Shown: positions 1 to 64,000 of the stretch, piece by piece | Layout: the number at the start of each line of letters is the position of its first letter | Numbering within the stretch: position 1 is the stretch's first letter | Source of the DNA: Escherichia phage vB_Eco_BCPEco_001 | Direction: 5' to 3' (one strand) | Length of the DNA: 64,000 bases | Sequence record: PV295200.1 | Made by a program: the position numbers and the translations under genes | The notes under the pieces: model-generated | What the model was told of the DNA's origin: nothing | Database searches by the model: none | Seen by the model: only the letters and a program-made list of their open reading frames with translations

Positions 1-94
1 GACCACTCCCAATTGAATTATAAAAATTCAACATTTTTTCTGTTCTAAATTTTGAAGTAACTATCGCACGATAGATAACACTTGAATCATTCAT
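1..94 (-). CDS. 8: baseplate wedge protein gp8, N-terminal fragment (gene runs off the window edge)
   Basis: Minus-strand ATG at 94..92; translation MNDSSVIYRAIVTSKFRTEKMLNFYNSIGSG continues past position 1; lies immediately downstream of gene 7 as in T4; overlaps the gene 7 stop by 8 nt. Not in the ORF track because truncated. Confidence 0.6.
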   Translation of the reverse strand, partial: MNDSSVIYRAIVTSKFRTEKMLNFYNSIGSG

Positions 95-3000
95 CTATTT
101 TAACCTGTGTTGGATTTTCAGGGTCTCTTGGATTTCCTATATTGTCTTTTAGACGTTTATTAACTAAATCTCTAAATTGTGCAAATGTTGTTCCAGAAGC
201 ATCAAATAGAGGACTCATTAATTTACGTCGTTCAGACGGCAATTGACCTTGAAACATTGAATTATTATTTTCAGCATTATAGTCATCAGGAAGAGGATAT
301 TCTACACCAGCCATTGGGCCAGGTTCATAAATTGCTTCTCCTGTTACTGAATCATGTTCAATTTCGCCAGTTGGAGTTAATTTAGCTACTCTATCAGCAT
401 ATTCAGTAGGCAATCCAGAATCCCATTTGTAGTTTTTGTATTTATTAATTATAGTCTCTGTGTGTTTAAGAGTTAAACCAACATTAATAAACATCGTTAA
501 AAGGGTAATTGCTATAAATCCAAATCCTACTGGATGAACAAAACGAATAACGTCAGATTTCCAGCGAGAAGAAGGTAAATTGGATTTAATTTTCATTACA
601 TAATATGATCGGCTTCTATTAATATAGTCTATATTATTTTGAAGCAAATCCTTTCCTTTAACCCCACGAATAATTTCGCCTTCAAAACTAGGAAGTCTTT
701 CTGCTTTAACTTCTTGACCAGCAATTAATCTTCCCAAAAGATTATGAATAGTTACGGTCCATTGCAATTTACCATTAGAATAACTTCTTTCTATATAAGT
801 AACATTACATCTTCCTGTGGATGTATAAATCGTTTGTCCTACTAAATCTTCAGTCAAAGAATCAGATTGAACGATTATGTCATATTCAGTACCAGCCCCA
901 GATTCAATTTCAATTTCAACTTCTTCATTATAAAGAACTTTAAAAAGAAACTTGTATGATGCTTCAATTCCTTTAGTAGAATAAAAATCATAGCTACGTG
1001 ATTCAAAAAATCTTGCAACAGCATCTCGCTTATCCGCGTTCAAATAAATGTTTCTTTTATATATCTCTGACCACAAATATTCCCATGCATGCTCTTCTCG
1101 TGGATACTGATTACGAATTAAATTTCGTAAATTGTTATACTGAGTTCCATATCCATCAGAAAGATACTGAATATATGCTTCGCAAAATGCCTCAAAATTC
1201 GAATCCTGCAACAAATAAGAATCAGGCATCATTGTGCCAATTAATGGTCTTAAATCAGGATCAGCTAATCCATGCTCTTCTTCTGGTGACCAAGGAGTCT
1301 CATGCTCTTGGTTTTGTAAAAATGCTTTTAAAAATACTCCAGTCGGCTTCCAAATAATTTCTACTGTATCTCTCACACGATAGTTAAAATCATAGTAAGA
1401 AATTATTTCACCAGAGGCTTTATAGAAAAGCATTCCTGATGCATATTTTTTAAATCCAGTGAATTTAACATTTGGCATTACTATAGTGCAATCACCATCA
1501 TCCCAGTATTCATGAACTAATCTATCTGGTGATGTTTCCGGAATATTTTCTATAACTTTAGTGTATTTTAAATCAGCATAAACTACTACAGCTCTATCAG
1601 AATTGTTTATCCAACAGCGTGTGTTAGATTTTTTAGACCAGTTAAAGAACGGTTCTGCGTAGTATTTCATTGGTTGAGGAGTAAAAGTCTCCCAATCAGA
1701 TTTTTCATCCGCTATAAATGCCATCATATGATAATGCTTATCAGCTAACCATTCACGAGGAAATTCATATTTAACAGCACCGATTAACTGATATTTTGCT
1801 GCAGTTTCAGGGTCATTAACAATGTTATCACTTAAAAATTTAAAATTACTCGAAGATAGAGAAACTAATTTACCGTCAGTTGACATATTCGCATATCCGG
1901 GTTGAATACGTCTTCTTTCTTCTTCGGTATTACCGAAAACTCTTTTCCATGTTTTTTCGTCATGATTTAAAACATATATTCCTTTATCAGCAGAATCAAT
2001 TATTTTTGAAGTTCTCGGATTGGCATTTAATGTTTCAACTTCACCAATAATAAGAGCAAAAACTTTATCACCGATAGAATCCATTTTATAGCATACTGCT
2101 TTAGGATTTCCAGTTATAGTCATTGTATCAGGTTCAAAAAGTCTTTCCGAATATGTTGGAGATAATGGATCAGAATCTATAGGTGCATTACTCGTTTTTA
2201 TGTATCTAACTTTATCTCTGGCGACAACGTAAATGTAATCATCGGTGCAAGTAATAGCTTCTGCAATGCGGTATACATTCGCTGGTAAAGTCGCGTAAGT
2301 GGCAAAAATTTCTACATCAAACCCTAGATGCAATTGGTCACCAAGTTTAGCAAATGTTATATCATGCGAACTAAATCTGACATCATCGGCTGACCATCTA
2401 ACATCAGTAGATTTACGGCCGTAGAAAATCTTGTCGTATCCTAGAACGTATGTCGTGTTTGCAGATTGGTAATATACTGTCTTAGATAAAGGATATCCTA
2501 CACGGTCATTGAAGAGCTTTACAGCTTTCCAGGTTTGTCCTTTATCATTAGATACTTTAACCACGGGTTGATAACGCTCAAAAAGATATAGAATCCCTTC
2601 TGATTCCATCAAATAAACTCGGTTAATATCCTTACATACTTGCTGAATGGAACCTTGTATTTCATGATACTCATTTTCACCAATAATAAAATTACTGATT
2701 GATGAAACATCAACATATGATGGGCTGAATTGGAACGATTCATTCATCAATGCAGCCATTATAGTGTCATTATTAAAATTGACATAATTAGAATTGTTAA
2801 GAGTAAATTTTTCCTGAATGAATTTATTGGCTAATTGCATTTCAATCATGTTTTGAAATGTGTAAGCATTCGTAGCAAAAGTTTCAAACTCTTCCGTATA
2901 AACCCAATCAGATTGCTCAAAATCTTGTGCAGCTGTAGCTACTCTAATGATGTATGATGTTAGTGGATCAGCATCATCAAAAAAGAAACTATTGTTTGCT

Positions 3001-3185
3001 GTATATCCTAAATTAATCCAACGATATTGATCACTCGGGAGATTTTCCCCCGAGTCTGTTTTTGTCTCAGCGATTTCTACAAAATAGTAGAAATTAGCAC
3101 CAACGTCATCCCAGCGTACTTGCACCTGATTTGCGGATAACTTGGAAATTCTGAGACTAGTGACTGAAGGTGCTTTTACTGTCAT
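87..3185 (-). CDS. 7: baseplate wedge protein gp7
   Basis: 1032 aa ORF, same length as T4 gp7; synteny 5-6-7-8; stop overlaps gp8 start. Confidence 0.85.
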   Translation of the reverse strand: MTVKAPSVTSLRISKLSANQVQVRWDDVGANFYYFVEIAETKTDSGENLPSDQYRWINLGYTANNSFFFDDADPLTSYIIRVATAAQDFEQSDWVYTEEFETFATNAYTFQNMIEMQLANKFIQEKFTLNNSNYVNFNNDTIMAALMNESFQFSPSYVDVSSISNFIIGENEYHEIQGSIQQVCKDINRVYLMESEGILYLFERYQPVVKVSNDKGQTWKAVKLFNDRVGYPLSKTVYYQSANTTYVLGYDKIFYGRKSTDVRWSADDVRFSSHDITFAKLGDQLHLGFDVEIFATYATLPANVYRIAEAITCTDDYIYVVARDKVRYIKTSNAPIDSDPLSPTYSERLFEPDTMTITGNPKAVCYKMDSIGDKVFALIIGEVETLNANPRTSKIIDSADKGIYVLNHDEKTWKRVFGNTEEERRRIQPGYANMSTDGKLVSLSSSNFKFLSDNIVNDPETAAKYQLIGAVKYEFPREWLADKHYHMMAFIADEKSDWETFTPQPMKYYAEPFFNWSKKSNTRCWINNSDRAVVVYADLKYTKVIENIPETSPDRLVHEYWDDGDCTIVMPNVKFTGFKKYASGMLFYKASGEIISYYDFNYRVRDTVEIIWKPTGVFLKAFLQNQEHETPWSPEEEHGLADPDLRPLIGTMMPDSYLLQDSNFEAFCEAYIQYLSDGYGTQYNNLRNLIRNQYPREEHAWEYLWSEIYKRNIYLNADKRDAVARFFESRSYDFYSTKGIEASYKFLFKVLYNEEVEIEIESGAGTEYDIIVQSDSLTEDLVGQTIYTSTGRCNVTYIERSYSNGKLQWTVTIHNLLGRLIAGQEVKAERLPSFEGEIIRGVKGKDLLQNNIDYINRSRSYYVMKIKSNLPSSRWKSDVIRFVHPVGFGFIAITLLTMFINVGLTLKHTETIINKYKNYKWDSGLPTEYADRVAKLTPTGEIEHDSVTGEAIYEPGPMAGVEYPLPDDYNAENNNSMFQGQLPSERRKLMSPLFDASGTTFAQFRDLVNKRLKDNIGNPRDPENPTQVKIDE

Positions 3186-5164
3186 TGTGATATAGGCTCC
3201 AAATCGATAGTTAAGTATTGCGGACGTAAATCATTTTCAAATACAATCAGTGAACCATCACGGGTAAAGATAACATCATCGGTTGGGTCAGAATATAATT
3301 CAATAGTCTGAACCTCAAATTTTTCAGATGTTAAATTAATTTTAGCGATATTCCAATAAATCATGTCAGTCGGATAATTTATTTCACCGATAACATAGTA
3401 TTTGTCGCGTCCATCAGAATTTGCTAATTTATTAAAATCATTGCCTGTATATGGCTGAATGTTTTCATTTTCTGTAACATCGCCAGAAGCAAATGGACCA
3501 ATAATAACTTTACCAATTCCTTTAGAATCTCGGTCTGTTGATACTATACGAACATCATATAATACATCTTCTTCTAAACCAGTATCAGGATTTACAACCT
3601 TTCGTCCAGAATTAAATGAAAACGTATTAGATTCCATAGAACGATCTTTTATTTGATTATTATATTTAATACCCGCTTCAGGCGTTTTATAGAAGTTTTG
3701 TACTTCACGAACCATTTGAATAGTCGCTGATGAACCAATGACAGAATGATCTGCATCATCTACATATGTCAACATCTTAGATTTAGCGAAAGACGAGTTA
3801 AAAATTTCTACATCTTCGGTATAATAGCGATCAATTTTATCAATTATTTGACCTTCAAGCCACTGTTCGGATTCTTGCAGCTTATTTAAAGCATATGTGA
3901 CTTTTAAATTAGTCTTAATAAAAAGGTAATTAGGAGAAATAATTGATGGTGTAATAGGAGCTAAATTATAGTCTTTGAGATAATTTTTAATATCTTCACG
4001 CTGTACGGTAGTTAAATACAGACCTGATTTAGGTTTAGCAGCAATAAATGCATACCCAGGTTTAGTAGAATCAGTGAAAGTTTGAACAGCTTGAATAATA
4101 GAACCAAATCTCTCTGAAACGAATGTATCATAGTCAGTCGCAGTTACGCATCGTTGCTGGGTTTCGCGTTTAATAGTACCCAATTCGCGAATACGCTCAA
4201 TATCTTCTGGATCACCGCCTCCATCTGCCCCAACAAAATCTGGGTCACCGTTTGGATTTTCATTAATATTGATGACAGTTATATTTGTTAATGTGTCTGC
4301 GTATGAAAATCCGACTGCTCCGTTCGCGTCAGCACCATTAGTACTAATGTACTCAATAACAATCGTAGAGTTCTGAGTAGGTTTAAGACCTCCAATATAA
4401 TTAGCAGTCAAAGCTCCTTCAGAAGCATTAACAGAAATTTCACCTTCACCAAAATAGAATTCAGTGTTTCCATCAATAGTTTCACGCATATAGTAAATCG
4501 TTGATGTTGAACCAGCATGAACCATTGACTTTCTCGTCCAGTTAATCCATTCCGCTCCATCAACATATAATTTAACCTGGTTTCTATCAATATTTTTATC
4601 ATAAATGATAATAGGTGTTAATTTATCATAAATGATTTCAGTTCTTACTATACGTCCCTGGGCCAATTTTAAACGTGGAAAATATTGGTTATTTTTATCA
4701 CGAATAGCAATAACGTCTTCGGTAGAAACGAAGTTATATGGATTAACAGAAGTATCTTTTGCATATGCTAAAAAGCGAGTTCCGCGAGGAATTGTAATGT
4801 AATTCCTATTCAATGCGTCGGTGCATGTTAACATAATTTCGGTTTGCGCAGCGGATTTTGAAGTAGGTAAATATCCGTTATCTTGTGCAGCTTGAACAAC
4901 TGAGCTTCGTAAGTTAGCAGTACGCATAAAGCTTTCATATACAGCAGCATTACCAAACTGCTGAATGTACAGCGTATTATAAGCCAAAAGGTCACACAGA
5001 ACGTTTAATCTTGAGCCTTCAAAATCATAATCCAAAAATTCATTTTGGCCATTAAGCCATTCAATGAGGTTTTGTTTTATTTCAGCAAACGTACCCCCGA
5101 CGAATATCTCGGGAATAGCATTTGCTGTTCTTGTTAATTGATAATTTACAGGGGTATTTGCCAT
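3182..5164 (-). CDS. 6: baseplate wedge protein gp6
   Basis: 660 aa ORF, same length as T4 gp6; ATGA overlap with gene 7. Confidence 0.85.
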   Translation of the reverse strand: MANTPVNYQLTRTANAIPEIFVGGTFAEIKQNLIEWLNGQNEFLDYDFEGSRLNVLCDLLAYNTLYIQQFGNAAVYESFMRTANLRSSVVQAAQDNGYLPTSKSAAQTEIMLTCTDALNRNYITIPRGTRFLAYAKDTSVNPYNFVSTEDVIAIRDKNNQYFPRLKLAQGRIVRTEIIYDKLTPIIIYDKNIDRNQVKLYVDGAEWINWTRKSMVHAGSTSTIYYMRETIDGNTEFYFGEGEISVNASEGALTANYIGGLKPTQNSTIVIEYISTNGADANGAVGFSYADTLTNITVININENPNGDPDFVGADGGGDPEDIERIRELGTIKRETQQRCVTATDYDTFVSERFGSIIQAVQTFTDSTKPGYAFIAAKPKSGLYLTTVQREDIKNYLKDYNLAPITPSIISPNYLFIKTNLKVTYALNKLQESEQWLEGQIIDKIDRYYTEDVEIFNSSFAKSKMLTYVDDADHSVIGSSATIQMVREVQNFYKTPEAGIKYNNQIKDRSMESNTFSFNSGRKVVNPDTGLEEDVLYDVRIVSTDRDSKGIGKVIIGPFASGDVTENENIQPYTGNDFNKLANSDGRDKYYVIGEINYPTDMIYWNIAKINLTSEKFEVQTIELYSDPTDDVIFTRDGSLIVFENDLRPQYLTIDLEPISQ

Positions 5165-5172
5165 TTTAAATC

Positions 5173-5466
5173 CTATTTAATGAATACTTTAGATGATGCC
5201 TGAGCCACAGTATCACCACATGATATTGGATCAGCCATTTGAACAGCTTTCTTTCCAGTGACATATACCTTAGAAGTTCTGGGTTGTGTCACTCCGCCAT
5301 GTGTTTCATATGGCTTTTTAATTTCTGTATGTTCTGTAATTGGATCGCCTTCTACTAGAACAGCAATTCCTCCAGTGAATACTTTACTTTGCGTAGCATT
5401 CACAACTGTTGGAGGCCACGCTTCATGGCCAGCAGTAACACACTTATCATAACTCAATCCTGACAT
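5173..5466 (-). CDS. 5.4: gp5.4 PAAR-repeat spike tip protein
   Basis: 97 aa, same size as T4 gp5.4; Gly/Val/Thr-rich PAAR-like composition; sits between gene 5 and gene 6. Confidence 0.7.
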
Positions 5467-6050
5467 TTATAATACCCCGCTTTAACTCGCCCCTTTAAGG
5501 TACTATAATTTATATTAAGAGCTTTAGCTGCGATTTTAATACTTTTATATAAAACGCCGTTGATAATAACAGATTTAGCATTAGGGGCTATTTTGCCATA
5601 CCTTGGGTTATTGGCGCCACACATCTTCAGAGTTTTACCTCTAGGCCCTCTAGGCCCTCTTTTTCTAGACGATTTAATGCTAATTTTCAATCTAGTTTCA
5701 CGCGAATGAGATTTACCGTAAAATCCATTTTTAGCACCCGCTGTGTTATGTTTTGGGAAGCCACCGATACCGCCTAGTTTCATATTATAAGTTTTCTTAG
5801 ATTTAACAAATTCCTCTGTGACTATTTCTGCCTCTGCGTCATACATAGCTTTTTCAGATTCAAAGAATTTTATAATATGCTTATAAAAATTATCTATGCC
5901 ATATTTTTTAATGGCATTTTTAATGGCAACGCCAGAACCCATATACCCATCATCCAAATTTGAAGTTTTGTGGACGCCTACATAAATTTTTCCTGTTGTT
6001 TTATTAGTTATTGAATACAAATAAAAATATTTATGGTCTTGCATAGGCAT
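5454..6050 (-). CDS. GIY-YIG homing endonuclease (Seg-like), free-standing
   Basis: 198 aa; N-terminal motif [20 protein letters not shown] (GIY-YIG core); basic C-terminal region; overlaps both flanking genes. Confidence 0.7.
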
Positions 6051-6588
6051 ATTCTCTCAATTTATTAGCCCAACGACTCCAATTTCCAACTATAGTTTTT
6101 GTGTAATTTTTAACAAGAGTTTTTCTTATTGGAGCTGGAGGATCAGTTGGTTCAGTGGTATCAGAAGATGACCTAGAATTACTACCAGAACCTCCAGATT
6201 CACTTTGTTCTTGGTAGTCATATATTAATGTTACTTCGTAAGTGAATGTCTTCTGGAGGTTCTGAGGAGCTTTCCATAAATACAATTGGGTATTAGAATC
6301 AGTTGGAAGGTCTTCCCATGAAGCAGCAGTTTTAAATTCATTATCTAAACGATATTTCAACGCATCATTTCCAAATCCAAATACAGATTCATACGTTCCA
6401 TATAAACGATTTTCTTCTACTAAAACTCCAGGAGTTTCTTCGTAACTAGTTATATTTATAGATACTAACGTTTCACCTGTTTCTAATTGAGCGGTAAAGG
6501 TGACGTCGATAGAAGAACCTTCCATGGATTCTCCTAAATCAGCGCTCATTGGAAGTATATTAGCCAATGTCAATCCTCGATCCATCAA
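6031..6588 (-). CDS. gp5.1-like hypothetical protein
   Basis: 185 aa ORF immediately downstream of gene 5 on the minus strand; Ser/Gly-rich linker; an alternative start 13 codons in would remove the overlap with gene 5. Confidence 0.5.
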   Translation of the reverse strand: MMDRGLTLANILPMSADLGESMEGSSIDVTFTAQLETGETLVSINITSYEETPGVLVEENRLYGTYESVFGFGNDALKYRLDNEFKTAASWEDLPTDSNTQLYLWKAPQNLQKTFTYEVTLIYDYQEQSESGGSGSNSRSSSDTTEPTDPPAPIRKTLVKNYTKTIVGNWSRWANKLREYAYARP

Positions 6589-8287
6589 TTGTGTATTGAC
6601 CAGATGAAATAGAACTCATAGATGCCATTTTTTCCGTCCAATCACCACCAACGTCCCAATCAACTGTCCCAGCAACTTTCCAAGAAAGATTTCCATTTAC
6701 TGTATTAGTCTGATTTCCTTCAACTAAAGTGGTAGCATCTCCTTTAACTGTAATGTCAGCATTACCTTCAACTACGATAGTAACATTACCTTTGACTAGG
6801 ATAGTTCCATTACCTTCAACCGTCTTAGTTTCATCGCCACGTACAAATATTGTATTGCTTCCATCTATTTGGTGAAGACGATTATCCATGTTGTAATAAA
6901 TTTCTGATCCACCGACGTTAGTCTTTTTATCACCGGCTACCAAAAAATTACCATCAGCGTTGGTTATATCATACAAATTATCAACAGTTTTTCTTGTTCT
7001 TCTTCCTGAGGGTGATACTTCCTCATATGTTCCAGTCGGATGAACTAATCTGTATCGTTCTTGCCCAGGGGTATCATCAAATTCCTGAATATGACCGCTT
7101 TCAGTTTCCATTGTGTGAACATACGGATATTCACCTTTATATGAAGAAACAGGTTCTTTAAATAAAATTCTCGAATCATTCGGAATAGGAGGATCAGCTG
7201 GATCAGAAGACTTTGCTACAGTAGCAGCCATTGCTGACAAAGACCTAGACGGTGTTTTCACTTCAATACCGTATGATTCCAAATTACCTGTAAGAATAAT
7301 CATGGTAACACGAGATGCACGGCCTTTTGTTTGTTGATACCACAATGAATCACGACCAGCTTTATATGCCTTTTCCCAATCTCCGGCTAACATAGCAGTT
7401 AACATTGTGTTAAATTTAGCTACACCACCAACACCCATCTGAAATGCCATATTTTCTAATGCCATTTGACGAGAACGGTTGACAGCTTGCCAGACTGGTC
7501 CTACTTTAGAATGTGATTTAATGTCACGTTGCATATCAGCCAAATCACGCTCAAATAAAGTTACCGCTTCTTCCATTGTAATAGAACCTGGATTTCCGGT
7601 AATTTCACGACCAACTTGTTTTGATAAAACTTTATTAATTTGGGTCATATCACGAACTGGCTGCTTCATGATAAGATGACCAATACCAATTGTCGGATAT
7701 CCTTCAGTATCCCAATAAACTTTTAGTCTTAATCCTTCATCGCGGCGAAGCATTTCAGCCATTGACATATTTGGATTATCATCAGTTGGAATCTCTGATA
7801 GTGGTCTATCATCAGGATTTATCGCAGTGTCTAGATTGCTATCTTGGATAATATTAGAAGACGAATCATATCCTACTTCTCCGCCTTGGTTTAATACGTT
7901 AGTATCATTTCCTAGACGTCTAGGATACTGTCCAGTCGGATCAGAAAATCCTTCGAGTCTATTAGGCTTTTCGCGAACTATTCCACCATACGTGCCAAGG
8001 ACAATTCCGTTAGTTTTCCATTTGTCTAAAAAATGACCATAGACTCTAGTTCCTTCTACCGGACCAGTAACGGAGCCTCCAATTCCAGACATTGCTGCGG
8101 AAGTTATGGGTTGAATAACTGACATCCACGGTAATTTATCAGTTGGAATACCCATTACATCGCCTTGTGCTCTTTGAGGTGGATGCAGACCAACTACACG
8201 AACACGAACACGACCTAATTTTAATGGGTCCATTCTATCTTCAACAACACCAACAAACCAATTAAGGTTATTACTTATCATTTCCAT
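6560..8287 (-). CDS. 5: baseplate hub subunit and tail lysozyme gp5
   Basis: 575 aa as in T4 gp5; internal lysozyme motif LRLKVYWDTEGYPTIGIGHL; C-terminal VxGxxxxx beta-helix repeats. Confidence 0.9.
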   Translation of the reverse strand: MEMISNNLNWFVGVVEDRMDPLKLGRVRVRVVGLHPPQRAQGDVMGIPTDKLPWMSVIQPITSAAMSGIGGSVTGPVEGTRVYGHFLDKWKTNGIVLGTYGGIVREKPNRLEGFSDPTGQYPRRLGNDTNVLNQGGEVGYDSSSNIIQDSNLDTAINPDDRPLSEIPTDDNPNMSMAEMLRRDEGLRLKVYWDTEGYPTIGIGHLIMKQPVRDMTQINKVLSKQVGREITGNPGSITMEEAVTLFERDLADMQRDIKSHSKVGPVWQAVNRSRQMALENMAFQMGVGGVAKFNTMLTAMLAGDWEKAYKAGRDSLWYQQTKGRASRVTMIILTGNLESYGIEVKTPSRSLSAMAATVAKSSDPADPPIPNDSRILFKEPVSSYKGEYPYVHTMETESGHIQEFDDTPGQERYRLVHPTGTYEEVSPSGRRTRKTVDNLYDITNADGNFLVAGDKKTNVGGSEIYYNMDNRLHQIDGSNTIFVRGDETKTVEGNGTILVKGNVTIVVEGNADITVKGDATTLVEGNQTNTVNGNLSWKVAGTVDWDVGGDWTEKMASMSSISSGQYTIDGSRIDIG

Positions 8288-8861
8288 AAGATTTCTCCAT
8301 TATACGTATAAGGTCGTTCATAAATGAATTGATGTCTGATTTTGCTATTATTTTTATTTGACGAAGTTTTTCATTTTCAAGAACAGCAGCTTCATACGTA
8401 TCGACCGCAGCAAGTGCTCCTTCATATTGAGGATATTTTCTAGCTTTATCGCCTTTGTCATACCAAACATATGGATTATCATCGTATGATATTAAATTAT
8501 AAAATTTTTCACCGTTCTCATTCACATGATATACTATTTGGTCTCCACCTACGTTTTTGTATTTTTGTATAGATGCTTGATAAGCAGCTTCTTGCGAAGT
8601 AATCCATCCATAATACGGATCATAATTATCATTACACATCAATAAAACCCAATACAACTGCGGATTTCCATATATAGCATTTGCTAATTCTTCCGGGCGC
8701 GGTGAACCTTTAATATAATAAGTACGTAAGCGGTATCCCGCAAGAGCACGTTTGAAATAGTCTTTATAGTTTCTAAAAATATCTGTCATAGGAATAGTCG
8801 GCGCGTTTTTATTCACCGTTTTGGCCGCATATTCAATCGGATCAAAAAATGTAAAGAGCAT
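8271..8861 (-). CDS. 53: baseplate wedge protein gp53
   Basis: 196 aa as in T4 gp53; directly upstream of gene 5; minus-strand late promoter upstream. Confidence 0.8.
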   Translation of the reverse strand: MLFTFFDPIEYAAKTVNKNAPTIPMTDIFRNYKDYFKRALAGYRLRTYYIKGSPRPEELANAIYGNPQLYWVLLMCNDNYDPYYGWITSQEAAYQASIQKYKNVGGDQIVYHVNENGEKFYNLISYDDNPYVWYDKGDKARKYPQYEGALAAVDTYEAAVLENEKLRQIKIIAKSDINSFMNDLIRIMEKSYGNDK

Positions 8862-8874
8862 GGGCCCTCCTGTT

Positions 8875-8882
8875 TATAAATA
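8875..8882 (+). promoter_or_regulatory. late promoter TATAAATA (gp55-dependent) for gene 4
   Basis: Exact TATAAATA 27 nt upstream of the gene 4 ATG. Confidence 0.6.
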
Positions 8883-8889
8883 TATTATC

Positions 8890-8897
8890 TATTTATA
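8890..8897 (-). promoter_or_regulatory. late promoter TATAAATA on minus strand for gene 53
   Basis: Plus strand reads TATTTATA, i.e. TATAAATA on the minus strand, about 29 nt upstream of the gene 53 start at 8861. Confidence 0.6.
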
Positions 8898-8908
8898 AGG
8901 AGAATCCA

Positions 8909-9361
8909 ATGGCATATTCTGGAAAATGGGTTCCTAAAAATATATCAAAATATAGAGGTGACCCTAAAAAAATTACGTATAGATCAAATTGGGAAAAATT
9001 CTTTTTTGAATGGTTAGATAAAAATCCAGAAATTATTGCATGGGGTAGTGAAACAGCAGTAATTCCTTATTTTTGTAATGCAGAAGGGAAAAAACGTAGA
9101 TACTTCATGGATATTTGGATGAAAGATTCTTCTGGACAAGAATTTTTTATTGAAATAAAACCTAAAAAAGAAACACAACCACCAGTTAAACCAGCACATC
9201 TAACAACTGCAGCGAAGAAAAGATTTATGAATGAAATTTATACATATTCCGTTAATACTGACAAATGGAAAGCAGCGCAATCTTTAGCTGAAAAGCGTGG
9301 AATAAAATTTAGAATTTTAACAGAAGATGGATTACGAGCTCTTGGCTTTAAGGGGGCATAA
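8909..9361 (+). CDS. 4: head completion protein gp4
   Basis: 150 aa as in T4 gp4; SD AAGGAG upstream; synteny 53 | 4-2-3-1. Confidence 0.8.
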
Positions 9362-10185
9362 TGGCTATTTTTCAAATAATTAATGAAAGCACTCCCCAAG
9401 TTCCAAAGGTTAAGCAATCATTAAACGAAAAGAAATGGATTCAGATAGGTCTTGAATACAGAAAGGCCAAAGCAAAAGGAATGACAGGAAAGCAATTTGC
9501 CGAAGAAAGAGGAATCAAATACTCTACGTTTACTTCAGCAATGTCAAAATATGCTTCAGGAATTAAAACAGCTGAAAAGATTCAAAAGCTTGAATCAAAA
9601 CCAATGAATAAACTCAATAAGCAAGAAAGACAACTGCTTATGATAAATTCATTCAGACAAACATTGCGCGATAAAATTCGTAATGAAGGCGCAGCAATTA
9701 ATAATAAAACCAGAAAGTGGTTTGCTGAAACTATTAAGCAAGTAAAAGGACATAAAGTTGTTCGCCCGCAGCCGGGACGAATATATGCTTTTGCTTATGA
9801 TGCTAAACACAAGGAAACTCTTCCTTACTGGGATAAATTTCCTTTGATAATTTACCTTGGTTTAGGTAAGCATAACTTAATGTACGGATTGAACTTGCAC
9901 TATATTCCACCTAAAGCTCGTCAGCAATTCCTAGAAGAGCTTTTAAAGCAATATGCAAATACACCTACTATTACTAATAAAACGAAATTAAAAATTGATT
10001 GGAGTCAAGTGAAAGGATTTAGGGGCGCAGACCAAATGATTAAGGCATATATACCTGGTAATATTATGGGTAGCCTTGTTGAAATCGCCCCGAAAGACTG
10101 GGCGAACGTTGTGTTAATGCCACTTCAGCAGTTCGTTTCAAAAGGAAAACGTTTCTCTGCAAACAAAGTCTGGTCAAATATCTAA
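9361..10185 (+). CDS. 2: DNA end protector protein gp2
   Basis: 274 aa as in T4 gp2; start overlaps the gene 4 stop. Confidence 0.8.
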
Positions 10186-10291
10186 TTCTATTATCTTCCA
10201 TTCTTTTCTGTTGTTTGTTCTAAATGGAATTGAATGGAAGGGACTTAGACCCATTATACCACCAACAGTTATAAAGCATTATGAGGAATAT

Positions 10292-10822
10292 ATGTCGCAA
10301 GCTCTGCAACAAATTTTTAACCAAGCAAATACAACTAACTTTGTAGTATCAATACCACATAGTAATACTACGTCTGCTTTTACTTTAAATGCTCAGTCAG
10401 TTCCTATTCCAGGAATTAGAATACCTGTTACTGATACCGTGACTGGGCCGTTTGGACTGGGCCGAGCACAACGTCCAGGTGTTACATTCGAGTATGATCC
10501 ACTCATTGTGAGATTTATAGTTGATGAAGAACTTAAGTCGTGGATAGGAATGTATGAATGGATGCTAGGAACTAGCAACTATCTTACAGGTGAAAATACT
10601 GCCCAAAAAACAGGTCCTGAGTACATTACGCTTTACATCTTAGATAATAGCAAAACTGAAATCGTGATGTCAATAAATTTTTATAAGCCTTGGGTTTCTG
10701 ACCTGTCTGAAGTAGAATTTAGCTACACGGAAGATTCAGACCCGGCTTTAGTATGTACAGCAACGATTCCTTACACCTATTTTCAAGTAGAAAAAGATGG
10801 AAAAATTATAGCAGAAGTTTAA
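10292..10822 (+). CDS. 3: tail completion and sheath stabiliser gp3
   Basis: 176 aa from the internal ATG (MSQALQQIFNQ...) with SD GAGGA; track ORF 10211 has an upstream extension without a good RBS. Confidence 0.8.
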   Translation: MSQALQQIFNQANTTNFVVSIPHSNTTSAFTLNAQSVPIPGIRIPVTDTVTGPFGLGRAQRPGVTFEYDPLIVRFIVDEELKSWIGMYEWMLGTSNYLTGENTAQKTGPEYITLYILDNSKTEIVMSINFYKPWVSDLSEVEFSYTEDSDPALVCTATIPYTYFQVEKDGKIIAEV

Positions 10823-10871
10823 TGCTTCAGTTTTGTGTGTTATAATCTTAATTAAATTTGAGGAGAAACAC

Positions 10872-11596
10872 ATGAAACTAATCTTTTTAAGCGGTGTAAA
10901 GCGTAGTGGAAAAGATACTACTGCTGATTTTATCATGAGCAATTATTCTGCAGTTAAATACCAACTTGCTGGTCCTATTAAGGATGCATTGGCTTATGCA
11001 TGGGGAGTATTTGCTGCAAATACCGACTATCCTTGCTTAACTCGTAAAGAGTTTGAAGGAATTGACTATGATCGTGAGACTAATTTAAATCTGACTAAAT
11101 TAGAAGTAATCACGATTATGGAACAAGCATTTTGCTATCTTAATGGTAAAAGCCCAATTAAAGGTGTGTTTGTTTTTGATGACGAAGGAAAAGAATCAGT
11201 TAATTTCGTAGCATTTAATAAGATTGCTGACGTTATAAATAATATTGAAGATCAATGGTCAGTCCGTCGTCTGATGCAAGCCCTAGGTACGGATTTGATT
11301 GTTAATAACTTCGACCGCATGTACTGGGTAAAATTATTTGCTTTAGATTATCTTGATAAATTTAACTCAGGTTATGATTATTATATCGTTCCTGATACCC
11401 GTCAAGATCATGAAATGGATGCGGCTAGGGCGATGGGTGCTACAGTAATTCATGTAGTTCGTCCTGGTCAAAAATCCAATGATACACATATTACAGAAGC
11501 TGGATTGCCAATTCGTGATGGCGATTTAGTAATTACAAACGATGGTTCTCTTGAAGAACTTTTTTCTAAAATTAAAAATACACTAAAGGTACTATA

Positions 11597-11597
<1 letters not shown>
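10872..11597 (+). CDS. 1: deoxynucleoside monophosphate kinase gp1
   Basis: 241 aa from MKLIFLSGVKRSGKDTTADFIM (P-loop); SD GAGGAG upstream; matches T4 gp1 from memory. Confidence 0.85.
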
Positions 11598-12281
<684 letters not shown>

Positions 12282-12282
<1 letters not shown>

Positions 12283-12324
12283 TTTCACAAAGTTGTTTAC
12301 ATACTGATGAGGTAGTGATACTAT
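12282..12324 (+). promoter_or_regulatory. early sigma70-type promoter (UP element TTTCACAAA, -35 GTTTACA, -10 TACTAT) with the -10 inside an inverted repeat
   Basis: aatttcacaaagttgtttacata...gaggtagtgatactattacctc; 17-nt spacer. Confidence 0.6.
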
Positions 12325-12355
12325 TACCTCATCAAAATTAATTAGGAAAATAAAA

Positions 12356-12613
12356 ATGAAAACTTTCAAAGAGTTTGCTACAAAAACTACTATCACTGAA
12401 TCTTCCCACGGTATGGAAGTAAAGCTTGGAATGGCTTTAGCTGAAGCTGAGCGTCTTTTCTCTCGTATTAAAGAACTTGCTGCTGCGGTCGATCCTTCAT
12501 CTTTTAAAGGAGACCAAACTAAAGTTAAAGCACTTTTAGCATTATGCTCCGATGCAGGAGAAATTGCTAAAAATGGTTCTAAGATGAAGAAACGATTAGA
12601 AGATTTAAAATAA
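12356..12613 (+). CDS. internal protein (ipI-like) with capsid targeting sequence
   Basis: 85 aa; N-terminal MKTFKEFATKTTITE resembles the T4 internal-protein capsid targeting sequence MKTYQEFIAE with an LxE-type cleavage site; own early promoter. Confidence 0.65.
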   Translation: MKTFKEFATKTTITESSHGMEVKLGMALAEAERLFSRIKELAAAVDPSSFKGDQTKVKALLALCSDAGEIAKNGSKMKKRLEDLK

Positions 12614-12655
12614 TTTCACAAAGTTGTTTACATAGGGTTTTAGTTGTGATACTAT
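12612..12655 (+). promoter_or_regulatory. early promoter, near-identical repeat of the 12282 promoter
   Basis: taatttcacaaagttgtttacatagggttttagttgtgatactattaccct; -35 and -10 spaced 17 nt. Confidence 0.6.
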
Positions 12656-12689
12656 TACCCTATCAAAACAAAACCAAATGGAAATCAAA

Positions 12690-12923
12690 ATGAAAACTTT
12701 CAAAGAGTTTATCGCTGAAACTGCTGATGTAAAAGTTGAGTTTATTTACACTGGCAAGAAAGATAAAATGGGTGAAATGCCTCATGGAGTTCTTCGTGAT
12801 GCATTAGATAATTTCGGTCAACTCGCCGCAGAAGATTACGGTGATAAAATTGTTGTTACTGGTCCTGCTGCAGTTATTGAAAAATGGGCAGCAGAAAATA
12901 AATCAATTTTTCGTAAAAAATAA
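12690..12923 (+). CDS. internal protein (ip-like) with capsid targeting sequence
   Basis: 77 aa from MKTFKEFIAE TADVKVE...; a possible 4-codon extension (MEIKM) would start at 12678. Confidence 0.65.
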   Translation: MKTFKEFIAETADVKVEFIYTGKKDKMGEMPHGVLRDALDNFGQLAAEDYGDKIVVTGPAAVIEKWAAENKSIFRKK

Positions 12924-12953
12924 GTTTACTTTTAGATGGGGTAGTGATACTAT
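12910..12953 (+). promoter_or_regulatory. early promoter, third copy of the hairpin-embedded -10 module
   Basis: gtttacttttagatggggtagtgatactattaccctatc. Confidence 0.5.
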
Positions 12954-12981
12954 TACCCTATCAACTATTGAGGAGAATAAA

Positions 12982-13167
12982 ATGAAACGTTGTGAATTAA
13001 TTCGAAATGTTGCTATTGCAATTTCTGCTTCTGCTTTCAGTTTTTCAATGTTTGTTGGATTTATATGCGGATTATTAACTACAGCAGAAAATGTGTTTTC
13101 ACTTGTAGTAGCATTTTTAATTGGTTTAATCGCTATTGTTACGGATAAAATTTCTAAAGGTGAATAA
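12982..13167 (+). CDS. small membrane protein
   Basis: 61 aa from MKRCELIRN with SD GAGGAG; one long hydrophobic stretch; no capsid targeting sequence. Confidence 0.4.
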   Translation: MKRCELIRNVAIAISASAFSFSMFVGFICGLLTTAENVFSLVVAFLIGLIAIVTDKISKGE

Positions 13168-13565
13168 TGAACGTTGAATATTATGTATATGCGGATTACG
13201 AAAATAATCCGTCTAAAGATGAAGATAATCGTTTAGGTGTAGATGCTTTCGATTGCCCTGCAGCGGCATGGCAATGGGTTGAAAGAACCGATATTCCTTA
13301 CCGTTATATTGAAGTGGTTGACCACGCAGGAAACAAGTATCCTAAGGAAGCATATGTTCCTTCCGTGAAGGTAAATTTCCTTTTGTTTGCAGGTGATAAT
13401 TATTATCCACGTGGTGGGTATACCGATTTAATCGCTAAAGCATTCTCTGAAGATGAACTCCGTGACATTATCAAAGAAAATGAAAACAAACCGATGGGTT
13501 CTAATCGCTTTGACTGGTGGCAAATCGTAAATGCTCATACTCATGCTATTGTTGATAGAGGTTGA
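13167..13565 (+). CDS. hypothetical protein
   Basis: 132 aa ORF, ATGA-coupled to the previous gene. Confidence 0.5.
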   Translation: MNVEYYVYADYENNPSKDEDNRLGVDAFDCPAAAWQWVERTDIPYRYIEVVDHAGNKYPKEAYVPSVKVNFLLFAGDNYYPRGGYTDLIAKAFSEDELRDIIKENENKPMGSNRFDWWQIVNAHTHAIVDRG

Positions 13566-13855
13566 TAATGATTCTTTATGCTAAAGTATCATCCATTGAA
13601 AATGGATATAAATATGATCAAGAAGCAGCTAAAGCCTTGATTGATGATTATGGCATTTTAACCTGTTTTGAAGTTGAAAAGGTTTACATTGACCGTTCAT
13701 CTTCTCAAGTTAAATTAGTGAAGGAAGACCGTAAATTTAATACAGTAAATTTTGATTTCTTTATTGAAACGGAAAAAGGTCCTCTTGAATATAATATTTT
13801 CAAGAATCCTTTGGGTCTTGAATGTATCGTAAATACGTATTATCATAAATGGTAA
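13562..13855 (+). CDS. hypothetical protein
   Basis: 97 aa ORF overlapping the previous stop. Confidence 0.45.
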   Translation: MIMILYAKVSSIENGYKYDQEAAKALIDDYGILTCFEVEKVYIDRSSSQVKLVKEDRKFNTVNFDFFIETEKGPLEYNIFKNPLGLECIVNTYYHKW

Positions 13856-13951
13856 ATATGCTTTAAGAATTATTTGTTATTATTAACTCATACCGCACTG
13901 ATTAATACCCTCTATCATCAAGGGTTCTTGTTAGAGAGCCTTTGTTAATAA

Positions 13952-14024
13952 TTGGGAATTAGCCAAGTTGGTAAGGCATAGCACTTTGACTGCTAGATGC
14001 AAAGGTTCGAGTCCTTTATTCCCA
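13952..14024 (+). tRNA. tRNA-Gln (anticodon UUG)
   Basis: Cloverleaf folded by hand: acceptor tgggaat/attccca, anticodon loop ctTTGac, T-loop ggttcgagtcc; CCA not encoded. Confidence 0.85.
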
Positions 14025-14025
14025 G

Positions 14026-14112
14026 CGCGAGAATGGTCAAATTGGTAAAGACACAGCACTTAAAATGCTGCGGAATGATTTCCTTGTGGGTTCGAGTCCC
14101 ACTTCTCGTACC
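14026..14112 (+). tRNA. tRNA-Leu (anticodon UAA), long variable arm, CCA encoded
   Basis: Acceptor gcgagaa/ttctcgt; anticodon loop ctTAAaa; T-loop ggttcgagtcc; 3' acca. Confidence 0.85.
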
Positions 14113-14118
14113 AAAGTT

Positions 14119-14191
<73 letters not shown>

Positions 14192-14202
14192 AAATTTAAT
14201 TT

Positions 14203-14276
14203 ACTTCGTGTAGCTCAGTTTGGTAGAGCGTCTGCTTTGGGAGCAGAATGTCGCAGGTTCAAATCCTGCCGCGGAG
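14203..14276 (+). tRNA. tRNA-Pro (anticodon UGG)
   Basis: Acceptor cttcgtg/cgcggag with G-U pairs; anticodon stem tctgc/gcaga, loop ttTGGga; T-loop ggttcaaatcc. Confidence 0.8.
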
Positions 14277-14278
14277 AC

Positions 14279-14366
14279 TGGAGGCGTGGCAGAGTGGTTT
14301 AATGCACCGGTCTTGAAAACCGGCAGTCGCTCCGGCGACTCATAGGTTCAAATCCTATCGCCTCCG
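14279..14366 (+). tRNA. tRNA-Ser (anticodon UGA), long variable arm
   Basis: Acceptor ggaggcg/cgcctcc; anticodon loop ctTGAaa; T-loop ggttcaaatcc. Confidence 0.85.
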
Positions 14367-14373
14367 TAATTTC

Positions 14374-14446
14374 GCTGATTTAGCTCAGTAGGTAGAGCAA
14401 CTCACTTGTAATGAGAAGGTCGGCGGTTCGATTCCGTCAATCAGCA
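14374..14446 (+). tRNA. tRNA-Thr (anticodon UGU)
   Basis: Acceptor gctgatt/aatcagc; anticodon loop ctTGTaa; T-loop ggttcgattcc. Confidence 0.85.
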
Positions 14447-14452
14447 TATCAA

Positions 14453-14524
14453 GGCCCTGTAGCTGGAAGGTTCAAGCAAGCGACTCATAATCGCCAGATG
14501 GTGGTTCAATTCCACCCAGGGCCA
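14453..14524 (+). tRNA. tRNA with CAU anticodon (Ile by homology to the T4 lysidine-modified tRNA-Ile; Met by anticodon alone)
   Basis: Acceptor ggccctg/cagggcc; anticodon loop ctCATaa; T-loop ggttcaattcc. Confidence 0.75.
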
Positions 14525-14565
14525 TATTTTGAGAACATAAATACTCTTAGAAATAGGAGATATTT

Positions 14566-15231
14566 ATGTTCTATTACATTTATAAAATAACAAATAAAAT
14601 TAATAATAAAATCTATATAGGCGCTCATTCTACCGAAAATTTAGATGATGGATATATGGGTTCTGGTAAATTATTAAAAAGAGCCCAAGATAAGTATGGT
14701 ATAGAAAATTTTTCTAAAGAAATATTAGAGTATTTTGACGATAAAACCTCTATGTTTGAGTCAGAAAAGAATATTGTGGCTGAAGAGTTTTTAAAGCGCC
14801 CTGATGTTTATAATTTGAAATTAGGTGGTGAAGGTGGTTGGGACCATTTAAACACTAAAGAATATTTGGATAAAAAGAAAGAAGCTTCCTTAAAAGGAGC
14901 TGCCGCTTTTAAAACCAGATTTGAGAACGACCCAGACCTTAAAGAAAAATATCGTAAAATGGGTTCAGAAAGGTTTAAACAGCTTTGGGATAATCCTAAG
15001 TATAGAGAGAAATTTTTAAATACTAAATCTTTCTTGGGTAAGACCCATACTCCTGAAACTATTAATAAAATGAAAGAATCTCACGCCAGAAATAAACACC
15101 AACAAGGTGAAAAGAATTCCCAATTTGGTATGATGTGGATTCATTCATTAGATGAAAAAGTTTCTAAACGTATTAAGAAAACTGACCCAATTCCAGAAGG
15201 ATGGTTTAAAGGTCGAAAAATGAAATTTTAA
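14566..15231 (+). CDS. segB: GIY-YIG homing endonuclease SegB, embedded in the tRNA cluster
   Basis: 221 aa, same size and position as T4 segB (between the tRNA subclusters); GIY-YIG motif [20 protein letters not shown]. Confidence 0.8.
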   Translation: MFYYIYKITNKINNKIYIGAHSTENLDDGYMGSGKLLKRAQDKYGIENFSKEILEYFDDKTSMFESEKNIVAEEFLKRPDVYNLKLGGEGGWDHLNTKEYLDKKKEASLKGAAAFKTRFENDPDLKEKYRKMGSERFKQLWDNPKYREKFLNTKSFLGKTHTPETINKMKESHARNKHQQGEKNSQFGMMWIHSLDEKVSKRIKKTDPIPEGWFKGRKMKF

Positions 15232-15233
15232 TT

Positions 15234-15310
<77 letters not shown>

Positions 15311-15629
15311 AAACAAGAAGCCGGGTCGCTACCGGCAAGTCGTCGGACTGATGTTCCCTGAGTAAGGACTGGCATTAATAAATCTTTATGTTTTGTTAAT
15401 GCCCCCTTATATCACAGCAGAAACGGCGCACCGAATTATCGATTCGAGGAAATATCTTTGCCGTAAGCCGAGTAGCGTTTTTGACGGAACGTTCGGATAT
15501 GGTCAAGATATGGCCTTTTAAAAATATTGAGTAGCGTCAACTGCTTAATAACCGGGTTCGAATCCCGGCGTTTCGTACAAACACTTGCCTTAGCAGGTGG
15601 AACCCCGACAAGGTTGCCGCAAGGCTCAG
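15311..15629 (+). ncRNA. stable small RNA region (T4 species 1/2, rnaC/rnaD-like) downstream of tRNA-Arg, with a tRNA-like T-arm
   Basis: No ORF; GC-rich structured sequence; tRNA-like arm ccgggttcgaatcccgg at about 15560-15576; position matches T4 stable RNAs C/D; boundaries approximate. Confidence 0.45.
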
Positions 15630-15656
15630 TCCCGACCGAAAGGTTGGGGCTTTTTA
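15630..15656 (+). terminator. rho-independent terminator (GNRA-loop hairpin plus T-run)
   Basis: tcccgacc gaaa ggttgggg followed by cttttt. Confidence 0.6.
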
Positions 15657-15769
15657 GTATCTAGGCCTTTCCGGGCCTCTCTAGGCATCATTTAGTTTAT
15701 ACCCTTTATAATATATTATCCTACCTTTTAATTGCCCCTCCTGACCCTAGAATTCCCTAAAACTTTTTA

Positions 15770-15818
15770 AAAATTTTTTCACAAAACTGTTTACAAGACT
15801 GTTCTTCTATGGTACTAT
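15770..15818 (+). promoter_or_regulatory. early promoter (UP element, -35 GTTTACA, -10 TACTAT) with conserved leader
   Basis: aaaattttttcacaaaactgtttacaagactgttcttctatggtactatacaactatcaact; same module as at 30772, 32925 and 59026. Confidence 0.6.
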
Positions 15819-15861
15819 ACAACTATCAACTACTGATACAGAAAACAACTTGGAGAACGAA

Positions 15862-16125
15862 ATGGATAATTACGGCGAACTGTTCAACTTCTTTATGAAA
15901 TGTGTTTCAGAAGATTTCGGTCGTACAGTGAATGATATTAAAGTTATCGGTCCTGACCATCCGATGTTTGAAACTTACGCAGTAATGGGGAATGAAGATG
16001 GTCAGTGGTATACTGTAAAGGTTGTGATTAACATGTTCACTGCTGAAAGTTATGTTAAACTGTCTTCTAAAGTTTACCATGATAACGACGAAATCGCAGA
16101 AGAATATTTCAATAATATGAAATAA
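15862..16125 (+). CDS. hypothetical protein (e.x region)
   Basis: 87 aa from the ATG with SD GGAGA; track ORF 15850 starts 4 codons earlier. Confidence 0.5.
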   Translation: MDNYGELFNFFMKCVSEDFGRTVNDIKVIGPDHPMFETYAVMGNEDGQWYTVKVVINMFTAESYVKLSSKVYHDNDEIAEEYFNNMK

Positions 16126-16180
16126 GTTTACATAGGCTCATGATTGAGATATTATGAGCCCATAATTTGAGGAGAACATT

Positions 16181-16516
16181 ATGAAACGTAACTTTAGTAA
16201 AGCTTTTTGTAATCGAAATTATTATCCTGAAGAGCTTTTTGAATCTAAGGAATTTAAAGAGTTTAACGAACGTTCTCAAAACATGCCTGTACAATGGGTA
16301 TTGGATTATGCTAACCGTATCTTTGAAGGCGTGCGGGATATTTGTCCTGATGATGAAGCTCCTTATTTTAAAAAGGCTTGGGAACTTGCTAACCAAGCAT
16401 ATATCAATGCTTTAGAATCTTCTAAAGGCACTGACGATGATTTTACTTTATTGGCTATCAATGATGCCGTTATCGAGGCCATCGACGTCTTTATCGATGA
16501 GCTAGATGAAGAATAA
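16181..16516 (+). CDS. hypothetical acidic protein
   Basis: 111 aa; SD GAGGAG; upstream promoter with -10 inside the inverted repeat ggctcat...atgagcc. Confidence 0.5.
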   Translation: MKRNFSKAFCNRNYYPEELFESKEFKEFNERSQNMPVQWVLDYANRIFEGVRDICPDDEAPYFKKAWELANQAYINALESSKGTDDDFTLLAINDAVIEAIDVFIDELDEE

Positions 16517-16562
16517 GTTTACAATCTATTAAAATCTAATTGTATCAACCTAAGGAAATACT

Positions 16563-17156
16563 ATGAACACACTGAAGAAAATTGTTGAGTTTATTCGCAC
16601 TAAACTTGGTTCTGCAATGGCTAAAAATCTATCTGTTGAAGAACAGTATACTGCTGCAGCAGCAAAACTGCTTGATAAAATTAAAGACCTAAAAACTGCT
16701 TCTGTTAAATCTATTAATGAAGAAAAACGTATTCGTGAACTTATTGTTGAAAAGAATAAGCAGGCCGAATCAAAAGAGCGTGAAATTCGCAAGCTTCTTT
16801 CTGAAGGTCAAGATGTAACAATGCATGCTAAACTCGGTTTACTATATCGTCGAACAGCTGAGCAGTTGACTACTAAAGCTGATGGTTATGCTGAAATGCG
16901 AATTGAAATCGCCAAGAAAGTAGTTGAGTTAGATGATGCTCGCCAAGAACTTGCAGTTAAATTGGAATATATCCGTGAAACTCGTGCTGCGAATGCCCTT
17001 GGAATTAGTACTGCTGATGATGTAGTTGAAATTGCAGCACTGACTAAAGTTGATATTGAAGATACTCTCGCCCGAGTTGAAACCTTTAATGGCAATATTT
17101 CTGGGGTTGAAACTACCTCTGCCGATGTTCAGGAATATATTAATTCTCTGAAATAA
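16563..17156 (+). CDS. hypothetical alpha-helical coiled-coil protein
   Basis: 197 aa, Ala/Glu/Lys-rich with heptad periodicity; followed by the hairpin aggggcttcggcccct. Confidence 0.5.
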
Positions 17157-17197
17157 TGATAAGGGGCTTCGGCCCCTATTACTTGGAGTAAGTAGGA

Positions 17198-17806
17198 ATG
17201 AAAATGCAAAGTGATTTCAATTCAATGTTTGAAGAGTTCCAAAGGCAGGTTGATGTTCCAGACCAATTGCTAAATGCTCTTAAACGTATGGCAGAAGGAC
17301 GTAATTATTATTGGGGTTCTTCATATGAAACTGATGAAAGTCTTTCTGGAAGATTTTCCAGAGGTAAAAAGTCTTTAATACGTCCTGGAATACTTATTAA
17401 CAGTATTGAATCAATTTATTCATTGACATGCGATTTTGATGTTGAATTTACTGATTTCATTTCTCCTGAATGGACAGTTTGTTATTTAAACGACGATTTT
17501 GATTATCTCGGTGTTTATAGTTTAAGTGACGCATGGTTTAAACGTAACTTACAAAAGTCAAATTTATTCTATATTGATACTACAGTAAAATTTCAGGGAA
17601 AGAAATATTTCTTTACTCTTATAGTTGATTCTGAAACGAAGCATGAAAATAAACGTATTCTTAGTAAAAAGAATATCTTAACTATTGTTGATGATCTTTT
17701 TGATAAATTCGTGGAAAATCCCAGTTTTGAAAGCGATTTATTACTAGAAAAATTTGTGAAGGAATGCAGAGAATATGTCAAAGCCATCAATGTATCTTCC
17801 AAGTAA
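17198..17806 (+). CDS. hypothetical protein, first member of a C-terminal FVKECR-motif family
   Basis: 202 aa; C-terminus KFVKECREYV shared with the next three genes. Confidence 0.5.
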   Translation: MKMQSDFNSMFEEFQRQVDVPDQLLNALKRMAEGRNYYWGSSYETDESLSGRFSRGKKSLIRPGILINSIESIYSLTCDFDVEFTDFISPEWTVCYLNDDFDYLGVYSLSDAWFKRNLQKSNLFYIDTTVKFQGKKYFFTLIVDSETKHENKRILSKKNILTIVDDLFDKFVENPSFESDLLLEKFVKECREYVKAINVSSK

Positions 17807-18167
17807 ACCGTTGAAGTATGAATTAAAGCGCCAGCTAATTTCTACTGATGTATTAATAGGTCCTGTGGTAGCTGTATCATTTGTAATTCTACTGGGGGTT
17901 GGAATAATTATAGATGTTATGACTAATATTGAATCTAATGTAATATTTGCGTCAACACTAATTCTTCCAATGATAGTTCCATTTTTATTAGTACCTGTAA
18001 ATTGGATAGGATACTGGTATCAAGGAAGGCATTATCGTAAACGCGTACGTGATTGGAAAGCACAGTGTAAAAAGATTAAAAAGGAACATCAGCTTAAACT
18101 TGCTGCGTATGAATTTGATGAAATTATGAAATTTGTTAAGGAATCACGATGCAAAAGCCAAAACTAA
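17775..18167 (+). CDS. small membrane protein (2 predicted TM helices), FVxExRCK family
   Basis: 130 aa; two hydrophobic helices then a basic tail ending KFVKESRCKSQN; start lies inside the upstream gene. Confidence 0.5.
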   Translation: MSKPSMYLPSKPLKYELKRQLISTDVLIGPVVAVSFVILLGVGIIIDVMTNIESNVIFASTLILPMIVPFLLVPVNWIGYWYQGRHYRKRVRDWKAQCKKIKKEHQLKLAAYEFDEIMKFVKESRCKSQN

Positions 18168-18511
18168 ATAAAGTCAAATATTCGCTTCCTGAGTCATTTT
18201 TAATTTTTGCTGTGGCGTTGGCTGCAGCTCTTGCGGGTAGTCTTTTTGGATTGTTAATTGACTGTCTTATTTTAAACATTGACGGCACAGTAAATATAAT
18301 AGAAGTTTGGAGTGAACTTTGTTATACTAAAATTATTTCATTATTTTCATTCTTTGGTACCATGTTATATTTTCATTATGATAATTTTAAAATAAATTGG
18401 CAAAGAAAAAAAGATTACAAAATACAATTAAAAGAATATAATAGCTACATGTCTTATATTGAAAATGAGTCAATGAAAGAGTTTGTGAGTGATTGTAGGA
18501 AAATTAAATGA
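18149..18511 (+). CDS. small membrane protein (2 predicted TM helices), same family
   Basis: 120 aa; ends EFVSDCRKIK; start overlaps the upstream gene. Confidence 0.5.
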   Translation: MQKPKLNKVKYSLPESFLIFAVALAAALAGSLFGLLIDCLILNIDGTVNIIEVWSELCYTKIISLFSFFGTMLYFHYDNFKINWQRKKDYKIQLKEYNSYMSYIENESMKEFVSDCRKIK

Positions 18512-18996
18512 TTTTAAAAACTCGCTGGTATGATTTAGATGATGGGGATGATGGCATTTCAGTTGATAGAGTTGACTGGAATGGTTGTTCCGAAGATATG
18601 AAAAATTTGTTGATTAGGGAGTTTAGAATGGGATATCAAGCAGCTAAGCCATTTACTGTAACAGATGATAAGTTCGTATGTATTCAAAACGGTCGCGCTA
18701 AGTTAACGAACGCTGATTGGTTCACAGATAAAATTATGATTCTGTGGTATATTATTAGTCTTCCTGTGACATCATTCGTATTTTACTTTTTTATAAAAAA
18801 TCCAATGGACAGAATAGGAGATTGGATTCTTTTAACCATACTTGTTAATATTTTTACAGCAGCAATATTATCTGGGATATGGTACACGTTCATTGAAATG
18901 CCATGGCGGCTACGCAGACAACAAAAGATTTTTGATGAAAAGAAATACGTTCAAAATTTAAATAACTTTATCACTGAATGCAGGAAATTAAAATGA
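18508..18996 (+). CDS. small membrane protein (2 predicted TM helices), same family
   Basis: 162 aa; ends NFITECRKLK; ATGA overlap upstream; its last codons contain the nudE ribosome-binding site. Confidence 0.5.
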   Translation: MILKTRWYDLDDGDDGISVDRVDWNGCSEDMKNLLIREFRMGYQAAKPFTVTDDKFVCIQNGRAKLTNADWFTDKIMILWYIISLPVTSFVFYFFIKNPMDRIGDWILLTILVNIFTAAILSGIWYTFIEMPWRLRRQQKIFDEKKYVQNLNNFITECRKLK

Positions 18997-19433
18997 AAAC
19001 ACTATCAGCTGGTATTATCTTTATGACAGAAGATAGAGATTTATTTATGGGTCGGGTTACTGGTTCTCGTAAGCCTGGAATGATGGCACATCGCTGGGAT
19101 ATTCCAAAGGGCCGCGTAGAAAATTCTGATTTGAATGCACTGGAAGCTGCAAAAAGAGAATGCTTAGAAGAGACTGGCTTTAGCAATTATAATCCAGACC
19201 TTCTAGAAGACCTAGGTGTATTTAAATATTCTAGTAATAAAGACTTACAGTTATTTTATTATACGATTCCAGTAGAGCATGAGATGTTTAGAAATTGTCG
19301 TTGCGAGTCTTATTTTGAAAATAAAGATGGTGTTATGATTCCAGAGATGGATGCTTTTGCTCTTATTCCTCGTATTCAGTGGCAATATGTGATGGGTCCT
19401 TCACTTTACCGAATAATGAACAACCTCTTTTAA
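18978..19433 (+). CDS. nudE: Nudix hydrolase NudE (e.1)
   Basis: 151 aa; Nudix box GRVENSDLNALEAAKRECLEETGF; directly upstream of e as in T4; alternative start at 18993 (MKTLSAG). Confidence 0.8.
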   Translation: MQEIKMKTLSAGIIFMTEDRDLFMGRVTGSRKPGMMAHRWDIPKGRVENSDLNALEAAKRECLEETGFSNYNPDLLEDLGVFKYSSNKDLQLFYYTIPVEHEMFRNCRCESYFENKDGVMIPEMDAFALIPRIQWQYVMGPSLYRIMNNLF

Positions 19434-19964
<531 letters not shown>

Positions 19965-20023
19965 AGTTGTTTACTTTCTCCTAGAATTGTGATAGTATAT
20001 TCACAGTTACTTGGAGGGATAAA

Positions 20024-20440
20024 ATGACTCGTATTAATTTGACTTTAGTATCTGAACTTGCTGATCAACATTTAATCGCAGAATACCGTGAATTGCCGCG
20101 TGTTTTTGGTATAGTTCGTAAGCATGTGGCAAACGGTAAGCGCGTTAAAGATTTTAAAATATCTTCTAAATTTATTTTAGGTTCTGGTCATGTTACTTTC
20201 TTTTACGATAAGTTAGAATTTTTGCGAAAGCGTCAATCGGACATTATAACGGAATGCTTAAAACGCGGGTTCAGTATAAAAGATACTGAAGTTCCTGACA
20301 TCAGCGATATTCCAGCAGAATGGAAAAATGATTATAACCCATGCAAATCGGCTATTAAATTGAGTCAACAACGACTCGATGAAAAAATTTTAATGAAGCC
20401 ACACTGGTATAAATACTACGGCAAAAATATTTACATTTAA
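20024..20440 (+). CDS. denV: endonuclease V (pyrimidine dimer DNA glycosylase)
   Basis: 138 aa; [17 protein letters not shown]...[11 protein letters not shown] matches T4 DenV from memory. Confidence 0.9.
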
Positions 20441-20586
20441 ATAACATGGGAATAACCTGGACCTCATGATTCTGTGAGGGATTCCCGCCAACCTGTAATA
20501 AGGTCGAGCCCAAGTGCGGTAATGGGTAAATACAGAAATGGACAATTCATGCGCCATGGAATGGCCCAAACCTAGAGAGAACAAAA

Positions 20587-21126
20587 ATGAGAACATTTTT
20601 AACTGGTCCTTATCTATCCCTGATGAATGCTTTTACACACCATTCTGATGCTAGAGTAGAAGAAATTTGTAAAAACGATTATATCCTATCATTTGAAGAC
20701 TTACTTAAACAGTATTGCACACTTCGACTAGATGGTGGACGTCAATCCGGTAAATCAATTGCTGTGACTAACTTTGCTGCTAATTGGTTGTATGATGGCG
20801 GAACAGTTATTGTTCTTTCTAATACTTCAGCTTACGCTAAAATTTCTGCAAATAACATCAAAAAGGAATTTTCGCGTTATTCTAATGATGATATACGTTT
20901 TCGTTTATTTACTGATTCTGTACGCAGTTTTATTGGTAATAAAGGAAGCAAGTTCAGAGGTTTATCGCTTTCGCGAATTTTGTATATAATTGATGAGCCT
21001 GTCAAATCTCCTGATATGGATAAGATTTATGATGCTCATATTGACACTGTACAGTACTGCTGCAATAGTAAATGCTGCATTGGCGGTATTACTCGTCCGC
21101 AGTTTTTCGTAATTGGAATGCAATGA
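20587..21126 (+). CDS. hypothetical protein with a P-loop-like motif
   Basis: 179 aa; GGRQSGKS Walker-A-like motif; C-terminal Cys cluster. Confidence 0.5.
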   Translation: MRTFLTGPYLSLMNAFTHHSDARVEEICKNDYILSFEDLLKQYCTLRLDGGRQSGKSIAVTNFAANWLYDGGTVIVLSNTSAYAKISANNIKKEFSRYSNDDIRFRLFTDSVRSFIGNKGSKFRGLSLSRILYIIDEPVKSPDMDKIYDAHIDTVQYCCNSKCCIGGITRPQFFVIGMQ

Positions 21127-21452
21127 TGACAGATACGCAACTTTTCGAATATCTTTATTTTTCGCCAAAAACTATTAAAAATAAATTGGTGAATCATTTT
21201 GAAATTTTGGCAAATAACAACGTCTTGAGCGAATTTTATCCCAAGCAATACAAATTACAAAAAGGTGTATTCAAAGGATGCAGAGTTTTGTGCACTGCTC
21301 CTAATGCAAGATTAATGAATAAAATTCCATATTTTACCATGGAATTTATTGATGGACCATTTAAAGGATTAATTACTCAAAGTTTAATGGCATATGATTC
21401 TGAGCCATTTTTAATTAAAGAACAATCTTGGATAAAATTATTTTCTAATTGA
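21123..21452 (+). CDS. hypothetical protein
   Basis: 109 aa from an ATG overlapping the upstream stop; track ORF 21072 starts earlier inside the upstream gene. Confidence 0.45.
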   Translation: MMTDTQLFEYLYFSPKTIKNKLVNHFEILANNNVLSEFYPKQYKLQKGVFKGCRVLCTAPNARLMNKIPYFTMEFIDGPFKGLITQSLMAYDSEPFLIKEQSWIKLFSN

Positions 21453-21458
21453 GGTTAT

Positions 21459-21821
21459 ATGAAAGCATATCAAATTCTTGAAGGCACACATAAAGGTACT
21501 ATTTATTTTGAAGATGGTATTCAAGCACGAATTATTGTCTCTAAAACCTTTAAAGAGGACTCTTTTGTAGACCCAGAAATTTTCTATGGTTTGCATGCCC
21601 GTGAAATTGAAATTGAGCAACAGCCTACAGTTAAAATTGAAGGTGGTCAACACCTGAACGTTAACGTTCTGCGTCGTGAAACTCTGGAAGATGCAGTTAA
21701 GCATCCGGAAAAATATCCGCAGCTGACCATCCGTGTATCCGGTTATGCAGTTCGCTTTAACTCTCTGACTCCGGAACAGCAGCGCGACGTTATCGCTCGT
21801 ACCTTTACCGAGAGTTTGTAA
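21459..21821 (+). CDS. autonomous glycyl radical cofactor (GrcA/YfiD-like)
   Basis: 120 aa; C-terminal half [63 protein letters not shown] recalled as identical to E. coli GrcA, including the glycyl-radical motif RVSGY. Confidence 0.85.
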
Positions 21822-22042
21822 TGGCAAAGATAATTATTGAAGGTTCTGAAGATGTGCTAAATGCTTTCGCCGAGTGGTTTAGTAATTCAGGCGAACAGCA
21901 ATTTAATGAAGCCTGGAATATGGGTGATATTGATGGAATTTATCCTACGACAGAAATTTCTGTTCAGGGATATGGCATTCATGAACCTATTCGTTTAGTT
22001 GAATACGATTTATGCACTGGTGAGGAAGTCAAATATGATTGA
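21821..22042 (+). CDS. hypothetical protein
   Basis: 73 aa acidic ORF, ATG overlapping the upstream stop. Confidence 0.45.
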   Translation: MAKIIIEGSEDVLNAFAEWFSNSGEQQFNEAWNMGDIDGIYPTTEISVQGYGIHEPIRLVEYDLCTGEEVKYD

Positions 22043-22301
22043 AGATATTAAGGGTTATAAGCCACATACTGAAGAGAAAATCGGTAAAGTGAATGCTATC
22101 AAAGATGCTGAAGTTCGTTTAGGACTTATCTTTGACGCTTTATATGACGAATTCTGGGAAGCACTAGATAATTGTGAAGACTATGAATTCGCGAAGAATT
22201 ATGCTGAAAGCCTCGATCAGTTAGCTATTGCTAAAACGAAACTCAAAGAAGCCAGTATGTGGGCTTGTCGTGCTGTGTTCCAACCAGAGGAAAAATACTA
22301 A
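22035..22301 (+). CDS. hypothetical protein
   Basis: 88 aa from an ATG overlapping the upstream stop (MIEDIKGY...); track start 21999 is less likely. Confidence 0.4.
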
Positions 22302-22579
22302 TGGCTCAATTAAGCGCAGGGTTTGGTTATGAGTATTATACTGCCCCTCGTCGTGTGTCTGCTGCTCCTAAGAAAATTCAAAGTCTTGATGATTTCCAGG
22401 AAGTAGTCCGTAAAGCTTTCCAGGACTATGCACGTTATCTTAAAGAAGATTCACAGGACTGTCTCGAAGAAGATGAAATTGCTTATTATGAGCAGCGTCT
22501 TGAACAGCTTAAAAACTTACATGAGGTCCGTGCAGAAGTTTCAAAGTCTATGAATAAATTGATTAGATTTAAAGAATAA
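22301..22579 (+). CDS. hypothetical protein
   Basis: 92 aa from [10 protein letters not shown]; ATG overlaps the upstream stop. Confidence 0.45.
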
Positions 22580-22582
22580 CTG

Positions 22583-22611
22583 TTTACTTTTCCTCTTGAC
22601 TGTGGTATAAT
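22583..22611 (+). promoter_or_regulatory. early promoter (-35 GTTTAC, extended -10 TGTGGTATAAT) upstream of regB
   Basis: tgtttacttttcctcttgactgtggtataat. Confidence 0.55.
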
Positions 22612-22638
22612 TTTTCTATCAGTTAAGAGGAGAATAAC

Positions 22639-23100
22639 ATGACTATCAATACAGAAGTTTTTATCCGTCGAAATAAGCTTCGTCGTCACTTTGAGTCGGA
22701 GTTTCGTCAAATTAACAATGAGATTCGTGAGGCATCAAAAGCAGCAGGGGTCTCATCGTTTCATCTAAAATATTCTCAGCATCTTCTTGATCGTGCAATT
22801 CAACGGGAGATTGATGAGACATATGTTTTTGAATTATTCCACAAAATAAAAGACCATGTTTTAGAAGTTAATGAATTCCTGAGTATGCCTCCGCGTCCTG
22901 ACATTGATGAGGATTTTATTGATGGGGTTGAATACCGTCCTGGACGTTTAGAAATCACAGATGGAAATCTTTGGCTTGGATTTACAGTTTGTAAACCTAA
23001 TGCGAAGTTCAAAGACCCGTCGCTTCAATGCAGGATGGCAATTATCAATAGTCGTCGTTTACCAGGAAAGGCTTCTAAAGCAGTAATTAAAACTCAATGA
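22639..23100 (+). CDS. regB: RegB site-specific endoribonuclease
   Basis: 153 aa as in T4 RegB; MTINTEVFIRRNKLRRHFESEFRQINNEIREA recognised from memory. Confidence 0.75.
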   Translation: MTINTEVFIRRNKLRRHFESEFRQINNEIREASKAAGVSSFHLKYSQHLLDRAIQREIDETYVFELFHKIKDHVLEVNEFLSMPPRPDIDEDFIDGVEYRPGRLEITDGNLWLGFTVCKPNAKFKDPSLQCRMAIINSRRLPGKASKAVIKTQ

Positions 23101-23107
23101 GGTAAGC

Positions 23108-23653
23108 ATGAGAAAAGCACTACTCGCTGGTCTATTGGCCATTTCAATGATGGCACATAGCTCCGAGCATACTTTCAGTAATGTCCAACTCGATAACATG
23201 CGTTACGCGTATCAATTCGGGGAACAATTTTCTAAGGATGGAAAATATAAAACACACAAAAACATCCACAAGAGTGGATTAGGTCATATAATGGCAGCCA
23301 TTTTATGGCAAGAAAGCTCTGGCGGAGTTAATTTAAAATCTAAACCAAAGCATCACGCCTACGGAATGTTCCAAAATTATTTGCCTACTATGCGAGCGAG
23401 AGTTAAGGAACTTGGTTATAATATGACCGATGCTGAAATAAAAAGAATGTTGAATAAACGATCCAATTCAGCTTCCTGGGCGTACATTGAACTTTCTTAT
23501 TGGTTAAATATACATAAGGGCGATATAAGAAAAGCAATATCCTCTTATAATTCGGGATGGAATGTTAAAGCAGGTTCTAAATATGCTTCTGAAGTCCTAG
23601 AAAAGGCTAATTACCTTAAAAATAATAAACTTTTGGAAATAGTAAATGACTAA
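23108..23653 (+). CDS. secreted protein, possibly lytic transglycosylase-like
   Basis: 181 aa; N-terminal signal peptide MRKALLAGLLAISMMAHS; motif ILWQESSGG is weakly suggestive of a transglycosylase catalytic Glu. Confidence 0.45.
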   Translation: MRKALLAGLLAISMMAHSSEHTFSNVQLDNMRYAYQFGEQFSKDGKYKTHKNIHKSGLGHIMAAILWQESSGGVNLKSKPKHHAYGMFQNYLPTMRARVKELGYNMTDAEIKRMLNKRSNSASWAYIELSYWLNIHKGDIRKAISSYNSGWNVKAGSKYASEVLEKANYLKNNKLLEIVND

Positions 23654-23987
23654 AATTTTGGTTTTATGTATAGGATTAATTTCATTTTCTGCGTTAGCAG
23701 ATACATCATATACTGAAATTAGAGAGTATGTAAACCGTACTGCAGCGGATTATTGCGGGAAAAATAAAGCATGCCAAGCTGAATTTGCGCAGAAATTAAT
23801 ATATGCATATAAAGACGGAGAAAGAGATAAATCAAGCAGATACAAAAATGATACATTGTTAAAACGATATGCTAAAAAGTGGAATACCTTAGAATGTTCA
23901 GTTGCGGAGGAGAAAGATAAAGCCGCTTGTCATTCAATGGTTGACCGTTTAGTAGATTCTTATAATCGAGGATTGAGTACTAGATGA
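23646..23987 (+). CDS. secreted hypothetical protein (position of T4 vs)
   Basis: 113 aa with signal peptide; 4 Cys. Confidence 0.45.
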   Translation: MTKILVLCIGLISFSALADTSYTEIREYVNRTAADYCGKNKACQAEFAQKLIYAYKDGERDKSSRYKNDTLLKRYAKKWNTLECSVAEEKDKAACHSMVDRLVDSYNRGLSTR

Positions 23988-24463
23988 TTGTAAAATATAT
24001 CAAGGGCGATATTGTCGCCCTATTTCTTCAAGGTAATATTATTGCGCACGGGTGCAATTGCTTCCACACAATGGGCTCTGGCGTAGCAGGTCAATTAGCA
24101 AGAGCCTATCCCAAAATTTTAGAAATAGATAAAACCACTACCGAGTACGGTTCTCGTGATAAATTAGGCGATATGTCTATTGTTTTTAAACATAGTCCTA
24201 CGGGATTTGGTATATGCTATAACCTGTATACACAATACGAACCGGGTCCTAATCTTGATTATGGTGCTTTAGTAAACTGCATGATAGAATTAAATCTACA
24301 GGCAGAAACCCTTTTGTTTAAACCAGTAATTTACATTCCACGCATAGGTTGCGGTATTGCTGGCGGCGATTGGGATAAGGTTTCTAAATTAATCGACATG
24401 TTTACTCCTGATATTGATTTAATAGTGGTGGATTATGAAAGTACATTACCCGCATCCGTTTGA
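23984..24463 (+). CDS. macro-domain protein (predicted ADP-ribose binding/hydrolysing)
   Basis: 159 aa; KGDIVALFLQGNIIAHGCNCFHTMGSGVAGQLARAYP fits the macro-domain pattern (GDI...h-h-N-x-N...G-x-GV-A). Confidence 0.55.
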   Translation: MIVKYIKGDIVALFLQGNIIAHGCNCFHTMGSGVAGQLARAYPKILEIDKTTTEYGSRDKLGDMSIVFKHSPTGFGICYNLYTQYEPGPNLDYGALVNCMIELNLQAETLLFKPVIYIPRIGCGIAGGDWDKVSKLIDMFTPDIDLIVVDYESTLPASV

Positions 24464-24647
24464 TCCTAAAAACAAAGTGGAAATTATTCGTCAATGGGAA
24501 CGCATTTGCCGTACTAAATGCCCAATTAATAGTCCACATGATGTAGATAAAGACTATATTGGAACATTCGTTGAATATACCTTTATTGATAGGAAAGGTC
24601 GTAAACAACATGTAGAAGAATATTGTTTAAAGGTTACATGGTTATGA
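24435..24647 (+). CDS. hypothetical protein
   Basis: 70 aa ORF overlapping the upstream gene end. Confidence 0.4.
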   Translation: MKVHYPHPFDPKNKVEIIRQWERICRTKCPINSPHDVDKDYIGTFVEYTFIDRKGRKQHVEEYCLKVTWL

Positions 24648-24850
24648 GCCAAACTAGTATTCTTAAAAATGCCCACTGCGAAAAGTGTGAATGGCCAGTT
24701 GTTTTTGCTTTATGTAATGATGAAATGGCTTGTGATTTCGATTATTGGTGCTATTGTTCTAATAAAGGATGCATCAATCATAAAGGTGAAGGATTTTATT
24801 CAGGATTTTATCCTTATCCTGATTTCGTTAAAGAAGGTAAACCGAAATGA
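24644..24850 (+). CDS. small Cys-rich protein (putative zinc-binding)
   Basis: 68 aa from MSQTSILK; 8 Cys incl. CEKCEW and CYCSNKGC; ATGA-coupled. Confidence 0.4.
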   Translation: MSQTSILKNAHCEKCEWPVVFALCNDEMACDFDYWCYCSNKGCINHKGEGFYSGFYPYPDFVKEGKPK

Positions 24851-25020
24851 ATAGTTTTGAGTTACAATATGAAGTGTTACGTGAGCTTGATAATTTAATT
24901 GAACTCGCTGTCAATAAAGGTTTTGCCATTGGAATCGGTCAAAAAGATACTGGTCATTTAACTATGGAAATATTTAAGCAAAAGCGAATTATTTTAAAAC
25001 TCCTGGAAATTAATATATGA
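24847..25020 (+). CDS. hypothetical small protein
   Basis: 57 aa ORF MNSFELQYEVLRELDNL..., ATGA-coupled on both sides; below the track length cutoff. Confidence 0.35.
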   Translation: MNSFELQYEVLRELDNLIELAVNKGFAIGIGQKDTGHLTMEIFKQKRIILKLLEINI

Positions 25021-25202
25021 GTCTGAGTAAAGAACAAAAAGATAAATTGTTTGAGCTTATCCATGAACTTCTAGATGAGCATACAGAAGCAAACACCTTT
25101 TATGATGAATACGGCCCGCTATCTCCCGAACAGCAAGAAGAATTTGCTGATCGGTTTGATAAGAAAGAAAACGAATTAATAGCTTATGTGAATATGCTTT
25201 AA
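25017..25202 (+). CDS. hypothetical acidic protein
   Basis: 61 aa. Confidence 0.4.
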   Translation: MSLSKEQKDKLFELIHELLDEHTEANTFYDEYGPLSPEQQEEFADRFDKKENELIAYVNML

Positions 25203-25211
25203 GAAGGTGAT

Positions 25212-25793
25212 ATGGCGAGTTTAATTTTTACTTACGCAGCAATGAATGCTGGAAAATCTGCTTCTCTTTTGACTGCTGCACATAATTATAAAGAACGCGG
25301 AATGGGTGTATTAGTTCTTAAGCCTGCTATTGATACTCGCGATTCTGTCTGTGAAGTCGTTTCTCGCATTGGAATTAAGCAGGAAGCGAATATTATTACG
25401 GATGATATGGATATTTTTGAGTTCTATAAATGGGCTGAAGCACAAAAAGATATTCATTGTGTATTTGTAGATGAAGCCCAGTTTTTAAAAACTAAACAGG
25501 TGCATCAATTAAGCCGAATTGTTGATACATATAATGTTCCTGTTATGGCTTATGGACTAAGGACTGATTTCGCTGGAAAATTATTTGAAGGTTCTAAAGA
25601 ACTTTTGGCGATTGCAGATAAACTTATTGAACTAAAGGCAGTTTGTCATTGTGGTAAAAAGGCTATTATGACAGCTCGATTAATGGAAGATGGAACACCG
25701 GTTAAAGAAGGTAATCAAATCTGTATTGGTGATGAAATTTATGTTTCTTTGTGTAGAAAACATTGGAATGAATTAACTAAAAAGCTCGGTTAG
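25212..25793 (+). CDS. tk: thymidine kinase
   Basis: 193 aa; P-loop AMNAGKS; C-terminal zinc ribbon CHCGKK...C; matches T4 Tk size. Confidence 0.9.
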   Translation: MASLIFTYAAMNAGKSASLLTAAHNYKERGMGVLVLKPAIDTRDSVCEVVSRIGIKQEANIITDDMDIFEFYKWAEAQKDIHCVFVDEAQFLKTKQVHQLSRIVDTYNVPVMAYGLRTDFAGKLFEGSKELLAIADKLIELKAVCHCGKKAIMTARLMEDGTPVKEGNQICIGDEIYVSLCRKHWNELTKKLG

Positions 25794-25802
25794 TGCAAAA
25801 GT

Positions 25803-25810
25803 TATAAATA
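25803..25810 (+). promoter_or_regulatory. late promoter TATAAATA
   Basis: Exact TATAAATA 26 nt upstream of the 25836 ATG. Confidence 0.5.
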
Positions 25811-25835
25811 GGTTTATCTAACTAAAGGGGTATAT

Positions 25836-26048
25836 ATGCTACAATTAACTGAAAAGCAACTTCGCAATCTTACTGTGCTTCAATTAGATGAAATTCGTAG
25901 GGAAGTTGGAAATATCATTTCAGCTTTGCGTCGAGAAGTATCACTCAACCAATCTCCGGCAGACTATACTAGATTGCGAAATTTTGAAAAATACCTTGAT
26001 AAAGTTAAGGCCGTGCATCGGCATAAAGTAAATACAGGACAAAAATGA
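25836..26048 (+). CDS. hypothetical protein (position of T4 rI.1)
   Basis: 70 aa; SD AAGGGG. Confidence 0.45.
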
Positions 26049-26060
26049 TAGGAGGCCTTT

Positions 26061-26354
26061 ATGGCCTTAAAAGCAACGGCACTATTTGCCATGCTAGGAT
26101 TAGCGTTTGCTTTATCTCCATCGATTGAAGCGAATGTCGATCCTCATTTTGATAAATTTATGGAATCTGGTATTAGACACGTTTATATGCTTTTTGAAAA
26201 TAAAAGCGTAGAATCATCTGAACAGTTCTATAGTTTTATGCGAACGACTTATAAAAATGACCCGTGCTCTTCCGATTTTGAATGTATAGAGCGAGGCGCG
26301 GAGATGGCACAATCATACGCTAGAATTATGAACATTAAATTGGAGACTGAATGA
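26061..26354 (+). CDS. rI: lysis inhibition regulator RI (periplasmic antiholin)
   Basis: 97 aa as in T4 RI; N-terminal signal-anchor MALKATALFAMLGLAFA; adjacent to tk. Confidence 0.7.
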   Translation: MALKATALFAMLGLAFALSPSIEANVDPHFDKFMESGIRHVYMLFENKSVESSEQFYSFMRTTYKNDPCSSDFECIERGAEMAQSYARIMNIKLETE

Positions 26355-26737
26355 AATTCAGCGACTTTTCACAAAGTGGAAAACCTTCAAAGGCAGATGA
26401 ATACTTAGGTTTATTAATGGCTGCACAAGCTTATTTTCATTCTGCACATTTTGAAACTAAAAGTTATGCTAGACACAAAGCATACGATTTTATTTTCTCT
26501 GAATTGCCAGATTTGATTGATAAATTTGGTGAGCAATATTTAGGGTATTCTGGTAGAAAATACACGCCTTCTATTCCAGACGCCAGTAAACTTCCTACCG
26601 ATACAATTAAAATGATTGATCACATACTAGATCAATCTAACAGCATTTATAAAGAAATGCCTCCAGCCATTCAAAGCACGATAGATGATATCACTGGGAT
26701 GTTTTACCAGAGTAAATATCTTCTTTCCCTCGAATAA
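26351..26737 (+). CDS. hypothetical protein
   Basis: 128 aa, ATGA-coupled to rI. Confidence 0.5.
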
Positions 26738-26741
26738 CATT

Positions 26742-26765
26742 AGTCTCCTTCGGGAGACTTTTTTC
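26742..26765 (+). terminator. rho-independent terminator
   Basis: agtctcc ttcg ggagact followed by tttttt. Confidence 0.65.
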
Positions 26766-26774
26766 ATTTTACCG

Positions 26775-26804
26775 GTTTACTTTCCATTTGAGCTGTGATA
26801 CTAT
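26775..26804 (+). promoter_or_regulatory. early promoter (-35 GTTTAC, -10 TACTAT)
   Basis: ggtttactttccatttgagctgtgatactatac. Confidence 0.5.
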
Positions 26805-26832
26805 ACAAATATCGGATAAAGAGGAGAACATC

Positions 26833-27021
26833 ATGAAAATTGAAGCACTTAATCAAGAAGGAAATATCTACGTCATCATTAATGGTGATTTTTTCGTCGA
26901 CATGGATGAAGTTACTAGTGAAGAACTTGTAGAACTTCTTAAGAAACGTTATGATATGTGTGATGAAGCTGCAACTCATATGGCGTGTGCAATATTCTCT
27001 CTTTCATATGTGGTGGAATAA
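26833..27021 (+). CDS. hypothetical protein
   Basis: 62 aa from MKIEALNQ with SD GAGGAG; the track extension 26788 starts inside the promoter. Confidence 0.45.
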
Positions 27022-27224
27022 TGACTAGAATTGAACAAGCAGATAAAATTAAAGAATTGGTAGCTTTAATTCGCAAAGCAGATGAGGAACTTAGTGACTT
27101 TGCTTGGTTTTCGGCAGGCATTGCAAATAAAGGTATTGAAAAATTTGAAGCTAAAGTTGATAATGCTGTAGAAGCTTTAGATATGTTTCTTGATGAAATT
27201 ATCGATCATAATACGAGAGTTTAA
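27021..27224 (+). CDS. hypothetical protein
   Basis: 67 aa from [11 protein letters not shown]; TAATG overlap with the upstream stop. Confidence 0.45.
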   Translation: MTRIEQADKIKELVALIRKADEELSDFAWFSAGIANKGIEKFEAKVDNAVEALDMFLDEIIDHNTRV

Positions 27225-27226
27225 GT

Positions 27227-27421
27227 ATGCTAACACGTAAACAGTTTGAAAAAATCATTAAATTAGCACGTGATATTGAAATAGATTCATACCAATTGGC
27301 AGTTGAGCATTGTGAAGGATACTCATACGATGGTATAGAAGCAGCTAAAAAGGATTTGGATAAATCCAAAGCTAAGTTAGTTCAATATCTTGAAATGATT
27401 AGGTGGAATAATGAAAACTGA
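27227..27421 (+). CDS. hypothetical protein
   Basis: 64 aa. Confidence 0.45.
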   Translation: MLTRKQFEKIIKLARDIEIDSYQLAVEHCEGYSYDGIEAAKKDLDKSKAKLVQYLEMIRWNNEN

Positions 27422-27584
27422 AAAGCAGATGTTTTTAATGAAGCTAATTGAAGAATATGCTAATGCAGTTTCTGACTATGAATGTTCTTCTCGTGAAAGA
27501 GGTACAGCTTTCGCTAAAGAAGAATTGAAAATCATGGTTGATGCTCATACAAAGCTTCAGAATTTTATTGAAAACGTCATTTAA
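27411..27584 (+). CDS. hypothetical small protein
   Basis: 57 aa ORF MKTEKQMFLMKLIEEY..., overlaps the upstream gene end; below the track cutoff. Confidence 0.35.
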   Translation: MKTEKQMFLMKLIEEYANAVSDYECSSRERGTAFAKEELKIMVDAHTKLQNFIENVI

Positions 27585-27748
27585 TGGTTTACAAGTTGGC
27601 AAGGTTATGGTATAGTAATCTTGTCAACTGTCAAGGAGAAGAGAATGAAAATTTTGTTTGTTGTGTATGTGATGATTCAATATAATTACCCAATGTTTAC
27701 TTATAATCTGGTGAACAACATTATTGATATTATTCAAAGGAGTATGTA

Positions 27749-27934
27749 ATGACAAGTGAGCAGGCTTTTAAATTAAGAGAATTAATTGAGACGTATAGTA
27801 AAGCTGTTCATACATCAACAATTATTGATGAATCAGCTTTCTCCGGACATGCCAACAAGATTAAATACAAAACTCTTATGGAAGAAGCTAAAGTAAATCT
27901 TGATTCTTATATTGAAACTTTAATTGGTGAATAA
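27749..27934 (+). CDS. hypothetical protein
   Basis: 61 aa; SD AAGGAG; upstream promoter-like ggtttacaagttggcaaggttatggtatagtaat. Confidence 0.45.
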   Translation: MTSEQAFKLRELIETYSKAVHTSTIIDESAFSGHANKIKYKTLMEEAKVNLDSYIETLIGE

Positions 27935-27935
27935 C

Positions 27936-28202
27936 ATGGGCTTTCCTAAATTAGAAGTAGGTGATTTGGTCTTAACAAAATTATGGAATGATGTTCAATC
28001 AGTAGAAATCTGTCAATATCGTGGAGCAACAGGTAATTTGATGTACACGATTTATAATCCAGAAATTTTATTAGAGTGTCATTTGGAACGCTTTATAAAA
28101 GACACCGATAGTATGCCGTATAGTGTATCGATTGTACGTAAATCTGATACAAAGGAATACTCTAAAATTTTAGAACAAATCAGCGCAAATAAAAAGGATT
28201 AA
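27936..28202 (+). CDS. hypothetical protein
   Basis: 88 aa from the ATG (MGFPKLEV) just after the upstream stop; the track start at 27924 is a TTG. Confidence 0.45.
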   Translation: MGFPKLEVGDLVLTKLWNDVQSVEICQYRGATGNLMYTIYNPEILLECHLERFIKDTDSMPYSVSIVRKSDTKEYSKILEQISANKKD

Positions 28203-28203
28203 T

Positions 28204-28737
28204 ATGAAACGATTAGTATTAGAAGTTAGTCCACTTTTTGGTGAATTGGCTATAGAAAAAGTAAATAATATGTATCGTTTGACGCAAGAAGACGATATGC
28301 TGTATTTTACACCTAGTGAAATTATTCATTTAACCCAAATTGAATATCCTTATACTGATAAAATAGTAAGCATCAATGATGAGCACAAAATTCATTTTTA
28401 TTCTTCATGCCCAGGATTTAATATTAAAAGTGAGTCAATGTGTTTATCAGTTATCCATTGGGATAGTTTTATAGATAAGATTAAATATTTTTATTATTCT
28501 AATGAAAGAAAACATAGTTTAAAATGGCTCAAAAATTGCAATGCTATTATTACTAACGCTTGCAATCAGAATGATGAAACTGTTTTAAACGTATCAAAAT
28601 GCTATGAAGATGGTGATGTCTTAACTATTCGTCAAATTGATGATTTTCGATCGCATATTGTCACATTTACCAAAGACGAAGCTATTGCGCTAAAGACTTA
28701 TCTCGATTCTGTCATTCCAACTATGATTTCAAAGTGA
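28204..28737 (+). CDS. hypothetical protein, paralog A of a tandem pair
   Basis: 177 aa; C-terminus TFTKDEAIALKTYLDSVIPTMISK is homologous to the C-terminus of the next gene. Confidence 0.5.
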   Translation: MKRLVLEVSPLFGELAIEKVNNMYRLTQEDDMLYFTPSEIIHLTQIEYPYTDKIVSINDEHKIHFYSSCPGFNIKSESMCLSVIHWDSFIDKIKYFYYSNERKHSLKWLKNCNAIITNACNQNDETVLNVSKCYEDGDVLTIRQIDDFRSHIVTFTKDEAIALKTYLDSVIPTMISK

Positions 28738-28743
28738 GGAAAT

Positions 28744-29265
28744 ATGTTTATTTCAAGTGGAAGTGGTTTAATTCGTGTTGAATTTAAAAATGACATCTTC
28801 CTTATTCAAGGAGATGATATTATTAAAATGAGTTATGATGAAATTAAGAAAATTTGTAATGCTCTTGAAAGTCATGGAAAAGTGAACGCTGTTATTGATA
28901 TTGGTGATTTATGGGTGACACTTTATGAAGTATCCGAAGGATTTAATATTGAAGATGAAAACAACATCTTAGCTATTGATAAAAGAAGCGATTTGTTTGA
29001 TGTGTTAAAAGTTTATGAACAGTCAAACGGTGGAAGAAAAGCTGTATTGATTTATCAAAAACCACATTCATGTGGAACTGCTTCAATCATTTCAGATATT
29101 GAAGATGAAACTGATACTTATATGTGTGTTTTAAAAGCTGGTGGTGACCGTCATCCGGATTTTATTTCTATTCGTCAAAACAATGGAGAAATTTCATTGT
29201 CAAAATCAGAAGCTGAAGCTATGATTAAGTATTTAACAACCGTTACGCCTTCAATGAAAGGATAA
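28744..29265 (+). CDS. hypothetical protein, paralog B of a tandem pair
   Basis: 173 aa; C-terminus SLSKSEAEAMIKYLTTVTPSMKG. Confidence 0.5.
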   Translation: MFISSGSGLIRVEFKNDIFLIQGDDIIKMSYDEIKKICNALESHGKVNAVIDIGDLWVTLYEVSEGFNIEDENNILAIDKRSDLFDVLKVYEQSNGGRKAVLIYQKPHSCGTASIISDIEDETDTYMCVLKAGGDRHPDFISIRQNNGEISLSKSEAEAMIKYLTTVTPSMKG

Positions 29266-29267
29266 TT

Positions 29268-29729
29268 ATGATTATTAATGAAAACTCTTGGCACTATAAA
29301 TTATTCAAATTGTTTAACGATGAATGGCAACGACCTAAGACACTATGCGCATATTTTTGGTCTATTGTTATCCCTACATTTTTCGTTTCTATTTTTGGGT
29401 GTGCTATACTCGTAGGGCTAACAATTATTTGTGCAGAAAGCTTACAACGATGGCTTATTTTCGGTAGTTTATGGACTTTGCTTCCATCAGCATTTATACT
29501 TGCCATTTTGCTTGTTTTACTTATTATTGGTTCATTTGTTATTCCTGTACATTTGCGTGAAAAATATAAAGATTATAAATGGAAAAAGGATTATGCTTTA
29601 CACGTAGAAAACATTGATAGGAAAAATAAAGGTTTACCTCCTATTCAACCCAAGAAATCGATTATCGTTGAATTTTTAAAAGCTCGTAAAGCTAAAGTAT
29701 GTCCTGTTATTGAATATAAGGCTGAATGA
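29268..29729 (+). CDS. membrane protein (2 predicted TM helices)
   Basis: 153 aa; two long hydrophobic segments followed by a basic cytoplasmic tail. Confidence 0.5.
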   Translation: MIINENSWHYKLFKLFNDEWQRPKTLCAYFWSIVIPTFFVSIFGCAILVGLTIICAESLQRWLIFGSLWTLLPSAFILAILLVLLIIGSFVIPVHLREKYKDYKWKKDYALHVENIDRKNKGLPPIQPKKSIIVEFLKARKAKVCPVIEYKAE

Positions 29730-30739
29730 TGAAAACAGTAATGAAAAGCTATTTTGGTAGCCATCTTTATGGAACTTCTACCCCAGAATCTGATGTAGAT
29801 TTTAAAGAAATCTTTGTTCCTCCTGCTCGCGATATTCTTATCGGAAATGTCAAAGAGCATATGAGTAAAAACACTAACAATACATCATCTAAAAACACTA
29901 AAGATGATATTGACCATGAACTATACAGTCTTAAATATTTCTTTAAATTAGCAGCAGATGGTGAAACTGTAGCATTAGATATGCTTCACACTCCACCTGA
30001 ACTAGTGGTTAAATCTGATTTGCCTGATGTGTGGAAGTTTATTCAAGACAACCGTTCTCGTTTTTATACGACTAACATGAAATCATATTTAGGATATGTC
30101 CGCAAGCAAGCTTCTAAATACGGTGTCAAGGGTTCTCGTTTGGCCGCATTACGTGATGTATTGAAAGTAGTTAATCAAATCCCTGAGCAATGGGTTGATT
30201 ACCAAGAAGACGGTTCCATTAAGCAGCGTCGAACTAAAGTTGAAGATATTAAGCATCGTCTTCCAGAGAACGAATTCTGTGAATGGGTATTCCATAATCA
30301 TGAGAAAACAGGCCCACAAACGTTCTACACTGTGTTGGGTCGTAAATATCAAACAACACTTTCTCTTATTGAGCTTAAGCAATCTTTGAATAAACTTGAT
30401 GCTGAATACGGCGAACGTGCTCGTAAGGCTGAAGCGAATGAGGGCATTGACTGGAAAGCTCTGAGTCATGCTTGCCGTGGTGGACTCCAACTATTGGAAA
30501 TTTACAAAACTGGCGACTTGGTTTACCCACTTCAAGACGCTCCATTTATTCTCGACGTGAAGTTGGGTAAACATCCATTTAAAACCGTTCAAGAGTTTTT
30601 GGAAGATGTGGTCGATCAAGTAGAAGCAGCATCTACTGAAGCTTCTAAGAACGGTATGCAGCAAAAAGTAGACATGGGTTTCTGGGATGACTTCCTTGAG
30701 AAGGTCTATCTTGAAAACCACCGAAGTTATTATAAATGA
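29726..30739 (+). CDS. predicted nucleotidyltransferase (pol-beta superfamily-like)
   Basis: 337 aa; N-terminal FGSHLYGTSTPESDVDF fits the hG[GS]x9-13 Dh[DE] nucleotidyltransferase signature; candidate third acidic residue in VALDMLH. Confidence 0.5.
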   Translation: MMKTVMKSYFGSHLYGTSTPESDVDFKEIFVPPARDILIGNVKEHMSKNTNNTSSKNTKDDIDHELYSLKYFFKLAADGETVALDMLHTPPELVVKSDLPDVWKFIQDNRSRFYTTNMKSYLGYVRKQASKYGVKGSRLAALRDVLKVVNQIPEQWVDYQEDGSIKQRRTKVEDIKHRLPENEFCEWVFHNHEKTGPQTFYTVLGRKYQTTLSLIELKQSLNKLDAEYGERARKAEANEGIDWKALSHACRGGLQLLEIYKTGDLVYPLQDAPFILDVKLGKHPFKTVQEFLEDVVDQVEAASTEASKNGMQQKVDMGFWDDFLEKVYLENHRSYYK

Positions 30740-30741
30740 TA

Positions 30742-30767
30742 GGGAGCCTTCGGGCTCCCTTTTTTTA
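30742..30767 (+). terminator. rho-independent terminator
   Basis: gggagcc ttcg ggctccc followed by ttttttt. Confidence 0.65.
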
Positions 30768-30771
30768 TTTC

Positions 30772-30819
30772 AAAAATTTTTCACAAAACGGTTTACAAGC
30801 ATAAAGCTTTATGGTACTA
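30772..30819 (+). promoter_or_regulatory. early promoter with conserved leader (promoter-plus-stem-loop type cassette)
   Basis: tttttcacaaaacggtttacaagcataaagctttatggtactatacaactatcaactgatacggatttggagaataaaATG; leader near-identical to 59026-59107. Confidence 0.6.
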
Positions 30820-30854
30820 TACAACTATCAACTGATACGGATTTGGAGAATAAA

Positions 30855-31823
30855 ATGAAAACTGTAACTATCAATAAGGGTATCTACTTTGGTAAAGAAA
30901 TCTCTGGAACTTTTGAGCTCTTAGGCGAATGGTTCCCAGATAATGCTCCGGTGGATGCACAAGGAGATGGTAAAGTTTTTGTTGAAATTGACGGTAAGCG
31001 TCGCGGTGTTTGGGTTTACAAATCAGACATTTCATATGATGGTGTAAAAGTTGAAGAAGTTAAAGAATCATATGAAGATATGAAAACCCGCATTAATAAA
31101 AGATTTAATGTTATGGGAATGATGACGAATGGTATTATTAACGGAAACATTCGTTCATTAATTATCTCTGGTGCGGCGGGTATTGGTAAAACGTATTCTT
31201 TAGATAAAGCTTTAAATAAAGCAAATGATATTGGATACATTGAGTATAAAAGCATTAATGGTAAAATCTCAGGTATCGGTCTTTATGAGCAGCTCTGGAA
31301 TAATCGTGAAGAGAATTCTGTCCTTTTGATTGATGATGTGGATGTTTTCTCTGATATGGACATTCTTAATCTTCTGAAAGCTGCTCTGGACACTGGAGAG
31401 ACCCGTAAAGTCTGCTGGAGCACTGCATCTTCTTACTTAGAAGAAAAAGGCATTGACCGTGAGTTTGAATTTAAAGGAACAATTGTTTTTATCACAAACG
31501 TTGATATTGACCGCGAATTAGACCGTGGTACTAAACTTGCTCCACATTTACAAGCATTAGTGTCCCGCTCAGTTTATTTAGATTTGGGTGTTCACACTAA
31601 TGAAGAAATTATGGTCAGGGTTGAAGATGTTATTCTTTCAACCGACATGATGCAAAAGCGCGGTCTTTCTGATGAAGAAACTTATAAAGCATTATCATGG
31701 ATGAAAGTCAATGTTAACCGTTTACGTAATGTTTCACTGCGTACTGCACTTTATCTTGCTGACTTTATTATGACCGACAAAAACGGTTGGGAAGAAATCG
31801 CTGAAACGGTATTGTTAAAATGA
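30855..31823 (+). CDS. P-loop ATPase (AAA-like)
   Basis: 322 aa from MKTVTINKG; Walker A GAAGIGKT, Walker B VLLIDDVD; track ORF 30687 is an upstream extension through the promoter. Confidence 0.6.
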   Translation: MKTVTINKGIYFGKEISGTFELLGEWFPDNAPVDAQGDGKVFVEIDGKRRGVWVYKSDISYDGVKVEEVKESYEDMKTRINKRFNVMGMMTNGIINGNIRSLIISGAAGIGKTYSLDKALNKANDIGYIEYKSINGKISGIGLYEQLWNNREENSVLLIDDVDVFSDMDILNLLKAALDTGETRKVCWSTASSYLEEKGIDREFEFKGTIVFITNVDIDRELDRGTKLAPHLQALVSRSVYLDLGVHTNEEIMVRVEDVILSTDMMQKRGLSDEETYKALSWMKVNVNRLRNVSLRTALYLADFIMTDKNGWEEIAETVLLK

Positions 31824-32539
31824 AAAAATATTTTACTATCTATAAAACTGAAATATTAAATTTAAAGACTGGCGTTAAGAAATATTATTATGGTCGACAT
31901 ATAACTAATAATATCAATGATTCGTATGTTGGTAGTGGAAATTATATAGAACGTGTAAAAGTGTCAAATGACCACATATTATCAAAAACGGTTTTAGAAG
32001 TTTTTGATAATTATGATAAAATGGTACAAGCTGAAATATTATATATCATGGCAGGTAAATTGAAATATGGAAAAAACTGTGTTAACCTGTCATACGGGGG
32101 TGAAGGAGGAAAGGTTGCAGATGAAACTAGAATAAAATGCAAAAAGCATTCTATAAATTTATGGAAAAATCCTAATCATATACAGCATATGAAGAAAAAG
32201 ATGAAAGAGGTCACATCCACGCCGGAAGCTAAATTAAACACTTCAATAAAAACTTCGCAACGATATAAGGACCCGGTTTTTGTTAGAAAAGTTAGTAATA
32301 TTATTAAAAAGAAACTAAGCAATCCTGCAGTAAAAGAAAAGCATATTAATGGAATTAAAGCTGCAAAGCGTTCTCATTTAACTATATGGCAGTATGAAGA
32401 TGAATTATTCGAGCTTTGGAAAGAAACTAAATGTGGATGGAGAAAATTTACAAAGGAAGCTATAAAACACGGATATCCAAATGAACCGTATCGTAGTATG
32501 GTATCAACTTTTCAGAAAAGACATTTAGAAGAATCCTAA
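31820..32539 (+). CDS. GIY-YIG homing endonuclease (Seg-like)
   Basis: 239 aa; KKYYYGRHITNNINDSYVGSG GIY-YIG-type N-terminus; basic C-terminal DNA-binding-like region; ATGA-coupled to the upstream ATPase. Confidence 0.6.
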   Translation: MKKYFTIYKTEILNLKTGVKKYYYGRHITNNINDSYVGSGNYIERVKVSNDHILSKTVLEVFDNYDKMVQAEILYIMAGKLKYGKNCVNLSYGGEGGKVADETRIKCKKHSINLWKNPNHIQHMKKKMKEVTSTPEAKLNTSIKTSQRYKDPVFVRKVSNIIKKKLSNPAVKEKHINGIKAAKRSHLTIWQYEDELFELWKETKCGWRKFTKEAIKHGYPNEPYRSMVSTFQKRHLEES

Positions 32540-32621
32540 GACAAAAAGGCAGTTCAGAAATAGATTATATGGACTGCCATCAAAAAGATGACTAGAATTA
32601 AACTGGTAAATGGAGGTAGTG

Positions 32622-32924
32622 ATGTTATACTCAAAGGCTCGTGAAATTTACGAAACTAAAATTAAAGAAGCTGTACTTCAATTCGCAACAACGATGCGAT
32701 GGACAAATGATTGGGAATATTCAAAAAATCATAAGAAGCCCCTGGTGACAAGAAAGGCTCATATGTTAGTGTTAATAGACCGTGAGCAGATTAAAGCCCG
32801 AGAAGCCCTCCAGAATCATAAAAAGGCTGCCTTTGAATGGTTTATGGATAACACTGCTCCTGAGACTAAGAAAGCAGTGAGCGCGTGGTTCAGTGGAAAA
32901 AATTGTGAAAGAAGTTTCTTTTAG
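32622..32924 (+). CDS. hypothetical protein
   Basis: 100 aa from the ATG with SD GGAGG. Confidence 0.45.
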   Translation: MLYSKAREIYETKIKEAVLQFATTMRWTNDWEYSKNHKKPLVTRKAHMLVLIDREQIKAREALQNHKKAAFEWFMDNTAPETKKAVSAWFSGKNCERSFF

Positions 32925-32955
32925 TGGTTTACAAGACTGTTCCTCTGTGGTACTA
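32925..32955 (+). promoter_or_regulatory. early promoter with conserved leader
   Basis: tggtttacaagactgttcctctgtggtactatacaactatcaactacggagga. Confidence 0.55.
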
Positions 32956-32984
32956 TACAACTATCAACTACGGAGGAATACAAA

Positions 32985-33512
32985 ATGAACGCTAAAGATA
33001 TTTTCAACCTGGTAAATTACAACGATGGTAAATTTAAATCAGAAGCACAAAGCAAGTTCTTTAATGACATCTCAATTGGAGGTGAAATCACGGTTGATGG
33101 AGGACAAATTTACAAATCCCGTTGGAATTGGATCGTTATTATTGATGAGATTGGTATTGTAGAAATTTACAAGAATACGAATAAAAATCGTACATTACAC
33201 TGGTCTCGTGATACTAACGAACAGTACAAAAAGGATAAAGCATCTAAATTATCTCGTGTAACTCAAGAAGATATTGAGTTCATCAAGAAAGATATTTTGA
33301 TGTATGATAACTTAATTGCTGAAGAGCAAGCTGTTATTGATAAATTTGATGAGATTAAAGCTTCTCGTGAAATTCCTGATTTTATGAAAGAATCAGTAAA
33401 TGAACGATACACTCTCATTTCAGAGCGTATTGAAACTTACAAAAAGCAAAGAGCTGAACGCCAGAATACTCTTCGGAAATTTGAAGAACGGTTAAAGACG
33501 GTACTCGCATAA
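32985..33512 (+). CDS. hypothetical protein
   Basis: 175 aa; charged helical C-terminal half. Confidence 0.5.
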   Translation: MNAKDIFNLVNYNDGKFKSEAQSKFFNDISIGGEITVDGGQIYKSRWNWIVIIDEIGIVEIYKNTNKNRTLHWSRDTNEQYKKDKASKLSRVTQEDIEFIKKDILMYDNLIAEEQAVIDKFDEIKASREIPDFMKESVNERYTLISERIETYKKQRAERQNTLRKFEERLKTVLA

Positions 33513-33567
33513 CCGCTTTATACCAAGGATGGTATAATGGTTCTAAGCCCTTTTAATTGAGATTATT

Positions 33568-33969
33568 ATGAAACAGTTGATAATTAAAAGATTGAATTTA
33601 TTGATATGTTGTTTATGTATAGTAATTGCATATGGTTATTACGCAATTAATGATTATATGCATTATAAAGATTATGATGTTACTGTAGTTAATACCCTTA
33701 CAGGAACTCAAGGAAAGGGGTCTAGTTTATCGTTTATTGCCGTATATGAACTCAAAGACGGTTATAGATTTAGCGAATATATTTCCCCAGAGATGTATTC
33801 ATCAATAGAAAAAGGCGATAATATTACTGTAAGTTTACGTCCTTTCGACGTAAAACAGACATGGTTTGATAATATTGTTTGGTTCTTTGGAATGGCATTA
33901 GTTCAATCTATATGTGGTACTTATATAGTTTGTTCAATCTTATTCCGCGTAATTGGTAAAATTGAGTGA
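33568..33969 (+). CDS. membrane protein
   Basis: 133 aa; hydrophobic segments at the N- and C-termini. Confidence 0.5.
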   Translation: MKQLIIKRLNLLICCLCIVIAYGYYAINDYMHYKDYDVTVVNTLTGTQGKGSSLSFIAVYELKDGYRFSEYISPEMYSSIEKGDNITVSLRPFDVKQTWFDNIVWFFGMALVQSICGTYIVCSILFRVIGKIE

Positions 33970-33976
33970 GGAAAAT

Positions 33977-34864
33977 ATGTCAGTAGTAATTAATAATATC
34001 AATGCAGTAATTAAATCTTTAGTTAATAAAAAATTAAATGAATGGACTGTACTTCGTCGTGGAGAGCCAGATAAATTTTTTCATAGATTTAACCCAACTT
34101 TGGATTTGAATGCTATTGACAGAGATGTTCATGCTGAAATTTTAGATAAATTTAAAGTTGATATTGGGTTTGGATTAGAAAAACATTTACAGCGAACAAA
34201 TGGGTCTGGAATGAGTTTATCTAATCGCATCATGAAAGCCCTTAATAAAATTGGAGCGTTGTCTCGTATTAACGCGAGTGAAATCCTTCGTAATTATAAT
34301 AAAGGATATGACCTTTATGGTCGACTAATGCCGAAATTGTCATTCGATCAAATGATTGCGGATTTGTGGGAAAATCAACGACGATTATTAGCATTAGGCG
34401 CTCGATTGGCTAAAGGTCTAGATAAACAAATGATTTTTAAAACTAATAATACAGAAGACCTTAAATGCTTTAAATTTAGTACTCGTGGAGATGATTATTA
34501 CGTCAGAGCTCACTCTACAGATTATGTCAATATGGGTCATCATCTCTGTTTAGCTTTTGAAATTTTAAAAGAAGCTGGAACATTAGAATATGTGTCTGGT
34601 GCTAAATGCCCGATTGGTTCAAGTTGTATTTTAATTTATCGCCCGGATGAATCCAGTTCAACTAAATTGTCTACAAAACCTGCGCCAGTTCGTAGTAACG
34701 AAAAACATTCTGAGCAAATTGATTATTTTAATAAGCAAATTGAAGAGCTGAATATTTCTATTCAACAGTATGACGATGAAATTTTCAGACTATCTGGACT
34801 GAGTAGTAAAGCTAAATCTGAGCGTGAAAAGTTAATTAAAATTGTTGATTTACTTAAATCTTAA
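33977..34864 (+). CDS. hypothetical protein with C-terminal coiled coil (tandem family member 1)
   Basis: 295 aa from MSVVINNINAV with SD GAGGAAAAT; C-terminal 45 aa heptad-repeat tail. Confidence 0.5.
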   Translation: MSVVINNINAVIKSLVNKKLNEWTVLRRGEPDKFFHRFNPTLDLNAIDRDVHAEILDKFKVDIGFGLEKHLQRTNGSGMSLSNRIMKALNKIGALSRINASEILRNYNKGYDLYGRLMPKLSFDQMIADLWENQRRLLALGARLAKGLDKQMIFKTNNTEDLKCFKFSTRGDDYYVRAHSTDYVNMGHHLCLAFEILKEAGTLEYVSGAKCPIGSSCILIYRPDESSSTKLSTKPAPVRSNEKHSEQIDYFNKQIEELNISIQQYDDEIFRLSGLSSKAKSEREKLIKIVDLLKS

Positions 34865-34872
34865 GGAACACC

Positions 34873-35895
34873 ATGAAAACTCGTTCTCAAATTGAAGATA
34901 TGGTTCGTAATGCCAGCTATAATCGTGATGTTATGACATTTTTGTGTGAAAATAATTTAGACCTTAATAAAGTTAATTGTTCCATTCACGCCTTTAAACA
35001 TCTAAACAGCAGTGAATGGGTGCGTAATTTTAATGAAGCGGGGTATATTACACAAATGACTGCTCGCGAGCAGCTCACCGATTTCTGTAAAACTATTGAT
35101 TATAAAAATCCTCTATTTGTTCAAGGCGTTGGTCAAAGTAAGGTCGATTTATCATCTGGATTTTTCAATCCAAATCATTATCGTCTTGAATGGAGATTTA
35201 TTGCTCTATTCCGTAAACAATTAAAGCAAATTTTGTCGACGGCTAGTCGATTAAAAGGTTCTGACATTAACTTAAAGAACCTGAAATTTGATGGTTATAC
35301 TCTTCAGATGGAAGTAAGACCATTAAAAGAAAATAATAGAACTGCACGAATTAGCTTTAAACCTAATACAAAAAATTCTCTTTCAATTTGCGAATGCCTT
35401 AAATCGCAGTTGACAGAAGCATTTAAGTATATGGATGTTGTTGCTGCAGTTCAGTCTAAGATTTTACCTCATTTTGAGCGAAATTGGGAACATACAACAA
35501 CGTATGAACTTGATATGATCGTTTCATTTAAATATGATTTTTTGAGAAAGGATGAAGTCCCGCAAGAGAAAAAGCAGGAAGTGCAAGATAACTTAAATTT
35601 ATCTAATTGCTCATCAAACGATCCTAAATTTTGGATGTATAGCTCAGGTAATAAAGATGCATGGAAATTCAATAAAGTGAATTTTCTTCCTATTGAAAAT
35701 CCGAGTCTTAAACCTGTTGAAAAATGGCACGCGGATGCGATTGAGAAGTCTATCAAGGCAGTAGATGATGAACTCGTTAAAGCGACCAATGAAGTGCTAG
35801 AAGCTGAAAAGATGCTAGAAAAAGCTCAAGAAAAAGTCAAAAATCTCACGAAGCAACGTTCTAAACTGAACAACGCACTAAATGCACTAAACTAG
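34873..35895 (+). CDS. hypothetical protein with C-terminal coiled coil (family member 2)
   Basis: 340 aa; C-terminal tail LEAEKMLEKAQEKVKNLTKQRSKLNNALNALN. Confidence 0.5.
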   Translation: MKTRSQIEDMVRNASYNRDVMTFLCENNLDLNKVNCSIHAFKHLNSSEWVRNFNEAGYITQMTAREQLTDFCKTIDYKNPLFVQGVGQSKVDLSSGFFNPNHYRLEWRFIALFRKQLKQILSTASRLKGSDINLKNLKFDGYTLQMEVRPLKENNRTARISFKPNTKNSLSICECLKSQLTEAFKYMDVVAAVQSKILPHFERNWEHTTTYELDMIVSFKYDFLRKDEVPQEKKQEVQDNLNLSNCSSNDPKFWMYSSGNKDAWKFNKVNFLPIENPSLKPVEKWHADAIEKSIKAVDDELVKATNEVLEAEKMLEKAQEKVKNLTKQRSKLNNALNALN

Positions 35896-35952
35896 TTTAC
35901 TTCGCCACAAGGATGTGGTATAATGTTCTTACTTTCTACTGAGGAGATTAAT

Positions 35953-36954
35953 ATGACTCGTAACGAATATATCAAATCATTCAATAGCGTTATTGATGAT
36001 AAAGTTAAACCTATGTCTAGTCAGAATAGTGTTCTTTCTATTATCAATCAGTGGCTCAACAATACTGATGCAAGTATTGTTTCTTCCAGCAAATTTATTC
36101 ATGAAGTTCATAAAATTTCTAGTCGTGTAGATAAAGATGATATTAAGGAAACCTTTAAAGGGTCTCGTCTTCTTTCATATTTAGTTAATCAAGATATTCT
36201 TAGTAAATTTGGGAAAGAAATTAAACGAACTAAAGATGTAGTAGGATACAATTGGTTCGGAGATGTTAATTCTTATCATCTTAATAATAAAGAAGACCCT
36301 GAGAATATTTTTACTCGTCGTTGGGTTAGTAATTTCAGGCTTTTCAAGAAGCAACTTCTAAAATCAGCTTCTAAATTATGTTATGGCGATTATCGTCAAA
36401 TTCATCCTTTGGCTTCTGATATGATTATCATAAAAGAATATGAACTTGATAAAAATAAAGCAGCTATTTTTGTGAATTATGAATTTTTTACACCAGAAGC
36501 TAATCAAAAGAACATTAATAAATTTTTCTCAATTGCTAGTGATATAACTCGTCAGTTAGAGACTGCATTACTTTGTATGGAAACAGTAGAAAATATTCAT
36601 ACTTATCCTTTTAAGAATATATGCGGTTGGGAAGGATATAAAATTGTAGTTAGTCTTCGTGAAGTAAAGTGTGCGTACTCACCGACTGATAAAGAAATTT
36701 ACCAACAAAAATGTGATGAAATTGTGAATACTCCTAAAGAAGAAACTACCCTTGAGGAACTAATGGAATGTCTTGACGATTCACCTGAACCGATAGAAAT
36801 TCGTCCAGAAGTTATTGCATTAGAAAAAGCTTATAAAGAAGTTCTAGAAATTTCTAATAAAGCACAGAAAGAATATGAGCAGGCTAAAAGGATTTGGGAA
36901 GAATCTGTTAATCGCCTGGATCGTCTTGAACAAGCTTTACAGTTAATTAAGTAA
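35953..36954 (+). CDS. hypothetical protein with C-terminal coiled coil (family member 3)
   Basis: 333 aa from MTRNEY with SD GAGGAG; own early promoter (gtttac...tggtataat) at 35894-35922; the track start 35923 lies in the promoter. Confidence 0.5.
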   Translation: MTRNEYIKSFNSVIDDKVKPMSSQNSVLSIINQWLNNTDASIVSSSKFIHEVHKISSRVDKDDIKETFKGSRLLSYLVNQDILSKFGKEIKRTKDVVGYNWFGDVNSYHLNNKEDPENIFTRRWVSNFRLFKKQLLKSASKLCYGDYRQIHPLASDMIIIKEYELDKNKAAIFVNYEFFTPEANQKNINKFFSIASDITRQLETALLCMETVENIHTYPFKNICGWEGYKIVVSLREVKCAYSPTDKEIYQQKCDEIVNTPKEETTLEELMECLDDSPEPIEIRPEVIALEKAYKEVLEISNKAQKEYEQAKRIWEESVNRLDRLEQALQLIK

Positions 36955-37008
36955 AATTTAAAGCCAAGGATGGCTCGGAGTATAAACCATTAACCAAGTG
37001 AGAAGAAC

Positions 37009-37938
37009 ATGAAAACTCGTAAACATTATATTGATTATTTTGACAGTCTTATTACTAAACATCGTGATTATCAGATAGGACACAGAGCAGTAATCAATAA
37101 TATTCTTCGTGATTTCCTTCAGTATGTTGGCCAGGAAAATCATATCTGTAAAGATACTCAGAACGCTTATTCTCATTCGTTAGGCAATTTACTTGAATGG
37201 TTTAAACGTTCTCGTATGTTATCTTCTACTGTAGCTCGTGATAACATTGAAAACTTTATGAAGCCGAGCTTCATTAAATCTGCGACATCTATAACCGATT
37301 TGGTTGAATTTACTATTGTTAACGATGTTAAAAAGACCCATTTGGCTGATTGGTTATCTACCATTCCCGAAACTAAATTTGCTGATAAATTCGCTTGTCA
37401 ATTCAATGACCAAGTGAATATGCTTTTTAAGCATGCTCGTAAACTATTTACCGCGGGCGATGACCGTACAAATACAGTTCATGTTAAGGATTGGGTTATT
37501 GCTGATGAAGTAACACACAAGCCAGGTGGTTCATCAGTATTAATTAATATCCAGGTTCCTTATTATTACTCACGTAATCTCGGCACCATGACAGCTAGAG
37601 AAATTAATAAGCACAACAAAATTATTCGTTCGTTGTCTTATAAACTCTGCACGATGGTGGAGATGATGGACGTAGTGGAAATGTATGACGAAACCGAAGA
37701 TAATGGTTCAATGCTGTACAGTTCACGCATTCTAATTAAACTGAAGAACCCTAATACATATAAGCAAGTTGTAAAAGAACCTAAAGCAGAAAAGGCTGAT
37801 AATCTGAGTGAAGAACGCGAATATCTCAATGCTCGTTTGATTGAAGTTGAAGCCCAAATTGCAGAACACACCAAATTGTTAAAAGCTCTTAATGCAAAAG
37901 CAAATGGTTTACGCAATGCTATTGAGGTATTGAAATGA
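37009..37938 (+). CDS. hypothetical protein with C-terminal coiled coil (family member 4)
   Basis: 309 aa; C-terminal tail [42 protein letters not shown]. Confidence 0.5.
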   Translation: MKTRKHYIDYFDSLITKHRDYQIGHRAVINNILRDFLQYVGQENHICKDTQNAYSHSLGNLLEWFKRSRMLSSTVARDNIENFMKPSFIKSATSITDLVEFTIVNDVKKTHLADWLSTIPETKFADKFACQFNDQVNMLFKHARKLFTAGDDRTNTVHVKDWVIADEVTHKPGGSSVLINIQVPYYYSRNLGTMTAREINKHNKIIRSLSYKLCTMVEMMDVVEMYDETEDNGSMLYSSRILIKLKNPNTYKQVVKEPKAEKADNLSEEREYLNARLIEVEAQIAEHTKLLKALNAKANGLRNAIEVLK

Positions 37939-38249
37939 AAAAGCGTCTATTAGAAGACATTGCAGCTTCAAGTAATTCTAGTCTAATTAAAATTATTATG
38001 GCTGGTGAAGAAGACAATCTGGAAATGCGTGGAAAGATTTATGGTTGTGATGATTATAGCCCTCCTGTTAATTGGGATTCTGTAATGGTCATGGTTGAAC
38101 GTCGTGAAAGGGCTTCTAAAAACGTTCTTAATTGCCCTGAATGTGGAACTGAACAGGTTCAATTGATTCATTGGCAGACTAGTATTCTTCGTTATAAATG
38201 TCGCCATTGTAAACACCGATTTGACCGAGAAGAAAATGACAAAGCGTAA
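37935..38249 (+). CDS. small zinc-ribbon protein
   Basis: 104 aa; CPECG...CRHCKH pattern. Confidence 0.5.
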
Positions 38250-38478
38250 AGAATATATGGAGACTGCTGAAAAGGCAGTCCGTGAATTAGCAATAGCTTA
38301 TTATAATGAACATGGTAAATTTCCTGATAGATACAGCGTGCTTAAATCTGCTTTAACTCGTTCATATAAAAATATGCTATCAGAAGTAAGTGATATTATA
38401 TACAAACATAAAGAACAAACGGGCCAAAGTCTTGATTACGACGAGACTTTTAAACAAGTACTAGGAATTAAGGAATAA
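38236..38478 (+). CDS. hypothetical protein
   Basis: 80 aa from an ATG ([15 protein letters not shown]); the track start at 38221 is a TTG. Confidence 0.45.
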
Positions 38479-38479
38479 T

Positions 38480-38743
38480 ATGTTTAAAGTATATGGTTAT
38501 GATAGCAACATCCATAAATGTGTGTATTGCGATAATGCAAAACGTCTTTTGACCGTGAAGAAACAGCCGTTTGAATTTATCAATATTATGCCGGAAAAAG
38601 GTGTTTTTGATGATGAGAAAATCGCTGAGCTTCTGACTAAACTAGGTCGTGATACTCAAATCGGCTTAACAATGCCTCAGGTATTTGCTCCTGATGGAAG
38701 TCATATTGGTGGATTTGACCAATTGCGGGAATACTTTAAATGA
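38480..38743 (+). CDS. nrdC: thioredoxin/glutaredoxin NrdC
   Basis: 87 aa; MFKVYGYDSNIHKCVYCDNAKRLL with CVYC redox motif, matches T4 NrdC from memory. Confidence 0.85.
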   Translation: MFKVYGYDSNIHKCVYCDNAKRLLTVKKQPFEFINIMPEKGVFDDEKIAELLTKLGRDTQIGLTMPQVFAPDGSHIGGFDQLREYFK

Positions 38744-38955
38744 TTCTCGAAGGAACTGATTATATTCATGATTACCGCGGAAGCGCGGTATATGTAGGTG
38801 ATGAAGTTGCAGTTTATTATGGGTATGGAACTTTGATGACAGCCAAGGTTATTCAAATTAAAAATAATCGTGCTAAACTCGAAGTTTATTATTCTAATGG
38901 TGAAAAGTCTATTTCTAAGTGGAAATACGGTGATTGCATGGTCAAACTGGGGTAA
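38740..38955 (+). CDS. hypothetical protein
   Basis: 71 aa, ATGA-coupled to nrdC. Confidence 0.45.
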   Translation: MILEGTDYIHDYRGSAVYVGDEVAVYYGYGTLMTAKVIQIKNNRAKLEVYYSNGEKSISKWKYGDCMVKLG

Positions 38956-38957
38956 AT

Positions 38958-39128
38958 ATGATTTACGATATTAGTGTATCAAGAACTCCATCAATGGTTA
39001 CTATTCCAGCTGAAGAATTAGATCGTCTTCATAAAATTGAAGAACTTCTTTGGGAAATTGAATGTGACCTGCCATCAGGATTAGAATCCTGGGTTGATTA
39101 TGAAGAACTTAATAAGCTTCGGGGTTAA
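38958..39128 (+). CDS. hypothetical small protein
   Basis: 56 aa from the ATG (MIYDISVSRTP...); the track start at 38934 is a TTG. Confidence 0.4.
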   Translation: MIYDISVSRTPSMVTIPAEELDRLHKIEELLWEIECDLPSGLESWVDYEELNKLRG

Positions 39129-39250
39129 ACCTTGGTGGGCGGCTAGATGGGAAACTGTAGAGCCAGAGCCGGAAGAACCGGTTTACACTGATGAAGAAAC
39201 AGTATATAATGAACCAACGATAAATGACTTAATTGATATGGAGATGGGAC

Positions 39251-39736
39251 ATGATTACAGTAGATAAGTGGTTTAGAATTAATCGTGCTGATACAGGGCT
39301 GTGTAATTACTGGCCGGAACTTAGTGCAGGTACTGTCTTTAAAGTTCGTGAACTTGCAAAAGAATGCGAAGATGATATAGAACCTGATACTGGAATTATT
39401 GAAATTGAACTTTCCGACGGAAAGATTATTAACATCTATGATAAGCCAATTACATACTGGTGTTTGTGGAATACTGAATCCGTTGAAAATGGCGAAATCG
39501 AGGAAGTTGTAGAGCGAACTAATCAAGTTGTTCAGAAGCCTAAAGCCGCTTTTCAAGGTGAACGTATTTCATACGCATTAGCTAAATTAGCTGCGCAAGA
39601 AAATAACGATGGCTATGAAGGTAACCTGATGCAAGCTGCCGCAGAGTACATTGAATGGCTTGAAACTCAAATTTCTTTTTCTGACCAAATGATTCGGCAA
39701 TATAAGCGATTGCATCAAATGTTTTACAATACTTGA
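39251..39736 (+). CDS. pin: Pin-like protein (position and size of T4 pin, Lon protease inhibitor)
   Basis: 161 aa from the first in-frame ATG; sits between nrdC and 49 as pin does in T4; no motif-level confirmation. Confidence 0.45.
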   Translation: MITVDKWFRINRADTGLCNYWPELSAGTVFKVRELAKECEDDIEPDTGIIEIELSDGKIINIYDKPITYWCLWNTESVENGEIEEVVERTNQVVQKPKAAFQGERISYALAKLAAQENNDGYEGNLMQAAAEYIEWLETQISFSDQMIRQYKRLHQMFYNT

Positions 39737-39771
39737 AAAAACTCAAAATTCTTTTTCTGACAGGACATTTT

Positions 39772-39948
39772 AATGAAAACCGAATTGGTTTATACTGAAA
39801 AGTTAAATGGCGGTAAGGTTTGGAAACTTTTTATTAAAGGACATTCTACGGACCCTCATATGACCACTTGCGTAGGAACCTATTCTCGTCCTACTAAAAA
39901 GATGATTCGACAGTATAAACGATTGAATCAAATGTTTTACAATACTTA
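39772..39948 (+). CDS. hypothetical small protein sharing its C-terminal 15 aa with the upstream Pin-like protein
   Basis: 58 aa; C-terminus MIRQYKRLNQMFYNT versus Pin-like MIRQYKRLHQMFYNT; lies between an about 43-bp direct repeat. Confidence 0.35.
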
Positions 39949-39988
39949 AATAATAAATACCCTTATCTATTTAAGGTAAGGGTTTATT

Positions 39989-40462
39989 ATGTTATTGACT
40001 GGCAAATTATATAAAGAAGAAAAACAGAAATTTTATGATGCACAAAACGGTAAATGCTTAATTTGCCAACGTGAATTAAATCCTGATGTTCAAGCTAATC
40101 ACCTCGATCATGACCATGAATTAAATGGACCAAAAGCAGGAAAGGTACGTGGATTGCTTTGTAATCTCTGCAATGCTGCAGAAGGTCAAATGAAGCACAA
40201 ATTTAATCGTTCTGGCTTAAAGGGACAAGGTGTTGATTATCTTGAATGGTTAGAAAATTTACTTACTTACTTAAAATCCGATTACACCCAAAATAATATT
40301 CACCCTAACTTTGTTGGAGATAAATCAAAGGAATTTTCTCGTTTAGGAAAAGAGGAAATGATGGCTGAGATGCTTCAAAGAGGATTTGAATATAATGAAT
40401 CTGACACTAAAACACAATTAATAGCTTCATTTAAGAAGCAGCTTAGAAAGAGTTTAAAATGA
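39989..40462 (+). CDS. 49: recombination endonuclease VII (Holliday junction resolvase)
   Basis: 157 aa; MLLTGKLYKEEKQKFYDAQNGKCLICQRELNPDVQANHLDHDHE matches T4 gp49 from memory; zinc-binding Cys. Confidence 0.9.
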   Translation: MLLTGKLYKEEKQKFYDAQNGKCLICQRELNPDVQANHLDHDHELNGPKAGKVRGLLCNLCNAAEGQMKHKFNRSGLKGQGVDYLEWLENLLTYLKSDYTQNNIHPNFVGDKSKEFSRLGKEEMMAEMLQRGFEYNESDTKTQLIASFKKQLRKSLK

Positions 40463-42276
40463 CAATTGAAAAAGAAATTGAAGGATTGATTCATAAAACT
40501 AATAAAGACCTTTTGAACGAGAATGCTAATAAAGATTCTCGTGTTTTTCCAACTCAACGGGACCTTATGGCTGGTATTGTGTCTAAGCACATTGCCAAAA
40601 ATATGGTCCCGTCTTTTATTATGAAAGCGCATGAAAGCGGAATTATTCATTTCCATGATATTGATTATTCCCCTGCTCTTCCATTTACTAATTGCTGTTT
40701 AGTAGATTTAAAAGGAATGCTTGAGAACGGATTTAAGCTCGGTAATGCACAGATTGAAACTCCTAAATCAATCGGTGTTGCTACTGCAATTATGGCACAA
40801 ATTACTGCGCAAGTTGCTTCCCATCAATATGGCGGAACGACTTTTGCGAATGTAGATAAAGTACTTTCTCCTTATGTTAAACGCACCTATGCAAAACATA
40901 TCGAGGACGCAGAAAAATGGCAAATCGCTGATGCACTGAATTATGCTCAATCTAAAACAGAAAAAGATGTATACGATGCATTCCAAGCTTATGAATATGA
41001 AGTAAATACTCTCTTTAGTTCAAACGGACAAACGCCTTTTGTAACAATTACATTTGGTACGGGAACTGACTGGACTGAACGAATGATTCAGAAAGCAATT
41101 CTGAAAAATCGTATTAAAGGTCTTGGTCGTGATGGGATAACTCCTATTTTCCCTAAGCTTGTTATGTTTGTTGAAGAAGGTGTTAATCTTTATAAAGACG
41201 ATCCGAACTATGATATTAAGCAGCTTGCTCTAGAGTGTGCAAGCAAAAGAATGTATCCTGATATTATTTCAGCTAAGAACAATAAAGCTATCACTGGTTC
41301 ATCTATTCCTGTTTCTCCAATGGGTTGCCGTAGTTTCTTGAGCGTATGGAAAGATTCGACCGGTAATGAAATTCTTGATGGACGTAATAATCTTGGTGTT
41401 GTAACACTGAATCTTCCTCGCATCGCGTTAGATTCTTATATTGGAACACAGTTCAATGAACAGAAATTTGTTGAATTATTCAATGAACGAATGGATTTAT
41501 GTTTTGAAGCTTTGATGTGTAGAATTAGTTCCTTAAAAGGAGTTAAAGCGACTGTTGCTCCTATTCTTTACCAAGAAGGTGCATTCGGGGTTCGTCTTAA
41601 ACCTGATGACGATATAATTGAGTTATTTAAAAATGGTAGAAGTTCAGTGTCCCTAGGATACATTGGTATTCACGAATTGAATATTCTTGTCGGTCGTGAT
41701 ATTGGACGAGAAATTTTAACTAAAATGAATGCTCATCTTAAACAGTGGACTGAAAGAACCGGATTTGCTTTTAGTTTATATTCGACTCCTGCTGAAAACC
41801 TTTGTTATCGCTTCTGTAAACTCGATACAGAAAAATATGGAAGTGTAAAAGATGTTACCGATAAAGGTTGGTACACTAACAGTTTCCATGTTTCAGTAGA
41901 AGAAAATATTACTCCGTTTGAAAAGATTTCCCGCGAAGCACCATATCATTTCATTGCGACAGGTGGTCACATTTCTTATGTTGAACTTCCTGATATGAAA
42001 AATAACTTAAAAGGTCTTGAGGCCGTGTGGGATTATGCTGCACAACATTTAGATTATTTTGGTGTTAATATGCCAGTAGATAAATGTTTTACATGCGGAA
42101 GTACCCATGAAATGACTCCTACTGAAAACGGATTTGTTTGTTCTATTTGTGGAGAAACTGATCCTAAAAAGATGAATACCATAAGAAGAACATGCGGCTA
42201 TCTTGGAACTCCTAGCGTTGTTCCATGGAATTTAGGTAAAATGAAAGAAATGGTAAAACGAGTAAAACATGCATAG
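40459..42276 (+). CDS. nrdD: anaerobic ribonucleoside-triphosphate reductase NrdD (intronless)
   Basis: 605 aa continuous ORF; C-terminal glycyl-radical region RRTCGYLG and zinc ribbon CFTCGS...CSICG. Confidence 0.9.
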   Translation: MTIEKEIEGLIHKTNKDLLNENANKDSRVFPTQRDLMAGIVSKHIAKNMVPSFIMKAHESGIIHFHDIDYSPALPFTNCCLVDLKGMLENGFKLGNAQIETPKSIGVATAIMAQITAQVASHQYGGTTFANVDKVLSPYVKRTYAKHIEDAEKWQIADALNYAQSKTEKDVYDAFQAYEYEVNTLFSSNGQTPFVTITFGTGTDWTERMIQKAILKNRIKGLGRDGITPIFPKLVMFVEEGVNLYKDDPNYDIKQLALECASKRMYPDIISAKNNKAITGSSIPVSPMGCRSFLSVWKDSTGNEILDGRNNLGVVTLNLPRIALDSYIGTQFNEQKFVELFNERMDLCFEALMCRISSLKGVKATVAPILYQEGAFGVRLKPDDDIIELFKNGRSSVSLGYIGIHELNILVGRDIGREILTKMNAHLKQWTERTGFAFSLYSTPAENLCYRFCKLDTEKYGSVKDVTDKGWYTNSFHVSVEENITPFEKISREAPYHFIATGGHISYVELPDMKNNLKGLEAVWDYAAQHLDYFGVNMPVDKCFTCGSTHEMTPTENGFVCSICGETDPKKMNTIRRTCGYLGTPSVVPWNLGKMKEMVKRVKHA

Positions 42277-42288
42277 GGTTAAACACCA

Positions 42289-42921
42289 ATGAATTATGAC
42301 AGAATCTATTCAAATCTAGTTAATTCTGCTGAACACCCATCTAAGCCCCGTCAAACTAAAGCCGGGTATGAACTTCATCATATAATTCCAAGAAGCATGG
42401 GTGGTCCAGATGATTTAGACAACTTAGTATTTTTAACTTATAAGGCCCACTATACTGCTCATCATTTATTGGCTAAAATATATGGTGGAAAGATGTATGA
42501 TGCATATTGGATAATGAGTAATAGTAAGCATAGAAAAGTTACTTCTTCACAATACGCGTATGCAAAAGCTAAGAAATTTGAAAATCAGCGTGGCGCAAAA
42601 AGAAGCGATAAAACTAAGAAGCTAATGAGCATAGCTAGGTCTAAAGTAACTCTTCCTGATGATTTTGGAAAAAGGATATCTGATGGGCTAACAGGAAGAA
42701 CTTTGTCTACTAGTCATAAAGAGCATATCAAAAATAGTTCTAGAAATCGCTTTAACACCAAAACGGTTATTGGCTATTCACCAGACGGAAATACAATAGA
42801 ACTAACTGGAGCAACTGAAATAAGAAATGCAGGATTTTTTCATTCTGCTGTTTATAAATGTTGCAAAGGAATTCAATCTATTCATAAGGGATATACTTGG
42901 AAATATAAAGATGAATTATGA
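42289..42921 (+). CDS. HNH homing endonuclease, free-standing between nrdD and nrdG
   Basis: 210 aa; HNH core GYELHHIIPRSMGGPDDLDNLVFLTYKAHYTAHH; first 7 residues MNYDRIY identical to the NrdG N-terminus; 3' end overlaps the nrdG start by 11 nt. Confidence 0.65.
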   Translation: MNYDRIYSNLVNSAEHPSKPRQTKAGYELHHIIPRSMGGPDDLDNLVFLTYKAHYTAHHLLAKIYGGKMYDAYWIMSNSKHRKVTSSQYAYAKAKKFENQRGAKRSDKTKKLMSIARSKVTLPDDFGKRISDGLTGRTLSTSHKEHIKNSSRNRFNTKTVIGYSPDGNTIELTGATEIRNAGFFHSAVYKCCKGIQSIHKGYTWKYKDEL

Positions 42922-43381
42922 TAGAATATACCCGTGCTGCTTTGTTAATGGTCCTGGATGCAGGGTCGTTCTCTTCGTCACTGGATGTTTGCATAAATGC
43001 GAAGGTTGTTATAATCGTAGTACTTGGAATGCTCGTAACGGACAGTTATTCACTATGAATACCGTTAAAGAACTTGCGTCCCATTTAAGCAAATCGTATA
43101 TCCAAGGCCTTACCTTAACCGGTGGTGACCCACTTTATCCACAGAACCGAGAAGAGATTTCAAATTTAGTTTCTTGGGTTAAAGCAAGATTTCCGGAGAA
43201 AGATATCTGGTTGTGGACAGGATATAAGTTTGAAGATATTAAACAGCTAGAAATGCTTAAATATGTTGATGTTATTATTGATGGGAAGTATGAGAAAAAT
43301 CTTCCGACTAAAAAGCTGTGGCGAGGATCAGATAATCAGCGACTTTGGTCAAATACCGATGGGGTGTGGAAACATGATTAA
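42911..43381 (+). CDS. nrdG: anaerobic ribonucleotide reductase activating protein NrdG (radical SAM)
   Basis: 156 aa from MNYDRIYPCCFVNGPGCRVVLFVTGCLHKCEGCYN (radical-SAM Cys cluster); the track ORF 42827 starts earlier inside the HNH gene. Confidence 0.85.
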   Translation: MNYDRIYPCCFVNGPGCRVVLFVTGCLHKCEGCYNRSTWNARNGQLFTMNTVKELASHLSKSYIQGLTLTGGDPLYPQNREEISNLVSWVKARFPEKDIWLWTGYKFEDIKQLEMLKYVDVIIDGKYEKNLPTKKLWRGSDNQRLWSNTDGVWKHD

Positions 43382-43496
43382 ATTGAATTACATTATGGAT
43401 ACTATAAATGATATGATTTTTCATTTTGGTCCAGAATTTTATTCGCAGTATAGTTTAGTGCTTATCAATGCTTGGTTAATTAATTAAGGGTAAAAT

Positions 43497-43709
43497 ATGT
43501 ATAAATTTCGTAAAGGTTTAGCTGATTTTCTTACAACTGTAACATTCTTTCTGTTTATGGCAGTTGGAGCTATTTTCCTTATTCCTTTTATTGCTATATT
43601 TTTCGTGATTAGTTTAATTTCTCCAGAAAAGGGCTTATCTTCCAGTGAGTTCAATGAGCGCCTGGATAAAATTACTAACAAGCTGAATGCTGCTCTTAGT
43701 AAGGAATAG
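43497..43709 (+). CDS. small membrane protein
   Basis: 70 aa; one long TM segment. Confidence 0.45.
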   Translation: MYKFRKGLADFLTTVTFFLFMAVGAIFLIPFIAIFFVISLISPEKGLSSSEFNERLDKITNKLNAALSKE

Positions 43710-43711
43710 TT

Positions 43712-44020
43712 GTGAAACAAAATAAGATTGAAGTCTATGGAATTCCAGATGAAGTAGGTCGTTGTCCTGGATGTCAATCAGTTACAAAACTTCTAAAGGA
43801 GCTCAATGCTCCTTTTACTTTCTATAAAGTTCTTACAAATAATGGTAAGATTGAGTATGATCGTCCACTGATTGTATCTCTTGCTAAACGTGCTGGATTC
43901 ACATCTCTTAACATTCGTTACCCAGTCATTTTCATTAATGATTCTAGACAAAAGAACATTAAACACTTCAAAGAAACTCTCATTTCACTTGGATATGATA
44001 GAGATATCATAGAAGACTAA
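43712..44020 (+). CDS. nrdH: glutaredoxin-like protein (NrdH-like)
   Basis: 102 aa; CPGC redox motif near the N-terminus; apparent GTG start at 43712; adjacent to nrdG. Confidence 0.6.
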   Translation: MKQNKIEVYGIPDEVGRCPGCQSVTKLLKELNAPFTFYKVLTNNGKIEYDRPLIVSLAKRAGFTSLNIRYPVIFINDSRQKNIKHFKETLISLGYDRDIIED

Positions 44021-44101
44021 GACGGGCCCTCTGGGCCTTTCTTTCTTACATTCTGTATATTACCATTCTAAGCTATCGTTCCTTTCTTATCATTCCCTAA
44101 A

Positions 44102-44148
44102 ATATTTTTCACAAAGTTGTTTACAACAAGTTCAAACCATGGTATTAT
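44102..44148 (+). promoter_or_regulatory. early promoter (UP element, -35 GTTTACA, -10 TATTAT)
   Basis: aatatttttcacaaagttgtttacaacaagttcaaaccatggtattat. Confidence 0.6.
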
Positions 44149-44178
44149 TAACATATGAATTACCTTTGAGGAATTGAT

Positions 44179-44361
44179 ATGGTTGTGGTTGATAAAGAAA
44201 TTAAAAAGGGACAGTATTATCTCGTGAATGGTAATGTTGTTCGTGTTACTTATGTAAATGGTTTTGATGTTTACTATCTTATACTCAAGTTACATAAACG
44301 CATGATTTGTGATCGTGCTGTATTTAGTTCAGTTGCTAAGGAAATTAAACTCCATGGGTAA
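44179..44361 (+). CDS. hypothetical protein
   Basis: 60 aa; SD GAGGAA. Confidence 0.45.
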   Translation: MVVVDKEIKKGQYYLVNGNVVRVTYVNGFDVYYLILKLHKRMICDRAVFSSVAKEIKLHG

Positions 44362-44647
44362 AACGTATCGTCGTAAAGACTTAAAAGTGCGTGATTATGA
44401 CTATTTCGGAAAGCGTAAAGCTCCTGCTGGGGTAAGTCATAAAGATATGGTTGAAAACATTTTTCGCTCAGATAAATGGCGTAGAATGAAAGGTATTGAT
44501 TCAGAAGTTAAAGATGAGCTAAATCGCCAATTACGTGGTGAAGTAAGAAAGTTGAAAAAATCAGTTTACATTGACGATGATTTTGATTATAATACTTCTC
44601 AACGAGTTGCTAAACGTAAATCAAACGAGTGTTATCGTTACAGCTGA
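44354..44647 (+). CDS. hypothetical basic protein
   Basis: 97 aa from MGKTYRRKDLK; the track start 44309 is upstream inside the previous gene. Confidence 0.45.
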   Translation: MGKTYRRKDLKVRDYDYFGKRKAPAGVSHKDMVENIFRSDKWRRMKGIDSEVKDELNRQLRGEVRKLKKSVYIDDDFDYNTSQRVAKRKSNECYRYS

Positions 44648-44654
44648 GGAAAAT

Positions 44655-44789
44655 ATGAATATCAAACGAATGCTTTTTAAACAAGGGTTATACACTTTAA
44701 ATGTTACTCCAAAAGGCGATACAACTAAGTGGTCAGTAAATGACTGGATTAAATTTATTGATGAAAATGGTAATTGGTGGGAAATTTAA
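44655..44789 (+). CDS. hypothetical small protein
   Basis: 44 aa from an ATG with SD GAGGAAAAT; Trp-rich. Confidence 0.35.
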   Translation: MNIKRMLFKQGLYTLNVTPKGDTTKWSVNDWIKFIDENGNWWEI

Positions 44790-44990
44790 ATGAATCCTGA
44801 ATCTAAATTATCGCAGCGAATTGCCGAAGCTCGTCGTCAGTTCTTTGAAAATATGATAGCCCAAGGTATTGATGACGAAGTTTTTCTGAACTGGTTTTGG
44901 AATCACAAATATTCAAGTTGCTCAGGAGCAATATTAATATCAGCCGCAATGATGTATGAAGGCTGGAAGGGTGCCAAAAAGTTTAGCTAA
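44790..44990 (+). CDS. hypothetical protein
   Basis: 66 aa; followed by a terminator. Confidence 0.45.
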   Translation: MNPESKLSQRIAEARRQFFENMIAQGIDDEVFLNWFWNHKYSSCSGAILISAAMMYEGWKGAKKFS

Positions 44991-45007
44991 GGGCTTCGGC
45001 CCTTTTT
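44990..45007 (+). terminator. rho-independent terminator
   Basis: agggc ttcg gccct followed by ttttt. Confidence 0.6.
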
Positions 45008-45042
45008 GGATAATAAAATTTTAACGTAATTGAGGATAATAT

Positions 45043-45369
45043 ATGACTATTCAAATTAAAAACGCCATCAATTCTTACGCATATGATAAAGTAGTTTCTT
45101 TGTTAGAAAAAGGCGATATTGTAACTCCTCAAATTTTGGATAAATGGGAAAAAGAGCTTCATCAGACGATGAAACAGAATGATCAGAAGATTGGACGCAA
45201 TACTGTCCGTGAATTGCTGGTTCAATATATCTTGTCAGAATTTGATGTTAAAGCTTTTGGTGTAGAATCTAAAGCTTATCAAAAGCATGAAATTTCCGAT
45301 AAAACTATTCGTCGCATGAAAAATCAACGCAAGAAAAAATTTGCAGACCTGAAAATTACTAAGGTATAA
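45043..45369 (+). CDS. hypothetical protein
   Basis: 108 aa; SD GAGGA. Confidence 0.5.
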   Translation: MTIQIKNAINSYAYDKVVSLLEKGDIVTPQILDKWEKELHQTMKQNDQKIGRNTVRELLVQYILSEFDVKAFGVESKAYQKHEISDKTIRRMKNQRKKKFADLKITKV

Positions 45370-45371
45370 TT

Positions 45372-45587
45372 ATGAACGAAGCTCTTATTAACGATTTACG
45401 TCTTGCTGGATATGAAGTAAATACAAATGGCATTGGTTTAACTCAAATTGAAGGAAACGGATTCATCCTTGAGTATGAATTTAGCCAATGGTGGTTATAC
45501 GCTAATTACGGCGAATTAATTGAATATGTTGACCAATTCGATTCACTAGATGCAGCTCTTGAAGCGGCTAAGTTGATGAATGTATGA
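45372..45587 (+). CDS. hypothetical protein
   Basis: 71 aa acidic. Confidence 0.45.
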   Translation: MNEALINDLRLAGYEVNTNGIGLTQIEGNGFILEYEFSQWWLYANYGELIEYVDQFDSLDAALEAAKLMNV

Positions 45588-45853
45588 AATTTATTAATAT
45601 TTCTATTACTATTGAAAATTATGGCATTTTCTATGTTGATCAATGCATGAAAATTTCATTTTTCCCAAATAAGACTGGTGTTGGATATTGGGAAAGCCAT
45701 GTTTCTGAATTAAATGAAAGTGAATATGTTAGTACACATGAAAAGTTTTTAGACTTTTTATATCATGCTGATCTAACTAGTCATTATATAGATATTCATG
45801 AATTTAAAAAGATGATGGAGAAAGTGTTCCAAGCATACTGTTTACTTAGATAA
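45584..45853 (+). CDS. hypothetical protein
   Basis: 89 aa, ATGA-coupled. Confidence 0.45.
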   Translation: MKFINISITIENYGIFYVDQCMKISFFPNKTGVGYWESHVSELNESEYVSTHEKFLDFLYHADLTSHYIDIHEFKKMMEKVFQAYCLLR

Positions 45854-45931
45854 CTGATATCCTCTATGCTTTAAGATAGATCTTCAAATATTATGATATA
45901 ATAGATCTATGAATTGAGCTAAGAGGTGAAA

Positions 45932-46489
45932 ATGTCAGAAACTAAGCCTAAATATAATTACGTAAACAATAAAGAGCTTTTACAAGCTATTATTGATTGG
46001 AAAACAGAATTAGCAAATAATAAAGACCCAAATAAAGTAGTTCGTCAGAATGATACTATCGGATTAGCCATTATGCTTATTGCAGAAGGCTTATCTAAAC
46101 GTTTCAACTTTTCAGGATACACCCAGTCTTGGAAACAAGAAATGATTGCAGATGGTATAGAAGCTTCTATTAAAGGGCTTCATAATTTTGATGAAACGAA
46201 ATATAAAAACCCACATGCGTATATAACTCAAGCTTGTTTTAATGCATTCGTCCAACGTATTAAAAAAGAACGTAAGGAAGTTGCAAAGAAATATAGTTAC
46301 TTCGTTCACAATGTCTATGACAGTCGTGACGACGATATGGTTGCGTTAGTAGATGAAACTTTTATTCAAGACATCTACGATAAAATGACGCATTACGAAG
46401 AATCAACCTATAGAACACCGGGGGCTGAAAAGAAAAGTGTTGTAGACGATTCTCCTAGTTTGGATTTTTTATATGAGGCTAACGATTAA
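45932..46489 (+). CDS. 55: late-transcription sigma factor gp55
   Basis: 185 aa from [24 protein letters not shown], matches T4 gp55 from memory; SD AGAGGTG. Confidence 0.85.
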
Positions 46490-46691
46490 CCTCTCCGGAT
46501 TCTTGGAAGAAATACCTGAAGTTGAAGCTATTCCCTATTTACTTAAAATGTATCTCAGGGAAGTTTTAGCTTTTGACATTGATATTGATCCAGAAAATCC
46601 GTATGATACCGCTTTTAAATCTAATGGTGTAGAATTAAACTATCGGTATCATTTAACAGATGATGATTTTTATTTTATATTAGAGAAATAA
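46473..46691 (+). CDS. hypothetical protein
   Basis: 72 aa overlapping the gene 55 end. Confidence 0.4.
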
Positions 46692-46692
46692 T

Positions 46693-47010
46693 ATGACTGA
46701 TAAACCCGAAATTAACGATGAAGTGGAAAAGCTTATTTTTTCTATTGAAGAAAAGAACCGTCTTGAAGCAGAAAGAAAAGCAAATAAGTTATTGTCTAAA
46801 AACAAACGCGAACTGAATCGTCTTTATAAGCACGCTCAGATCGCAGCTGAAAATAATAATTTTGCTCAATACGAATATGCTATCAAGAAAAGTCGGGATA
46901 TTCTAAAACAGCCATATAACGATGAACTCATCAGTATTCTTTGGAAGACTACTAGATCGCAAATTGAGGATATGATTGATGCTTACACACATAAAATTCA
47001 AGCGTCTTAA
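46693..47010 (+). CDS. hypothetical helical protein
   Basis: 105 aa. Confidence 0.5.
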   Translation: MTDKPEINDEVEKLIFSIEEKNRLEAERKANKLLSKNKRELNRLYKHAQIAAENNNFAQYEYAIKKSRDILKQPYNDELISILWKTTRSQIEDMIDAYTHKIQAS

Positions 47011-47376
47011 AATTAATGCAGGATTTACTGAATCTTTGAATGGTCATCTTTGTGTGAAAATTTCTGAAAAAGAATACCATGATAGTTCAATTAAAGAAGT
47101 TAATCCTCCTATTGTAAGAGCAGACCCTAATATGAAAGTGTGGGTTGATTCTTATCAAGTCAAAAAATGGTGGCAGTTATGAAAGATGAACACCCAGACT
47201 TCTGAAATGGATTATAATAAAAGTCGTTCCTCTAAAGTAGAAATGATGAGACGCTCTAAAGAGTCTTATGATAAAGCTAAAGCAGAAGGAACTATAACAT
47301 ATAAGCGCAGAAAATTTAGAAGCTCTAATGAGCCTCTATACGGTGTATTATGCGGATAGGAGCTTCGGCTCCTATA

Positions 47377-47401
47377 TTGCTTTACAAAATTTTGGTAAAA
47401 T
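47377..47401 (+). promoter_or_regulatory. candidate MotA-dependent middle promoter (MotA box TTGCTTTA plus -10) upstream of a-gt
   Basis: attgctttacaaaattttggtaaaataaac; the box sits about 11 nt upstream of a TAAAAT -10-like hexamer. Confidence 0.4.
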
Positions 47402-47425
47402 AAACCAAAACAAAGAGGATATTAA

Positions 47426-48628
47426 ATGAAAGTATGTATTTTTATGGCTCGAGGTCTTGAAGGTTGCGGTGTAACTAAATTTTCTCTTGAGCAACGTGAT
47501 TGGTTCATTAAAAATGGCCATGAAGTAACTCTAGTTTATGCTAAAGATAAATCATTTACTCGTACAAGTTCTCATGACCACAAATCATTTTCAATTCCAG
47601 TTATTTTAGCTAAAGAATACGATAAAGCACTTAAACTGATTAATGATTGTGATATTTTAATTATTAATTCTGTTCCTGCTACTTCCGTTCAAGAAGCCAC
47701 GATTAATAACTATAAAAAAATTATTGATAACATTAAACCTTCAGTTCGTGTTGTAGTTTATCAACATGACCATTCTTCTCTTTCTTTGCGCCGAAATTTG
47801 GGATTAGAAGAAACTGTTCGTCGAGCTGATGTTATTTTTAGTCATTCTGATAATGGTGATTTTAATAAAGTTCTGATGAAAGAATGGTATCCAGAAACTG
47901 TTTCTTTGTTTGATGATATTGAAGAAGCACCGACTGTATACAACTTTCAGCCTCCTATGGATATTGCGAAGGTTCGATCAACCTACTGGAAAGATGTTTC
48001 TGAAATTAACATGAATGTCAACCGCTGGATTGGTCGTACGACTACATGGAAAGGTTTTTATCAGATGTTTGATTTTCACGAAAAACATCTTAAACCTGCT
48101 GGGCTAAGTACTATTATGGAAGGTCTGGAACGTTCTCCAGCGTTCATTCCTATTAAAGAAAAAGGAATTCCATATGAGTATTATCGTCTTCATCAAGTAG
48201 ACCAAATTAAAATTGCTCCTAATTTGCCAACGCAAATTCTTGACCGTTATGTAAATAGCGAAATGCTTGAACGCATGAGTAAATCTGGATTTGGTTATCA
48301 GCTGAGTAAGTTGGACAAAAAATATCTACAACGTTCTTTAGAATATACTCATCTCGAGCTTGGTGCATGTGGAACAATTCCAGTATTTTGGAAATCTACT
48401 GGCGAAAATTTAAAATTCCGTGTTGATAATACTCCGTTAATTTCTCATGATAGTGGTATCGTTTGGTTTGATGAAAATGACATGGAATCAGCATTTGAGC
48501 GTATTAAAGAACTGTCATCTGACCGAACTCTTTATGACCGTGAACGCGAAAAAGCTTATGAATTTTTGTATCAGCATCAAGATTCAAGCTTCTGCTTTAA
48601 AGAACAGTTTGACATTATTACAAAATAA
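47426..48628 (+). CDS. a-gt: DNA alpha-glucosyltransferase
   Basis: 400 aa; MKVCIFMARGLEGCGVTKFSLEQRDWFIKNGHEVTLVYAKDKSFTR is near-identical to T4 a-gt from memory; followed by the hairpin agggcttcggccct. Confidence 0.9.
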   Translation: MKVCIFMARGLEGCGVTKFSLEQRDWFIKNGHEVTLVYAKDKSFTRTSSHDHKSFSIPVILAKEYDKALKLINDCDILIINSVPATSVQEATINNYKKIIDNIKPSVRVVVYQHDHSSLSLRRNLGLEETVRRADVIFSHSDNGDFNKVLMKEWYPETVSLFDDIEEAPTVYNFQPPMDIAKVRSTYWKDVSEINMNVNRWIGRTTTWKGFYQMFDFHEKHLKPAGLSTIMEGLERSPAFIPIKEKGIPYEYYRLHQVDQIKIAPNLPTQILDRYVNSEMLERMSKSGFGYQLSKLDKKYLQRSLEYTHLELGACGTIPVFWKSTGENLKFRVDNTPLISHDSGIVWFDENDMESAFERIKELSSDRTLYDREREKAYEFLYQHQDSSFCFKEQFDIITK

Positions 48629-48804
48629 AGGGCTTCGGCCCTTTAGCTTTATACGGAGTTTGATATAATGATATTTCTTGGATATGTGATACTTTTTCTC
48701 GCATTTTATCTATTCACTAGAGCATGTTGGATTGGGTTCTTTAGCACTCCAGATGGATTTATTTCAATAATTTTATTTTGCATTTCAATGACGGTTCTTG
48801 ATAT

Positions 48805-49824
48805 ATGAAAATACTAAACTTGGGTGATTGGCATTTAGGCGTTAAAGCTGATGATGAGTGGATTCGCGGTATTCAAATTGATGGAATTAAGCAAGCGATA
48901 GAATATTCTAAGAAAAATGGAATTACGGTATGGATTCAATACGGTGATATTTTTGATGTACGAAAAGCGATCACGCATAAAACTATGGAGTTTGCCCGTG
49001 AAATAGTTCAAATGCTTGATGGTGCTGGAATCACATTACATACTATTGTAGGAAATCACGATCTCCACTACAAAAATGTAATGCATCCAAATGCTTCTAC
49101 TGAGCTTTTGGCTAAATATCCTAATGTTAAAGTATATGATAAGCCTACTACAGTAGATTTTGACGGGTGTTTGATTGATTTAATTCCTTGGATGTGTGAA
49201 GAAAATACTGGTGAAATTCTTGAGCATATCAAAACTTCATCTGCTTCTTTTTGTGTTGGTCACTGGGAACTGAATGGATTTTATTTTTATAAAGGAATGA
49301 AATCTCACGGTCTTGAACCTGATTTCCTTAAGACTTATAAAGAAGTGTGGTCTGGTCACTTCCATACTATCTCTGAGGCTGCTAACGTTAGATATATTGG
49401 GACACCATGGACACTAACTGCAGGTGACGAGAATGACCCTCGTGGGTTCTGGATGTTTGATACAGAAACAGAACGAATGGAATTTATTCCAAACAATACT
49501 ACCTGGCATCGTAGAATTCATTATCCATTTAAAGGAAAAATTGACTATAAAGATTTTACAAATCTATCAGTACGTGTTATAGTAACTGAAGTAGACAAAA
49601 ATCTGACGAAGTTCGAATCTGAACTAGAAAAAGTTGTGCATTCATTACGAGTTGTGTCAAAGATTGATAACTCTGTCGAGTCAGATGACAGTGAAGAAGT
49701 TGAAGTTCAATCGCTTCAGACATTAATGGAAGAGTATATTAATGCAATTCCAGACATCACCGATTCTGACCGTGAAGCACTTATTCAATATGCAAATCAG
49801 CTATATGTAGAGGCAACACAATGA
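48805..49824 (+). CDS. 47: recombination endonuclease subunit gp47 (Mre11-like)
   Basis: 339 aa as in T4 gp47; phosphoesterase motifs LGDWHLG and GNHD. Confidence 0.9.
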   Translation: MKILNLGDWHLGVKADDEWIRGIQIDGIKQAIEYSKKNGITVWIQYGDIFDVRKAITHKTMEFAREIVQMLDGAGITLHTIVGNHDLHYKNVMHPNASTELLAKYPNVKVYDKPTTVDFDGCLIDLIPWMCEENTGEILEHIKTSSASFCVGHWELNGFYFYKGMKSHGLEPDFLKTYKEVWSGHFHTISEAANVRYIGTPWTLTAGDENDPRGFWMFDTETERMEFIPNNTTWHRRIHYPFKGKIDYKDFTNLSVRVIVTEVDKNLTKFESELEKVVHSLRVVSKIDNSVESDDSEEVEVQSLQTLMEEYINAIPDITDSDREALIQYANQLYVEATQ

Positions 49825-50084
49825 CTTTTGATGAATTTAAAAATGTTATGATGAGTCAGCATTTTGAATGCGAAGTAAAAGATGATATTGGGCATAAAGA
49901 AATTATTGAATATTGGTTTGAACCACTAGAGGTTGAAGATAATTGTATTAAAAAGGTTACGGTCTGCACTGACTGGGCTGTATCTTTTAACTTCAACATT
50001 TTAGATAATGACACACCTAAATCATTACAAGATATGGCTGTATCTTGTATTAAGGATGCATACTGTGAAGTTTTCGACATTTGA
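49821..50084 (+). CDS. hypothetical protein
   Basis: 87 aa, ATGA-coupled to gene 47. Confidence 0.5.
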   Translation: MTFDEFKNVMMSQHFECEVKDDIGHKEIIEYWFEPLEVEDNCIKKVTVCTDWAVSFNFNILDNDTPKSLQDMAVSCIKDAYCEVFDI

Positions 50085-50271
50085 CATTAATGATGAATTC
50101 ATAGCAAACATTGATTATACCGAAGAAGATTCTAGATATGTTGGAATAATTTATATTACATCAAAAACAGCACAAGGTGTTGTTTGCATGGCTGAATTTG
50201 ATGAATACTTTTTAGATTATGATGATATGATAGAATGGTCTAAAAGATACATTAAAAGGAATCTTTTGTGA
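50056..50271 (+). CDS. hypothetical protein whose 5' end is repeated at the start of the downstream HNH gene
   Basis: 71 aa from an ATG (MHTVKFSTFDINDEF...); the track start 50008 is further upstream; 19-nt sequence ttgacattaatgatgaatt is repeated at 50284. Confidence 0.4.
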   Translation: MHTVKFSTFDINDEFIANIDYTEEDSRYVGIIYITSKTAQGVVCMAEFDEYFLDYDDMIEWSKRYIKRNLL

Positions 50272-51122
50272 AGAATTTTAAACTTGACATTAATGATGAA
50301 TTTTTAATAAAGGAATTAGTTGAAAAATTAGCGTTGAGTGAAGAAGACGCCAAGTCTTACATTAATTTTATTTCTATGAATTCAACTGTTAAAACTCCAG
50401 GTAAAACGGAAGCACACCACGTGCTTCCTAAATCAATATTTCCTGAATATTTAAAATCTACATGGAATTTAGTTAATTTAAGTCATTTTAATCATTTTAA
50501 AGCACACTTCTTATTAGCAAAAGGTAAAAATGGAAAAATGCTAAATGCTTTAAATAGAATGATGTCAGGGAAAACATATAAAAATTTATCTTTAGCCGAA
50601 GTTGATTTAATAGCTGCTGAATATAGTTTTATAAAACAAGATGTAAGTGACACAATATCAAAAAGGCTTCAACAGTATTATTCAAATCCGCAAAATAGAA
50701 ATGCTGCTAGAGAAAGGGCATTAAAATATTTTTCAGTAGCAAAAAATAGGAAAGATAACAAAGAAAGATTAAATAATTTTAAAACAAAACAAAAAATTTC
50801 AATGGCTTCAAGGGAATGGTTTAATAACGAAGAAAACAAAATTAAACACCAAAAGGCTGTTCGTGCTGCTTTATCAAAACCTGAATATAAAATAGCTATA
50901 TCAAATTCAGTAGCTGCTAGTTGGAAAAATCCGGAGATTAGAAAAGCTCATATAGCATCTAGACGAAAAGGCTATCATTGGGATAATAAAGATAAATTGT
51001 ATGAATTGTGGATATCATATAATCGTCCTAAACATGTGATGTTTAGGAAAATGTTAGTTAAGAATGGATATCCAATAGAGGCTTCATTACAGGCTTTAGT
51101 TAAAGAATTTTCTTCATTGTGA
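50268..51122 (+). CDS. HNH homing endonuclease, free-standing between genes 47 and 46
   Basis: 284 aa; HNH-like core KTEAHHVLPKS...NLVNLSHFNHFKAHF; basic C-terminal half; apparent GTG start; N-terminus KNFKLDINDEF repeats the upstream gene N-terminus. Confidence 0.6.
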   Translation: MKNFKLDINDEFLIKELVEKLALSEEDAKSYINFISMNSTVKTPGKTEAHHVLPKSIFPEYLKSTWNLVNLSHFNHFKAHFLLAKGKNGKMLNALNRMMSGKTYKNLSLAEVDLIAAEYSFIKQDVSDTISKRLQQYYSNPQNRNAARERALKYFSVAKNRKDNKERLNNFKTKQKISMASREWFNNEENKIKHQKAVRAALSKPEYKIAISNSVAASWKNPEIRKAHIASRRKGYHWDNKDKLYELWISYNRPKHVMFRKMLVKNGYPIEASLQALVKEFSSL

Positions 51123-51137
51123 ACAATTGGATACAAA

Positions 51138-52820
51138 ATGAAATCATTTAAACTTAATAGAGTAAAATATAAAAATATAATGTCAGTTGGTCAAAATGGA
51201 GTTGACATTCAATTAGATAAGGTTCAAAAAACTCTTATTACTGGACGAAATGGCGGTGGTAAGTCTACTATGCTAGAAGCCATCACATTTGGGCTTTTTG
51301 GCAAGCCATTTCGTGATGTAAAGAAAGGCCAATTAATAAACAGCACAAATAAGAAAGAACTTTTAGTTGAACTGTGGATGGAATATGATGAGAAAAAGTA
51401 CTATATCAAAAGAGGACAAAAACCAAACGTTTTCGAAATCACCGTTAACGGTACACGTCTTAATGAATCTGCCAGCAGTAAAGATTTCCAAGCAGAATTT
51501 GAACAGCTTATCGGAATGTCATATTCCAGTTTCAAGCAGATTGTTGTCCTTGGTACAGCAGGGTATACCCCTTTCATGGGTTTGTCGACCCCTGCGCGAA
51601 GAAAGCTTGTGGAAGACCTGCTTGAGGTAGGAACATTAGCTGAAATGGATAAGCTTAATAAAGCACTAATACGTGAATTAAATTCGCAGAACCAAGTGCT
51701 TGATGTTAAAAAAGATAGTATTATCCAACAAATTAAAATATATAATGATAATGTTGAACGCCAGAAAAAATTAACTGGCGACAACCTTACTCGTCTACAA
51801 AATATGTATGATGATTTGGCAAAAGAAGCTAGAACGCTAAAATCGGAAATAGAAGAAGCTAATGAAAGATTAGTTAATATTGTTTTAGATGAAGACCCAA
51901 CTGATGCATTTAATAAAATCGGTCAAGAAGCAGTTTTAATTAAATCAAAAATTGACTCGTATAATAAAGTCATTAATATGTATCACGAAGGTGGATTATG
52001 TCCAACCTGCTTGTCACAATTAAGTTCCGGTGATAAAGTTGTTTCTAAAATTAAAGATAAAGTTTCTGAATGTACGCATTCGTTTGAACAGCTTTCAACA
52101 CACCGTGATAATTTAAAAGTTCTTGTTGATGAATACCGAGATAATATTAAAACCCAACAGTCGTTGGCAAATGATATTCGCAATAAAAAGCAATCTCTAA
52201 TCACGACAGTAGATAAAGCTAAAAAAGTTAAAGCGGCTATAGAAAAAGCATCTTCTGAGTTTATTGACCATGCTGATGAAATAGCACTGCTTCAAGAAGA
52301 ACTTGATAAAATTGTTAAGACAAAAACTAATTTAGTAATGGAAAAATACCACCGAGGAATTTTGACTGATATGCTCAAAGATTCTGGTATTAAAGGTGCT
52401 ATTATTAAAAAGTACATTCCATTATTTAATAAGCAGATTAACCATTATCTTAAAATAATGGAAGCGGATTATGTGTTTACATTAGATGAAGAATTTAATG
52501 AGACAATTAAATCCCGCGGTCGTGAAGATTTTAGTTATGCTTCATTTAGTGAAGGTGAAAAAGCACGAATTGATATTGCTCTTTTATTTACTTGGCGTGA
52601 TATTGCTTCTATTGTATCTGGTGTTAGTATTAGTACATTAATACTCGATGAAGTGTTTGATGGGTCATTTGATGCCGAAGGTATTAAAGGTGTAGCTAAT
52701 ATTATAAATTCAATGAAAAACACTAATGTTTTTATAATTTCACATAAAGACCATGACCCGCAAGAATATGGTCAGCATCTTCAAATGAAGAAAGTTGGTC
52801 GATTTACTGTAATGGTTTAA
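51138..52820 (+). CDS. 46: recombination endonuclease subunit gp46 (Rad50/SbcC-like ATPase)
   Basis: 560 aa as in T4 gp46; Walker A GRNGGGKST; central coiled coil with CPTC zinc hook; C-terminal D-loop LILDEVFD. Confidence 0.9.
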   Translation: MKSFKLNRVKYKNIMSVGQNGVDIQLDKVQKTLITGRNGGGKSTMLEAITFGLFGKPFRDVKKGQLINSTNKKELLVELWMEYDEKKYYIKRGQKPNVFEITVNGTRLNESASSKDFQAEFEQLIGMSYSSFKQIVVLGTAGYTPFMGLSTPARRKLVEDLLEVGTLAEMDKLNKALIRELNSQNQVLDVKKDSIIQQIKIYNDNVERQKKLTGDNLTRLQNMYDDLAKEARTLKSEIEEANERLVNIVLDEDPTDAFNKIGQEAVLIKSKIDSYNKVINMYHEGGLCPTCLSQLSSGDKVVSKIKDKVSECTHSFEQLSTHRDNLKVLVDEYRDNIKTQQSLANDIRNKKQSLITTVDKAKKVKAAIEKASSEFIDHADEIALLQEELDKIVKTKTNLVMEKYHRGILTDMLKDSGIKGAIIKKYIPLFNKQINHYLKIMEADYVFTLDEEFNETIKSRGREDFSYASFSEGEKARIDIALLFTWRDIASIVSGVSISTLILDEVFDGSFDAEGIKGVANIINSMKNTNVFIISHKDHDPQEYGQHLQMKKVGRFTVMV

Positions 52821-52875
52821 TTTATAAGAGATTATGCTTTAATTTATTAGAGTATAATCTCTATGGAGGAAAAAC

Positions 52876-53064
52876 ATGGAATATTCAACTGGACAACATC
52901 TATTAACTATTCCTGAAATAAAACGATATATTCTGAGAAATAATTTTTCTAATGAAGAGCATATAGTTACTGAATCTATGCTTAGGAATGCATTTAAAGC
53001 AGAATATACAAAAATAATGTCCAATAGAAATGAAGCTTGGACTGTTACTGATTATTATGACTAA
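52876..53064 (+). CDS. hypothetical protein
   Basis: 62 aa; SD GGAGGA. Confidence 0.45.
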   Translation: MEYSTGQHLLTIPEIKRYILRNNFSNEEHIVTESMLRNAFKAEYTKIMSNRNEAWTVTDYYD

Positions 53065-53073
53065 AGGTGTATT

Positions 53074-53463
53074 ATGACTAAAATTACTGTGAATTATAAC
53101 GTTGATGTAAAAGATATTCAGCCAAAACACGTGCGTTCTGAATCAAATCCACAAAACCAAAATAAAATTCGTCGAGCTTGGGTTTTGTCTCTTTCTGATA
53201 ACGCAATGGAAGTTATTCAGAATAAAATTAAATCTGCACCTGCTCGTCATGCGTATTATGAAGCTATCGATCGTGAAGTAAGTAATAAATGGATTGAACT
53301 AATGCGCAAACATACTACAGAATCCCTAAACGCCGGTGCTAAATTTATTATGACTTCATGTGGTGAACGCCTTGAAGATGATTATTGCGGTAATGCAGAT
53401 GAACGTCTAATTGTTGCTGCTCAAATTGTTGCGGAAACAATTGCGGCTGATTTTAATCGTTAA
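53074..53463 (+). CDS. rpbA: RNA polymerase-binding protein RpbA
   Basis: 129 aa as in T4 RpbA; immediately upstream of gene 45. Confidence 0.65.
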
Positions 53464-53487
53464 TTGCTTTATTAAATTAGTTATAAA
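53464..53487 (+). promoter_or_regulatory. candidate MotA-dependent middle promoter (MotA box TTGCTTTA plus -10 TATAAA) upstream of gene 45
   Basis: ttgctttattaaattagttataaaatt; T4 gene 45 is known to have a middle promoter. Confidence 0.45.
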
Positions 53488-53518
53488 ATTAAATCTCATT
53501 TGAATTGAAGGAAATTAC

Positions 53519-54205
53519 ATGAAACTGTCTAAAGATACTACTGCTCTGCTTAAAAATTTCGCTACTATTAACTCTGGTATTATGCTTAAATCCGGTCAAT
53601 TTATTATGACTCGCGCAGTTAATGGTACAACTTATGCGGAAGCAAATATTTCTGACGTTATTGACTTTGATGTAGCAATTTACGATTTGAACGGTTTTCT
53701 CGGTATTCTGTCTCTAGTTAATGATGATGCAGAAATTTCCCAGTCAGAAGATGGAAATATTAAAATTGCTGATGCCCGCTCAACAATTTTTTGGCCAGCA
53801 GCCGATCCGAGTACAGTAGTTGCTCCTAATAAACCAATTCCATTCCCGGTAGCATCTGTTGTTACTGAAATTAAAGCTGAAGACCTTCAACAACTGTTGC
53901 GTGTATCTCGTGGTCTGCAAATTGATACAATTGCTATCACGGTAAAAGAAGGTAAAATCGTAATTAACGGTTTTAATAAAGTAGAAGATTCTGCTCTGAC
54001 CCGTGTTAAATATTCTTTGACTCTTGGTGATTATGATGGTGAAAATACATTTAATTTCATTATCAATATGGCAAATATGAAAATGCAACCAGGAAATTAT
54101 AAACTTCTGCTTTGGGCAAAAGGTAAACAAGGCGCTGCTAAATTTGAAGGTGAACATGCGAATTATGTAGTAGCTCTTGAAGCTGATTCTACCCACGATT
54201 TTTAA
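53519..54205 (+). CDS. 45: sliding clamp gp45
   Basis: 228 aa; MKLSKDTTALLKNFATINSGIMLKSGQFIMTRAVNGTTYAEANISDVIDFDVAIYDLNGFLGILSLV matches T4 gp45 from memory; followed by the hairpin agggcttcggccct. Confidence 0.9.
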   Translation: MKLSKDTTALLKNFATINSGIMLKSGQFIMTRAVNGTTYAEANISDVIDFDVAIYDLNGFLGILSLVNDDAEISQSEDGNIKIADARSTIFWPAADPSTVVAPNKPIPFPVASVVTEIKAEDLQQLLRVSRGLQIDTIAITVKEGKIVINGFNKVEDSALTRVKYSLTLGDYDGENTFNFIINMANMKMQPGNYKLLLWAKGKQGAAKFEGEHANYVVALEADSTHDF

Positions 54206-54256
54206 TAAAGGGCTTCGGCCCTTTATAATTTACACTAAAACTTGAATGAGGAAATT

Positions 54257-55216
54257 ATGATTACCGTAAATGAAAAAGAACACATTCTTGAACAGAAATA
54301 TCGTCCATCTACTATCGATGAATGTATTCTTCCCGCCTTTGATAAAGAAACCTTTAAATCTATTACAAGTAAAGGTAAGATTCCACATATTATTCTTCAT
54401 TCTCCTTCTCCAGGAACAGGTAAAACAACTGTAGCAAAAGCATTGTGTCATGATGTAAATGCTGATATGATGTTTGTGAATGGATCAGACTGTAAAATTG
54501 ATTTCGTTCGTGGTCCTTTGACTAATTTTGCCAGCGCCGCTTCATTTGATGGTCGTCAAAAAGTAATCGTTATTGATGAATTTGACCGCTCAGGGTTAGC
54601 AGAGTCTCAGCGACATCTTCGTTCCTTTATGGAAGCTTATAGTTCAAACTGTAGTATTATTATTACTGCTAACAATATTGATGGTATTATTAAACCGCTT
54701 CAGTCACGCTGCCGAGTTATTACATTCGGTCAACCAACTGATGAAGATAAAATTGAAATGATGAAGCAGATGATTCGTCGATTGACTGAAATCTGCAAGC
54801 ATGAAGGAATTGCTATAGCTGATATGAAAGTTGTAGCAGCTTTGGTTAAAAAGAATTTTCCTGATTTTCGTAAAACTATTGGCGAGCTCGATAGTTATTC
54901 ATCTAAAGGTGTTTTGGATGCTGGTATTTTATCACTGGTTACTAACGATCGTGGTGCTATTGATGATGTTCTTGAGTCTCTCAAAAATAAAGATGTTAAA
55001 CAACTCAGAGCTTTAGCACCAAAATATGCAGCTGATTATTCGTGGTTCGTTGGTAAACTTGCCGAAGAAATCTATTCACGTGTAACTCCACAAAGTATTA
55101 TTCGTATGTACGAAATTGTCGGCGAAAATAATCAGTATCATGGTATTGCAGCTAACACTGAATTACATTTAGCTTATCTTTTCATTCAATTAGCATGCGA
55201 AATGCAGTGGAAGTAA
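54257..55216 (+). CDS. 44: clamp loader large subunit gp44
   Basis: 319 aa from [17 protein letters not shown]; Walker [11 protein letters not shown]; the track start at 54242 is a TTG. Confidence 0.9.
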
Positions 55217-55217
55217 T

Positions 55218-55781
55218 ATGAGCTTATTTGAAGATGATATTCAATTAAACGAGCATCAAATTGCTTGGTATTCAAAAGATTGGACAGCTGTCCAATCCGC
55301 TGCTGATTCTTTTAAAGAAAAAGCTGAAAATGAGTTTTTTGAAATAATTGGAGCTATTAATAATAAAACTAAATGCTCTATTGCTCAAAAAGATTATTCA
55401 AAATTCATGGTTGAGAATGCATTATCACAATTTCCTGAATGCATGCCAGCTGTATATGCTATGAATTTAATTGGATCAGGCTTAAGCGATGAAGCTCATT
55501 TTAATTATCTAATGGCTGCAGTTCCTCGTGGTAAAAGATATGGTAAATGGGCAAAACTGGTTGAAGATTCCACCGAAGTATTGATTATTAAGTTACTTGC
55601 TAAGCGGTATCAAGTTAATACAAATGATGCAATTAACTATAAATCAATTCTTACTAAAAATGGAAAACTTCCTTTAGTATTAAAAGAACTAAAAGGTTTA
55701 GTCACGGATGATTTTTTGAAAGAAGTGACTAAGAACGTAAAAGAACAGAAACAACTCAAAAAACTAGCATTGGAATGGTAA
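55218..55781 (+). CDS. 62: clamp loader small subunit gp62
   Basis: 187 aa as in T4 gp62; tightly coupled to gene 44. Confidence 0.85.
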
Positions 55782-55782
55782 A

Positions 55783-56151
55783 ATGATTGAAATTACTCTT
55801 AAAAAACCTGAAGATTTTCTGAAAGTAAAAGAAACTTTGACTCGTATGGGAATTGCTAATAATAAAGATAAAGTTCTGTATCAGTCCTGTCATATTCTTC
55901 AGAAAAAAGGACTATACTATATCGTTCATTTTAAAGAAATGCTTCGTATGGATGGTCGCCAAGTTGAAATGACAGAAGAAGATGAAGTTCGTCGTGATTC
56001 GATTGCATGGTTGTTAGAAGATTGGGGACTGATTGAAATCGTCCCTGGTCAAAGAACTTTTATGAAAGATTTAACTAATAACTTCCGAGTTATTTCTTTT
56101 AAACAAAAACATGAATGGAAACTCGTTCCTAAATATACGATTGGTAATTAA
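55783..56151 (+). CDS. regA: translational repressor RegA
   Basis: 122 aa; MIEITLKKPEDFLKVKETLTRMGIANNKDKVLYQSCHILQKKGLYYIVHFKEM matches T4 RegA from memory. Confidence 0.9.
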   Translation: MIEITLKKPEDFLKVKETLTRMGIANNKDKVLYQSCHILQKKGLYYIVHFKEMLRMDGRQVEMTEEDEVRRDSIAWLLEDWGLIEIVPGQRTFMKDLTNNFRVISFKQKHEWKLVPKYTIGN

Positions 56152-56229
56152 GCAAGGGGCTTCGGCCCCTTATTTGGAGTATAATATATCAAGAGCCTAA
56201 TAATTCGGGCTATAAACTAAGGAATATCT

Positions 56230-58926
56230 ATGAAAGAATTTTATATCTCTATTGAAACAGTCGGAAATAACATTGTTGAACGTTATATTGATGAAAACGG
56301 AAAGGAACGTACTCGTGAAGTAGAATATCTTCCGACTATGTTTAGGCATTGTAAGGAAGAGTCAAAATACAAAGACATCTATGGTAAAAACTGCGCTCCT
56401 CAAAAATTTCCATCAATGAAAGATGCTCGAGATTGGATGAAGCGAATGGAAGACATCGGTCTCGAAGCTCTCGGTATGAACGATTTTAAACTCGCTTATA
56501 TCAGTGATACGTATGGTTCAGAAATTGTTTATGACCGAAAATTTGTTCGTGTAGCTAACTGCGACATTGAGGTTACTGGTGATAAATTTCCTGACCCAAT
56601 GAAAGCTGAATATGAAATTGATGCTATCACTCATTACGATTCAATTGACGATCGTTTTTATGTTTTCGACCTTTTGAATTCAATGTACGGTTCAGTATCA
56701 AAATGGGATGCAAAGTTAGCTGCTAAGCTTGACTGTGAAGGCGGTGATGAAGTTCCTCAAGAAATTCTTGACAGAGTAATTTATATGCCATTCGATAATG
56801 AGCGTGATATGCTCATGGAATATATCAATCTCTGGGAACAGAAACGACCTGCTATTTTTACCGGTTGGAATATTGAGGGGTTTGACGTTCCGTATATCAT
56901 GAATCGCGTTAAAATGATTCTGGGCGAACGTAGTATGAAACGCTTCTCTCCAATCGGTCGAGTAAAATCTAAACTAATTCAAAATATGTACGGTAGCAAA
57001 GAAATTTATTCTATTGATGGCGTATCTATTCTTGATTATTTAGATTTGTACAAGAAATTCGCATTTACTAATTTGCCGTCATTCTCTTTGGAATCAGTTG
57101 CTCAACATGAAACCAAAAAAGGTAAATTACCATACGACGGTCCTATTAATAAACTTCGTGAGACTAATCATCAACGATACATTAGTTATAACATCATTGA
57201 CGTAGAATCAGTTCAAGCAATTGATAAAATTCGTGGGTTTATCGATCTAGTTTTAAGTATGTCTTATTACGCTAAAATGCCTTTTTCTGGTGTAATGAGT
57301 CCTATTAAAACTTGGGATGCTATTATTTTTAACTCATTGAAAGGTGAACACAAGGTTATTCCTCAGCAAGGTTCGCACGTTAAACAAAGTTTTCCGGGTG
57401 CATTTGTATTTGAACCTAAACCAATTGCTCGTCGATATATTATGAGTTTTGACTTGACGTCTCTGTATCCTAGCATTATTCGTCAGGTTAACATTAGTCC
57501 TGAAACTATTCGTGGTCAGTTCAAAGTTCATCCAATTCATGAATATATCGCAGGAACAGCTCCTAAACCGAGTGATGAATATTCTTGTTCTCCGAATGGA
57601 TGGATGTATGATAAGCATCAAGAAGGTATCATTCCAAAGGAAATCGCTAAAGTATTTTTCCAGCGTAAAGACTGGAAAAAGAAAATGTTCGCTGAAGAAA
57701 TGAATGCCGAAGCTATTAAAAAGATTATTATGAAAGGCGCAGGGTCTTGTTCAACTAAACCAGAAGTTGAACGATATGTTAAGTTCAGTGATGATTTCTT
57801 AAATGAACTATCGAATTATACTGAATCTGTTCTCAATAGTCTGATTGAAGAATGTGAAAAAGCGGCTACACTTGCTAATACAAATCAGCTAAACCGTAAA
57901 ATTCTTATTAACAGTCTTTATGGTGCTCTTGGTAATATTCATTTCCGTTACTATGATTTGCGAAATGCTACTGCTATCACAATTTTTGGCCAAGTCGGTA
58001 TTCAGTGGATTGCTCGTAAAATTAATGAATATCTGAATAAAGTATGCGGAACTAATGGTGAAGATTTCATCGCAGCAGGTGATACTGATTCGGTATATGT
58101 TTGTGTAGATAAAGTTATTGAAAAAGTTGGTCTTGACCGATTCAAAGAGCAGAACGATTTGGTTGAATTTATGAATCAGTTCGGTAAGAAAAAGATGGAA
58201 CCTATGATTGATGTTGCATATCGTGAGTTATGTGATTATATGAATAACCGCGAGCATCTGATGCATATGGACCGTGAAGCTATTTCTTGCCCTCCACTTG
58301 GTTCAAAGGGCGTTGGTGGATTTTGGAAAGCGAAAAAGCGTTATGCTCTGAACGTTTATGATATGGAAGATAAGCGATTTGCTGAACCACATCTAAAAAT
58401 CATGGGTATGGAAACTCAGCAGAGTTCAACACCAAAAGCAGTGCAAGAAGCTCTCGAAGAAAGTATTCGTCGTATTCTTCAGGAAGGTGAAGAGTCTGTC
58501 CAAGAATATTACAAGAGCTTCGAGAAAGAATATCGTCAACTTGACTATAAAGTTATTGCTGAAGTAAAAACTGCGAACGATATAGCGAAATATGATGATA
58601 AAGGTTGGCCAGGATTTAAATGCCCGTTCCATATTCGTGGTGTGCTAACTTATCGTCGAGCTGTTAGTGGTCTGGGTGTAGCTCCAATTTTGGATGGAAA
58701 TAAGGTAATGGTTCTTCCATTGCGTGAAGGAAATCCGTTTGGTGACAAGTGCATTGCTTGGCCGTCAGGCACAGAACTTCCAAAAGAAATTCGTTCTGAC
58801 GTACTGTCGTGGATTGACTACTCAACTTTGTTCCAAAAATCGTTTGTTAAACCGCTTGCGGGTATGTGTGAATCGGCTGGTATGGACTATGAGGAAAAAG
58901 CTTCGTTAGACTTCCTGTTTGGCTGA
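56230..58926 (+). CDS. 43: DNA polymerase gp43 (family B)
   Basis: 898 aa; MKEFYISIETVGNNIVERYIDENGKERTREVEYLP matches T4 gp43 from memory; polymerase motifs DLTSLYPSII and AAGDTDS. Confidence 0.95.
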   Translation: MKEFYISIETVGNNIVERYIDENGKERTREVEYLPTMFRHCKEESKYKDIYGKNCAPQKFPSMKDARDWMKRMEDIGLEALGMNDFKLAYISDTYGSEIVYDRKFVRVANCDIEVTGDKFPDPMKAEYEIDAITHYDSIDDRFYVFDLLNSMYGSVSKWDAKLAAKLDCEGGDEVPQEILDRVIYMPFDNERDMLMEYINLWEQKRPAIFTGWNIEGFDVPYIMNRVKMILGERSMKRFSPIGRVKSKLIQNMYGSKEIYSIDGVSILDYLDLYKKFAFTNLPSFSLESVAQHETKKGKLPYDGPINKLRETNHQRYISYNIIDVESVQAIDKIRGFIDLVLSMSYYAKMPFSGVMSPIKTWDAIIFNSLKGEHKVIPQQGSHVKQSFPGAFVFEPKPIARRYIMSFDLTSLYPSIIRQVNISPETIRGQFKVHPIHEYIAGTAPKPSDEYSCSPNGWMYDKHQEGIIPKEIAKVFFQRKDWKKKMFAEEMNAEAIKKIIMKGAGSCSTKPEVERYVKFSDDFLNELSNYTESVLNSLIEECEKAATLANTNQLNRKILINSLYGALGNIHFRYYDLRNATAITIFGQVGIQWIARKINEYLNKVCGTNGEDFIAAGDTDSVYVCVDKVIEKVGLDRFKEQNDLVEFMNQFGKKKMEPMIDVAYRELCDYMNNREHLMHMDREAISCPPLGSKGVGGFWKAKKRYALNVYDMEDKRFAEPHLKIMGMETQQSSTPKAVQEALEESIRRILQEGEESVQEYYKSFEKEYRQLDYKVIAEVKTANDIAKYDDKGWPGFKCPFHIRGVLTYRRAVSGLGVAPILDGNKVMVLPLREGNPFGDKCIAWPSGTELPKEIRSDVLSWIDYSTLFQKSFVKPLAGMCESAGMDYEEKASLDFLFG

Positions 58927-58939
58927 TAGAATAAATCTA

Positions 58940-58960
58940 GGGACCTCCGGGTCCCTTTTT
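58940..58960 (+). terminator. rho-independent terminator after gene 43
   Basis: gggacc tccg ggtccc followed by ttttt. Confidence 0.65.
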
Positions 58961-59025
58961 CATACAAGTAATATAAATCTATACTTATGAAAAACAGATG
59001 ATTCTGGACCTTTAGAATTCCCTAA

Positions 59026-59073
59026 AAATTTTTTCACAAAGTTGTTTACATCCCTGTTCTTCCATGGTACTAT
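59026..59073 (+). promoter_or_regulatory. early promoter with conserved leader (near-identical to 30772-30854)
   Basis: aaaaattttttcacaaagttgtttacatccctgttcttccatggtactatacaactatcaactgatacggatttggagaatgaaATG. Confidence 0.6.
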
Positions 59074-59107
59074 ACAACTATCAACTGATACGGATTTGGA
59101 GAATGAA

Positions 59108-59488
59108 ATGAAAATCGCTATTTTGGTTATTGCATTAGGTCTTACTGGTTGTGTAGCTCAAGGACCGGTAGTAAATCAGTCTGATGCAGGAAAAATTGTA
59201 AACTGTTCAAGCAAATTTTATAATCCTAATGTCAAGTGTTATAAAGAAGCTCCAAAGCAAACAGTAGAACAAATGCAGGCGAATTTTGACGAAGCTATTC
59301 GTCCAGATGAATCTGCTCAAGCATATCGTAATTCAGATGTAATTACACGCGAAGAAAAAATTGAAAACTACTGCGCTGAACTTTGGGCAAATTGGGCTAA
59401 TAATTACCAGTGGCGTACAGGTAAAAATGCTCCGATGGAGTATGTAGTGAATTCTTATAATTCATGTGTAAAAAATTTGACTAAGTGA
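59108..59488 (+). CDS. putative lipoprotein
   Basis: 126 aa from MKIAILVIALGLTGC (lipobox LTGC); the track ORF 59042 is an extension through the promoter. Confidence 0.5.
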   Translation: MKIAILVIALGLTGCVAQGPVVNQSDAGKIVNCSSKFYNPNVKCYKEAPKQTVEQMQANFDEAIRPDESAQAYRNSDVITREEKIENYCAELWANWANNYQWRTGKNAPMEYVVNSYNSCVKNLTK

Positions 59489-59495
59489 GGAAAAC

Positions 59496-59747
59496 ATGGA
59501 AACTTTAGTAGCAGGTTCAATTTTTATGGTTTTAGTTTCAGGTGTGTTGGCTATTATTATATACATGCTTCCATGGTTTATCGCCTTGATGCGTGGGTCA
59601 AAATCGACAGTAGGAATCTTTTTCACATCTTTACTGTTTAACTGGTCAATTATTGGTTGGTTTATTACATTTATTTGGTCAATTGCGGGTGAAACTAAAA
59701 AGTCTGTACAGCCAAATCAAGTAATTATCATCAGAGAGAAGGAATGA
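59496..59747 (+). CDS. imm: immunity to superinfection membrane protein Imm
   Basis: 83 aa, two TM helices; METLVAGSIFMVLVSGVLAIIIYMLPWFIALMRG matches T4 Imm from memory. Confidence 0.85.
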   Translation: METLVAGSIFMVLVSGVLAIIIYMLPWFIALMRGSKSTVGIFFTSLLFNWSIIGWFITFIWSIAGETKKSVQPNQVIIIREKE

Positions 59748-59893
59748 AAAGCAAAATTATAGCAGCATTGCTTTTAATCTTGATGGTTATAATAAGTATA
59801 TACTATAGCGTAACAGTTCCTGCTATGATTCCAACTCTTATCATAGGGTGGGGTTTATTACTGTTACAATTTAAATATGAATGCATCAATTGA
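59744..59893 (+). CDS. small hydrophobic membrane peptide
   Basis: 49 aa ORF MKSKIIAALLLILMVIISIYYSV..., ATGA-coupled to imm; below the track cutoff. Confidence 0.4.
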   Translation: MKSKIIAALLLILMVIISIYYSVTVPAMIPTLIIGWGLLLLQFKYECIN

Positions 59894-59900
59894 GGTTTAA

Positions 59901-60641
59901 ATGATTAATGACTCTATGACAGTTGAAGAAATCCGTCTTCATTTGGGGCTTGCATTAAAAGAAAAAGATTTCGTAGTTGATAAAACTGGCGTTAAAACTA
60001 TTGAAATTATTGGCGCATCATTTGTAGCAGATGAACCGTTTATTTTTGGCGCTCTTAATGATGAATACATTCAGCGTGAACTTGAATGGTATAAATCTAA
60101 GAGCTTGTTCGTTAAAGATATTCCGGGTGAAACACCGAAGATTTGGCAACAAGTAGCATCTTCTAAAGGTGAAATTAACTCGAATTATGGCTGGGCTATC
60201 TGGTCAGAAGATAACTATGCCCAGTATGATATGTGTTTAGCTGAACTTGGTCAAAATCCTGATTCTCGACGTGGTATCATGATTTATACTCGTCCATCTA
60301 TGCAGTTTGACTACAATAAAGATGGTATGTCAGATTTCATGTGTACTAATACAGTACAGTACCTGATTCGTGATAAGAAAGTCAATGCAGTTGTTAATAT
60401 GAGAAGCAATGACTGCTGGGCAGGCTATCGTAATGATTATGCATGGCAAAAATACGTACTAGATAAATTAGTATCTGATTTGAATGCAGGCGACCCATCG
60501 CGGCAATATAAAGCAGGTTCTATTATATGGAACGTTGGAAGTCTTCATGTGTACGAAAATCAGTTTTATTTAGTTGACCATTGGTGGAACACTGGTGAAA
60601 CTCATATTGCTAAAAAGGATTATACTGGAAAATGGAAGTAA
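59901..60641 (+). CDS. 42: dCMP hydroxymethylase gp42
   Basis: 246 aa as in T4 gp42; thymidylate-synthase-like fold motifs; SD GAGG. Confidence 0.9.
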   Translation: MINDSMTVEEIRLHLGLALKEKDFVVDKTGVKTIEIIGASFVADEPFIFGALNDEYIQRELEWYKSKSLFVKDIPGETPKIWQQVASSKGEINSNYGWAIWSEDNYAQYDMCLAELGQNPDSRRGIMIYTRPSMQFDYNKDGMSDFMCTNTVQYLIRDKKVNAVVNMRSNDCWAGYRNDYAWQKYVLDKLVSDLNAGDPSRQYKAGSIIWNVGSLHVYENQFYLVDHWWNTGETHIAKKDYTGKWK

Positions 60642-61273
60642 ATGTGCCACATGTTTATAAGTATAAACATCCTAAAACTAAAAAGTGGTATATAGGAAGT
60701 CATGATGGTCACAACCCAAATTATGATGGTTCGGGTGTAGTTTGGCAACATGCTAAAAAGAAATATGGAATAAAATCCTTTAATAAAGAAATATTATATG
60801 AAGGACCAATGTTTAGACAGGTTGAAGAAATTATTTTAACTTGTTTAGATGCTGCTAATTGTCCGGATTCATATAATTTAAAGAATGAAGCATGGGGAGG
60901 AAGTTTTCCAGGCAAATTAAATGGAATGTACGGTAAAAAACTATCTCCAGAAGAAAGATATAAGTGCGGAAATGCCTTTCGTGGAATCAAGCGTCCTGAT
61001 CATTCTAAAAGAATGAAAGGCGAAGGTAATCCAATGTATGGTAAAAATGAGCAGGCATATGGAATTATAAATCGAGCAAAGGAAAATTCTGGTAAAACTT
61101 ATGAAGAAATTTTTGGCGCAGAAAAAGCTAAAATAATTAAAGAAACGATGTCTAAAAATCGTAAAGGAAAACCTCATAATTTGATAGAAAAAATATGTCC
61201 GCATTGCGGACTAAAAGGACGTGGGCCAAATATGACAAGATACCATTTTGACAAATGTAAGGCACTTAAATGA
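60632..61273 (+). CDS. GIY-YIG homing endonuclease (Seg-like)
   Basis: 213 aa; KKWYIGSHDGHNPNYDGSG GIY-YIG-type N-terminus; basic C-terminus with CPHCG zinc-finger-like motif; overlaps the gene 42 end by 10 nt. Confidence 0.6.
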   Translation: MEVNVPHVYKYKHPKTKKWYIGSHDGHNPNYDGSGVVWQHAKKKYGIKSFNKEILYEGPMFRQVEEIILTCLDAANCPDSYNLKNEAWGGSFPGKLNGMYGKKLSPEERYKCGNAFRGIKRPDHSKRMKGEGNPMYGKNEQAYGIINRAKENSGKTYEEIFGAEKAKIIKETMSKNRKGKPHNLIEKICPHCGLKGRGPNMTRYHFDKCKALK

Positions 61274-62112
61274 TTCAATTCGTAATTCCAAGTTATCAGC
61301 GTGTCGGGGCAGTTTCTGCCCTTGATATGTTTCCGACTGATTATGAACCCCATATTGTAGTGCGTGAACATGAAGAAAAAGCTTATTATGATGCCTATGG
61401 GTCTAGAGCTAAAATTATAACTATTCCTGATGATGTAAACGGAATTGCCGGTACTCGTAAAGCAATTACTGATATGTATGCAGGTCAACGAATCTGGATG
61501 ATTGACGACGATACTACTATTCGTATGAGTTCAATGCGAAAAAGAGATGACCGTCGTTGCGTGGATAAAGTCAATCAATTGACTCATGAACAGTTCTATG
61601 AATTGATTCAATACGTCGAAGATGCCATGGATTGCGGGTATTATCACGGTCATGCTCGCCTACCAATTTTTAAAATTACTTCATCTTGGGGTAATTATCG
61701 TGAAAATTCATATGGATTCACGAATACATGGTATGACCTTGGAAAACTTACGACAGAACAAATTGGGTATGGAAAAATTGATTTATGCGAAGATATGTAT
61801 GCATTTCTCAATTTAATTAATCAAGGTTATCCGCATTTGGCCTTGTTCAAATATCTAGTTGTATCTGGAAAATCACACGCTCCCGGTGGATGTAGTTCAA
61901 TTCGTAGTAATTCTAAACATAATAGAGCGCTTGAGCAAATCAATAGAGAGTTTCCAGAGCAAGCTCGTTGGAAAACATCGAATATTGAAAAACGAAAATC
62001 GTTGGGTGAAGAAGACGAGCCATTAAAGGTTCTTCGCATGTGTGTTTCGCGTAAAGAAAAATCAGAAGCATTTCATAAGTTTAATGCTATTCATCCAATA
62101 GCAGTTGATTAA
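61270..62112 (+). CDS. putative DNA glycosyltransferase (GT-A fold, DxD) at the beta-gt locus
   Basis: 280 aa; IWMIDDDTTIR DxD motif; does not resemble T4 beta-gt as recalled (351 aa); sits between 42 and uvsX where T-even phages carry a DNA glucosyltransferase. Confidence 0.55.
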   Translation: MIQFVIPSYQRVGAVSALDMFPTDYEPHIVVREHEEKAYYDAYGSRAKIITIPDDVNGIAGTRKAITDMYAGQRIWMIDDDTTIRMSSMRKRDDRRCVDKVNQLTHEQFYELIQYVEDAMDCGYYHGHARLPIFKITSSWGNYRENSYGFTNTWYDLGKLTTEQIGYGKIDLCEDMYAFLNLINQGYPHLALFKYLVVSGKSHAPGGCSSIRSNSKHNRALEQINREFPEQARWKTSNIEKRKSLGEEDEPLKVLRMCVSRKEKSEAFHKFNAIHPIAVD

Positions 62113-62189
62113 TGCCTAAATTTATTGTGTTATAATTACTCTATCTTTAACCAGTGAGGAAAATATAATGATGCCTATGGAAAAAATGA

Positions 62190-63371
62190 ATGTCTATTGC
62201 AGATTTAAAATCCCGTTTGATTAAAGCTTCCACTTCTAAAATGACTGCTGAACTGACTACATCTAAATTCTTTAATGAAAAGGATGTAATCCGTACAAAA
62301 ATCCCAATGCTTAATATTGCTATTTCTGGTGCGATTGATGGCGGTATGCAGTCTGGTTTAACTATTTTCGCAGGTCCTTCTAAACACTTTAAATCAAATA
62401 TGTCTTTGACTATGGTTGCGGCATATTTGAACAAATATCCTGATGCAGTTTGTCTATTCTATGATAGCGAATTTGGTATTACTCCAGCTTATTTGCGATC
62501 CATGGGAGTTGACCCGGAACGAGTAATTCATACGCCAATTCAGTCAGTTGAACAGCTGAAAATTGATATGGTGAATCAGCTTGAAGCTATTGAGCGTGGT
62601 GAAAAGGTTATTGTATTCATCGACTCAATTGGTAATATGGCTTCTAAGAAAGAAACGGAAGATGCCTTGAATGAAAAATCTGTGGCAGATATGACTCGTG
62701 CTAAATCACTGAAGTCATTATTCCGTATTGTTACTCCTTATTTTAGCATTAAAAATATTCCATGTGTTGCGGTTAACCATACAATTGAAACCATTGAAAT
62801 GTTTAGTAAAACCGTGATGACAGGTGGTACAGGCGTAATGTATTCAGCTGATACTGTATTCATTATCGGTAAGCGTCAGATTAAAGATGGTTCTGATCTT
62901 CAGGGGTATCAATTTGTTCTAAATGTAGAAAAATCTCGTACCGTTAAAGAAAAAAGTAAATTCTTTATTGATGTTAAATTTGACGGTGGTATCGATCCTT
63001 ATTCTGGATTGTTAGATATGGCTCTAGAATTAGGATTTGTAGTAAAACCTAAAAATGGCTGGTATGCTCGTGAATTTCTTGACGAAGAAACTGGCGAGAT
63101 GATTCGCGAAGAAAAATCTTGGCGTGCAAAAGATACTAACTGCACTACATTCTGGGGTCCTTTATTTAAGCATCAACCATTCCGAGATGCTATTAAACGT
63201 GCTTATCAGTTAGGTGCTATTGATAGTAATGAAATTGTTGAAGCTGAAGTTGATGAATTGATTAACTCAAAGGTTGAAAAATTTAAATCTCCAGAAAGTA
63301 AAAGTAAATCAGCAGCTGATTTAGAAACTGACCTCGAGCAGTTAAGTGATATGGAAGAATTTAATGAATAA
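62190..63371 (+). CDS. uvsX: recombinase UvsX (RecA-like)
   Basis: 393 aa; MSIADLKSRLIKASTSKMTAELTTSKFFNEKDVIRTKIPMLNIAISG matches T4 UvsX from memory; Walker A GPSKHFKS. Confidence 0.9.
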   Translation: MSIADLKSRLIKASTSKMTAELTTSKFFNEKDVIRTKIPMLNIAISGAIDGGMQSGLTIFAGPSKHFKSNMSLTMVAAYLNKYPDAVCLFYDSEFGITPAYLRSMGVDPERVIHTPIQSVEQLKIDMVNQLEAIERGEKVIVFIDSIGNMASKKETEDALNEKSVADMTRAKSLKSLFRIVTPYFSIKNIPCVAVNHTIETIEMFSKTVMTGGTGVMYSADTVFIIGKRQIKDGSDLQGYQFVLNVEKSRTVKEKSKFFIDVKFDGGIDPYSGLLDMALELGFVVKPKNGWYAREFLDEETGEMIREEKSWRAKDTNCTTFWGPLFKHQPFRDAIKRAYQLGAIDSNEIVEAEVDELINSKVEKFKSPESKSKSAADLETDLEQLSDMEEFNE

Positions 63372-63708
63372 AGATGATTTAGATTTAGATCTAGAAATTA
63401 TCGATGAATCCCCCTCTTCGGAGGGGGAAGAAGAAAGAAAAGAACGTCTTTTTAACGAGTCTCTTAAGATAATTAAATCTGCCATGGAAAATGTTATCCA
63501 GGAGATTGTCATTAAACTAGAAGACGGTTCTACACACATTGTGTATGTGACAAAATTAGATTGGGTTGATGGAAAAGTCGTAATGGACTTTGCTGTTCTT
63601 GACCAAGAAAGAAAAGCTGAGTTAGCTCCTCATGTAGAAAAATGTATTACAATGCAACTACAAGATGCATTTAATAAAAGGTCAAAGAAAAAATTTAAAT
63701 TCTTTTAA
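63364..63708 (+). CDS. 40: gp40-like protein (head vertex assembly chaperone position)
   Basis: 114 aa from an ATG overlapping the uvsX stop (MNKDDLD...); the track ORF 63346 starts 6 codons earlier inside uvsX. Confidence 0.5.
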   Translation: MNKDDLDLDLEIIDESPSSEGEEERKERLFNESLKIIKSAMENVIQEIVIKLEDGSTHIVYVTKLDWVDGKVVMDFAVLDQERKAELAPHVEKCITMQLQDAFNKRSKKKFKFF

Positions 63709-63718
63709 GGAGTAAGTG

Positions 63719-64000
63719 TGGTAGAAATTATTCTTTCTCATCTCATATTTGATCAAGCTTATTTTTCAAAAGTTTGGCCATATATGGATTCAGAATATTT
63801 TGAAAGTGGTCCAGCTAAAAATACATTCAAATTAATTAAATCTCATGTTAATGAGTATCATAGCGTTCCATCTATTAATGCGTTAAATGTTGCATTAGAA
63901 AATAGTTCATTTACTGAAACAGAATATTCTGGTGTAAAAACACTTATTTCAAAACTGACTGATTCTCCGGAAGATCACAGTTGGTTAATAAAAGAAACAG
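63719..64000 (+). CDS. 41: replicative DNA helicase gp41, N-terminal fragment (runs off window)
   Basis: Apparent GTG start at 63719 after SD AAGGAG; translation VEIILSHLIFDQAYFSKVWPYMDSEYFESGPAKNTFKLIKSHV matches the T4 gp41 N-terminus from memory. Confidence 0.7.

Follow-up and report, generated by a model that had tools for sequence, protein, structure and literature searches.

Six free-standing homing endonuclease genes of T-even families in a Tequatrovirus segment, some with footprints of recent transfer between phages

Results

The 64,000-nt stretch of Escherichia phage vB_Eco_BCPEco_001 DNA analysed here (PV295200.1; hereafter the window) comes from a Tequatrovirus and is syntenic with T4 between map positions 86.2 and 21.8 kb. 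It contains six homing endonuclease genes (HEGs), all of them intact and free-standing. The GIY-YIG family accounts for four, each Seg-type: segC, segB, a gene of the RB32ORF093c type that follows nrdC.10, and an unnamed gene at the junction of gene 42 and the beta-alpha-glucosyltransferase gene (42/ggt HEG). The other two are Mob-type HNH genes: mobC and, ahead of gene 46, a gene of the T6ORF054 type (Table 1). Judged from sequence comparison, the set most probably (about 0.88) consists of homing elements of typical T-even families, comprising three T4 genes (segC, a divergent segB allele, and mobC) and three non-T4 lineages. It is ordinary for T4-like phages, and some members carry clear footprints of recent phage-to-phage jumps. 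Relatives in GenBank already have annotations for all six, including each of the non-T4 lineages. Overlaps with neighbours, cassettes without promoters, marker exclusion, and gene conversion belong to textbook knowledge of T4, and the interpretation in an earlier, sequence-only reading of this DNA is as a whole established T4 biology that adds no new inference.

Table 1. Homing endonuclease genes and associated features in the window
Feature	Coordinates	Strand	Description
segC	5454..6050	-	198 aa, full-length Seg-type GIY-YIG, between 5.1 and 5.4
Late-promoter box TATAAATA	6453..6460	-	perfect T4 match, inside 5.1, ~400 nt upstream of segC
Late-promoter box TATAAATA	8890-8897	-	perfect, second box, upstream of gene 53
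segB	14566..15231	+	221 aa, Seg-type GIY-YIG, between tRNA-Ile/Met(CAU) and tRNA-Arg
Early-promoter-plus-leader element	30768..30861	+	directly upstream of nrdC.10
RB32ORF093c-type HEG	31820..32539	+	239 aa, Seg-like GIY-YIG, inserted after nrdC.10
T6-type (segH-linked) nrdD 3'-end allele	42195..42276	+	from five-way alignment
mobC	42289..42921	+	210 aa, Mob-type HNH, between nrdD and nrdG
nrdG start (ATGAATTATGATAGAAT, MNYDRI)	42911..42927	+	17-nt direct repeat, 1 mismatch, of mobC start 42289-42305
mobC-linked divergent nrdG allele	42965..43207	+	codons 19-99
Native gene 46 start (GTG AAG AAT TTT AAA CTT)	50268..50285	+	from three-way alignment with T4 and G4498, and translations
T6ORF054-type HEG	50268..51122	+	284 aa, GTG start, Mob-like HNH, between 46.1 and 46
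Rebuilt, recoded gene 46 start (ATG AAA TCA TTT AAA CTT)	51138..51155	+	15 nt past HEG stop
HEG-linked divergent gene 42 allele	60381..60641	+	3' third, codons 161-246
42/ggt HEG, unnamed, Seg-like	60632..61273	+	213 aa, GIY-YIG, gene 42/beta-alpha-glucosyltransferase junction

Identification and Completeness of the Set

All four GIY-YIG candidates matched PHROG 314 'homing endonuclease' (segC, E = 1e-56; segB, 5e-48; RB32ORF093c-type, 4e-30; 42/ggt, 2e-31), both HNH candidates matched PHROG 655 (mobC, 2e-42; T6ORF054-type, 8e-45), and blastp linked all six to T4 Seg or Mob proteins. Pfam matches above cut-off (GIY-YIG/SegE/NUMOD3 or HNH) were obtained for segC (SegE_GIY-YIG, 27.2 bits, cut-off 25; NUMOD3, 28.3 bits, cut-off 20.4), segB (GIY-YIG, 25.1 bits, cut-off 22.6), and mobC (HNH, 26.8 bits, cut-off 21.4). 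Pfam gave no match for the RB32ORF093c-type or T6ORF054-type gene and only a sub-threshold NUMOD3 match for the 42/ggt HEG, whose protein matched the NCBIfam group I intron endonuclease below cut-off (E = 1.5e-5) and carries a C-terminal CxxC...H...C motif. This protein is at most 44% identical to any T4 Seg. No T4 Seg exceeds 34% identity to the RB32ORF093c-type lineage (blastp: SegB, 7e-12; SegF, 2e-8; SegE, 3e-8), and the label 'segE' on the gene of this type in the RB68 record is unjustified at 34% identity to SegE.

The six ORFs lie at the positions and on the strands given in the sequence-only reading, which also had their families right and their number complete: tblastn of 21 Seg, Mob, and I-Tev proteins against the window disclosed no further HEG or remnant (matches outside the six ORFs, E > 0.07), and an Rfam scan of the window found eight tRNAs only and no group I intron. 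Because introns are absent and empty sites in G4498 and T6 show intact adjoining neighbours, the HEGs here are free-standing.

Insertion Sites

The overlaps of segC with both neighbours, noted before, are exact (20 nt with 5.1, 13 nt with 5.4); the gene sits within the minus-strand block 53-5-5.1-5.4-6-7, and its cassette replaces ~14 nt of the empty G4498 site. At the segB position, G4498 has tRNA-Tyr and tRNA-Asn instead. The RB32ORF093c-type HEG, an insertion relative to T4 and G4498, shares an ATGA stop/start overlap with nrdC.10 and replaces about the last seven codons of that gene. A 12-nt spacer separates mobC from the nrdD stop, and mobC and nrdG share 11 nt; the site is empty in G4498 and occupied by segH in T6. 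A five-way alignment revealed a multi-layer mosaic at this junction, with a T6-type nrdD 3' end joined to T4-type mobC at a CATGCATAGG microhomology. The 42/ggt HEG shares 10 nt with the end of gene 42 and 4 nt with ggt; the T6 42/ggt junction is empty. The proposal that several of the HEGs overlap essential genes held for the end of gene 42, the only essential gene physically overlapped, and failed for 5.1, 5.4, nrdC.10, nrdG, and beta-alpha-gt, which we take not to be classical essential genes.

The T6ORF054-type HEG, likewise an insertion relative to T4 and G4498, has a 4-nt GTGA overlap with 46.1. Its first six codons are identical to codons 1-6 of T4 gene 46, and the rebuilt start downstream is an 18-nt direct repeat of them with four mismatches. 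The gene 46 start codon is supplied by the HEG cassette, and precise cassette loss would therefore need recombination between the 18-nt repeats.

Mobility and Gene Conversion

Occupancy is patchy, at only 4-15% of ~500-900 related records for each HEG, and the insertion site never varies: segC in 36 of 517, segB in 115 of 909, the RB32ORF093c-type gene in 66 of 502, mobC in 31 of 832, the T6ORF054-type gene in 71 of 518, and the 42/ggt HEG in 77 of 501. Homologues occupy the same gene boundary in other genera, including a 47%-identical one after the nrdC.10 orthologue in a Jiaodavirus, 44%-identical ones directly upstream of gene 46 in Mosigvirus and Gelderlandvirus, and a 70%-identical copy adjoining the gene 42 homologue in Klebsiella phage Roth77; MobC matches the same-site HEG of Klebsiella phage Shark_ER15 at 207 of 210 residues. 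For segC, mobC, the T6ORF054-type gene, and the 42/ggt HEG, the gene bodies were 99.3-99.7% identical to those of HEG-sharing relatives versus 95.9-96.9% for the ±2 kb flanks (Fisher p, 4e-7 to 7e-5). Frameshifted copies in T2, RB51, and RB10 are expected of the HEG life cycle.

Throughout the collection, divergent nrdG and gene 42 alleles accompany the corresponding HEGs, an association measured as matched record counts in identity bands and not as a per-genome contingency table. The nrdG allele is near-identical to that of mobC-plus T4, ends sharply at codon 100, and differs from mobC-minus T6 and G4498 by ~100 nt (30 synonymous and 30 non-synonymous codons). It was found at ≥95% identity in 33 records; the next closest sequences were Klebsiella phages at 90-95%, and other Tequatroviruses stood at ~70%. 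mobC with ~300 nt of nrdG is ~94% identical to Klebsiella phages on a ~70% backbone; against one Klebsiella phage this block reached 88-100%, its nrdD 72%, and distal nrdG 65-68%. The recoded 3' third of gene 42, in which NDCWAGYRND replaces NDVVFGFRND, is common to HEG-plus G4498 and unlike that of HEG-minus T4 and T6. Its distribution is bimodal, with 84 records at ≥95%, 2 at 90-95%, and 417 at 80-90%. The mobC-linked nrdG allele is probably a co-conversion tract, an immune target allele, or both, and the clustering of HEG-linked substitutions suggests where in gene 42 the 42/ggt enzyme may have its target.

Both alleles might instead be ordinary mosaic recombination blocks, linked to the HEGs by proximity only, that arose without co-conversion and have no part in target immunity. 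Mosaicism is high throughout T-even genomes (PMC2993671), the window itself alternates T4-like and T6-like segments, and the non-synonymous half of the 60 differing nrdG codons fits import of a foreign allele and not selection for silent immunity changes. We consider this origin unlikely, as both blocks start exactly at the HEG and stop a few hundred nt away, the allele counts (84 and 33) approximate the HEG-plus counts (77 and 31) with almost no intermediates, and the same mobC and nrdG block recurs on the ~70%-identical Klebsiella phage backbone. The geometry also matches that of the SegG and MobE co-conversion tracts sequenced in experiments (cited in PMC2988022). Co-conversion remains the preferred reading for these two of the six sites, and to that extent the localised gene conversion predicted earlier is borne out; no such signal was seen in the flanks of segC, the RB32ORF093c-type gene, or the T6ORF054-type gene.

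The same prediction had cast the segment as a special hotspot. This is unsupported, since the density in the window (six HEGs, 1 per 10.7 kb) equals the genome-wide density of T4 (15 in 168.9 kb) and lies below that of T4 in the same interval, which has seven.

Expression and Possible Roles

SegB, SegC, and the general homing mechanism are experimentally established (PMC2988022, PMC2330249, PMC13096335), MobC activity is listed as 'ND' (PMC2988022), and literature searches showed no biochemical activity reported for the three non-T4 lineages. By analogy with proven Seg and Mob enzymes, the six are predicted to act in mixed infection with a HEG-lacking relative, whose naive allele would be cut (Seg) or nicked (Mob) in or near the neighbouring conserved gene. 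Recombination-dependent phage repair would then use the donor as template, copying in the HEG together with some of the DNA beside it, and the donor allele, differing at the target, would be spared.

Enzymatic activity, target positions, and expression mode are predictions from the sequences of the six genes; expression would be parasitic on host signals. Five of the six HEGs lie tight against neighbouring genes or overlap them, an arrangement compatible with translational coupling or re-initiation, and only segB has its own strong ribosome-binding site (AGGAG, 7 nt upstream). A promoter scan of the window was not above chance. The window contains the early-promoter-plus-leader element three times in nearly identical form, with GTTTACA and TACTAT spaced by 17 nt and followed by GGAG and ATG; the copy in Table 1 probably drives nrdC.10 and the translationally coupled RB32ORF093c-type HEG. 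The suggestion that segC is co-transcribed with late structural genes appears plausible from the shared strand, the overlaps, and the late boxes upstream, with no significant terminator found between boxes and gene (the terminator scan was not above chance). These boxes are suggestive only, because their total in the window was not above chance (9 observed, 10.9 expected). The T4 literature counts segC among the cassettes that lack a promoter (PMC2988022).

One or more of the HEGs might no longer be selfish, having been domesticated or kept for host benefit, for example through breaks that drive segmental amplification of anti-defence loci (SegB) or through expression signals for a downstream gene. 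SegB in T6 and T4 promotes amplification of the tRNA-Tyr, gp49.2, and tifA loci and cleaves at 83 sites genome-wide (PMC13096335), and promoters embedded in HEGs favour retention (PMC2988022). In the window, segB is more diverged from T4 than its flanks (85% versus 92%), unlike a recently spreading element, and gene 46 relies on a start codon from the HEG cassette. However, the patchy occupancy and the near-identical bodies on diverged backbones fit active spread and not fixation for benefit, frameshifted copies occur, and the window shows no enrichment of the published motif for SegB cleavage (8 observed, 5.6 expected). On balance domestication is improbable, and we favour homing elements that still spread.

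Integrity of the Catalytic Motifs

Sequence alignment of the four Seg-type proteins revealed conservation of the GIY...YIG Tyr/Tyr/Gly, Glu, and Asn residues in all of them. Tyr-17 and Gly-19, whose mutation inactivates T6 SegB (PMC13096335), are conserved in the SegB of the window. Both Mob-type proteins retain the HH...N...H...H core unchanged, and it can be aligned with solved HNH nucleases. A Seg-only profile searched against the PDB returned the I-TevI catalytic domain as top match, in register and with marginal significance (E = 0.012); the helix bearing Arg-27 of I-TevI is absent from the Seg clade, including the proven SegA-G. Disrupted catalytic motifs, as in pseudogenes, had been named beforehand as the finding that would refute the sequence-only reading; the alignments show all six intact.

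Decay of some ORFs is very unlikely and largely refuted by these alignments: Pfam misses the RB32ORF093c-type and T6ORF054-type genes, which lack the KKYG segment of other Segs and the GG-x-DD loop of other Mob proteins, respectively, and segC is annotated as split in the T4 reference, but all six are full-length, uninterrupted ORFs with every motif residue that is invariant in proven family members, intact copies 98-100% identical occur in dozens of phages, and the T4 split (segC and 5.3) results from loss of 1 nt at codon 136, which neither the window nor other T4 records show.

Comparison with Known Systems

T4 segC has the same site, orientation, and overlaps, and its product is 99% identical over residues 1-135. 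T4 segB likewise lies between tRNA-Ile(CAU) and tRNA-Arg, with a protein only 84% identical. T4 mobC agrees in site and orientation (MobC, 99% identical); it overlaps nrdD in T4, whereas here a T6-type nrdD 3' end is followed by the 12-nt spacer. The RB32ORF093c gene and its T6 counterpart ('putative site-specific intron-like DNA endonuclease'), annotated and uncharacterised, are 98-100% identical to our ORF at the same nrdC.10/nrdC.9 site, with no substantive difference.

T6ORF054 ('hypothetical protein' in T6, 'homing endonuclease' in other records) is 99.6% identical to our ORF at the same 46.1/46 site. The closest T4 relative is MobD (30% identity over 243 aa); T4 MobB-E lack the ~30-aa N-terminal extension found here. 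The Mosigvirus and Gelderlandvirus homologues begin with an ATG of their own and overlap the native start of gene 46, whereas the Tequatrovirus gene begins at that start and supplies the rebuilt one.

I-TevI (1MK0/1LN0, 1I3J) shares the catalytic fold by profile match, and SegC also carries NUMOD3 and matches, below threshold, the DNA-binding domain at the I-TevI C terminus; I-TevI is intron-encoded, unlike the enzymes of the window. In the intronless homing of SegF/gene 56 and SegG/gene 32 (T4 versus T2), a free-standing GIY-YIG gene abuts a conserved DNA-metabolism gene, of which the HEG-plus genome has a variant allele, and co-conversion takes in flanking markers (PMC2988022). The 42/ggt HEG and gene 42 resemble this geometry, with cleavage here putative from sequence. 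As in the 'HEG islands' and the clustering of HEGs beside essential genes described by Barth et al. (2023), HEGs of the window abut replication, recombination, and nucleotide-metabolism genes (42, 46, nrdD/G), and two of them bracket the 9.5-kb 46-45-44-62-regA-43-imm-42 cluster.

Family assignment and integrity of the six genes

All six homing endonuclease genes (HEGs) picked out by the sequence-only reading proved to be open reading frames exactly where it had placed them. Pfam matches above the cut-off were obtained for segC (SegE_GIY-YIG, 27.2 against 25, plus NUMOD3), segB (GIY-YIG, 25.1 against 22.6), and mobC (HNH, 26.8 against 21.4); Pfam gave no match for the nrdC.10 or gene 46 HEGs and no catalytic-domain match for the gene 42 HEG, only a sub-threshold NUMOD3. 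NCBIfam TIGR01453 remained below cut-off for three GIY-YIG proteins and did not match the nrdC.10 HEG, and the gene 46 HEG was without an NCBIfam match. PHROG phrog_314 matched all four GIY-YIG candidates (E = 1e-56 to 4e-30) and phrog_655 both HNH candidates (2e-42 for mobC, 8e-45 for the gene 46 HEG), both families being described as homing endonucleases.

Searches by blastp against the full T4 HEG set, taken from the T4 reference record, yielded identities that identify three of the window HEGs as T4 genes and the other three as separate lineages (the gene 46 HEG matched MobD with E = 3e-17). The non-T4 lineages correspond to RB32ORF093c (nrdC.10 HEG), T6ORF054 (gene 46 HEG), and an unnamed gene (gene 42 HEG); all of them occur in public genomes, where they are mostly annotated as (putative) homing endonucleases. 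The count of six is complete, as tblastn with 21 HEG proteins found no further HEG in the window and Rfam no group I or II intron, only tRNAs being matched.

Free-standing HEGs of the window. Occupancy queries were the HEG plus 300-bp flanks; a gene was scored where one place covered at least 80% of the query.
HEG	Coordinates (strand)	Position	Closest T4 HEG (blastp identity)	Catalytic module	Records with gene / records matched
segC	5454-6050 (-)	5.1/5.4	SegC (99%)	LYS...KIYVG	36 / 517
segB	14566-15231 (+)	tRNA cluster	SegB (84%)	IYK...KIYIG	115 / 909
nrdC.10 HEG	31820-32539 (+)	after nrdC.10	any Seg (<=34%)	IYK...KYYYG	66 / 502
mobC	42289-42921 (+)	nrdD/nrdG	MobC (99%)	ELHHIIP...DNLVFLTYKAHYTAHH	31 / 832
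gene 46 HEG	50268-51122 (+)	46.1/46	MobD (30%)	EAHHVLP...WNLVNLSHFNHFKAHF	71 / 518
gene 42 HEG	60632-61273 (+)	gene 42/glucosyltransferase	any Seg (<=44%)	VYK...KWYIG	77 / 501

Disrupted catalytic motifs, which would have made the genes pseudogenes, were not found on alignment: the motifs are conserved in all six, and the pseudogene reading is not supported. Aligned with T4 SegA-G, all four Seg-type proteins carry the N-terminal GIY-(about 10 aa)-YIG module with its conserved Tyr, Tyr, and Gly, and the second Tyr and the Gly of this module, together with the catalytic Asn, form invariant columns. Equivalents of I-TevI E75 and N90 are present in all four, the acidic residue lying 16-17 residues upstream of the Asn in a register that is ambiguous by 1-2 residues relative to I-TevI E73/E75. 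The Arg/helix that follows the YIG strand in I-TevI (R27) is missing by deletion across the Seg clade, T4 SegA-G included; since the biochemically proven T4 proteins equally lack it, its absence characterizes the clade and does not point to decay of these ORFs. A profile restricted to Seg proteins, from which I-TevI was left out because including it made a stronger match circular, had the I-TevI catalytic domain as its top PDB match, in register, with an E-value of only 0.012. Window SegB retains Y17 and G19, and mutation of the equivalent residues inactivated T6 SegB (PMC13096335). Both Mob-type proteins display the His-His...Asn...His...His arrangement of the beta-beta-alpha-Me fold, with H30, H31, N45, H54, and H58 as invariant columns, and their profile aligns to HNH domains in the solved structures 6ME0 and 6GHC; the GG-x-DD loop is diverged in the gene 46 HEG. 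An 'IND' near the N-terminus of this protein was considered as a decayed Mob 'MNY' start and rejected, because the Mosigvirus and Gelderlandvirus homologues have an N-terminal extension of ~30 aa.

The nrdC.10 HEG (GIY-YIG) and the gene 46 HEG (HNH) have in common a C-terminal module of ~80 aa (W...LYELW...GYP...; 29% over 82 aa, E = 5e-5), which is also found in T4 MobD and SegA. Such sharing is an instance of DNA-binding modules shuffled across catalytic families. Separately, segC in the T4 reference (NC_000866.4, 80196-80791) is split into 'segC' (140 aa) and '5.3' by a single-base deletion at codon 136, in a repeated CCTAGAGG run; the gene is intact at 198 aa in the window and in other T4 records.

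Comparison of the segment with T4

The ORF map and the eight-tRNA cluster give the window its T4-like appearance, and megablast placed it in Tequatrovirus, T4 being ~97% identical to it and Shigella phage SHFML-11, along with a few recent isolates, 98-100%. In a blastn map, it is collinear with the T4 reference from 86,244 down to 21,757, antiparallel to the T4 map, an interval that begins at gene 7 and ends at gene 41. Several T4 features are missing from the window: the nrdD intron with I-TevII, mobB, mobD, segA, beta-gt, ipII, and ipIII. Insertions relative to T4 lie at 31802-32536 and 50285-51147. The junctions are precise at 40994-40997, where nrdD runs uninterrupted by the I-TevII intron of T4, and at 47410-47435, where the alpha-gt/alpha-gt.2 spacer is without mobB. 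Instead of T4 mobD, a 173-aa mobD.1 paralogue and a 153-aa predicted membrane protein (RB32ORF097c and RB32ORF096c) occupy 28744-29729, an arrangement shared with T6 and G4498, a comparison phage. At 20013-20020, with ipII and ipIII missing, e is followed directly by denV, and the ipI region (12390-12944) contains sequence unrelated to that of T4. The place of T4 segA and beta-gt is taken by the gene 42 HEG and a beta-glucosyl-HMC-alpha-glucosyltransferase of the T2/T6 type (61270-62112; PHROG 842, E = 3e-88).

An element of ~95 nt occurs three times (15768-15864, 30768-30861, and 59023-59114), upstream of an e.8-region ORF, nrdC.10, and imm.1, respectively. Its layout, an A/T-rich stretch, GTTTACA, 17 nt, TACTAT, a common leader, GGAG, and ATG, identifies it as an early promoter of the T4 type followed by a conserved leader and ribosome-binding site, and T4 has the same three copies. 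Segmental amplification could draw on these dispersed repeats. For nrdC.10, the mechanical ORF call (30687-31823, 378 aa) begins too early; the true start is the ATG at ~30855, downstream of the early promoter, leader, and GGAG, which yields a protein of ~322 aa, matching T6.

In terms of HEG density, the proposal that the segment is a hotspot is not supported: six genes in 64 kb match what T4 shows over its whole genome (15 per 168.9 kb) and fall short of the seven in the same T4 interval. T6 has 11 HEGs genome-wide (PMC2993671).

Insertion sites, distribution, and mobility

Comparison with relatives, the check put forward for the insertion sites, disclosed an empty counterpart for all six, five in G4498 and the remaining one in T6, and alignment to G4498, T4, and T6 defined the junctions at single-nucleotide resolution. 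The HEGs are free-standing, their neighbors being intact and directly adjacent at the empty sites. At segC, ~14 nt of the 5.1/5.4 boundary are replaced, with overlaps of 20 nt with 5.1 and 13 nt with 5.4. segB lies between tRNA-Ile/Met(CAU) and tRNA-Arg, where G4498 has tRNA-Tyr and tRNA-Asn, and is the only one of the six with a strong Shine-Dalgarno sequence. The nrdC.10 HEG replaces the last ~7 codons of nrdC.10 and shares an ATGA overlap with it. mobC begins 12 nt beyond the end of nrdD, shares 11 nt with nrdG, and repeats the nrdG start in its own first 17 nt (MNYDRI). The gene 42 HEG occupies precisely the stop/start overlap between gene 42 and the glucosyltransferase gene; it shares 10 nt with the former and 4 nt with the latter. 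Overlaps and promoter-less cassettes, including the 20-bp overlap of segC, have already been described for T4 HEGs (PMC2988022).

The start of the gene 46 HEG is the native gene 46 start, GTG AAG AAT TTT AAA CTT, identical to codons 1-6 of T4 gene 46, with the GTGA overlap with the 46.1 stop preserved. Gene 46 itself restarts 15 nt past the HEG stop on a recoded copy, ATG AAA TCA TTT AAA CTT. The Tequatrovirus gene 46 HEG may have captured the gene 46 start and first six codons and may provide a recoded start in exchange, making gene 46 expression dependent on the cassette. Between gene 46 and rpbA, where the window has 45.2, G4498 carries another HEG, encoded by the opposite strand (12276-12992 of its locus), so that the gene 46 neighborhood has been invaded from both sides in different phages.

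Each HEG is present sporadically at one fixed site, with an otherwise identical empty site in relatives. For segC, mobC, and the gene 46 and gene 42 HEGs, the body is 99.3-99.7% identical to a HEG-sharing relative versus 95.9-96.9% for the +-2-kb flanks (Fisher p 4e-7 to 7e-5). For the nrdC.10 HEG, the difference in conservation between body and flanks was not significant (p = 0.19), and segB displayed the opposite trend, a body less conserved than its flanks, and is therefore an old divergent allele. Matches in two pieces, at ~98% identity, were found to the gene 46 HEG in T2 (NC_054931.1, 32913-33744) and RB51 (NC_012635.1, 34378-35210) and to the nrdC.10 HEG in RB10 (KM606999.1, 50404-51127), which suggests that these copies are frameshifted and decaying. 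More distant homologues occupy the same gene boundary for the gene 46 HEG in Mosigvirus and Gelderlandvirus (44% identity), for the gene 42 HEG in a Klebsiella phage (70%), and likewise for the nrdC.10 HEG in Jiaodavirus (47%), where a 74%-identical NrdC.10 precedes it.

SegB and SegC activity has been published, while MobC activity is listed as 'ND' and its target as 'unknown' (PMC2988022); a literature search on the activity of the three non-T4 lineages returned nothing. Matches to RAWTSGAAC, the cleavage motif published for SegB, are not overrepresented in the window (8 observed versus 5.6 expected). Two of them (14170-14178 and 14426-14434) lie within the T-arm regions of the tRNA-Gly and tRNA-Thr genes, adjoining segB.

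Transcription of segC

Co-transcription of segC with the late genes, as suggested in the sequence-only reading, is plausible: the gene is on the same strand, overlaps both neighbors, and is accompanied by late-promoter boxes at 8890-8897 and 6453-6460. This is already the view in the literature (PMC2988022). Scans for sigma-70-type promoters and terminators around segC did not exceed shuffled expectation and the window contains no more TATAAATA late-promoter boxes than chance would give, so statements on segC transcription rest mainly on the literature. Inside segC, a perfect 7-bp hairpin (ATGCCAT-N8-ATGGCAT, 5896-5917) followed by a T-rich run resembles a terminator on both strands; the terminator-like sites of this region are not significantly above shuffles.

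Allele blocks in nrdG and gene 42

Localized gene conversion, attributed beforehand to the segment as a whole, is supported at two sites, mobC-nrdG and gene 42; decaying identity gradients (co-conversion tracts), sought around every HEG, were absent from segC and the nrdC.10 and gene 46 HEGs.

Codons 19-99 of nrdG are near-identical to those of mobC-plus T4 and differ by ~100 nt from mobC-minus T6 and G4498, with a sharp allele boundary at codon 100. In counts matched by identity band, the only form of allele-HEG association used for nrdG and gene 42, 33 records carry the nrdG allele at >=95% versus 31 mobC-plus records. The next closest alleles (90-95%, 162 records) are mostly from Klebsiella phages, other Tequatroviruses being at ~70%. 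In Klebsiella phage Shark_ER15, MobC is identical to window MobC at 207 of 210 residues and occupies the same site; identity to the window is 88-100% over mobC and the initial ~300 nt of nrdG, versus 72% for nrdD and 65-68% for distal nrdG. This pattern is the expected signature of inter-genus homing with one-sided co-conversion, a movement for which a 2010 review considered convincing evidence to be lacking (PMC2993671). As read from these alignments, MobC may have been recently active and may have moved with ~300 nt of nrdG between Jiaodavirus-like Klebsiella phages and T4-type coliphages. Because mobC would have traveled together with that part of nrdG, its target would fall in nrdG codons ~19-99.

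The 3' end of nrdD in the window is a T6-type allele, linked to segH in T6, that is joined to mobC at the microhomology CATGCATAGG, and nrdG codons 1-18 are T6-like; at least two exchanges have therefore occurred at the mobC site. Shark_ER15 has ~200 nt extra between nrdD and mobC (2120-2359 of its locus), annotated as a small ORF and found in neither the window nor T4.

In its last third (codons ~161-246), gene 42 of the window agrees with that of G4498, which has the HEG, and departs from those of T4 and T6, which lack it. Among the differences is NDCWAGYRND in the window versus NDVVFGFRND, a stretch that lies beside the Asp179 active-site segment of the gene 42 product. The distribution over the collection is bimodal: identity to this allele is >=95% in 84 records, 90-95% in 2, and 80-90% in 417, while the gene 42 HEG is present in 77. 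The gene 42 HEG may target the 3' third of gene 42, the resident allele being recoded immediately beside the active-site segment. By analogy with SegF and gene 56 and with SegG and gene 32, we infer that the nrdG and gene 42 blocks would contain the HEG targets or be co-converted with them.

Three footprints, in mobC-nrdG, in gene 42, and at the gene 46 start, could locate the targets of uncharacterized HEGs and point to inter-genus homing, a reading to which we assign slightly less than even odds (about 0.45).

Discussion

The six HEGs are real but ordinary, belonging to known families at known sites, with a textbook interpretation; the finding as such matters little, all six genes being already present in near-identical public relatives and mostly annotated there. 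The locus set does yield testable target predictions for four never-characterized enzymes, MobC and the HEGs associated with nrdC.10, gene 46, and gene 42. It is also a clear-cut natural case of a HEG and flanking essential-gene sequence common to different phage genera, and displays an arrangement in which an essential recombination gene, 46, would now depend on a start codon delivered by a selfish element. These features bear on how HEGs shape phage mosaicism and on the engineering of T-even phages.

T-even phages are classically known for dense, overlapping, free-standing HEGs that act in marker exclusion and gene conversion. A modest novelty attaches to the block of mobC and nrdG shared between genera, to the recoded alleles linked to HEGs, with their target predictions, and to the capture of the gene 46 start codon; these points turn the locus into a convenient test bed, and all stay within this known kind of system.

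Follow-up and report, generated by a model that had tools for sequence, protein, structure and literature searches.

Early-promoter cassettes with a hairpin across the -10 element carry ip5 and ip6, encoding candidate packaged anti-defense proteins, at the internal-protein locus of a Tequatrovirus

In 1994, Repoila et al. reportedly described ten internal-protein (IP)-type ORFs with an 11-residue conserved leader and with 70-bp conserved blocks holding an early promoter. Passages of Arbiol et al. 2010 (PMC2839356) credit that report with the repeated promoter blocks (PeSL-like elements), and a passage of Comeau et al. 2014 (PMC4122927) restates it. As for the proteins themselves, the first 10 residues of T4 IPIII suffice for head incorporation, with residues 4 and 7 acting in targeting and residues 8 and 10 in processing, and gp21 cleaves after L/I-x-E (PMC9026906). 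T4 Ip1 inhibits the GmrSD of strain CT596, and Silas et al. 2025 found two other GmrSD-type enzymes to be inhibited, with strict specificity, by Ip2 and Ip3; when the same work turned to ip4-10, and hence to ip5 and ip6 as well, inhibition of further GmrSD variants could not be reproduced (Supplementary Figure 9, PMC12373910).

Judged by its sequence, the window (the whole stretch of DNA that was analyzed, 64 kb) is from a Tequatrovirus. The stretch that holds the locus is 100% identical to that of Salmonella phage vB_Sen_BCPSen_003 and 98-99.6% identical to that of many Tequatrovirus genomes, and at least 157 phage records cover at least 80% of a 1051-bp query across it. Gene order in the window is gp3, gp1, 57A, 57B, ip5, ip6, trna.4, trna.3-like, trna.2-like, tRNAs, and segB-like. 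Positions 12282-13167 hold three small genes, all on the + strand and all where the sequence-only reading that preceded this analysis had placed them. The features of the locus are as follows:

11824..12282, + strand: 57B, of the Acb1 anti-CBASS phosphodiesterase family (Pfam PF23474 Acb1, E 2.7e-60), in the same position as T4 57B
12267-12337, + strand: repeat copy 1, with AT-rich upstream block, -35 GTTTAC at 12295-12300, TGn, -10 TACTAT at 12319-12324, and hairpin at 12305-12334
12356..12613, + strand: ip5 (85 aa), with a propeptide holding the capsid targeting sequence at 12356-12400 (MKTFKEFATKTTITE)
12598-12668, + strand: repeat copy 2, with -35 GTTTAC at 12626-12631, -10 at 12650-12655, and hairpin at 12632-12663
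12690..12923, + strand: ip6, also called ipVI (77 aa), with targeting sequence MKTFKEFIAE at 12690-12719
12896-12966, + strand: repeat copy 3, with -35 GTTTAC at 12924-12929, -10 at 12948-12953, and hairpin at 12935-12962
12982..13167, + strand: trna.4 (61 aa), the T4 trna.4 gene, phrog_1692

Gene 57B is the conserved left border of the variable locus, and trna.4 is its conserved right border, being found downstream of IP genes in most of 36 related loci that we collected via 57B. The trna.4 protein is hydrophobic (GRAVY +1.18) and lacks the targeting sequence and leader motif; it is a conserved small protein, predicted to reside in the membrane, and not an internal protein, and it has only the type of promoter in common with ip5 and ip6. 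Thus, of the earlier claim that three cassettes lie at the IP locus, the three promoter copies stand, but the third gene is a border rather than a variable cassette. In PHROGs, ip5 is listed as 'internal head protein', ip6 as 'internal virion protein', and trna.4 as 'unknown function'. Rfam gave no match within the cassette region, detecting only the tRNAs downstream, and PADLOC returned nothing meaningful.

The repeat copies form a 71-nt direct-repeat family, in which identity is 86% for copy 2 and 66% for copy 3. Each ~70-bp block runs from an AT-rich stretch through GTTTAC, N14, and GTGATACTATTACC to a leader, and the pattern GTTTAC-N14-GTGATACTATTACC has exactly three matches in 64 kb (12295, 12626, and 12924, all on the + strand) against a chance expectation of 0.01, with three or more matches in 0 of 100 shuffles. 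Read as hexamers, the promoters consist of TTTAC(A/T)-N17-TACTAT with a TGn extension (12296-12324, 12627-12655, and 12925-12953). All three fit TTTACW-N17-TAYWAT, the PeSL promoter consensus of PST and T4 (PMC4122927), and all three also have the AT-rich upstream block and the downstream Shine-Dalgarno sequence and ATG of a PeSL. Their UP/-35/TGn/-10 architecture is that of T4 early promoters (PMC2988021), and copy 1 is base-for-base the element upstream of T4 ipI as well as that upstream of RB15 ip5. On these sequence grounds the promoters are of the T4 early type, and the proposal that each of the three genes follows its own copy of one early promoter holds. Each gene would have its own T4 early promoter, made up of an AT-rich UP-like block, GTTTAC, TGn, and TACTAT, then a short leader with a Shine-Dalgarno sequence, so that host sigma-70 RNA polymerase would be expected to transcribe each cassette immediately postinfection.

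An early promoter may seem at odds with a protein needed in prohead assembly, and the expression pattern in T4 reconciles the two. More specifically, a time-resolved study of T4 classed ipI, ipII, and ipIII as 'early RNA, late protein', trna.4 as early RNA, and 57B as middle RNA (PMC9697503 supplementary files 4 and 6). Because the ip5 promoter is identical to the T4 ipI promoter, the same timing is expected of ip5; the T4 protein expressed from that identical promoter accumulates late, in time for prohead assembly. We had also considered dedicated late promoters for the ip genes, an idea dropped because the late-promoter motif TATAAATA has no perfect copy from 57B to trna.4; going upstream on the + strand, the first copy is at 11234, inside gene 1.

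The sequence-only reading had also placed the -10 element inside an inverted repeat, and this was borne out in 3/3 copies, each of which thereby has the stem-loop of a PeSL. The sense RNA hairpins of copies 1, 2, and 3 have folding energies of -17.4, -13.7, and -16.1 kcal/mol, respectively (z -6.1, -4.2, and -4.3), compared with the weaker folds of the antisense RNA (-13.7, -11.9, and -7.6 kcal/mol) and of the DNA form (-8.1, -5.5, and -4.9 kcal/mol). The sense RNA owes its greater stability to several G-U pairs. The 5' arms of copies 1 and 2 differ in register. Across 40 distinct elements from related loci, the sequence just 3' of the -10 varies (TACCTC, TACCCT, AGCCCT, AGACCT, AACCCT, and CATCCT), and the spacer varies along with it; the two sides pair in either of two registers, which differ in having a short or a longer loop. 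When paired with their own arms, the elements had a mean longest helix of 6.9 pairs versus 5.47 ± 0.29 for swapped arms, and 0 of 1000 swaps reached 6.9. Among the 20 short-loop elements, 75% of cells were paired versus 70.3 ± 1.3 in shuffles (0/500), and 35-60% were paired with the partner slid. Changes on both sides were present in 7 of 13 pairs, for example AU in 11 and UA in 7 elements at columns 14-25, and AU, GC, and GU at two other pairs. These comparisons point to a hairpin kept by compensatory changes in related phages, with the signal moderate in strength and drawn from sequences that are related to one another. The window has 16 early-promoter-like sites, of which only 6 (the three described here, the element of a second IP locus, and two more) have the hairpin; it is thus not a general property of early promoters.

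What the hairpin may do is suggested by its position. Transcription of each cassette is expected to begin within the 3' arm, some 7 nt past the -10, so that a complete hairpin would form only in RNA read through from the upstream cassette. In such RNA, it would most likely serve as a 3' stem-loop that attenuates or ends the upstream message and stabilizes it, and in that role it would leave each cassette transcriptionally insulated. Classical intrinsic termination is doubtful, since no U-tract follows the stems and a consensus terminator scan of the locus found none at the hairpins. There is a smaller possibility that the hairpin across the -10 has a further role beyond insulation, such as coupling promoter activity to read-through or marking points of recombination. 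Separately, stems homologous to these have been flagged as terminators by other annotators (WebGeSTer, TransTermHP).

To follow the elements between genomes, we aligned nine of them from the window, T4, and RB15. Three modules, namely the upstream block, the spacer with the 5' arm, and the leader, are reassorted around an invariant GTGATA(C/T)TATTA(C/T)C. The ip6 element of the window has the upstream half of T4 trna.4 and RB15 ip9 with the leader of RB15 ip8; the trna.4 element of the window (copy 3) has the upstream half of RB15 ip8 with the leader of T4 trna.4; and the T4 trna.4-type leader also precedes ip9 in RB15. Crossovers inside the conserved core should produce reassortment of this kind, which at the sequence level fits the published "PeSL-like" cassette-shuffling model. 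The ~70-bp repeats would give co-infecting phages patches of homology, and crossovers in the invariant core GTGATACTATTAC would exchange, add, or remove cassettes; the mosaic pattern points to such events. Between 57B and trna.4, the 36 related loci carry 0-5 ORFs in which the leader motif is intact or degenerate, and T4, RB15, and the window differ by whole cassettes bounded by the elements, which thus lie, as PeSLs do, at the boundaries of indels and replacements. By sequence comparison, then, the locus is hypervariable, as had been proposed.

Two other accounts of the repeats have to be set against shuffled cassettes with an RNA stem-loop. It is hardly credible that the repeats and the shared N-termini record a recent local tandem duplication devoid of functional meaning. 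Copies 1 and 2 do look like such a duplication, being 86% identical over 71 nt and continuing into gene starts that are 82% identical, but the coding regions are unrelated after codon 10, in T4, RB15, and many other phages the element stands next to different genes, and the N-terminal motif is an experimentally defined targeting signal, so that the comparative data on elements and loci already contradict this account. An unlikely alternative with more in its favor is that the inverted repeat acts as DNA, either as the site of a dimeric regulator that shuts off the early promoters or as a cruciform or hairpin to which recombination enzymes would be drawn. Overlap with the core promoter puts the repeat in a typical place for an operator; module junctions fall in the repeat core; and Arbiol et al., whose mapped crossovers fell within the stem-loop or adjacent to it, speculated about a DNA-binding protein with PeSL stems as its target (PMC2839356). 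However, the arms differ between copies in one genome and covary by compensatory substitutions, indicative of selection on structure and not on a sequence-specific operator, and the G-U pairs weaken the DNA and antisense forms relative to the sense RNA. As the arms covary and are not conserved, we ranked the dimeric-operator account below the RNA stem-loop.

Both genes encode members of named families. Ip5 is 100% identical to RB15 Ip5, and Ip6 is 97% identical to PST ipVI, 96% to its T6 counterpart, and 75% to the VR7 and VR25 genes named ip6. T6 has the 100%-identical Ip5 and the 96%-identical Ip6 at adjacent coordinates, and gene order in PST is the same as here (57B-ipV-ipVI-tRNA.4-tRNA.3-tRNA.2); going by sequence, the ip5-ip6 configuration is that of T6 and PST. 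At ≥80% identity, Ip5 occurs in about 270 sequenced phages, including T6 and T2, and at ≥75% identity Ip6 occurs in about 230, including T6. In a Mosigvirus, a homologue of Ip5 (47.6% identity, MKTYSEFLSE...) is encoded at the second IP locus, that between e and denV. In the phage studied here, this second locus has no IP gene, which makes Ip5 and Ip6 the sole leader-bearing proteins within these 64 kb, and it has a single promoter-hairpin element. The names ip5 and ip6 date back three decades, and many genome annotations list the products as internal proteins; the locus is thus already known.

Like T4 IPI, which begins with MKTFKEFTSTTTPVSTITE (MKTFKEFTST...), Ip5 (MKTFKEFATK...) and Ip6 (MKTFKEFIAE...) carry a capsid targeting sequence of about 10 residues, MKT[F/Y]..F.., and both are encoded at the 57B-trna.4 locus, which together with e-denV makes up the pair of polymorphic IP loci. 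This agrees with the claim that the first two proteins start with the T4 capsid targeting sequence, the signal being that defined for IPIII (PMC9026906). Residues M1, K2, T3, and F7 are invariant across eight internal proteins (Ip5, Ip6, T4 IPI, IPII, and IPIII, and RB15 Ip7, Ip8, and Ip9), and the similarity is limited to the N-terminus. Both proteins also contain a gp21 motif. Ip6 has F4, F7, I8, and E10, with IAE at positions 8-10 followed by Thr11, as in IPII and IPIII, whereas Ip5 has F4 and F7, and its first L/I-x-E, at positions 13-15, is ITE, as in IPI. In the homologues of Ip5, ITE-SSHG is invariant, even in one that is without five linker residues. From these motifs, gp21 cleavage is predicted after ITE15 in Ip5 and after IAE10 in Ip6. 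By the sequence rules set on T4 IPIII and IPI, the N-terminal targeting sequence would bring Ip5 and Ip6 into the scaffolding core, and the gp21 prohead protease would trim them at these sites; they would be packed alongside the DNA and injected. The literature on virion proteomics was searched for Ip5 and Ip6, and nothing specific to them was found.

The predicted mature proteins are similar in size but not in charge, with Ip5 basic (70 aa, 7.5 kDa, pI 9.2, 13 K+R) and Ip6 near-neutral (67 aa, 7.4 kDa, pI 6.5). BLASTP did not align the two even with the cutoff relaxed to E≤100, in line with the earlier statement that the mature parts are mutually unrelated. A search of a large protein database returned close T-even relatives only (5 for Ip5 and 11 for Ip6), and the alignments available for structure prediction were therefore shallow. 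From these, AlphaFold modeled Ip5 as a helical hairpin of two long antiparallel helices (pLDDT 71) and Ip6 as a small ferredoxin-like α/β domain of beta-alpha-beta-beta-alpha-beta order (pLDDT 81.6). Foldseek searches with the Ip5 model matched generic antiparallel helical hairpins and de novo designs only (best E 0.47); matches to the LSD1 tower domain were not taken as homology. Pfam searches with the three proteins gave sub-threshold noise only, and a sequence search of the PDB gave nothing at E below 0.7. Structure prediction of the mature parts, which the sequence-only reading had recommended, thus yielded folds that appear generic in the models, and no informative homologues.

Within the cell, Ip5 and Ip6 would most probably act by binding specific nucleases or other defenses of the host and blocking them, as T4 Ip1-3 do with GmrSD. 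We consider such an anti-defense role probable, by analogy with the family precedent and in view of the site next to the anti-CBASS gene 57B/Acb1 and of the pattern of variation. The earlier suggestion that these are anti-defense candidates is matched by the finding that T4 Ip1, Ip2, and Ip3 each inhibit a different GmrSD (PMC12373910). Neither Ip5 nor Ip6 resembles a characterized GmrSD inhibitor in sequence beyond the leader or in predicted fold. The earlier proposal to challenge the genes with type IV restriction has in part been carried out in the literature, with ip4-10 lacking a reproducible effect on GmrSD. In addition, T6 is blocked by leaky GmrSD-ECOR21 and needs added Ip3 to plaque on GmrSD-ECOR17 (PMC12373910). 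Since T6 encodes the 100%-identical Ip5 and the 96%-identical Ip6, these two enzymes are not targets of Ip5 or Ip6.

The negative results for ip4-10 on the GmrSD variants tested, together with the sensitivity of T6 to GmrSD-ECOR17 and GmrSD-ECOR21, lead us to raise, tentatively and at well below even odds, the idea that Ip5 and/or Ip6 are injected inhibitors of a host defense outside the GmrSD family of type IV restriction enzymes; in that case, more kinds of anti-defense activity would reach the cell by the capsid-targeting route than are now documented. The main rival to an anti-defense role is a structural or DNA-associated one, in which the packaged proteins would neutralize charge in or organize the packed DNA, or help ejection, and their variability would reflect relaxed constraint with no arms race. 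The basic character of mature Ip5 (pI 9.2, 13 K+R in 70 aa) would suit that role, and the lysines of T4 internal proteins contact DNA phosphates (PMC3012670); it is likewise compatible with the generic predicted folds and with the lack of a GmrSD target found for ip4-10. Nonetheless, we regard it as improbable, for mature Ip6 is near neutral, specific GmrSD targets are now known for all three T4 internal proteins, and the mature domains within each family are 75-100% identical over hundreds of genomes, which is not expected under relaxed constraint.

Our overall reading is therefore of an ipI-type IP locus made of early-promoter cassettes, with hairpins that would insulate them and a history of shuffling, and with Ip5 and Ip6 as packaged proteins that probably act against host defense; we give this reading a probability of roughly 0.85. 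Nothing in the locus is new, as the genes, the promoter-hairpin blocks, and their role in cassette shuffling have all been published. What the present analysis adds is a formal count of compensatory changes in the hairpin that spans the -10, a map of module reassortment, generic fold predictions for both mature proteins, and the absence of an IP gene at the e-denV locus. The locus is a well-documented case of T-even phages swapping small, self-expressed cassettes for proteins delivered with the DNA, and such swapping matters for host range and for selecting therapeutic phages. As Ip5 and Ip6 are encoded by hundreds of sequenced phages, their targets, once identified, would account for some of the host range in a very common group of phages.

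Compared with PeSLs (Arbiol et al. 2010, PMC2839356; Comeau et al. 2014, PMC4122927), the elements described here are alike in (i) their composition, with AT-rich block, early promoter, stem-loop, Shine-Dalgarno sequence, and start codon; (ii) their location between small accessory genes in a hyperplastic region; and (iii) their association with insertions, deletions, and replacements between close relatives. They differ in that the stem-loop of the window straddles the -10, whereas that of PST lies just upstream of the promoter according to the legend of Fig. 3 (PMC4122927), and in that the stems in the window are not followed by a U-tract. Arbiol et al. regarded the IP-locus elements as analogues, not homologues, of the RB49 PeSLs, with a T4-type promoter, weaker AT-rich stems, and no polyG/polyC.

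With T4 IPI* (Ip1), Ip2, and Ip3 (Bair et al. 2007; Rifat et al. 2008; PMC12373910), Ip5 and Ip6 have in common the targeting sequence, the cleavage logic, and a mature size of about 7-8 kDa, and with T4 ipI also the locus and an identical promoter. In contrast, there is no sequence similarity beyond the leader; IPI* has been described with two beta sheets flanked by N- and C-terminal helices (PMC3012670), whereas a helical hairpin and a ferredoxin-like domain are predicted for Ip5 and Ip6, respectively; and T4 Ip1-3 each have a GmrSD target, whereas none was found for ip4-10 (PMC12373910). As regards gene content, T4 has ipI alone at the same place (57B-ipI-trna.4) and RB15 has ip5-ip9-ip7-ip8, compared with ip5-ip6 here. 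The flanking genes, the ~70-bp promoter block of each gene, and the N-terminal leader motif are common to the window and to the ip loci of the PST, T6, and RB15 type, and in all matters of substance the window is the same as the closest known ip5-ip6 loci, those with the PST arrangement.

The gene immediately 5' of ip5, 57B, encodes a complete-length protein of the Acb1 family, which is anti-CBASS (E 2.7e-60 to Pfam PF23474); it is still labeled "RNA ligase" or "hypothetical" in several database records. Thus, a known anti-defence gene adjoins the genes for the predicted injected proteins.

11824-12282, +, 57B, Acb1 anti-CBASS family

We found only two ORFs with a capsid targeting leader in the entire 64-kb window, and the second internal protein (IP) locus of T-even phages (19470-20440, +) carries no IP gene between e and denV. 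That interval holds one early promoter, AATTGTGAtagtataTTCACAgTT.

19470-19964, +, lysozyme e
19970-19998, +, early promoter with an inverted repeat spanning the -10
20024-20440, +, denV

Hairpins across the -10 were also detected at two early-promoter-like sites outside the IP loci, the first of which lies shortly 5' of an ORF (16181-16516); the hairpin was absent from the ten remaining sites of this type in the window. Early promoters of a second family, nearly identical to one another (TTTACAAGACTGTTC.TCT.TGGTACTATACAACTATCAACT), are spread over the window in at least four copies, all without the hairpin.

16127-16155, +, early-promoter-like site with hairpin (z -4.2)
22583-22611, +, early-promoter-like site with hairpin (z -3.3)
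15790, 30792, 32928 and 59045, +, second-family promoter copies

Other arrangements were observed in related phages. In three loci (L020, L021 and L023; ~4456-5730 in each), four or five ORFs with degenerate targeting leaders (MKTFNELF, MQTFHEFL) are packed consecutively 3' of 57B with no promoter block separating them, an organization that suggests operon-like IP arrays, unlike the one promoter per gene of the window. A homologue of the Ip5 family, with 47.6% identity and the leader MKTYSEFLSE, is located in the e-denV locus of a Mosigvirus, E. coli O157 typing phage 3 (L043, 1201-1482), where it lacks a dedicated promoter and its ATG overlaps the e stop codon; this distant form of Ip5 occurs in ~228 records.

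T4 RegB cleaves the motif GGAG, which is present within the Shine-Dalgarno region of the trna.4 leader (12966-12981) and absent from the ip5 (12338-12355, AGGAAAA) and ip6 (12669-12689, TGGAAAT) leaders. Lack of the motif could help to keep IP messages translatable later, but it is not a rule for IP leaders, because that of ip9 in the relative RB15 has GGAG.

The window also encodes a tRNA cluster, in which a segB-like ORF is inserted ahead of tRNA-Arg, the position that segB likewise occupies in T4.

13953-15311, +, eight tRNA genes (Gln, Leu, Gly, Pro, Ser, Thr, Met-CAT/Ile-type, Arg)
14566-15231, +, segB-like GIY-YIG homing endonuclease ORF

At the e-denV locus, the window departs from T4, in which ipIII and ipII are each flanked by similar elements; the single element of the window looks as if the outer elements of T4 had been fused.

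Follow-up and report, generated by a model that had tools for sequence, protein, structure and literature searches.

The window, namely, the whole 64-kb stretch of DNA that was analysed, derives from a Tequatrovirus, and Shigella phage SHFML-11 is 99.9% identical to it. Four genes on the plus strand are homologues of T4 e.5, e.4, e.3 and e.2, which were formerly named msp4-msp7 (GenBank L13089), and nudE is the next gene. The block comprises e.5 (17198-17806, 202 aa; named e.5 in RB3 and T4), e.4 (17775-18167, 130 aa; precomputed Pfam PF26873), e.3 (18149-18511, 120 aa), e.2 (18508-18996, 162 aa; precomputed Pfam PF26896) and, as the last coupled gene, the Nudix hydrolase gene nudE (e.1; 18993-19433, plus strand), whose translation starts inside the e.2 tail. 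End-to-end matches to PHROGs 2607, 2604, 2330 and 2203 (e.5, e.4, e.3 and e.2, respectively) had E values of 1e-60 to 1e-108, and e.5-e.2 are annotated at equivalent positions in RB3 and T4. The gene order tRNAs-e.8...e.2-nudE-e is conserved, as in an orthologous group; the proteins are 78-94% identical to the T4 e.5-e.2 orthologues, and order, sizes and overlaps are alike. The e.2 gene is intact in the window, whereas a frameshift in an A-run shortens T4 e.2 to 102 aa. On its upstream side, the coupled block has its boundary marked by the GGGGCTTCGGCCCC hairpin with a UUCG loop between e.6 and e.5 (17163-17176, plus strand), which is listed as a putative stem-loop in the T4 record L13089.

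The e.4, e.3 and e.2 proteins each contain two hydrophobic helices joined by a short loop poor in K/R; all three have a strongly basic C-terminal segment, and e.4 and e.3 also have a basic N-terminus. Positive-inside counts predict an N-in/C-in topology with cytoplasmic tails for all three, and e.4 and e.3 are putative two-helix inner-membrane proteins. The sequence-only reading had described three two-helix membrane proteins with a basic tail, and hydrophobic segments and positive-inside counts agree with this description. The same succession of basic N-side, TM1, short loop, TM2 and basic helix ending in the shared motif was found in e.4, e.3 and the C-terminal half of e.2, and e.2 carries a cytoplasmic N-terminal domain of ~75 aa ahead of its two TM helices. 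The e.5 protein has no hydrophobic segment and is soluble. AF2 models of e.5 and e.2 placed the motif inside the C-terminal helix at low confidence (pLDDT 41 and 51, respectively), and their quality was insufficient for reading a function from the fold. The hydrophobic moment was above the shuffle mean in 10 of 10 tails but reached P<0.05 in only 4, and the amphipathicity of individual tails is weakly supported.

The tail pattern common to all four genes is hydrophobic-x-x-F-(V/I)-x-(E/D)-(C)-(R/K). The e.5 and e.4 proteins end in EKFVKECREYVKAINVSSK and MKFVKESRCKSQN, and the e.3 and e.2 proteins end in KEFVSDCRKIK and NNFITECRKLK (tails F-V-S-D-C-R-K-I-K and F-I-T-E-C-R-K-L-K, respectively). 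In e.5, the 11 residues after the motif F-V-K-E-C-R-E represent an out-of-frame reading of the e.4 N-terminus. The e.4 tail, F-V-K-E-S-R-C-K-S-Q-N, has Ser in the Cys position and Cys two residues later, and a Cys-less e.4 variant is present in every genus (Tequatrovirus, Mosigvirus, Gaprivervirus and Dhakavirus). Four consecutive genes had been read as ending in this motif; all four do contain it, but e.4 lacks the Cys, and e.5 and e.4 run 12 and 5 residues past the motif Arg, so that the motif is not strictly terminal in either. These overruns exist because each stop codon falls downstream of the next start, by 32 and 19 nt, respectively.

Chance was excluded as the source of the shared tails by pattern counts. 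The strict pattern F[VIL]x[ED]C[RK][KRE] occurred 3 times in the six frames of the 64-kb window, always at the tails of the array. The loose pattern F[VI]x[ED]x[RK] in the last 20 residues is expected at 0.0017 per ORF and was observed in 5 of 142 ORFs (>=60 aa), four of which are the array genes; the fifth (24623-24850) is probably a chance match. Searches for a wider tail-bearing family remained within the T-even phages. A degenerate-codon scan of IMG/VR returned 25 matches (12 T-even e.2/e.3 genes and 13 non-genic), and a protein-seeded locus search of IMG/VR returned 4 loci only. Matches in tblastn with the divergent RZ e.3 were confined to the four enterobacterial T-even genera, and an exhaustive phmmer search with e.5 against 1.84e9 proteins gave 6 representatives, none of which was informative.

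The DNA of each tail is also the start site of the next gene. The e.5 motif codons TTT GTG AAG GAA TGC AGA GAA (17753-17773, plus strand) hold the Shine-Dalgarno (SD) sequence AAGGA (17759-17763) ahead of the e.4 ATG at 17775, and the e.4 motif codons TTT GTT AAG GAA TCA CGA TGC (18132-18152, plus strand) hold AAGGA (18138-18142) ahead of the e.3 ATG at 18149. The tails of e.3 (18482-18511) and e.2 (18967-18996), both on the plus strand, carry the SD AGGAAA (18497-18502 and 18982-18987, respectively) and overlap the ATG of e.2 (18508) and of nudE (18993). The overlaps of e.5/e.4, e.4/e.3, e.3/e.2 and e.2/nudE are 32, 19, 4 and 4 nt, the last two being ATGA, and every SD lies 5-11 nt upstream of its ATG inside the preceding gene, as in coupled overlapping genes. 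The earlier claim that the motif codons double as SD and overlapping start for the following gene was thereby confirmed from the sequence at all four junctions. Promoter-like sites in the block numbered 23 against a shuffle expectation of 18.8 +/- 4.2, and none lay at the junctions; no promoter-like signal above background was found between the upstream hairpin and nudE. No terminator signal above background was found inside the block, and neither promoters nor terminators are annotated there in T4 (L13089). The only promoters before the block in that record are of the early -35/-10 type and are annotated upstream of msp1-msp3.

The tails are imperfect DNA repeats of ~22 nt with a perfect stretch of 6-9 nt (TGY AGG AAA), and a 16-nt repeat in the e.4 tail is 94% identical to the e.5 tail. 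Recombination between the e.3 tail as the left partner and the e.2 tail as the right partner has removed e.2. In ZJUN4 and RB32, e.2 is precisely absent, the junction is e.3-type on the left and e.2-type on the right and leads directly into nudE, and the C-terminus of e.3 is a hybrid with that of e.2 (...DCRKLK). In BLAST alignments to genomes that carry e.2, a 22-nt overlap falls at the tails. The hybrid e.3/e.2-nudE junction occurs in about 137 records, a count of records rather than of separate deletion events, against ~350 genomes with e.2. Hybrid tails were found on four different e.3 backgrounds, and a further recombinant, an in-frame e.4::e.2 hybrid, occurs in the UFV phages. These results showed that the tail repeat acts as a crossover site at which whole cassettes are gained or lost, while neither the C-terminus of the preceding gene nor the start of the following one is disturbed. 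The proposal that tail, SD and start form one repeated unit is upheld in this respect, given that the crossover removed e.2 precisely in many genomes. Tail-to-tail excision of e.2 indicates that a coding sequence can serve as a shuffling junction in the T-even hyperplastic region, and it accounts for the loss of genes from an overlapping, coupled series with no break in the translation of their neighbours.

The genome 'T4_ev240' is a recombinant that is only 96% identical to T4 in the region, not a laboratory-evolved deletion, and the e.3 loss in moha is not a tail-to-tail deletion but an internal one in which the tail is retained. The collinear 19-nt similarity between the 5' ends of e.2 and nudE was put down to coincidence, since each of the two N-termini is ancestral in other genera. 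The tails within a genome shared 13.0 of 18 nt and orthologous tails shared 12.4, a gap too small to support concerted evolution, and ongoing homogenisation by recombination is therefore not claimed. In some genomes, e.2 and e.3 were each lost without the others. An obligatory four-part complex of e.5, e.4, e.3 and e.2 is unlikely because of these separate losses and because e.4 is without the Cys in every genus.

The sequence-only reading had interpreted the repeated tails as tandem duplication of a unit of tail, ribosome binding site and start; tandem duplication of the genes themselves was not shown. Similarity among the four proteins in hhalign was limited to the C-terminal 16-42 columns, and none was left when the tails were removed. 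Motif-less profile scores against a segment-shuffled, architecture-preserving null reached z of at most 1.3, and DNA repeats were absent from the gene bodies and present in the tails only. Similarity beyond the tail, on which the duplication claim had been made to depend, was essentially lacking; the one exception was the e.4-e.2 TM region (z=2.1, 1 of 32 shuffles). Whole-gene paralogy was therefore not demonstrable by BLASTP, PHROG cross-matches, hhalign with or without tails, or the segment-shuffled null. Whole-gene duplication with diverged bodies is nevertheless plausible, and spread of a tail module by recombination onto unrelated genes is possible and fits e.5, because that protein is soluble.

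A specific duplication model would make e.4, e.3 and the C-terminal half of e.2 whole-gene tandem duplicates with diverged bodies, derive the e.5 tail from a phase-shifted duplication, and regard the tail as the best-preserved relic. We regard this model as rather unlikely. The three adjacent genes are alike in architecture and topology, as expected for a paralogue array, whereas e.5 differs in being soluble and of another size. Beside the e.4-e.2 exception, hhalign of e.4 and e.3 covered 42 C-terminal columns (P=5e-6), their N-termini share M-x-K-P-x-L (P=0.005), and e.3 matched the e.4 PHROG nearly end to end (E=0.024). An in-frame e.4::e.2 hybrid, joined at equivalent points of TM1, is also viable in the UFV phages. 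However, no pair rose convincingly above the segment-shuffled null without the motif, the bodies hold no DNA repeats, and a relic would stay invariant across genera only under selection. The duplicate model thus still needs a peptide-level function for the tail.

Selection on the tail was evident across the T-even genera. The motif is kept in Tequatrovirus, Mosigvirus, Gaprivervirus and Dhakavirus while the protein bodies are only 19-49% identical; F, V/I, E/D and R/K were invariant in 18 of 18 tails, and Cys was present in 13 of 18. The tails were nearly invariant over ~170 homologue clusters, and they are retained although the genes downstream of e.3 and e.2 vary among genera. A constraint on nucleotides only, in which the tails are alike through the SD, an A/U-rich spacer and the overlapping start, and the peptide is a passenger, would draw on the presence of the next SD and start in every tail. 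In most tails, the x-E codons (AAG GAA or GAG GAA) themselves form the SD, so their conservation is partly what any SD would require, and T4 codon bias makes identical peptides resemble each other as DNA. An SD needs 4-6 nt, however, and the conserved F, V/I, C and R fall outside it. The tail Arg codon is AGG/AGA in Tequatro- and Mosigviruses and CGT in Gapriver- and Dhakaviruses, a switch that makes or breaks AGGA while the Arg stays, and synonymous alternation was also found for Cys (TGT/TGC) and Phe (TTT/TTC). The position of the SD within the motif varies by genus: in e.2, it is AGGAAA in the R-K codons of the window and GAGGA in the x-E codons of RZ, VR5 and dhaeg. The e.5 motif of RZ and dhaeg (TTT ATT GCT GAA TGT CGT) contains no SD and still encodes FIAECREY, and e.4 starts 12 nt further downstream behind AAAGGGG in these phages. 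As judged from these codon comparisons, the tail was shown to be conserved as a peptide under purifying selection of its own, because the amino acids are kept while codons switch and the SD shifts within or out of the motif. The earlier statement that conservation exceeds what a ribosome binding site needs is supported by the same evidence, which largely refutes an explanation by the ribosome binding site only and renders the passenger model improbable.

The A/U-rich initiation regions of early genes are the class acted on by T4 RegA. Recognition of the junctions by a phage RNA regulator (a RegA-type repressor or RegB-type nuclease), or gating of coupling by a structured RNA, would suit their A/U-rich early-gene initiation regions and the GGAG in the RZ e.4 tail, but is very improbable: the folding of the junctions did not surpass that of shuffled sequences (z = +1.41, 0.00, -0.68 and +0.58), no Rfam match was found in 17198-18996, the SDs in the window are AAGGA or AGGAAA and not GGAG, and synonymous sites vary while the amino acids are kept.

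We consider it probable, with considerable room for error, that the recurring tail serves as a junction module with dual coding in a translationally linked early accessory block consisting of e.5, e.4, e.3, e.2 and nudE. At the protein level, the tail would supply the final turns of a C-terminal helix, in which F is preceded three positions earlier by a hydrophobic residue and followed by V/I, E/D, usually Cys, and R/K. At the RNA level, the same ~25 nt provide the SD and the overlapping start, such that each gene end primes translation of the next gene, and at the DNA level, the ~22-nt imperfect repeat is the crossover site for whole cassettes. The tails of the membrane hairpins (e.4, e.3 and e.2) would lie in the cytoplasm, which is the same compartment as that of soluble e.5, and may constitute a shared cytoplasmic docking helix. 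By this helix, e.5 and the membrane 'heads', which vary, would attach to a single common partner or to one another. The array may have grown by unequal recombination at the junctions, either because whole genes were duplicated and later diverged or because unrelated genes acquired the tail module.

The tails of e.5-e.2 are a coding-sequence variant of known junction-mediated cassette shuffling. PeSL is a non-coding cassette with a sigma-70-type promoter and a terminator hairpin; its repeats lie at gene boundaries in a hyperplastic non-essential region, where recombination inserts, deletes or replaces genes and the expression signals are kept (PMC2839356). The tail repeats likewise lie at gene boundaries, and recombination between them produces the presence or absence of e.2 between close relatives. 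In contrast to PeSL, the tail repeat consists of coding sequence with an SD and a start, has no promoter or hairpin, maintains translation and not transcription, and determines the peptide with which the product of the preceding gene ends. A bolder version of this comparison, which we find doubtful, would make the tail a portable plug and the coding counterpart of PeSL, combining docking helix, ribosome binding site and crossover site, by which T-even phages swap, add or drop membrane 'heads' (e.4, e.3 and e.2) on one cytoplasmic partner (e.5 or a host protein). If so, the array would be a modular sensor or exclusion set that is tuned to the host or to competitors.

Searches of Pfam, PHROGs and NCBIfam matched no Imm-type family at E values of up to 1 and no holin, antiholin or anti-defence family. 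Nothing significant pointed to another function in these databases, and PDB sequences gave no significant relatives of solved structure. The name 'sulfurtransferase' given by some sources is unsupported. Knockdowns of T4 e.2-e.6 were scored 'Not Fit', that is, without a fitness defect, and e.5-e.2 are listed as 'Unknown' in CRISPRi-ART (PMC11879866 supplement). The literature searched contained neither a function for these genes nor an account of the tail that they share, and mentioned the genes only in that supplement. A host- or competitor-specific accessory role fits genes that can be spared in the laboratory and that natural phages have often lost or frameshifted. No large lytic phage has been studied better than T4, and e.2-e.8 are still without a known function; a peptide motif that is common to four adjacent ORFans and kept across genera offers a concrete experimental handle. 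The practical impact would be modest unless the tail partner is a defence, exclusion or membrane-stress factor.

Superinfection-exclusion, holin/antiholin-like and anti-defence factors had been suggested as counterparts of the three membrane proteins, and none of these roles found support. T4 Imm, the superinfection immunity protein, is small, has two TM helices, is encoded in the early region and is dispensable in the laboratory, and proteins of this type block DNA entry of a superinfecting T-even phage. The e.4, e.3 and e.2 proteins resemble Imm in size, two TM helices, early-region location and laboratory dispensability, but the array proteins have no sequence match to Imm, which to our knowledge neither bears the array tail nor sits in a tail-sharing array. 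They differ likewise from holins and antiholins in lacking a match to any such family. The ATGA or 32/19-nt overlaps, with the SD inside the upstream gene, resemble translational coupling in phage operons. Ordinary coupling, however, imposes no common peptide on successive genes, whereas the array peptide is kept even where the SD has moved. Mosig-, Gapriver- and Dhakaviruses have a second array, W-V-S-S-S-x-x-C-stop, in the interval from e.3 to e.2. The window lacks this array, which differs in its motif, its soluble proteins and its non-overlapping genes but resembles the e.5-e.2 array in consisting of adjacent small genes with a shared C-terminal motif that is fused to the next SD (TGY TAA GGAA ... 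ATG).

The window phage is assigned to Tequatrovirus, and its bases 16500-19500 are matched by 645 phage records, with Shigella phage SHFML-11 being 99.9% identical. In curated records the four ORFs are called e.5 (17198-17806), e.4 (17775-18167), e.3 (18149-18511) and e.2 (18508-18996); they are msp4-msp7 in the old T4 record. The genes e.6, e.7, e.8 and the tRNA/rnaC/rnaD cluster lie 5' of e.5, and nudE (e.1), lysozyme gene e and denV follow e.2. The four genes are already known yet uncharacterised, and all are annotated as 'hypothetical protein'. A scan of the window gave no promoter or terminator signal rising above background inside the block, and none is annotated there in the T4 record. 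Between e.6 and e.5, a hairpin with a UUCG tetraloop (GGGGCTTCGGCCCC, 17163-17176) corresponds to a putative stem-loop in T4's record; because it lacks a U-run, an RNA-stability or processing element is more likely than a terminator. The e.6 product (16563-17156, 197 aa; no significant family match) shares 88% and 75% identity, without indels, with its Mosigvirus and Gaprivervirus orthologues, whereas the adjacent e.5 shares just 44% and 20%, which places e.6 under much stronger constraint than the tail-sharing genes.

The C-terminal tails read ...EKFVKECREYVKAINVSSK in e.5, ...MKFVKESRCKSQN in e.4, ...KEFVSDCRKIK in e.3 and ...NNFITECRKLK in e.2. The sequence-only reading had reported a shared motif on four consecutive genes, and this was confirmed: the strict motif occurs three times in six frames of the window, always at array tails, and the loose motif, expected at 0.0017 per ORF tail, is present in four adjacent genes. 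Likewise, the motif-coding sequence was found to contain the Shine-Dalgarno (SD) and start of the following gene at all four tails. As read from the sequence, AAGGA precedes the e.4 ATG (17775) in the e.5 tail and the e.3 ATG (18149) in the e.4 tail; AGGAAA precedes the e.2 ATG (18508) in the e.3 tail and the nudE ATG (18993) in the e.2 tail, both with ATGA overlaps. The nudE ATG at 18993, with AGGAAA 5 nt upstream, is the start in RB3 and L13089; T4 RefSeq instead uses an upstream ATG (18978), which lacks an SD and arises where the e.2 tail encodes E-C (GAATGC). The motif's E-C codon pair always yields an out-of-frame ATG. Outside the array, a Cys-rich, soluble 75-aa ORF (24623-24850) ends in ...DFVKEGKPK, a loose fit that is probably due to chance.

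The three small two-helix membrane proteins proposed earlier were borne out. Two hydrophobic helices with basic flanks and a K/R-poor loop are present in each of e.4, e.3 and e.2, from which an N-in/C-in topology with cytoplasmic tails is predicted. Soluble e.5 has no membrane segment, and the tail is its sole feature in common with the membrane proteins. AF2 models of e.5 and e.2 (pLDDT 41 and 51) were too poor for fold search; both place the motif, at low confidence, within a C-terminal helix, which in e.2 runs on from TM2. Tail hydrophobic moments exceeded the shuffle mean in 10/10 tails, with P<0.05 in just four.

The array had been explained by tandem duplication of a unit comprising tail, RBS and start. 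The three membrane proteins share the tail and a common architecture, the latter in favour of this explanation, but similarity of the bodies is nearly absent beyond the tails. BLASTP among the four proteins gave weak matches and nothing stronger, and e.3 against the e.4 PHROG reached E=0.024. Family alignments were built across four genera, with Mosigvirus moha and mobillu, Gaprivervirus RZ, and Dhakavirus VR5 and dhaeg for comparison, and were compared by hhalign with and without tails. Similarity was confined to the C-terminus in all pairs, over 42 columns for e.4-e.3 (P=5e-6) and 19 for e.3-e.2 (P=6e-6), and at P about 5e-4 for e.5-e.3 and e.5-e.2. After tail removal, no similarity was left by hhalign except at the e.4/e.3 N-termini (P=0.005), and motif-less scores were ordinary against a null with columns shuffled within each topological segment (z ≤ 1.3; 2.1 for the e.4-e.2 TM region). 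DNA repeats were found at the tails and nowhere else in the array. Almost no similarity thus extends past the tail, close to the outcome named beforehand as refuting duplication, and common ancestry of the e.4, e.3 and e.2 bodies is unproven. The observation is confirmed and its interpretation supported in part.

Protein bodies in the other three genera are 19-49% identical to those of the window, and F, V/I, E/D and R/K are kept in 18/18 tails, with Cys in 13 but never in e.4. The Arg codon is AGG/AGA in Tequatro- and Mosigviruses and CGT in Gapriver- and Dhakaviruses, and the Cys codon varies between TGT and TGC. The window has the e.2 SD in the R-K codons (AGGAAA), whereas RZ, VR5 and dhaeg have it as GAGGA in the x-E codons. 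The e.5 motif of RZ and dhaeg (TTT ATT GCT GAA TGT CGT) holds no SD; in these two phages AAAGGGG precedes an e.4 start that is displaced 12 nt downstream. Downstream neighbours of e.3 and e.2 also differ in the three other genera. Synonymous codon switches, a shifting or absent SD and changed neighbours argue for selection on the peptide itself, with the SD merely co-using its codons, and the claim that conservation exceeds what an RBS needs holds, as the amino acids persist despite these changes. That the tail is a mere RBS is rejected in view of the codon switches, the moved SD and the SD-less e.5 motif. Junction RNAs showed no structure (z -0.68 to +1.41) and no Rfam match.

Given co-translation, a common location in the cytoplasm and conservation at the protein level, we infer that the selected peptide may be a common docking helix, which would bind a shared partner or join the four products together. 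No significant match informing function was obtained in Pfam, PHROGs, NCBIfam or PDB sequences. The names 'sulfurtransferase' (several NCBI e.4/e.3 homologues) and 'DNA primase' (one) have no Pfam/NCBIfam support and look like propagated misannotations. In CRISPRi-ART, T4 e.2-e.8 are classed unknown and their knockdowns 'Not Fit', meaning no fitness defect (PMC11879866). The families are limited to enterobacterial T-even genera; for e.5, six representatives were all that turned up among 1.84 billion proteins, and a degenerate codon scan of IMG/VR (F-I-x-E-C-R/S-K-stop) returned these genes and chance matches, nothing else.

The tails are also recombination junctions. Tail, RBS and start do behave as a repeated unit, in that e.3/e.2 tail-to-tail junctions excise e.2 precisely, leaving the e.3 C-terminus and nudE start intact. 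In ZJUN4 the junction ...GAGTTTGTGATTGATTG|CAGGAAATTAAAATGAAAACA has an e.3-type left side and an e.2-type right side, leads directly into nudE and gives the e.3 protein a hybrid C-terminus (...EFVIDCRKLK). RB32 carries the same junction with a different e.3 allele. An 86-nt junction probe matched 137 records at 80% coverage or more, including PST, PP01, RB32 and RB33, and among the protein clusters four e.3 backgrounds carry a hybrid ...DCRKLK tail. When one e.2-less genome was aligned with e.2-positive ones, the alignments shared a 22-nt overlap that corresponds to the common tail, and the breakpoints would lie within this repeat whichever the direction; deletion seems the more parsimonious direction, because e.2 is found in other genera.

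Further variants attest to the plasticity of the array. UFV phages carry an in-frame hybrid, e.4(1-31)::e.2(88-162), joined inside TM1 (GPV / LPV-T-SFV; positions 3001-3321 of the vB_EcoM-UFV10 locus, protein P0098), which removes e.3 and occurs on 5 contigs. The moha e.3 pseudogene (3393-3492 of its locus) has an internal deletion that keeps the first ~6 and last ~28 codons, the latter covering the tail as well as the SD and start of the gene that follows; IMG/VR contains another such case (L033). T4 e.2 (2927-3420 of the T4 locus) is a pseudogene through a 1-nt slip, A6 to A5 in TTTATAAAAAATCC, with the remainder, NFITECRKLK-stop included, intact in another frame; the window e.2, unlike T4's, is intact. 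Recurrent frameshifts affect the e.3 A-run AAAGAAAAAAAGATT (18400-18416 in the window; 2040-2100 of comparison locus L015), which has 11 A's in RB32, and several e.3 protein clusters stop at 97 aa, ending in ...QRKKGLQNTIKRI. The pattern resembles contingency-type inactivation of a gene that the phage can do without.

Among known mechanisms, the nearest is the modular shuffling in T4-type phages that is mediated by PeSLs, non-coding promoter and terminator stem-loop cassettes (PMC2839356). A PeSL junction consists of promoter and hairpin and preserves transcription, whereas the array junction consists of coding sequence, SD and start and preserves translation and the peptide. The same principle as in the F-(V/I) tail array is seen in the same region of other genera, where 3-5 small soluble genes stand in tandem between e.3 and e.2 in Mosig-, Gapriver- and Dhakaviruses. 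This W-V-S-S-S-x-x-C-stop array, absent from the window, lies at 3492-4286 of the moha locus and, in two other comparison loci, at 5691-6712 (L008) and 30-1286 (L009). Every one of its genes ends in this motif and has the stop TAA fused to the following SD (TGY TAA GGAA ... ATG).

Follow-up and report, generated by a model that had tools for sequence, protein, structure and literature searches.

What lies between denV and the next gene in T4-like phages, and why should it differ in composition from the genes around it? The question arises in Escherichia phage vB_Eco_BCPEco_001, of which 64,000 nt (sequence record PV295200.1; the window) were analyzed. The phage is a Tequatrovirus and is 100% identical at this locus to Shigella phage SHFML-11. 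Its genes follow one another on the + strand in the order nudE, e, denV, the gap, a vs.8 homologue, vs.7 and vs.6. A preliminary description had placed a non-coding gap of 146 bp at 20441-20586, and these coordinates are exact, the gap running from the denV TAA to the vs.8 ATG. The gap is GC-rich as had been claimed. Its G+C content is 0.459, whereas denV has 0.341, vs.8 has 0.352 and the window as a whole 0.347; just 1.5% of 146-nt segments have a G+C content as high. A small structured RNA, a processing site and a remnant of a deleted or replaced gene had been proposed as its content. Comparison of related loci shows that the gap holds, at 20448-20535 on the + strand, a member of a widespread, phage-only family of predicted structured RNAs ~90 nt in length.

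The gap folded by itself does not reveal this structure. Shuffled versions of the 146 nt reach minimum free energies just as good (z = +0.54 and +0.08 for the two strands), and 6-nt inverted repeats occur at chance level locally (17 pairs in 271 nt), so that structure here is provable by comparison and not from the sequence alone. The inverted repeat GGGAAT/ATTCCC, one of two quoted in the preliminary description, is present, and it is helix P1 of the conserved structure.

A blastn search with the 146 bp matched 1,118 phage records. Identity is 94% in T4 and ~76-83% in other T4-like genera (over query positions 48-141). A core of 45 nt is 91-95% identical in the unrelated rV5-like phages of Vequintavirus, and a shorter part of it is present in Ivi (a 45-kb phage), Pylas (an N4-like phage) and others. 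Exact-pattern scans, rather than a profile scan, brought in further metagenomic lineages; because the patterns fixed part of the core, its invariance is partly by design. The carriers include T4-like genera, rV5-like phages, an N4-like phage, several ~45-kb phages and metagenomic lineages, and six classes were compared: Tequatrovirus (A), Mosigvirus-like phages and Klebsiella T4-likes (B), Karamvirus and Winklervirus (C), rV5-like phages (D), Pylas and 46-kb phages (E), and Ivi-like phages (F). The matches are intergenic wherever the records carry annotation, and no RNA feature is annotated at the element in any of the 1,118 records.

The BLASTN comparison with T-even and E. coli genomes that had been suggested found the element conserved in T4-likes, and neither a copy nor a host mimic in 5,426 E. 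coli genomes. Of 185,579 species genomes from bacteria and archaea, none contained the exact core pattern. A scan of window positions 19900-21100 with Rfam 15 (4227 models) gave no hit over the element at E<=10, and none was found at E<=1 in eight other loci from other lineages (L004, L005, L076, L077, L078, L098, L103, and L117). The literature, searched by topic and in full text for the core sequence, yielded no description of it. As far as Rfam 15 and the searchable literature reach, the element appears to be a new RNA class, present in T4 itself.

The fold was read from side-by-side comparison of classes A-F, and one architecture holds throughout (Table 1). The loop of P1 pairs with sequence 3' of a three-way junction, forming an H-type pseudoknot, X. 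The junction consists of P3 (with a bulged G), P4 and P5, connected by the joiners J4/5 and J5/3. P1 is found as GGGAA/UUCCC, AAAGG/CCUUU, AAAGC/GCUUU, and AAGC/GCUU. In the present phage X has just 3 bp; classes B and C have, at identical columns of the uncurated alignment, CCG/CGG, ACAC/GUGU, CGC/GCG, CACAC/GUGUG, and CCUG/CAGG. P2 reads CCUUA/UAAGG in L046, has a loop of 2-16 nt in other T4-likes, and is missing from classes E and F. The single change seen in P4 is compensatory, A-U to G-C, and belongs to a second tandem copy of the element in L031. J4/5 takes the forms CGA, CAA and CUA, and is shorter in a few members. P5 varies by compensation: GCC-UUUU-GGC (L078), GCG-CAA-CGC (L093), GCC-CGU-GGC (L098), and GCG-CAAG-UGC (L062), with GUC-CGC-GAC against GCC-CGC-GGC in the second copies of L031 and L033.

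Table 1. Positions in the window of the element, its parts and the flanking genes.
Feature	Positions	Strand	Remarks
e	19470-19964	+	
denV ORF	20024-20440	+	TAA stop at 20438-20440
P1, 5' strand, GGGAAU	20448-20453	+	pairs with 20481-20486
X, 5' strand, CCUG	20456-20459	+	within P1 loop; CUG pairs here
P2, optional hairpin, CCUCA-UGAUUCUG-UGAGG	20462-20479	+	inside P1 loop
P1, 3' strand, AUUCCC	20481-20486	+	RNAalifold; paired changes
Model R1 match, three-way-junction domain	20484-20531	+	69.3 bits, E = 7e-19
P3, 5' strand, GCCA	20487-20490	+	pairs with U20523, G20525-U20527
P4 hairpin, ACCU-GUAAUA-AGGU	20491-20504	+	essentially invariant; 100% paired; loop GURNNA
J4/5 joiner, CGA	20505-20507	+	C-N-A in nearly all
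P5 mini-hairpin, GC-CCAAGU-GC	20508-20517	+	2-3-bp stem across members
J5/3 joiner, GGUAA	20518-20522	+	invariant A3 columns; partly fixed by search patterns
P3, 3' strand, U, bulged G20524, GGU	20523-20527	+	
X, 3' strand, CAG	20533-20535	+	in L048, CAGG pairs with CCUG
3' extension, AUGGA...AUGCGCC-AUGGAAU-GGCCC	20539-20567	+	conserved in classes A-C
vs.8 homologue (P-loop NTPase), 179 aa	20587-21126	+	ATG at 20587

The helices were examined in alignments of different kinds. In the uncurated MAFFT alignment A1, RNAalifold recovered P1 with GC, AU and CG swaps; P1 is 95.2% paired there, and each of its five pairs shows two-sided change. For X, the A1 pairs 35-133, 36-132, and 37-131 form in every sequence of classes B and C and take up to four pair types, class A being shifted at these columns by gap placement. 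The junction domain was covered by A3, an uncurated alignment of 48 columns and 53 distinct domains. The inner pairs of P3 form in 53/53, 53/53, and 52/53 of its sequences with up to five pair types, and the bulged G is nearly invariant. The covariation score of A3 is 0.316, compared to 0.073 after shuffling (0/500) and at most 0.078 with the partners slid. A curated alignment of the six classes has 92.4% of cells paired (88.5% for X), 17/23 pairs changing on both sides and a score of 0.516 against 0.131 shuffled; since it was hand-fitted and N-padded and leans towards the model, it is used as supporting evidence only.

A covariance model of the junction domain, R1, gives true members 43-70 bits and chance pattern matches at most 17 bits. 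Its sole match in the 64-kb window is the element, the next best scoring 10.5 bits; the 69.3 bits of the match itself are by construction, because the window sequence sits in the seed. Swap tests between classes for P3 and X, in broad windows, were underpowered and did not beat the null, and the existence of P1 and X pairs per sequence was no rarer than in shuffled flanks, including those of eight lineages outside the derivation of the model. Support for P1 and X thus rests on the aligned compensatory changes. The + strand is favored because P3 has 21 G.U/U.G cells compared to three A.C/C.A cells, and because the orientation of the element is always that of the flanking genes and tRNAs. The folding and covariance analysis called for earlier therefore finds conserved structure, with compensatory changes in P1, X, P3, and P5, and what the relatives carry is clearly not ordinary intergenic sequence devoid of it.

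Some Karamvirus-like phages have a divergent second tandem copy ~90 nt after the first (L031 5092-5137, L033 9135-9180, and L053 477-522). Its junction is shorter, AGG(U/C)CAG(C/U)CCGCG(G/A)CGGUAA, and scores 44-53 bits with R1. A relaxed regular-expression search and R1 found no second copy within the window.

The genomic context of the element differs between T4-likes and the other carriers. In all T4-like genera sampled, the element is directly upstream of a vs.8 homologue, with a small gene inserted between them in L014. It fills the entire gap from stop codon to ribosome-binding site, and P1 starts 0-7 nt past the stop codon. The gene upstream is variable (denV, internal-protein genes or hypothetical genes). 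The ipII and ipIII genes were said to be missing, and between e and denV this is true of the present phage as compared with T4. Their absence was considered as the cause of the gap and rejected, as the element and vs.8 stay together in T4-likes whatever lies upstream. In T4-likes the element belongs to the early/delayed-early block, before the genes from vs.8 to regB. By phmmer, every T4-like locus has a vs.8 homologue downstream; no other locus does, nor was one found near the element outside T4-likes. The vs.8 protein matches PHROG 1488 (unknown function) and has weak similarity to the terminase ATPase; Pfam and PHROGs searches of the neighboring proteins gave no functional clue.

A search for sigma-70 hexamers and for GC hairpins followed by a U-tract found no promoter-like or terminator-like site on the + strand in 19900-20700. 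Since the element of T4-likes comes without its own promoter or terminator and P1 follows the stop codon so closely, in these phages it may act only as part of an mRNA. Of the small structured RNA that had been proposed, the conserved RNA structure is strongly supported, and the part that goes beyond the fold, a discrete small RNA in T4-likes, is not. Two promoter-like sequences of other kinds were seen nearby. A T4 early-promoter-like sequence, GTTTAC-17 nt-TATATT, lies just upstream of denV at 19966-20003, where it stands in place of the ipIII-ipII genes that T4 has between e and denV. The T4 late-promoter consensus, TATAAATA, is found at 20408-20415, inside the 3' end of denV and 33 nt before P1. 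It varies in relatives (TACAAATA in T4 and TATAAGTA in L002), and because of this lack of conservation the match is probably incidental.

Outside T4-likes the recurrent neighbors are tRNAs. In rV5-like phages, Pylas, 46-kb phages and several metagenomic lineages, the element is on the tRNA strand ~50-750 nt from tRNA clusters. It lies upstream of or inside the clusters in rV5-like and 46-kb phages, downstream of tRNAs in Pylas, L076, L077, and L080, and between two tRNAs in L094; in L098 it begins 6 nt after the CCA end of a tRNA. Intrinsic terminators are present 3' of the element in L098, L103, and L005, the order in L103 being promoter, element, terminator. A strong sigma-70 promoter comes right after the element in Ivi and, as read from the sequence, in pangalan. 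In the present window, ARAGORN found no tRNA or tmRNA at 20441-20586 and eight tRNAs at 13953-15311, and no model of the tRNA clan matched the element in the Rfam scan.

From these contexts we infer a self-contained RNA module and not the leader of a single gene. By sequence comparison, it has passed from one phage family to other, unrelated ones, and no protein gene has accompanied it. We give roughly even chances to the view that it is an autonomous structured non-coding RNA presenting its invariant junction to one conserved partner. The element would be transcribed together with whatever lies upstream, as part of a tRNA operon or of its own promoter-terminator unit in several lineages, and on the denV or internal-protein mRNA in T4-likes. 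Folded into a compact pseudoknotted body, it would then expose its P4 loop and invariant junction for recognition. Covarying helices that hold constant junction and loop nucleotides are the pattern expected where one conserved partner recognizes a surface; candidate partners are a protein (of host or phage), a small ligand, or an RNA that belongs to the tRNA/translation apparatus. That the element recurs beside phage tRNA islands points, by association only, to a role tied to the takeover of tRNA and translation or to its defense. In a more specific and more tentative proposal, the element represents a tRNA-island RNA class of virulent enterobacterial phages, either a new ribozyme or a decoy or mimic that captures a conserved host component of tRNA processing, translation or tRNA-targeting defense. 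If this were so, it would have spread horizontally among unrelated phage families because it would work without any phage protein.

By context, the nearest known RNAs are GOLLD and ROOL, which are orphan structured non-coding RNAs, adjacent to tRNAs, associated with phages and of unknown function. Many are found in phage DNA and beside tRNA genes, for which co-transcription with the tRNAs may be the reason (PMC5737381). GOLLD and ROOL are, however, ~500-800 nt long and form large homo-oligomers, whereas the element is ~90 nt, resides in virulent enterobacterial phages and is found in none of the bacterial genomes searched; their models (RF01998 and RF03087) had no match to it in the Rfam scans. 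The skipping-rope, drum, DUF3800-I and FuFi-1 motifs resemble the element in high conservation, pseudoknot-type complexity and frequent 3' terminators. Orphan motifs that are followed by terminators and are rarely in 5' UTRs were for these reasons judged to be neither riboswitches nor self-cleaving ribozymes (Weinberg et al., 2017, PMC5737381). The element differs from them in having no Rfam match, and no associated protein family outside T4-likes. Likenesses to twister, RNase P CR-II, the 16S 530 loop, tmRNA PK3, 5S loop E and the SRP Alu U-turn were considered, and were dropped because they are short and lack support from covariance models. By the tests run, the element belongs to none of the RNA kinds compared.

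Other explanations give the element a more local role. It could be a cis-regulator of vs.8 in T4-likes, acting as a riboswitch-like aptamer or a protein-binding translational operator, which we regard as rather unlikely. The constant vs.8 neighbor and the full occupancy of the gap before it speak for such a role, as do the features shared with riboswitch aptamers built of a three-way junction and a pseudoknot: covarying stems, invariant junction nucleotides and occasional tandem copies, with a start codon directly downstream in T4-likes and a 3' sequence that possibly competes. This sequence is the 3' extension, whose consensus AUGGA...AUGYGCC-ANGGAAY-GGCCC is common to T4-likes and more weakly to rV5-likes. 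It could be an alternative partner of the core, and hence an expression platform: RNAalifold pairs it with the invariant core over 5+2+5 bp (GGUCG/UGGCC, CC/GG, and GUGCG/UGCGC), and all changes observed, although one-sided, keep the pairing. There is no two-sided compensation, however; the duplex energy is no better than with shuffled cores (z about 0), and the extension stays constant when P5 changes, without covariation. The second inverted repeat of the preliminary description, gcgccatggaatggcc (20552-20566), has a CCATGG palindrome and a GCC/GGC hairpin, and its fourth pair shows no covariation. More generally, riboswitches lie consistently in the 5' UTR of functionally related genes, and here vs.8 is a consistent neighbor within T4-likes only; beyond them terminators, promoters or tRNAs intervene in place of a common downstream gene. 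Bacterial copies are absent by exact pattern, no riboswitch class matches, and the neighboring genes point to no ligand or protein.

A further explanation, which covers the processing site suggested earlier, is that of a new self-cleaving ribozyme or processing element that would split upstream mRNA or tRNA precursors from the downstream RNA. We consider it improbable. It has in its favor the compact pseudoknotted fold with conserved junction nucleotides, and the likeness, in strand topology and in phage and tRNA context, to the theta ribozymes, which are HDV-like (PMC10879173). The order P1, X, P2, P1', domain, X' is that of the nested double pseudoknot with crossing P1 and P2 by which HDV-like ribozymes are recognized, and the L098 element starts next to a tRNA 3' end. 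Topology alone matches, and the HDV-like identity was rejected. The catalytic cytosine that defines these ribozymes at the first position of J4/2 (PMC10879173) is absent: right behind the 3' strand of P3 there is U, G, C/U or no nucleotide, depending on the class. The conserved P3/L3 that forms P1.1 is also absent; the equivalent hairpin, P2, has loops of 2-16 nt and does not occur in classes E and F. The conserved nucleotides sit instead in the P4-equivalent domain, which HDV can do without. Theta-type cleavage occurs within ~5 nt of a tRNA end, whereas the element is ~50-750 nt away except in L098. Hammerhead, twister, pistol, hatchet and HDV models had no match in the Rfam scans of the window and the eight loci, and close terminators, as present in several lineages, have been taken to speak against self-cleavage in similar motifs (PMC5737381).

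By analogy with HK022 put, the RNA might instead modify RNA polymerase in cis (processive antitermination or anti-Rho), for read-through of tRNA operons and delayed-early genes. Untranslated operons need protection from Rho, as is established for rRNA operons. In rV5-like and 46-kb phages the element stands ahead of or within tRNA clusters, which are untranslated, and this would suit such a function, as would the early/delayed-early location before vs.8 to regB in T4-likes. We nevertheless hold it to be highly improbable, since in L098 the element is the last feature before an intrinsic terminator, a terminator also follows it in L103, it is 3' of the tRNAs in Pylas, L076, L077, and L080, and likeness to put, nut or boxA is absent among the Rfam matches.

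The remaining explanation is that the gap contains no RNA element, and instead a 33-aa ORF (20474-20575), an N-terminal extension of vs.8, a gene remnant or ordinary intergenic DNA. Some GenBank records mark the 33-aa ORF or a longer vs.8 here (in L002, 1675-1776, the ORF is annotated over the element as SfPhi01 gene_165), the old T4 record X04567 has an "ORF 64.0" of 219 aa, and the vs.8 frame is open across the element in T4. The frame is closed in most relatives, however, and indel lengths are not divisible by three: the loop of P2 measures 2, 4, 8 or 16 nt, and a 1-nt indel precedes the ATG. Helix substitutions are compensatory, and the core keeps its 91-95% identity in unrelated families without an ORF covering it. 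A protein-coding ORF was rejected on these grounds, and the idea of a remnant of a deleted or replaced gene fails on the same ones, namely conservation across unrelated families, compensatory helices, non-triplet length changes and no kept frame. Absence of an RNA is almost certainly the wrong reading. The 33-aa ORF and the extended vs.8 of X04567 are probably mis-annotations, and the element would correct spurious small-ORF annotations in many deposited genomes.

T4 has one of the most studied genomes, yet the element is without RNA annotation in more than 1,100 phage records. Its core is nearly identical across T4-like, rV5-like, N4-like and small siphovirus-size phages, and has no protein partner gene. 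As such a protein-free core is kept across phages and is absent from the bacterial collections searched, the element must do something useful alone. Its placement bears on what tRNA islands do beyond codon supply, and countering tRNA-targeting immunity is one possibility. The element is small, and is genetically tractable in T4.

Several features of the surrounding DNA deserve mention in their own right. In L098, a viral contig of 92.8 kb, AGGUGGGCUUAGAAGCAGCCAUCCUUUAAAGAGUG is present at 3351-3396 on the + strand, 20 nt past tRNA-Pro (3255-3330). It is near-exact to helix 43/44 of 23S rRNA, the GTPase-associated center where L11 and thiostrepton bind, and matches the LSU rRNA model at positions 1184-1229 (E about 1e-4). 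By its sequence, AGGUGGGCUUAGAAGCAGCCAUCCUUUAAAGAGUG is a mimic of an rRNA fragment within a phage tRNA island. Right after the element of Ivi (L005), 2053-2160 contains a sigma-70 promoter (TTGACA-17 nt-GATACT), then ~60 nt and a strong terminator, CCCGGCCCCGACCCAGCCGGGAUUUUUUUUU; the stretch looks like a second, separate small RNA gene. The element of Klebsiella phage Pylas (L022) lies inside an unannotated, ORF-free array of repeated units, ~1 kb in length (~1270-2280), and a similar array is found in L025, L028, L032, L034, L039, and L054. Each unit consists of CACAACACACAACAGGUAAGAGCAUUG, a variable insert of 50-80 nt and CAGUGCUCUUUCCGUUGUGGUGA, with long stems possible, and one of the inserts in Pylas holds a tRNA T-arm, GCGGUUCGAUUCCGC.

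The tRNA region of the window has features of its own. An ORF for a GIY-YIG (segB-like) homing endonuclease, at 14566-15230, separates two tRNA subclusters. T4 encodes the stable RNAs C and D (rnaC and rnaD) beside tRNA-Arg, which are non-tRNA phage RNAs of unknown function co-transcribed with tRNAs; they are tRNA-like and come from a locus different from that of the element. The segment that follows tRNA-Arg in the window, 15311-15660, has no Rfam match and no R1 match, and by R1 is hence unrelated to the element. It is without ORFs, holds a tRNA-like T-arm, CCGGGUUCGAAUCCCGG, and presumably carries RNAs C and D.
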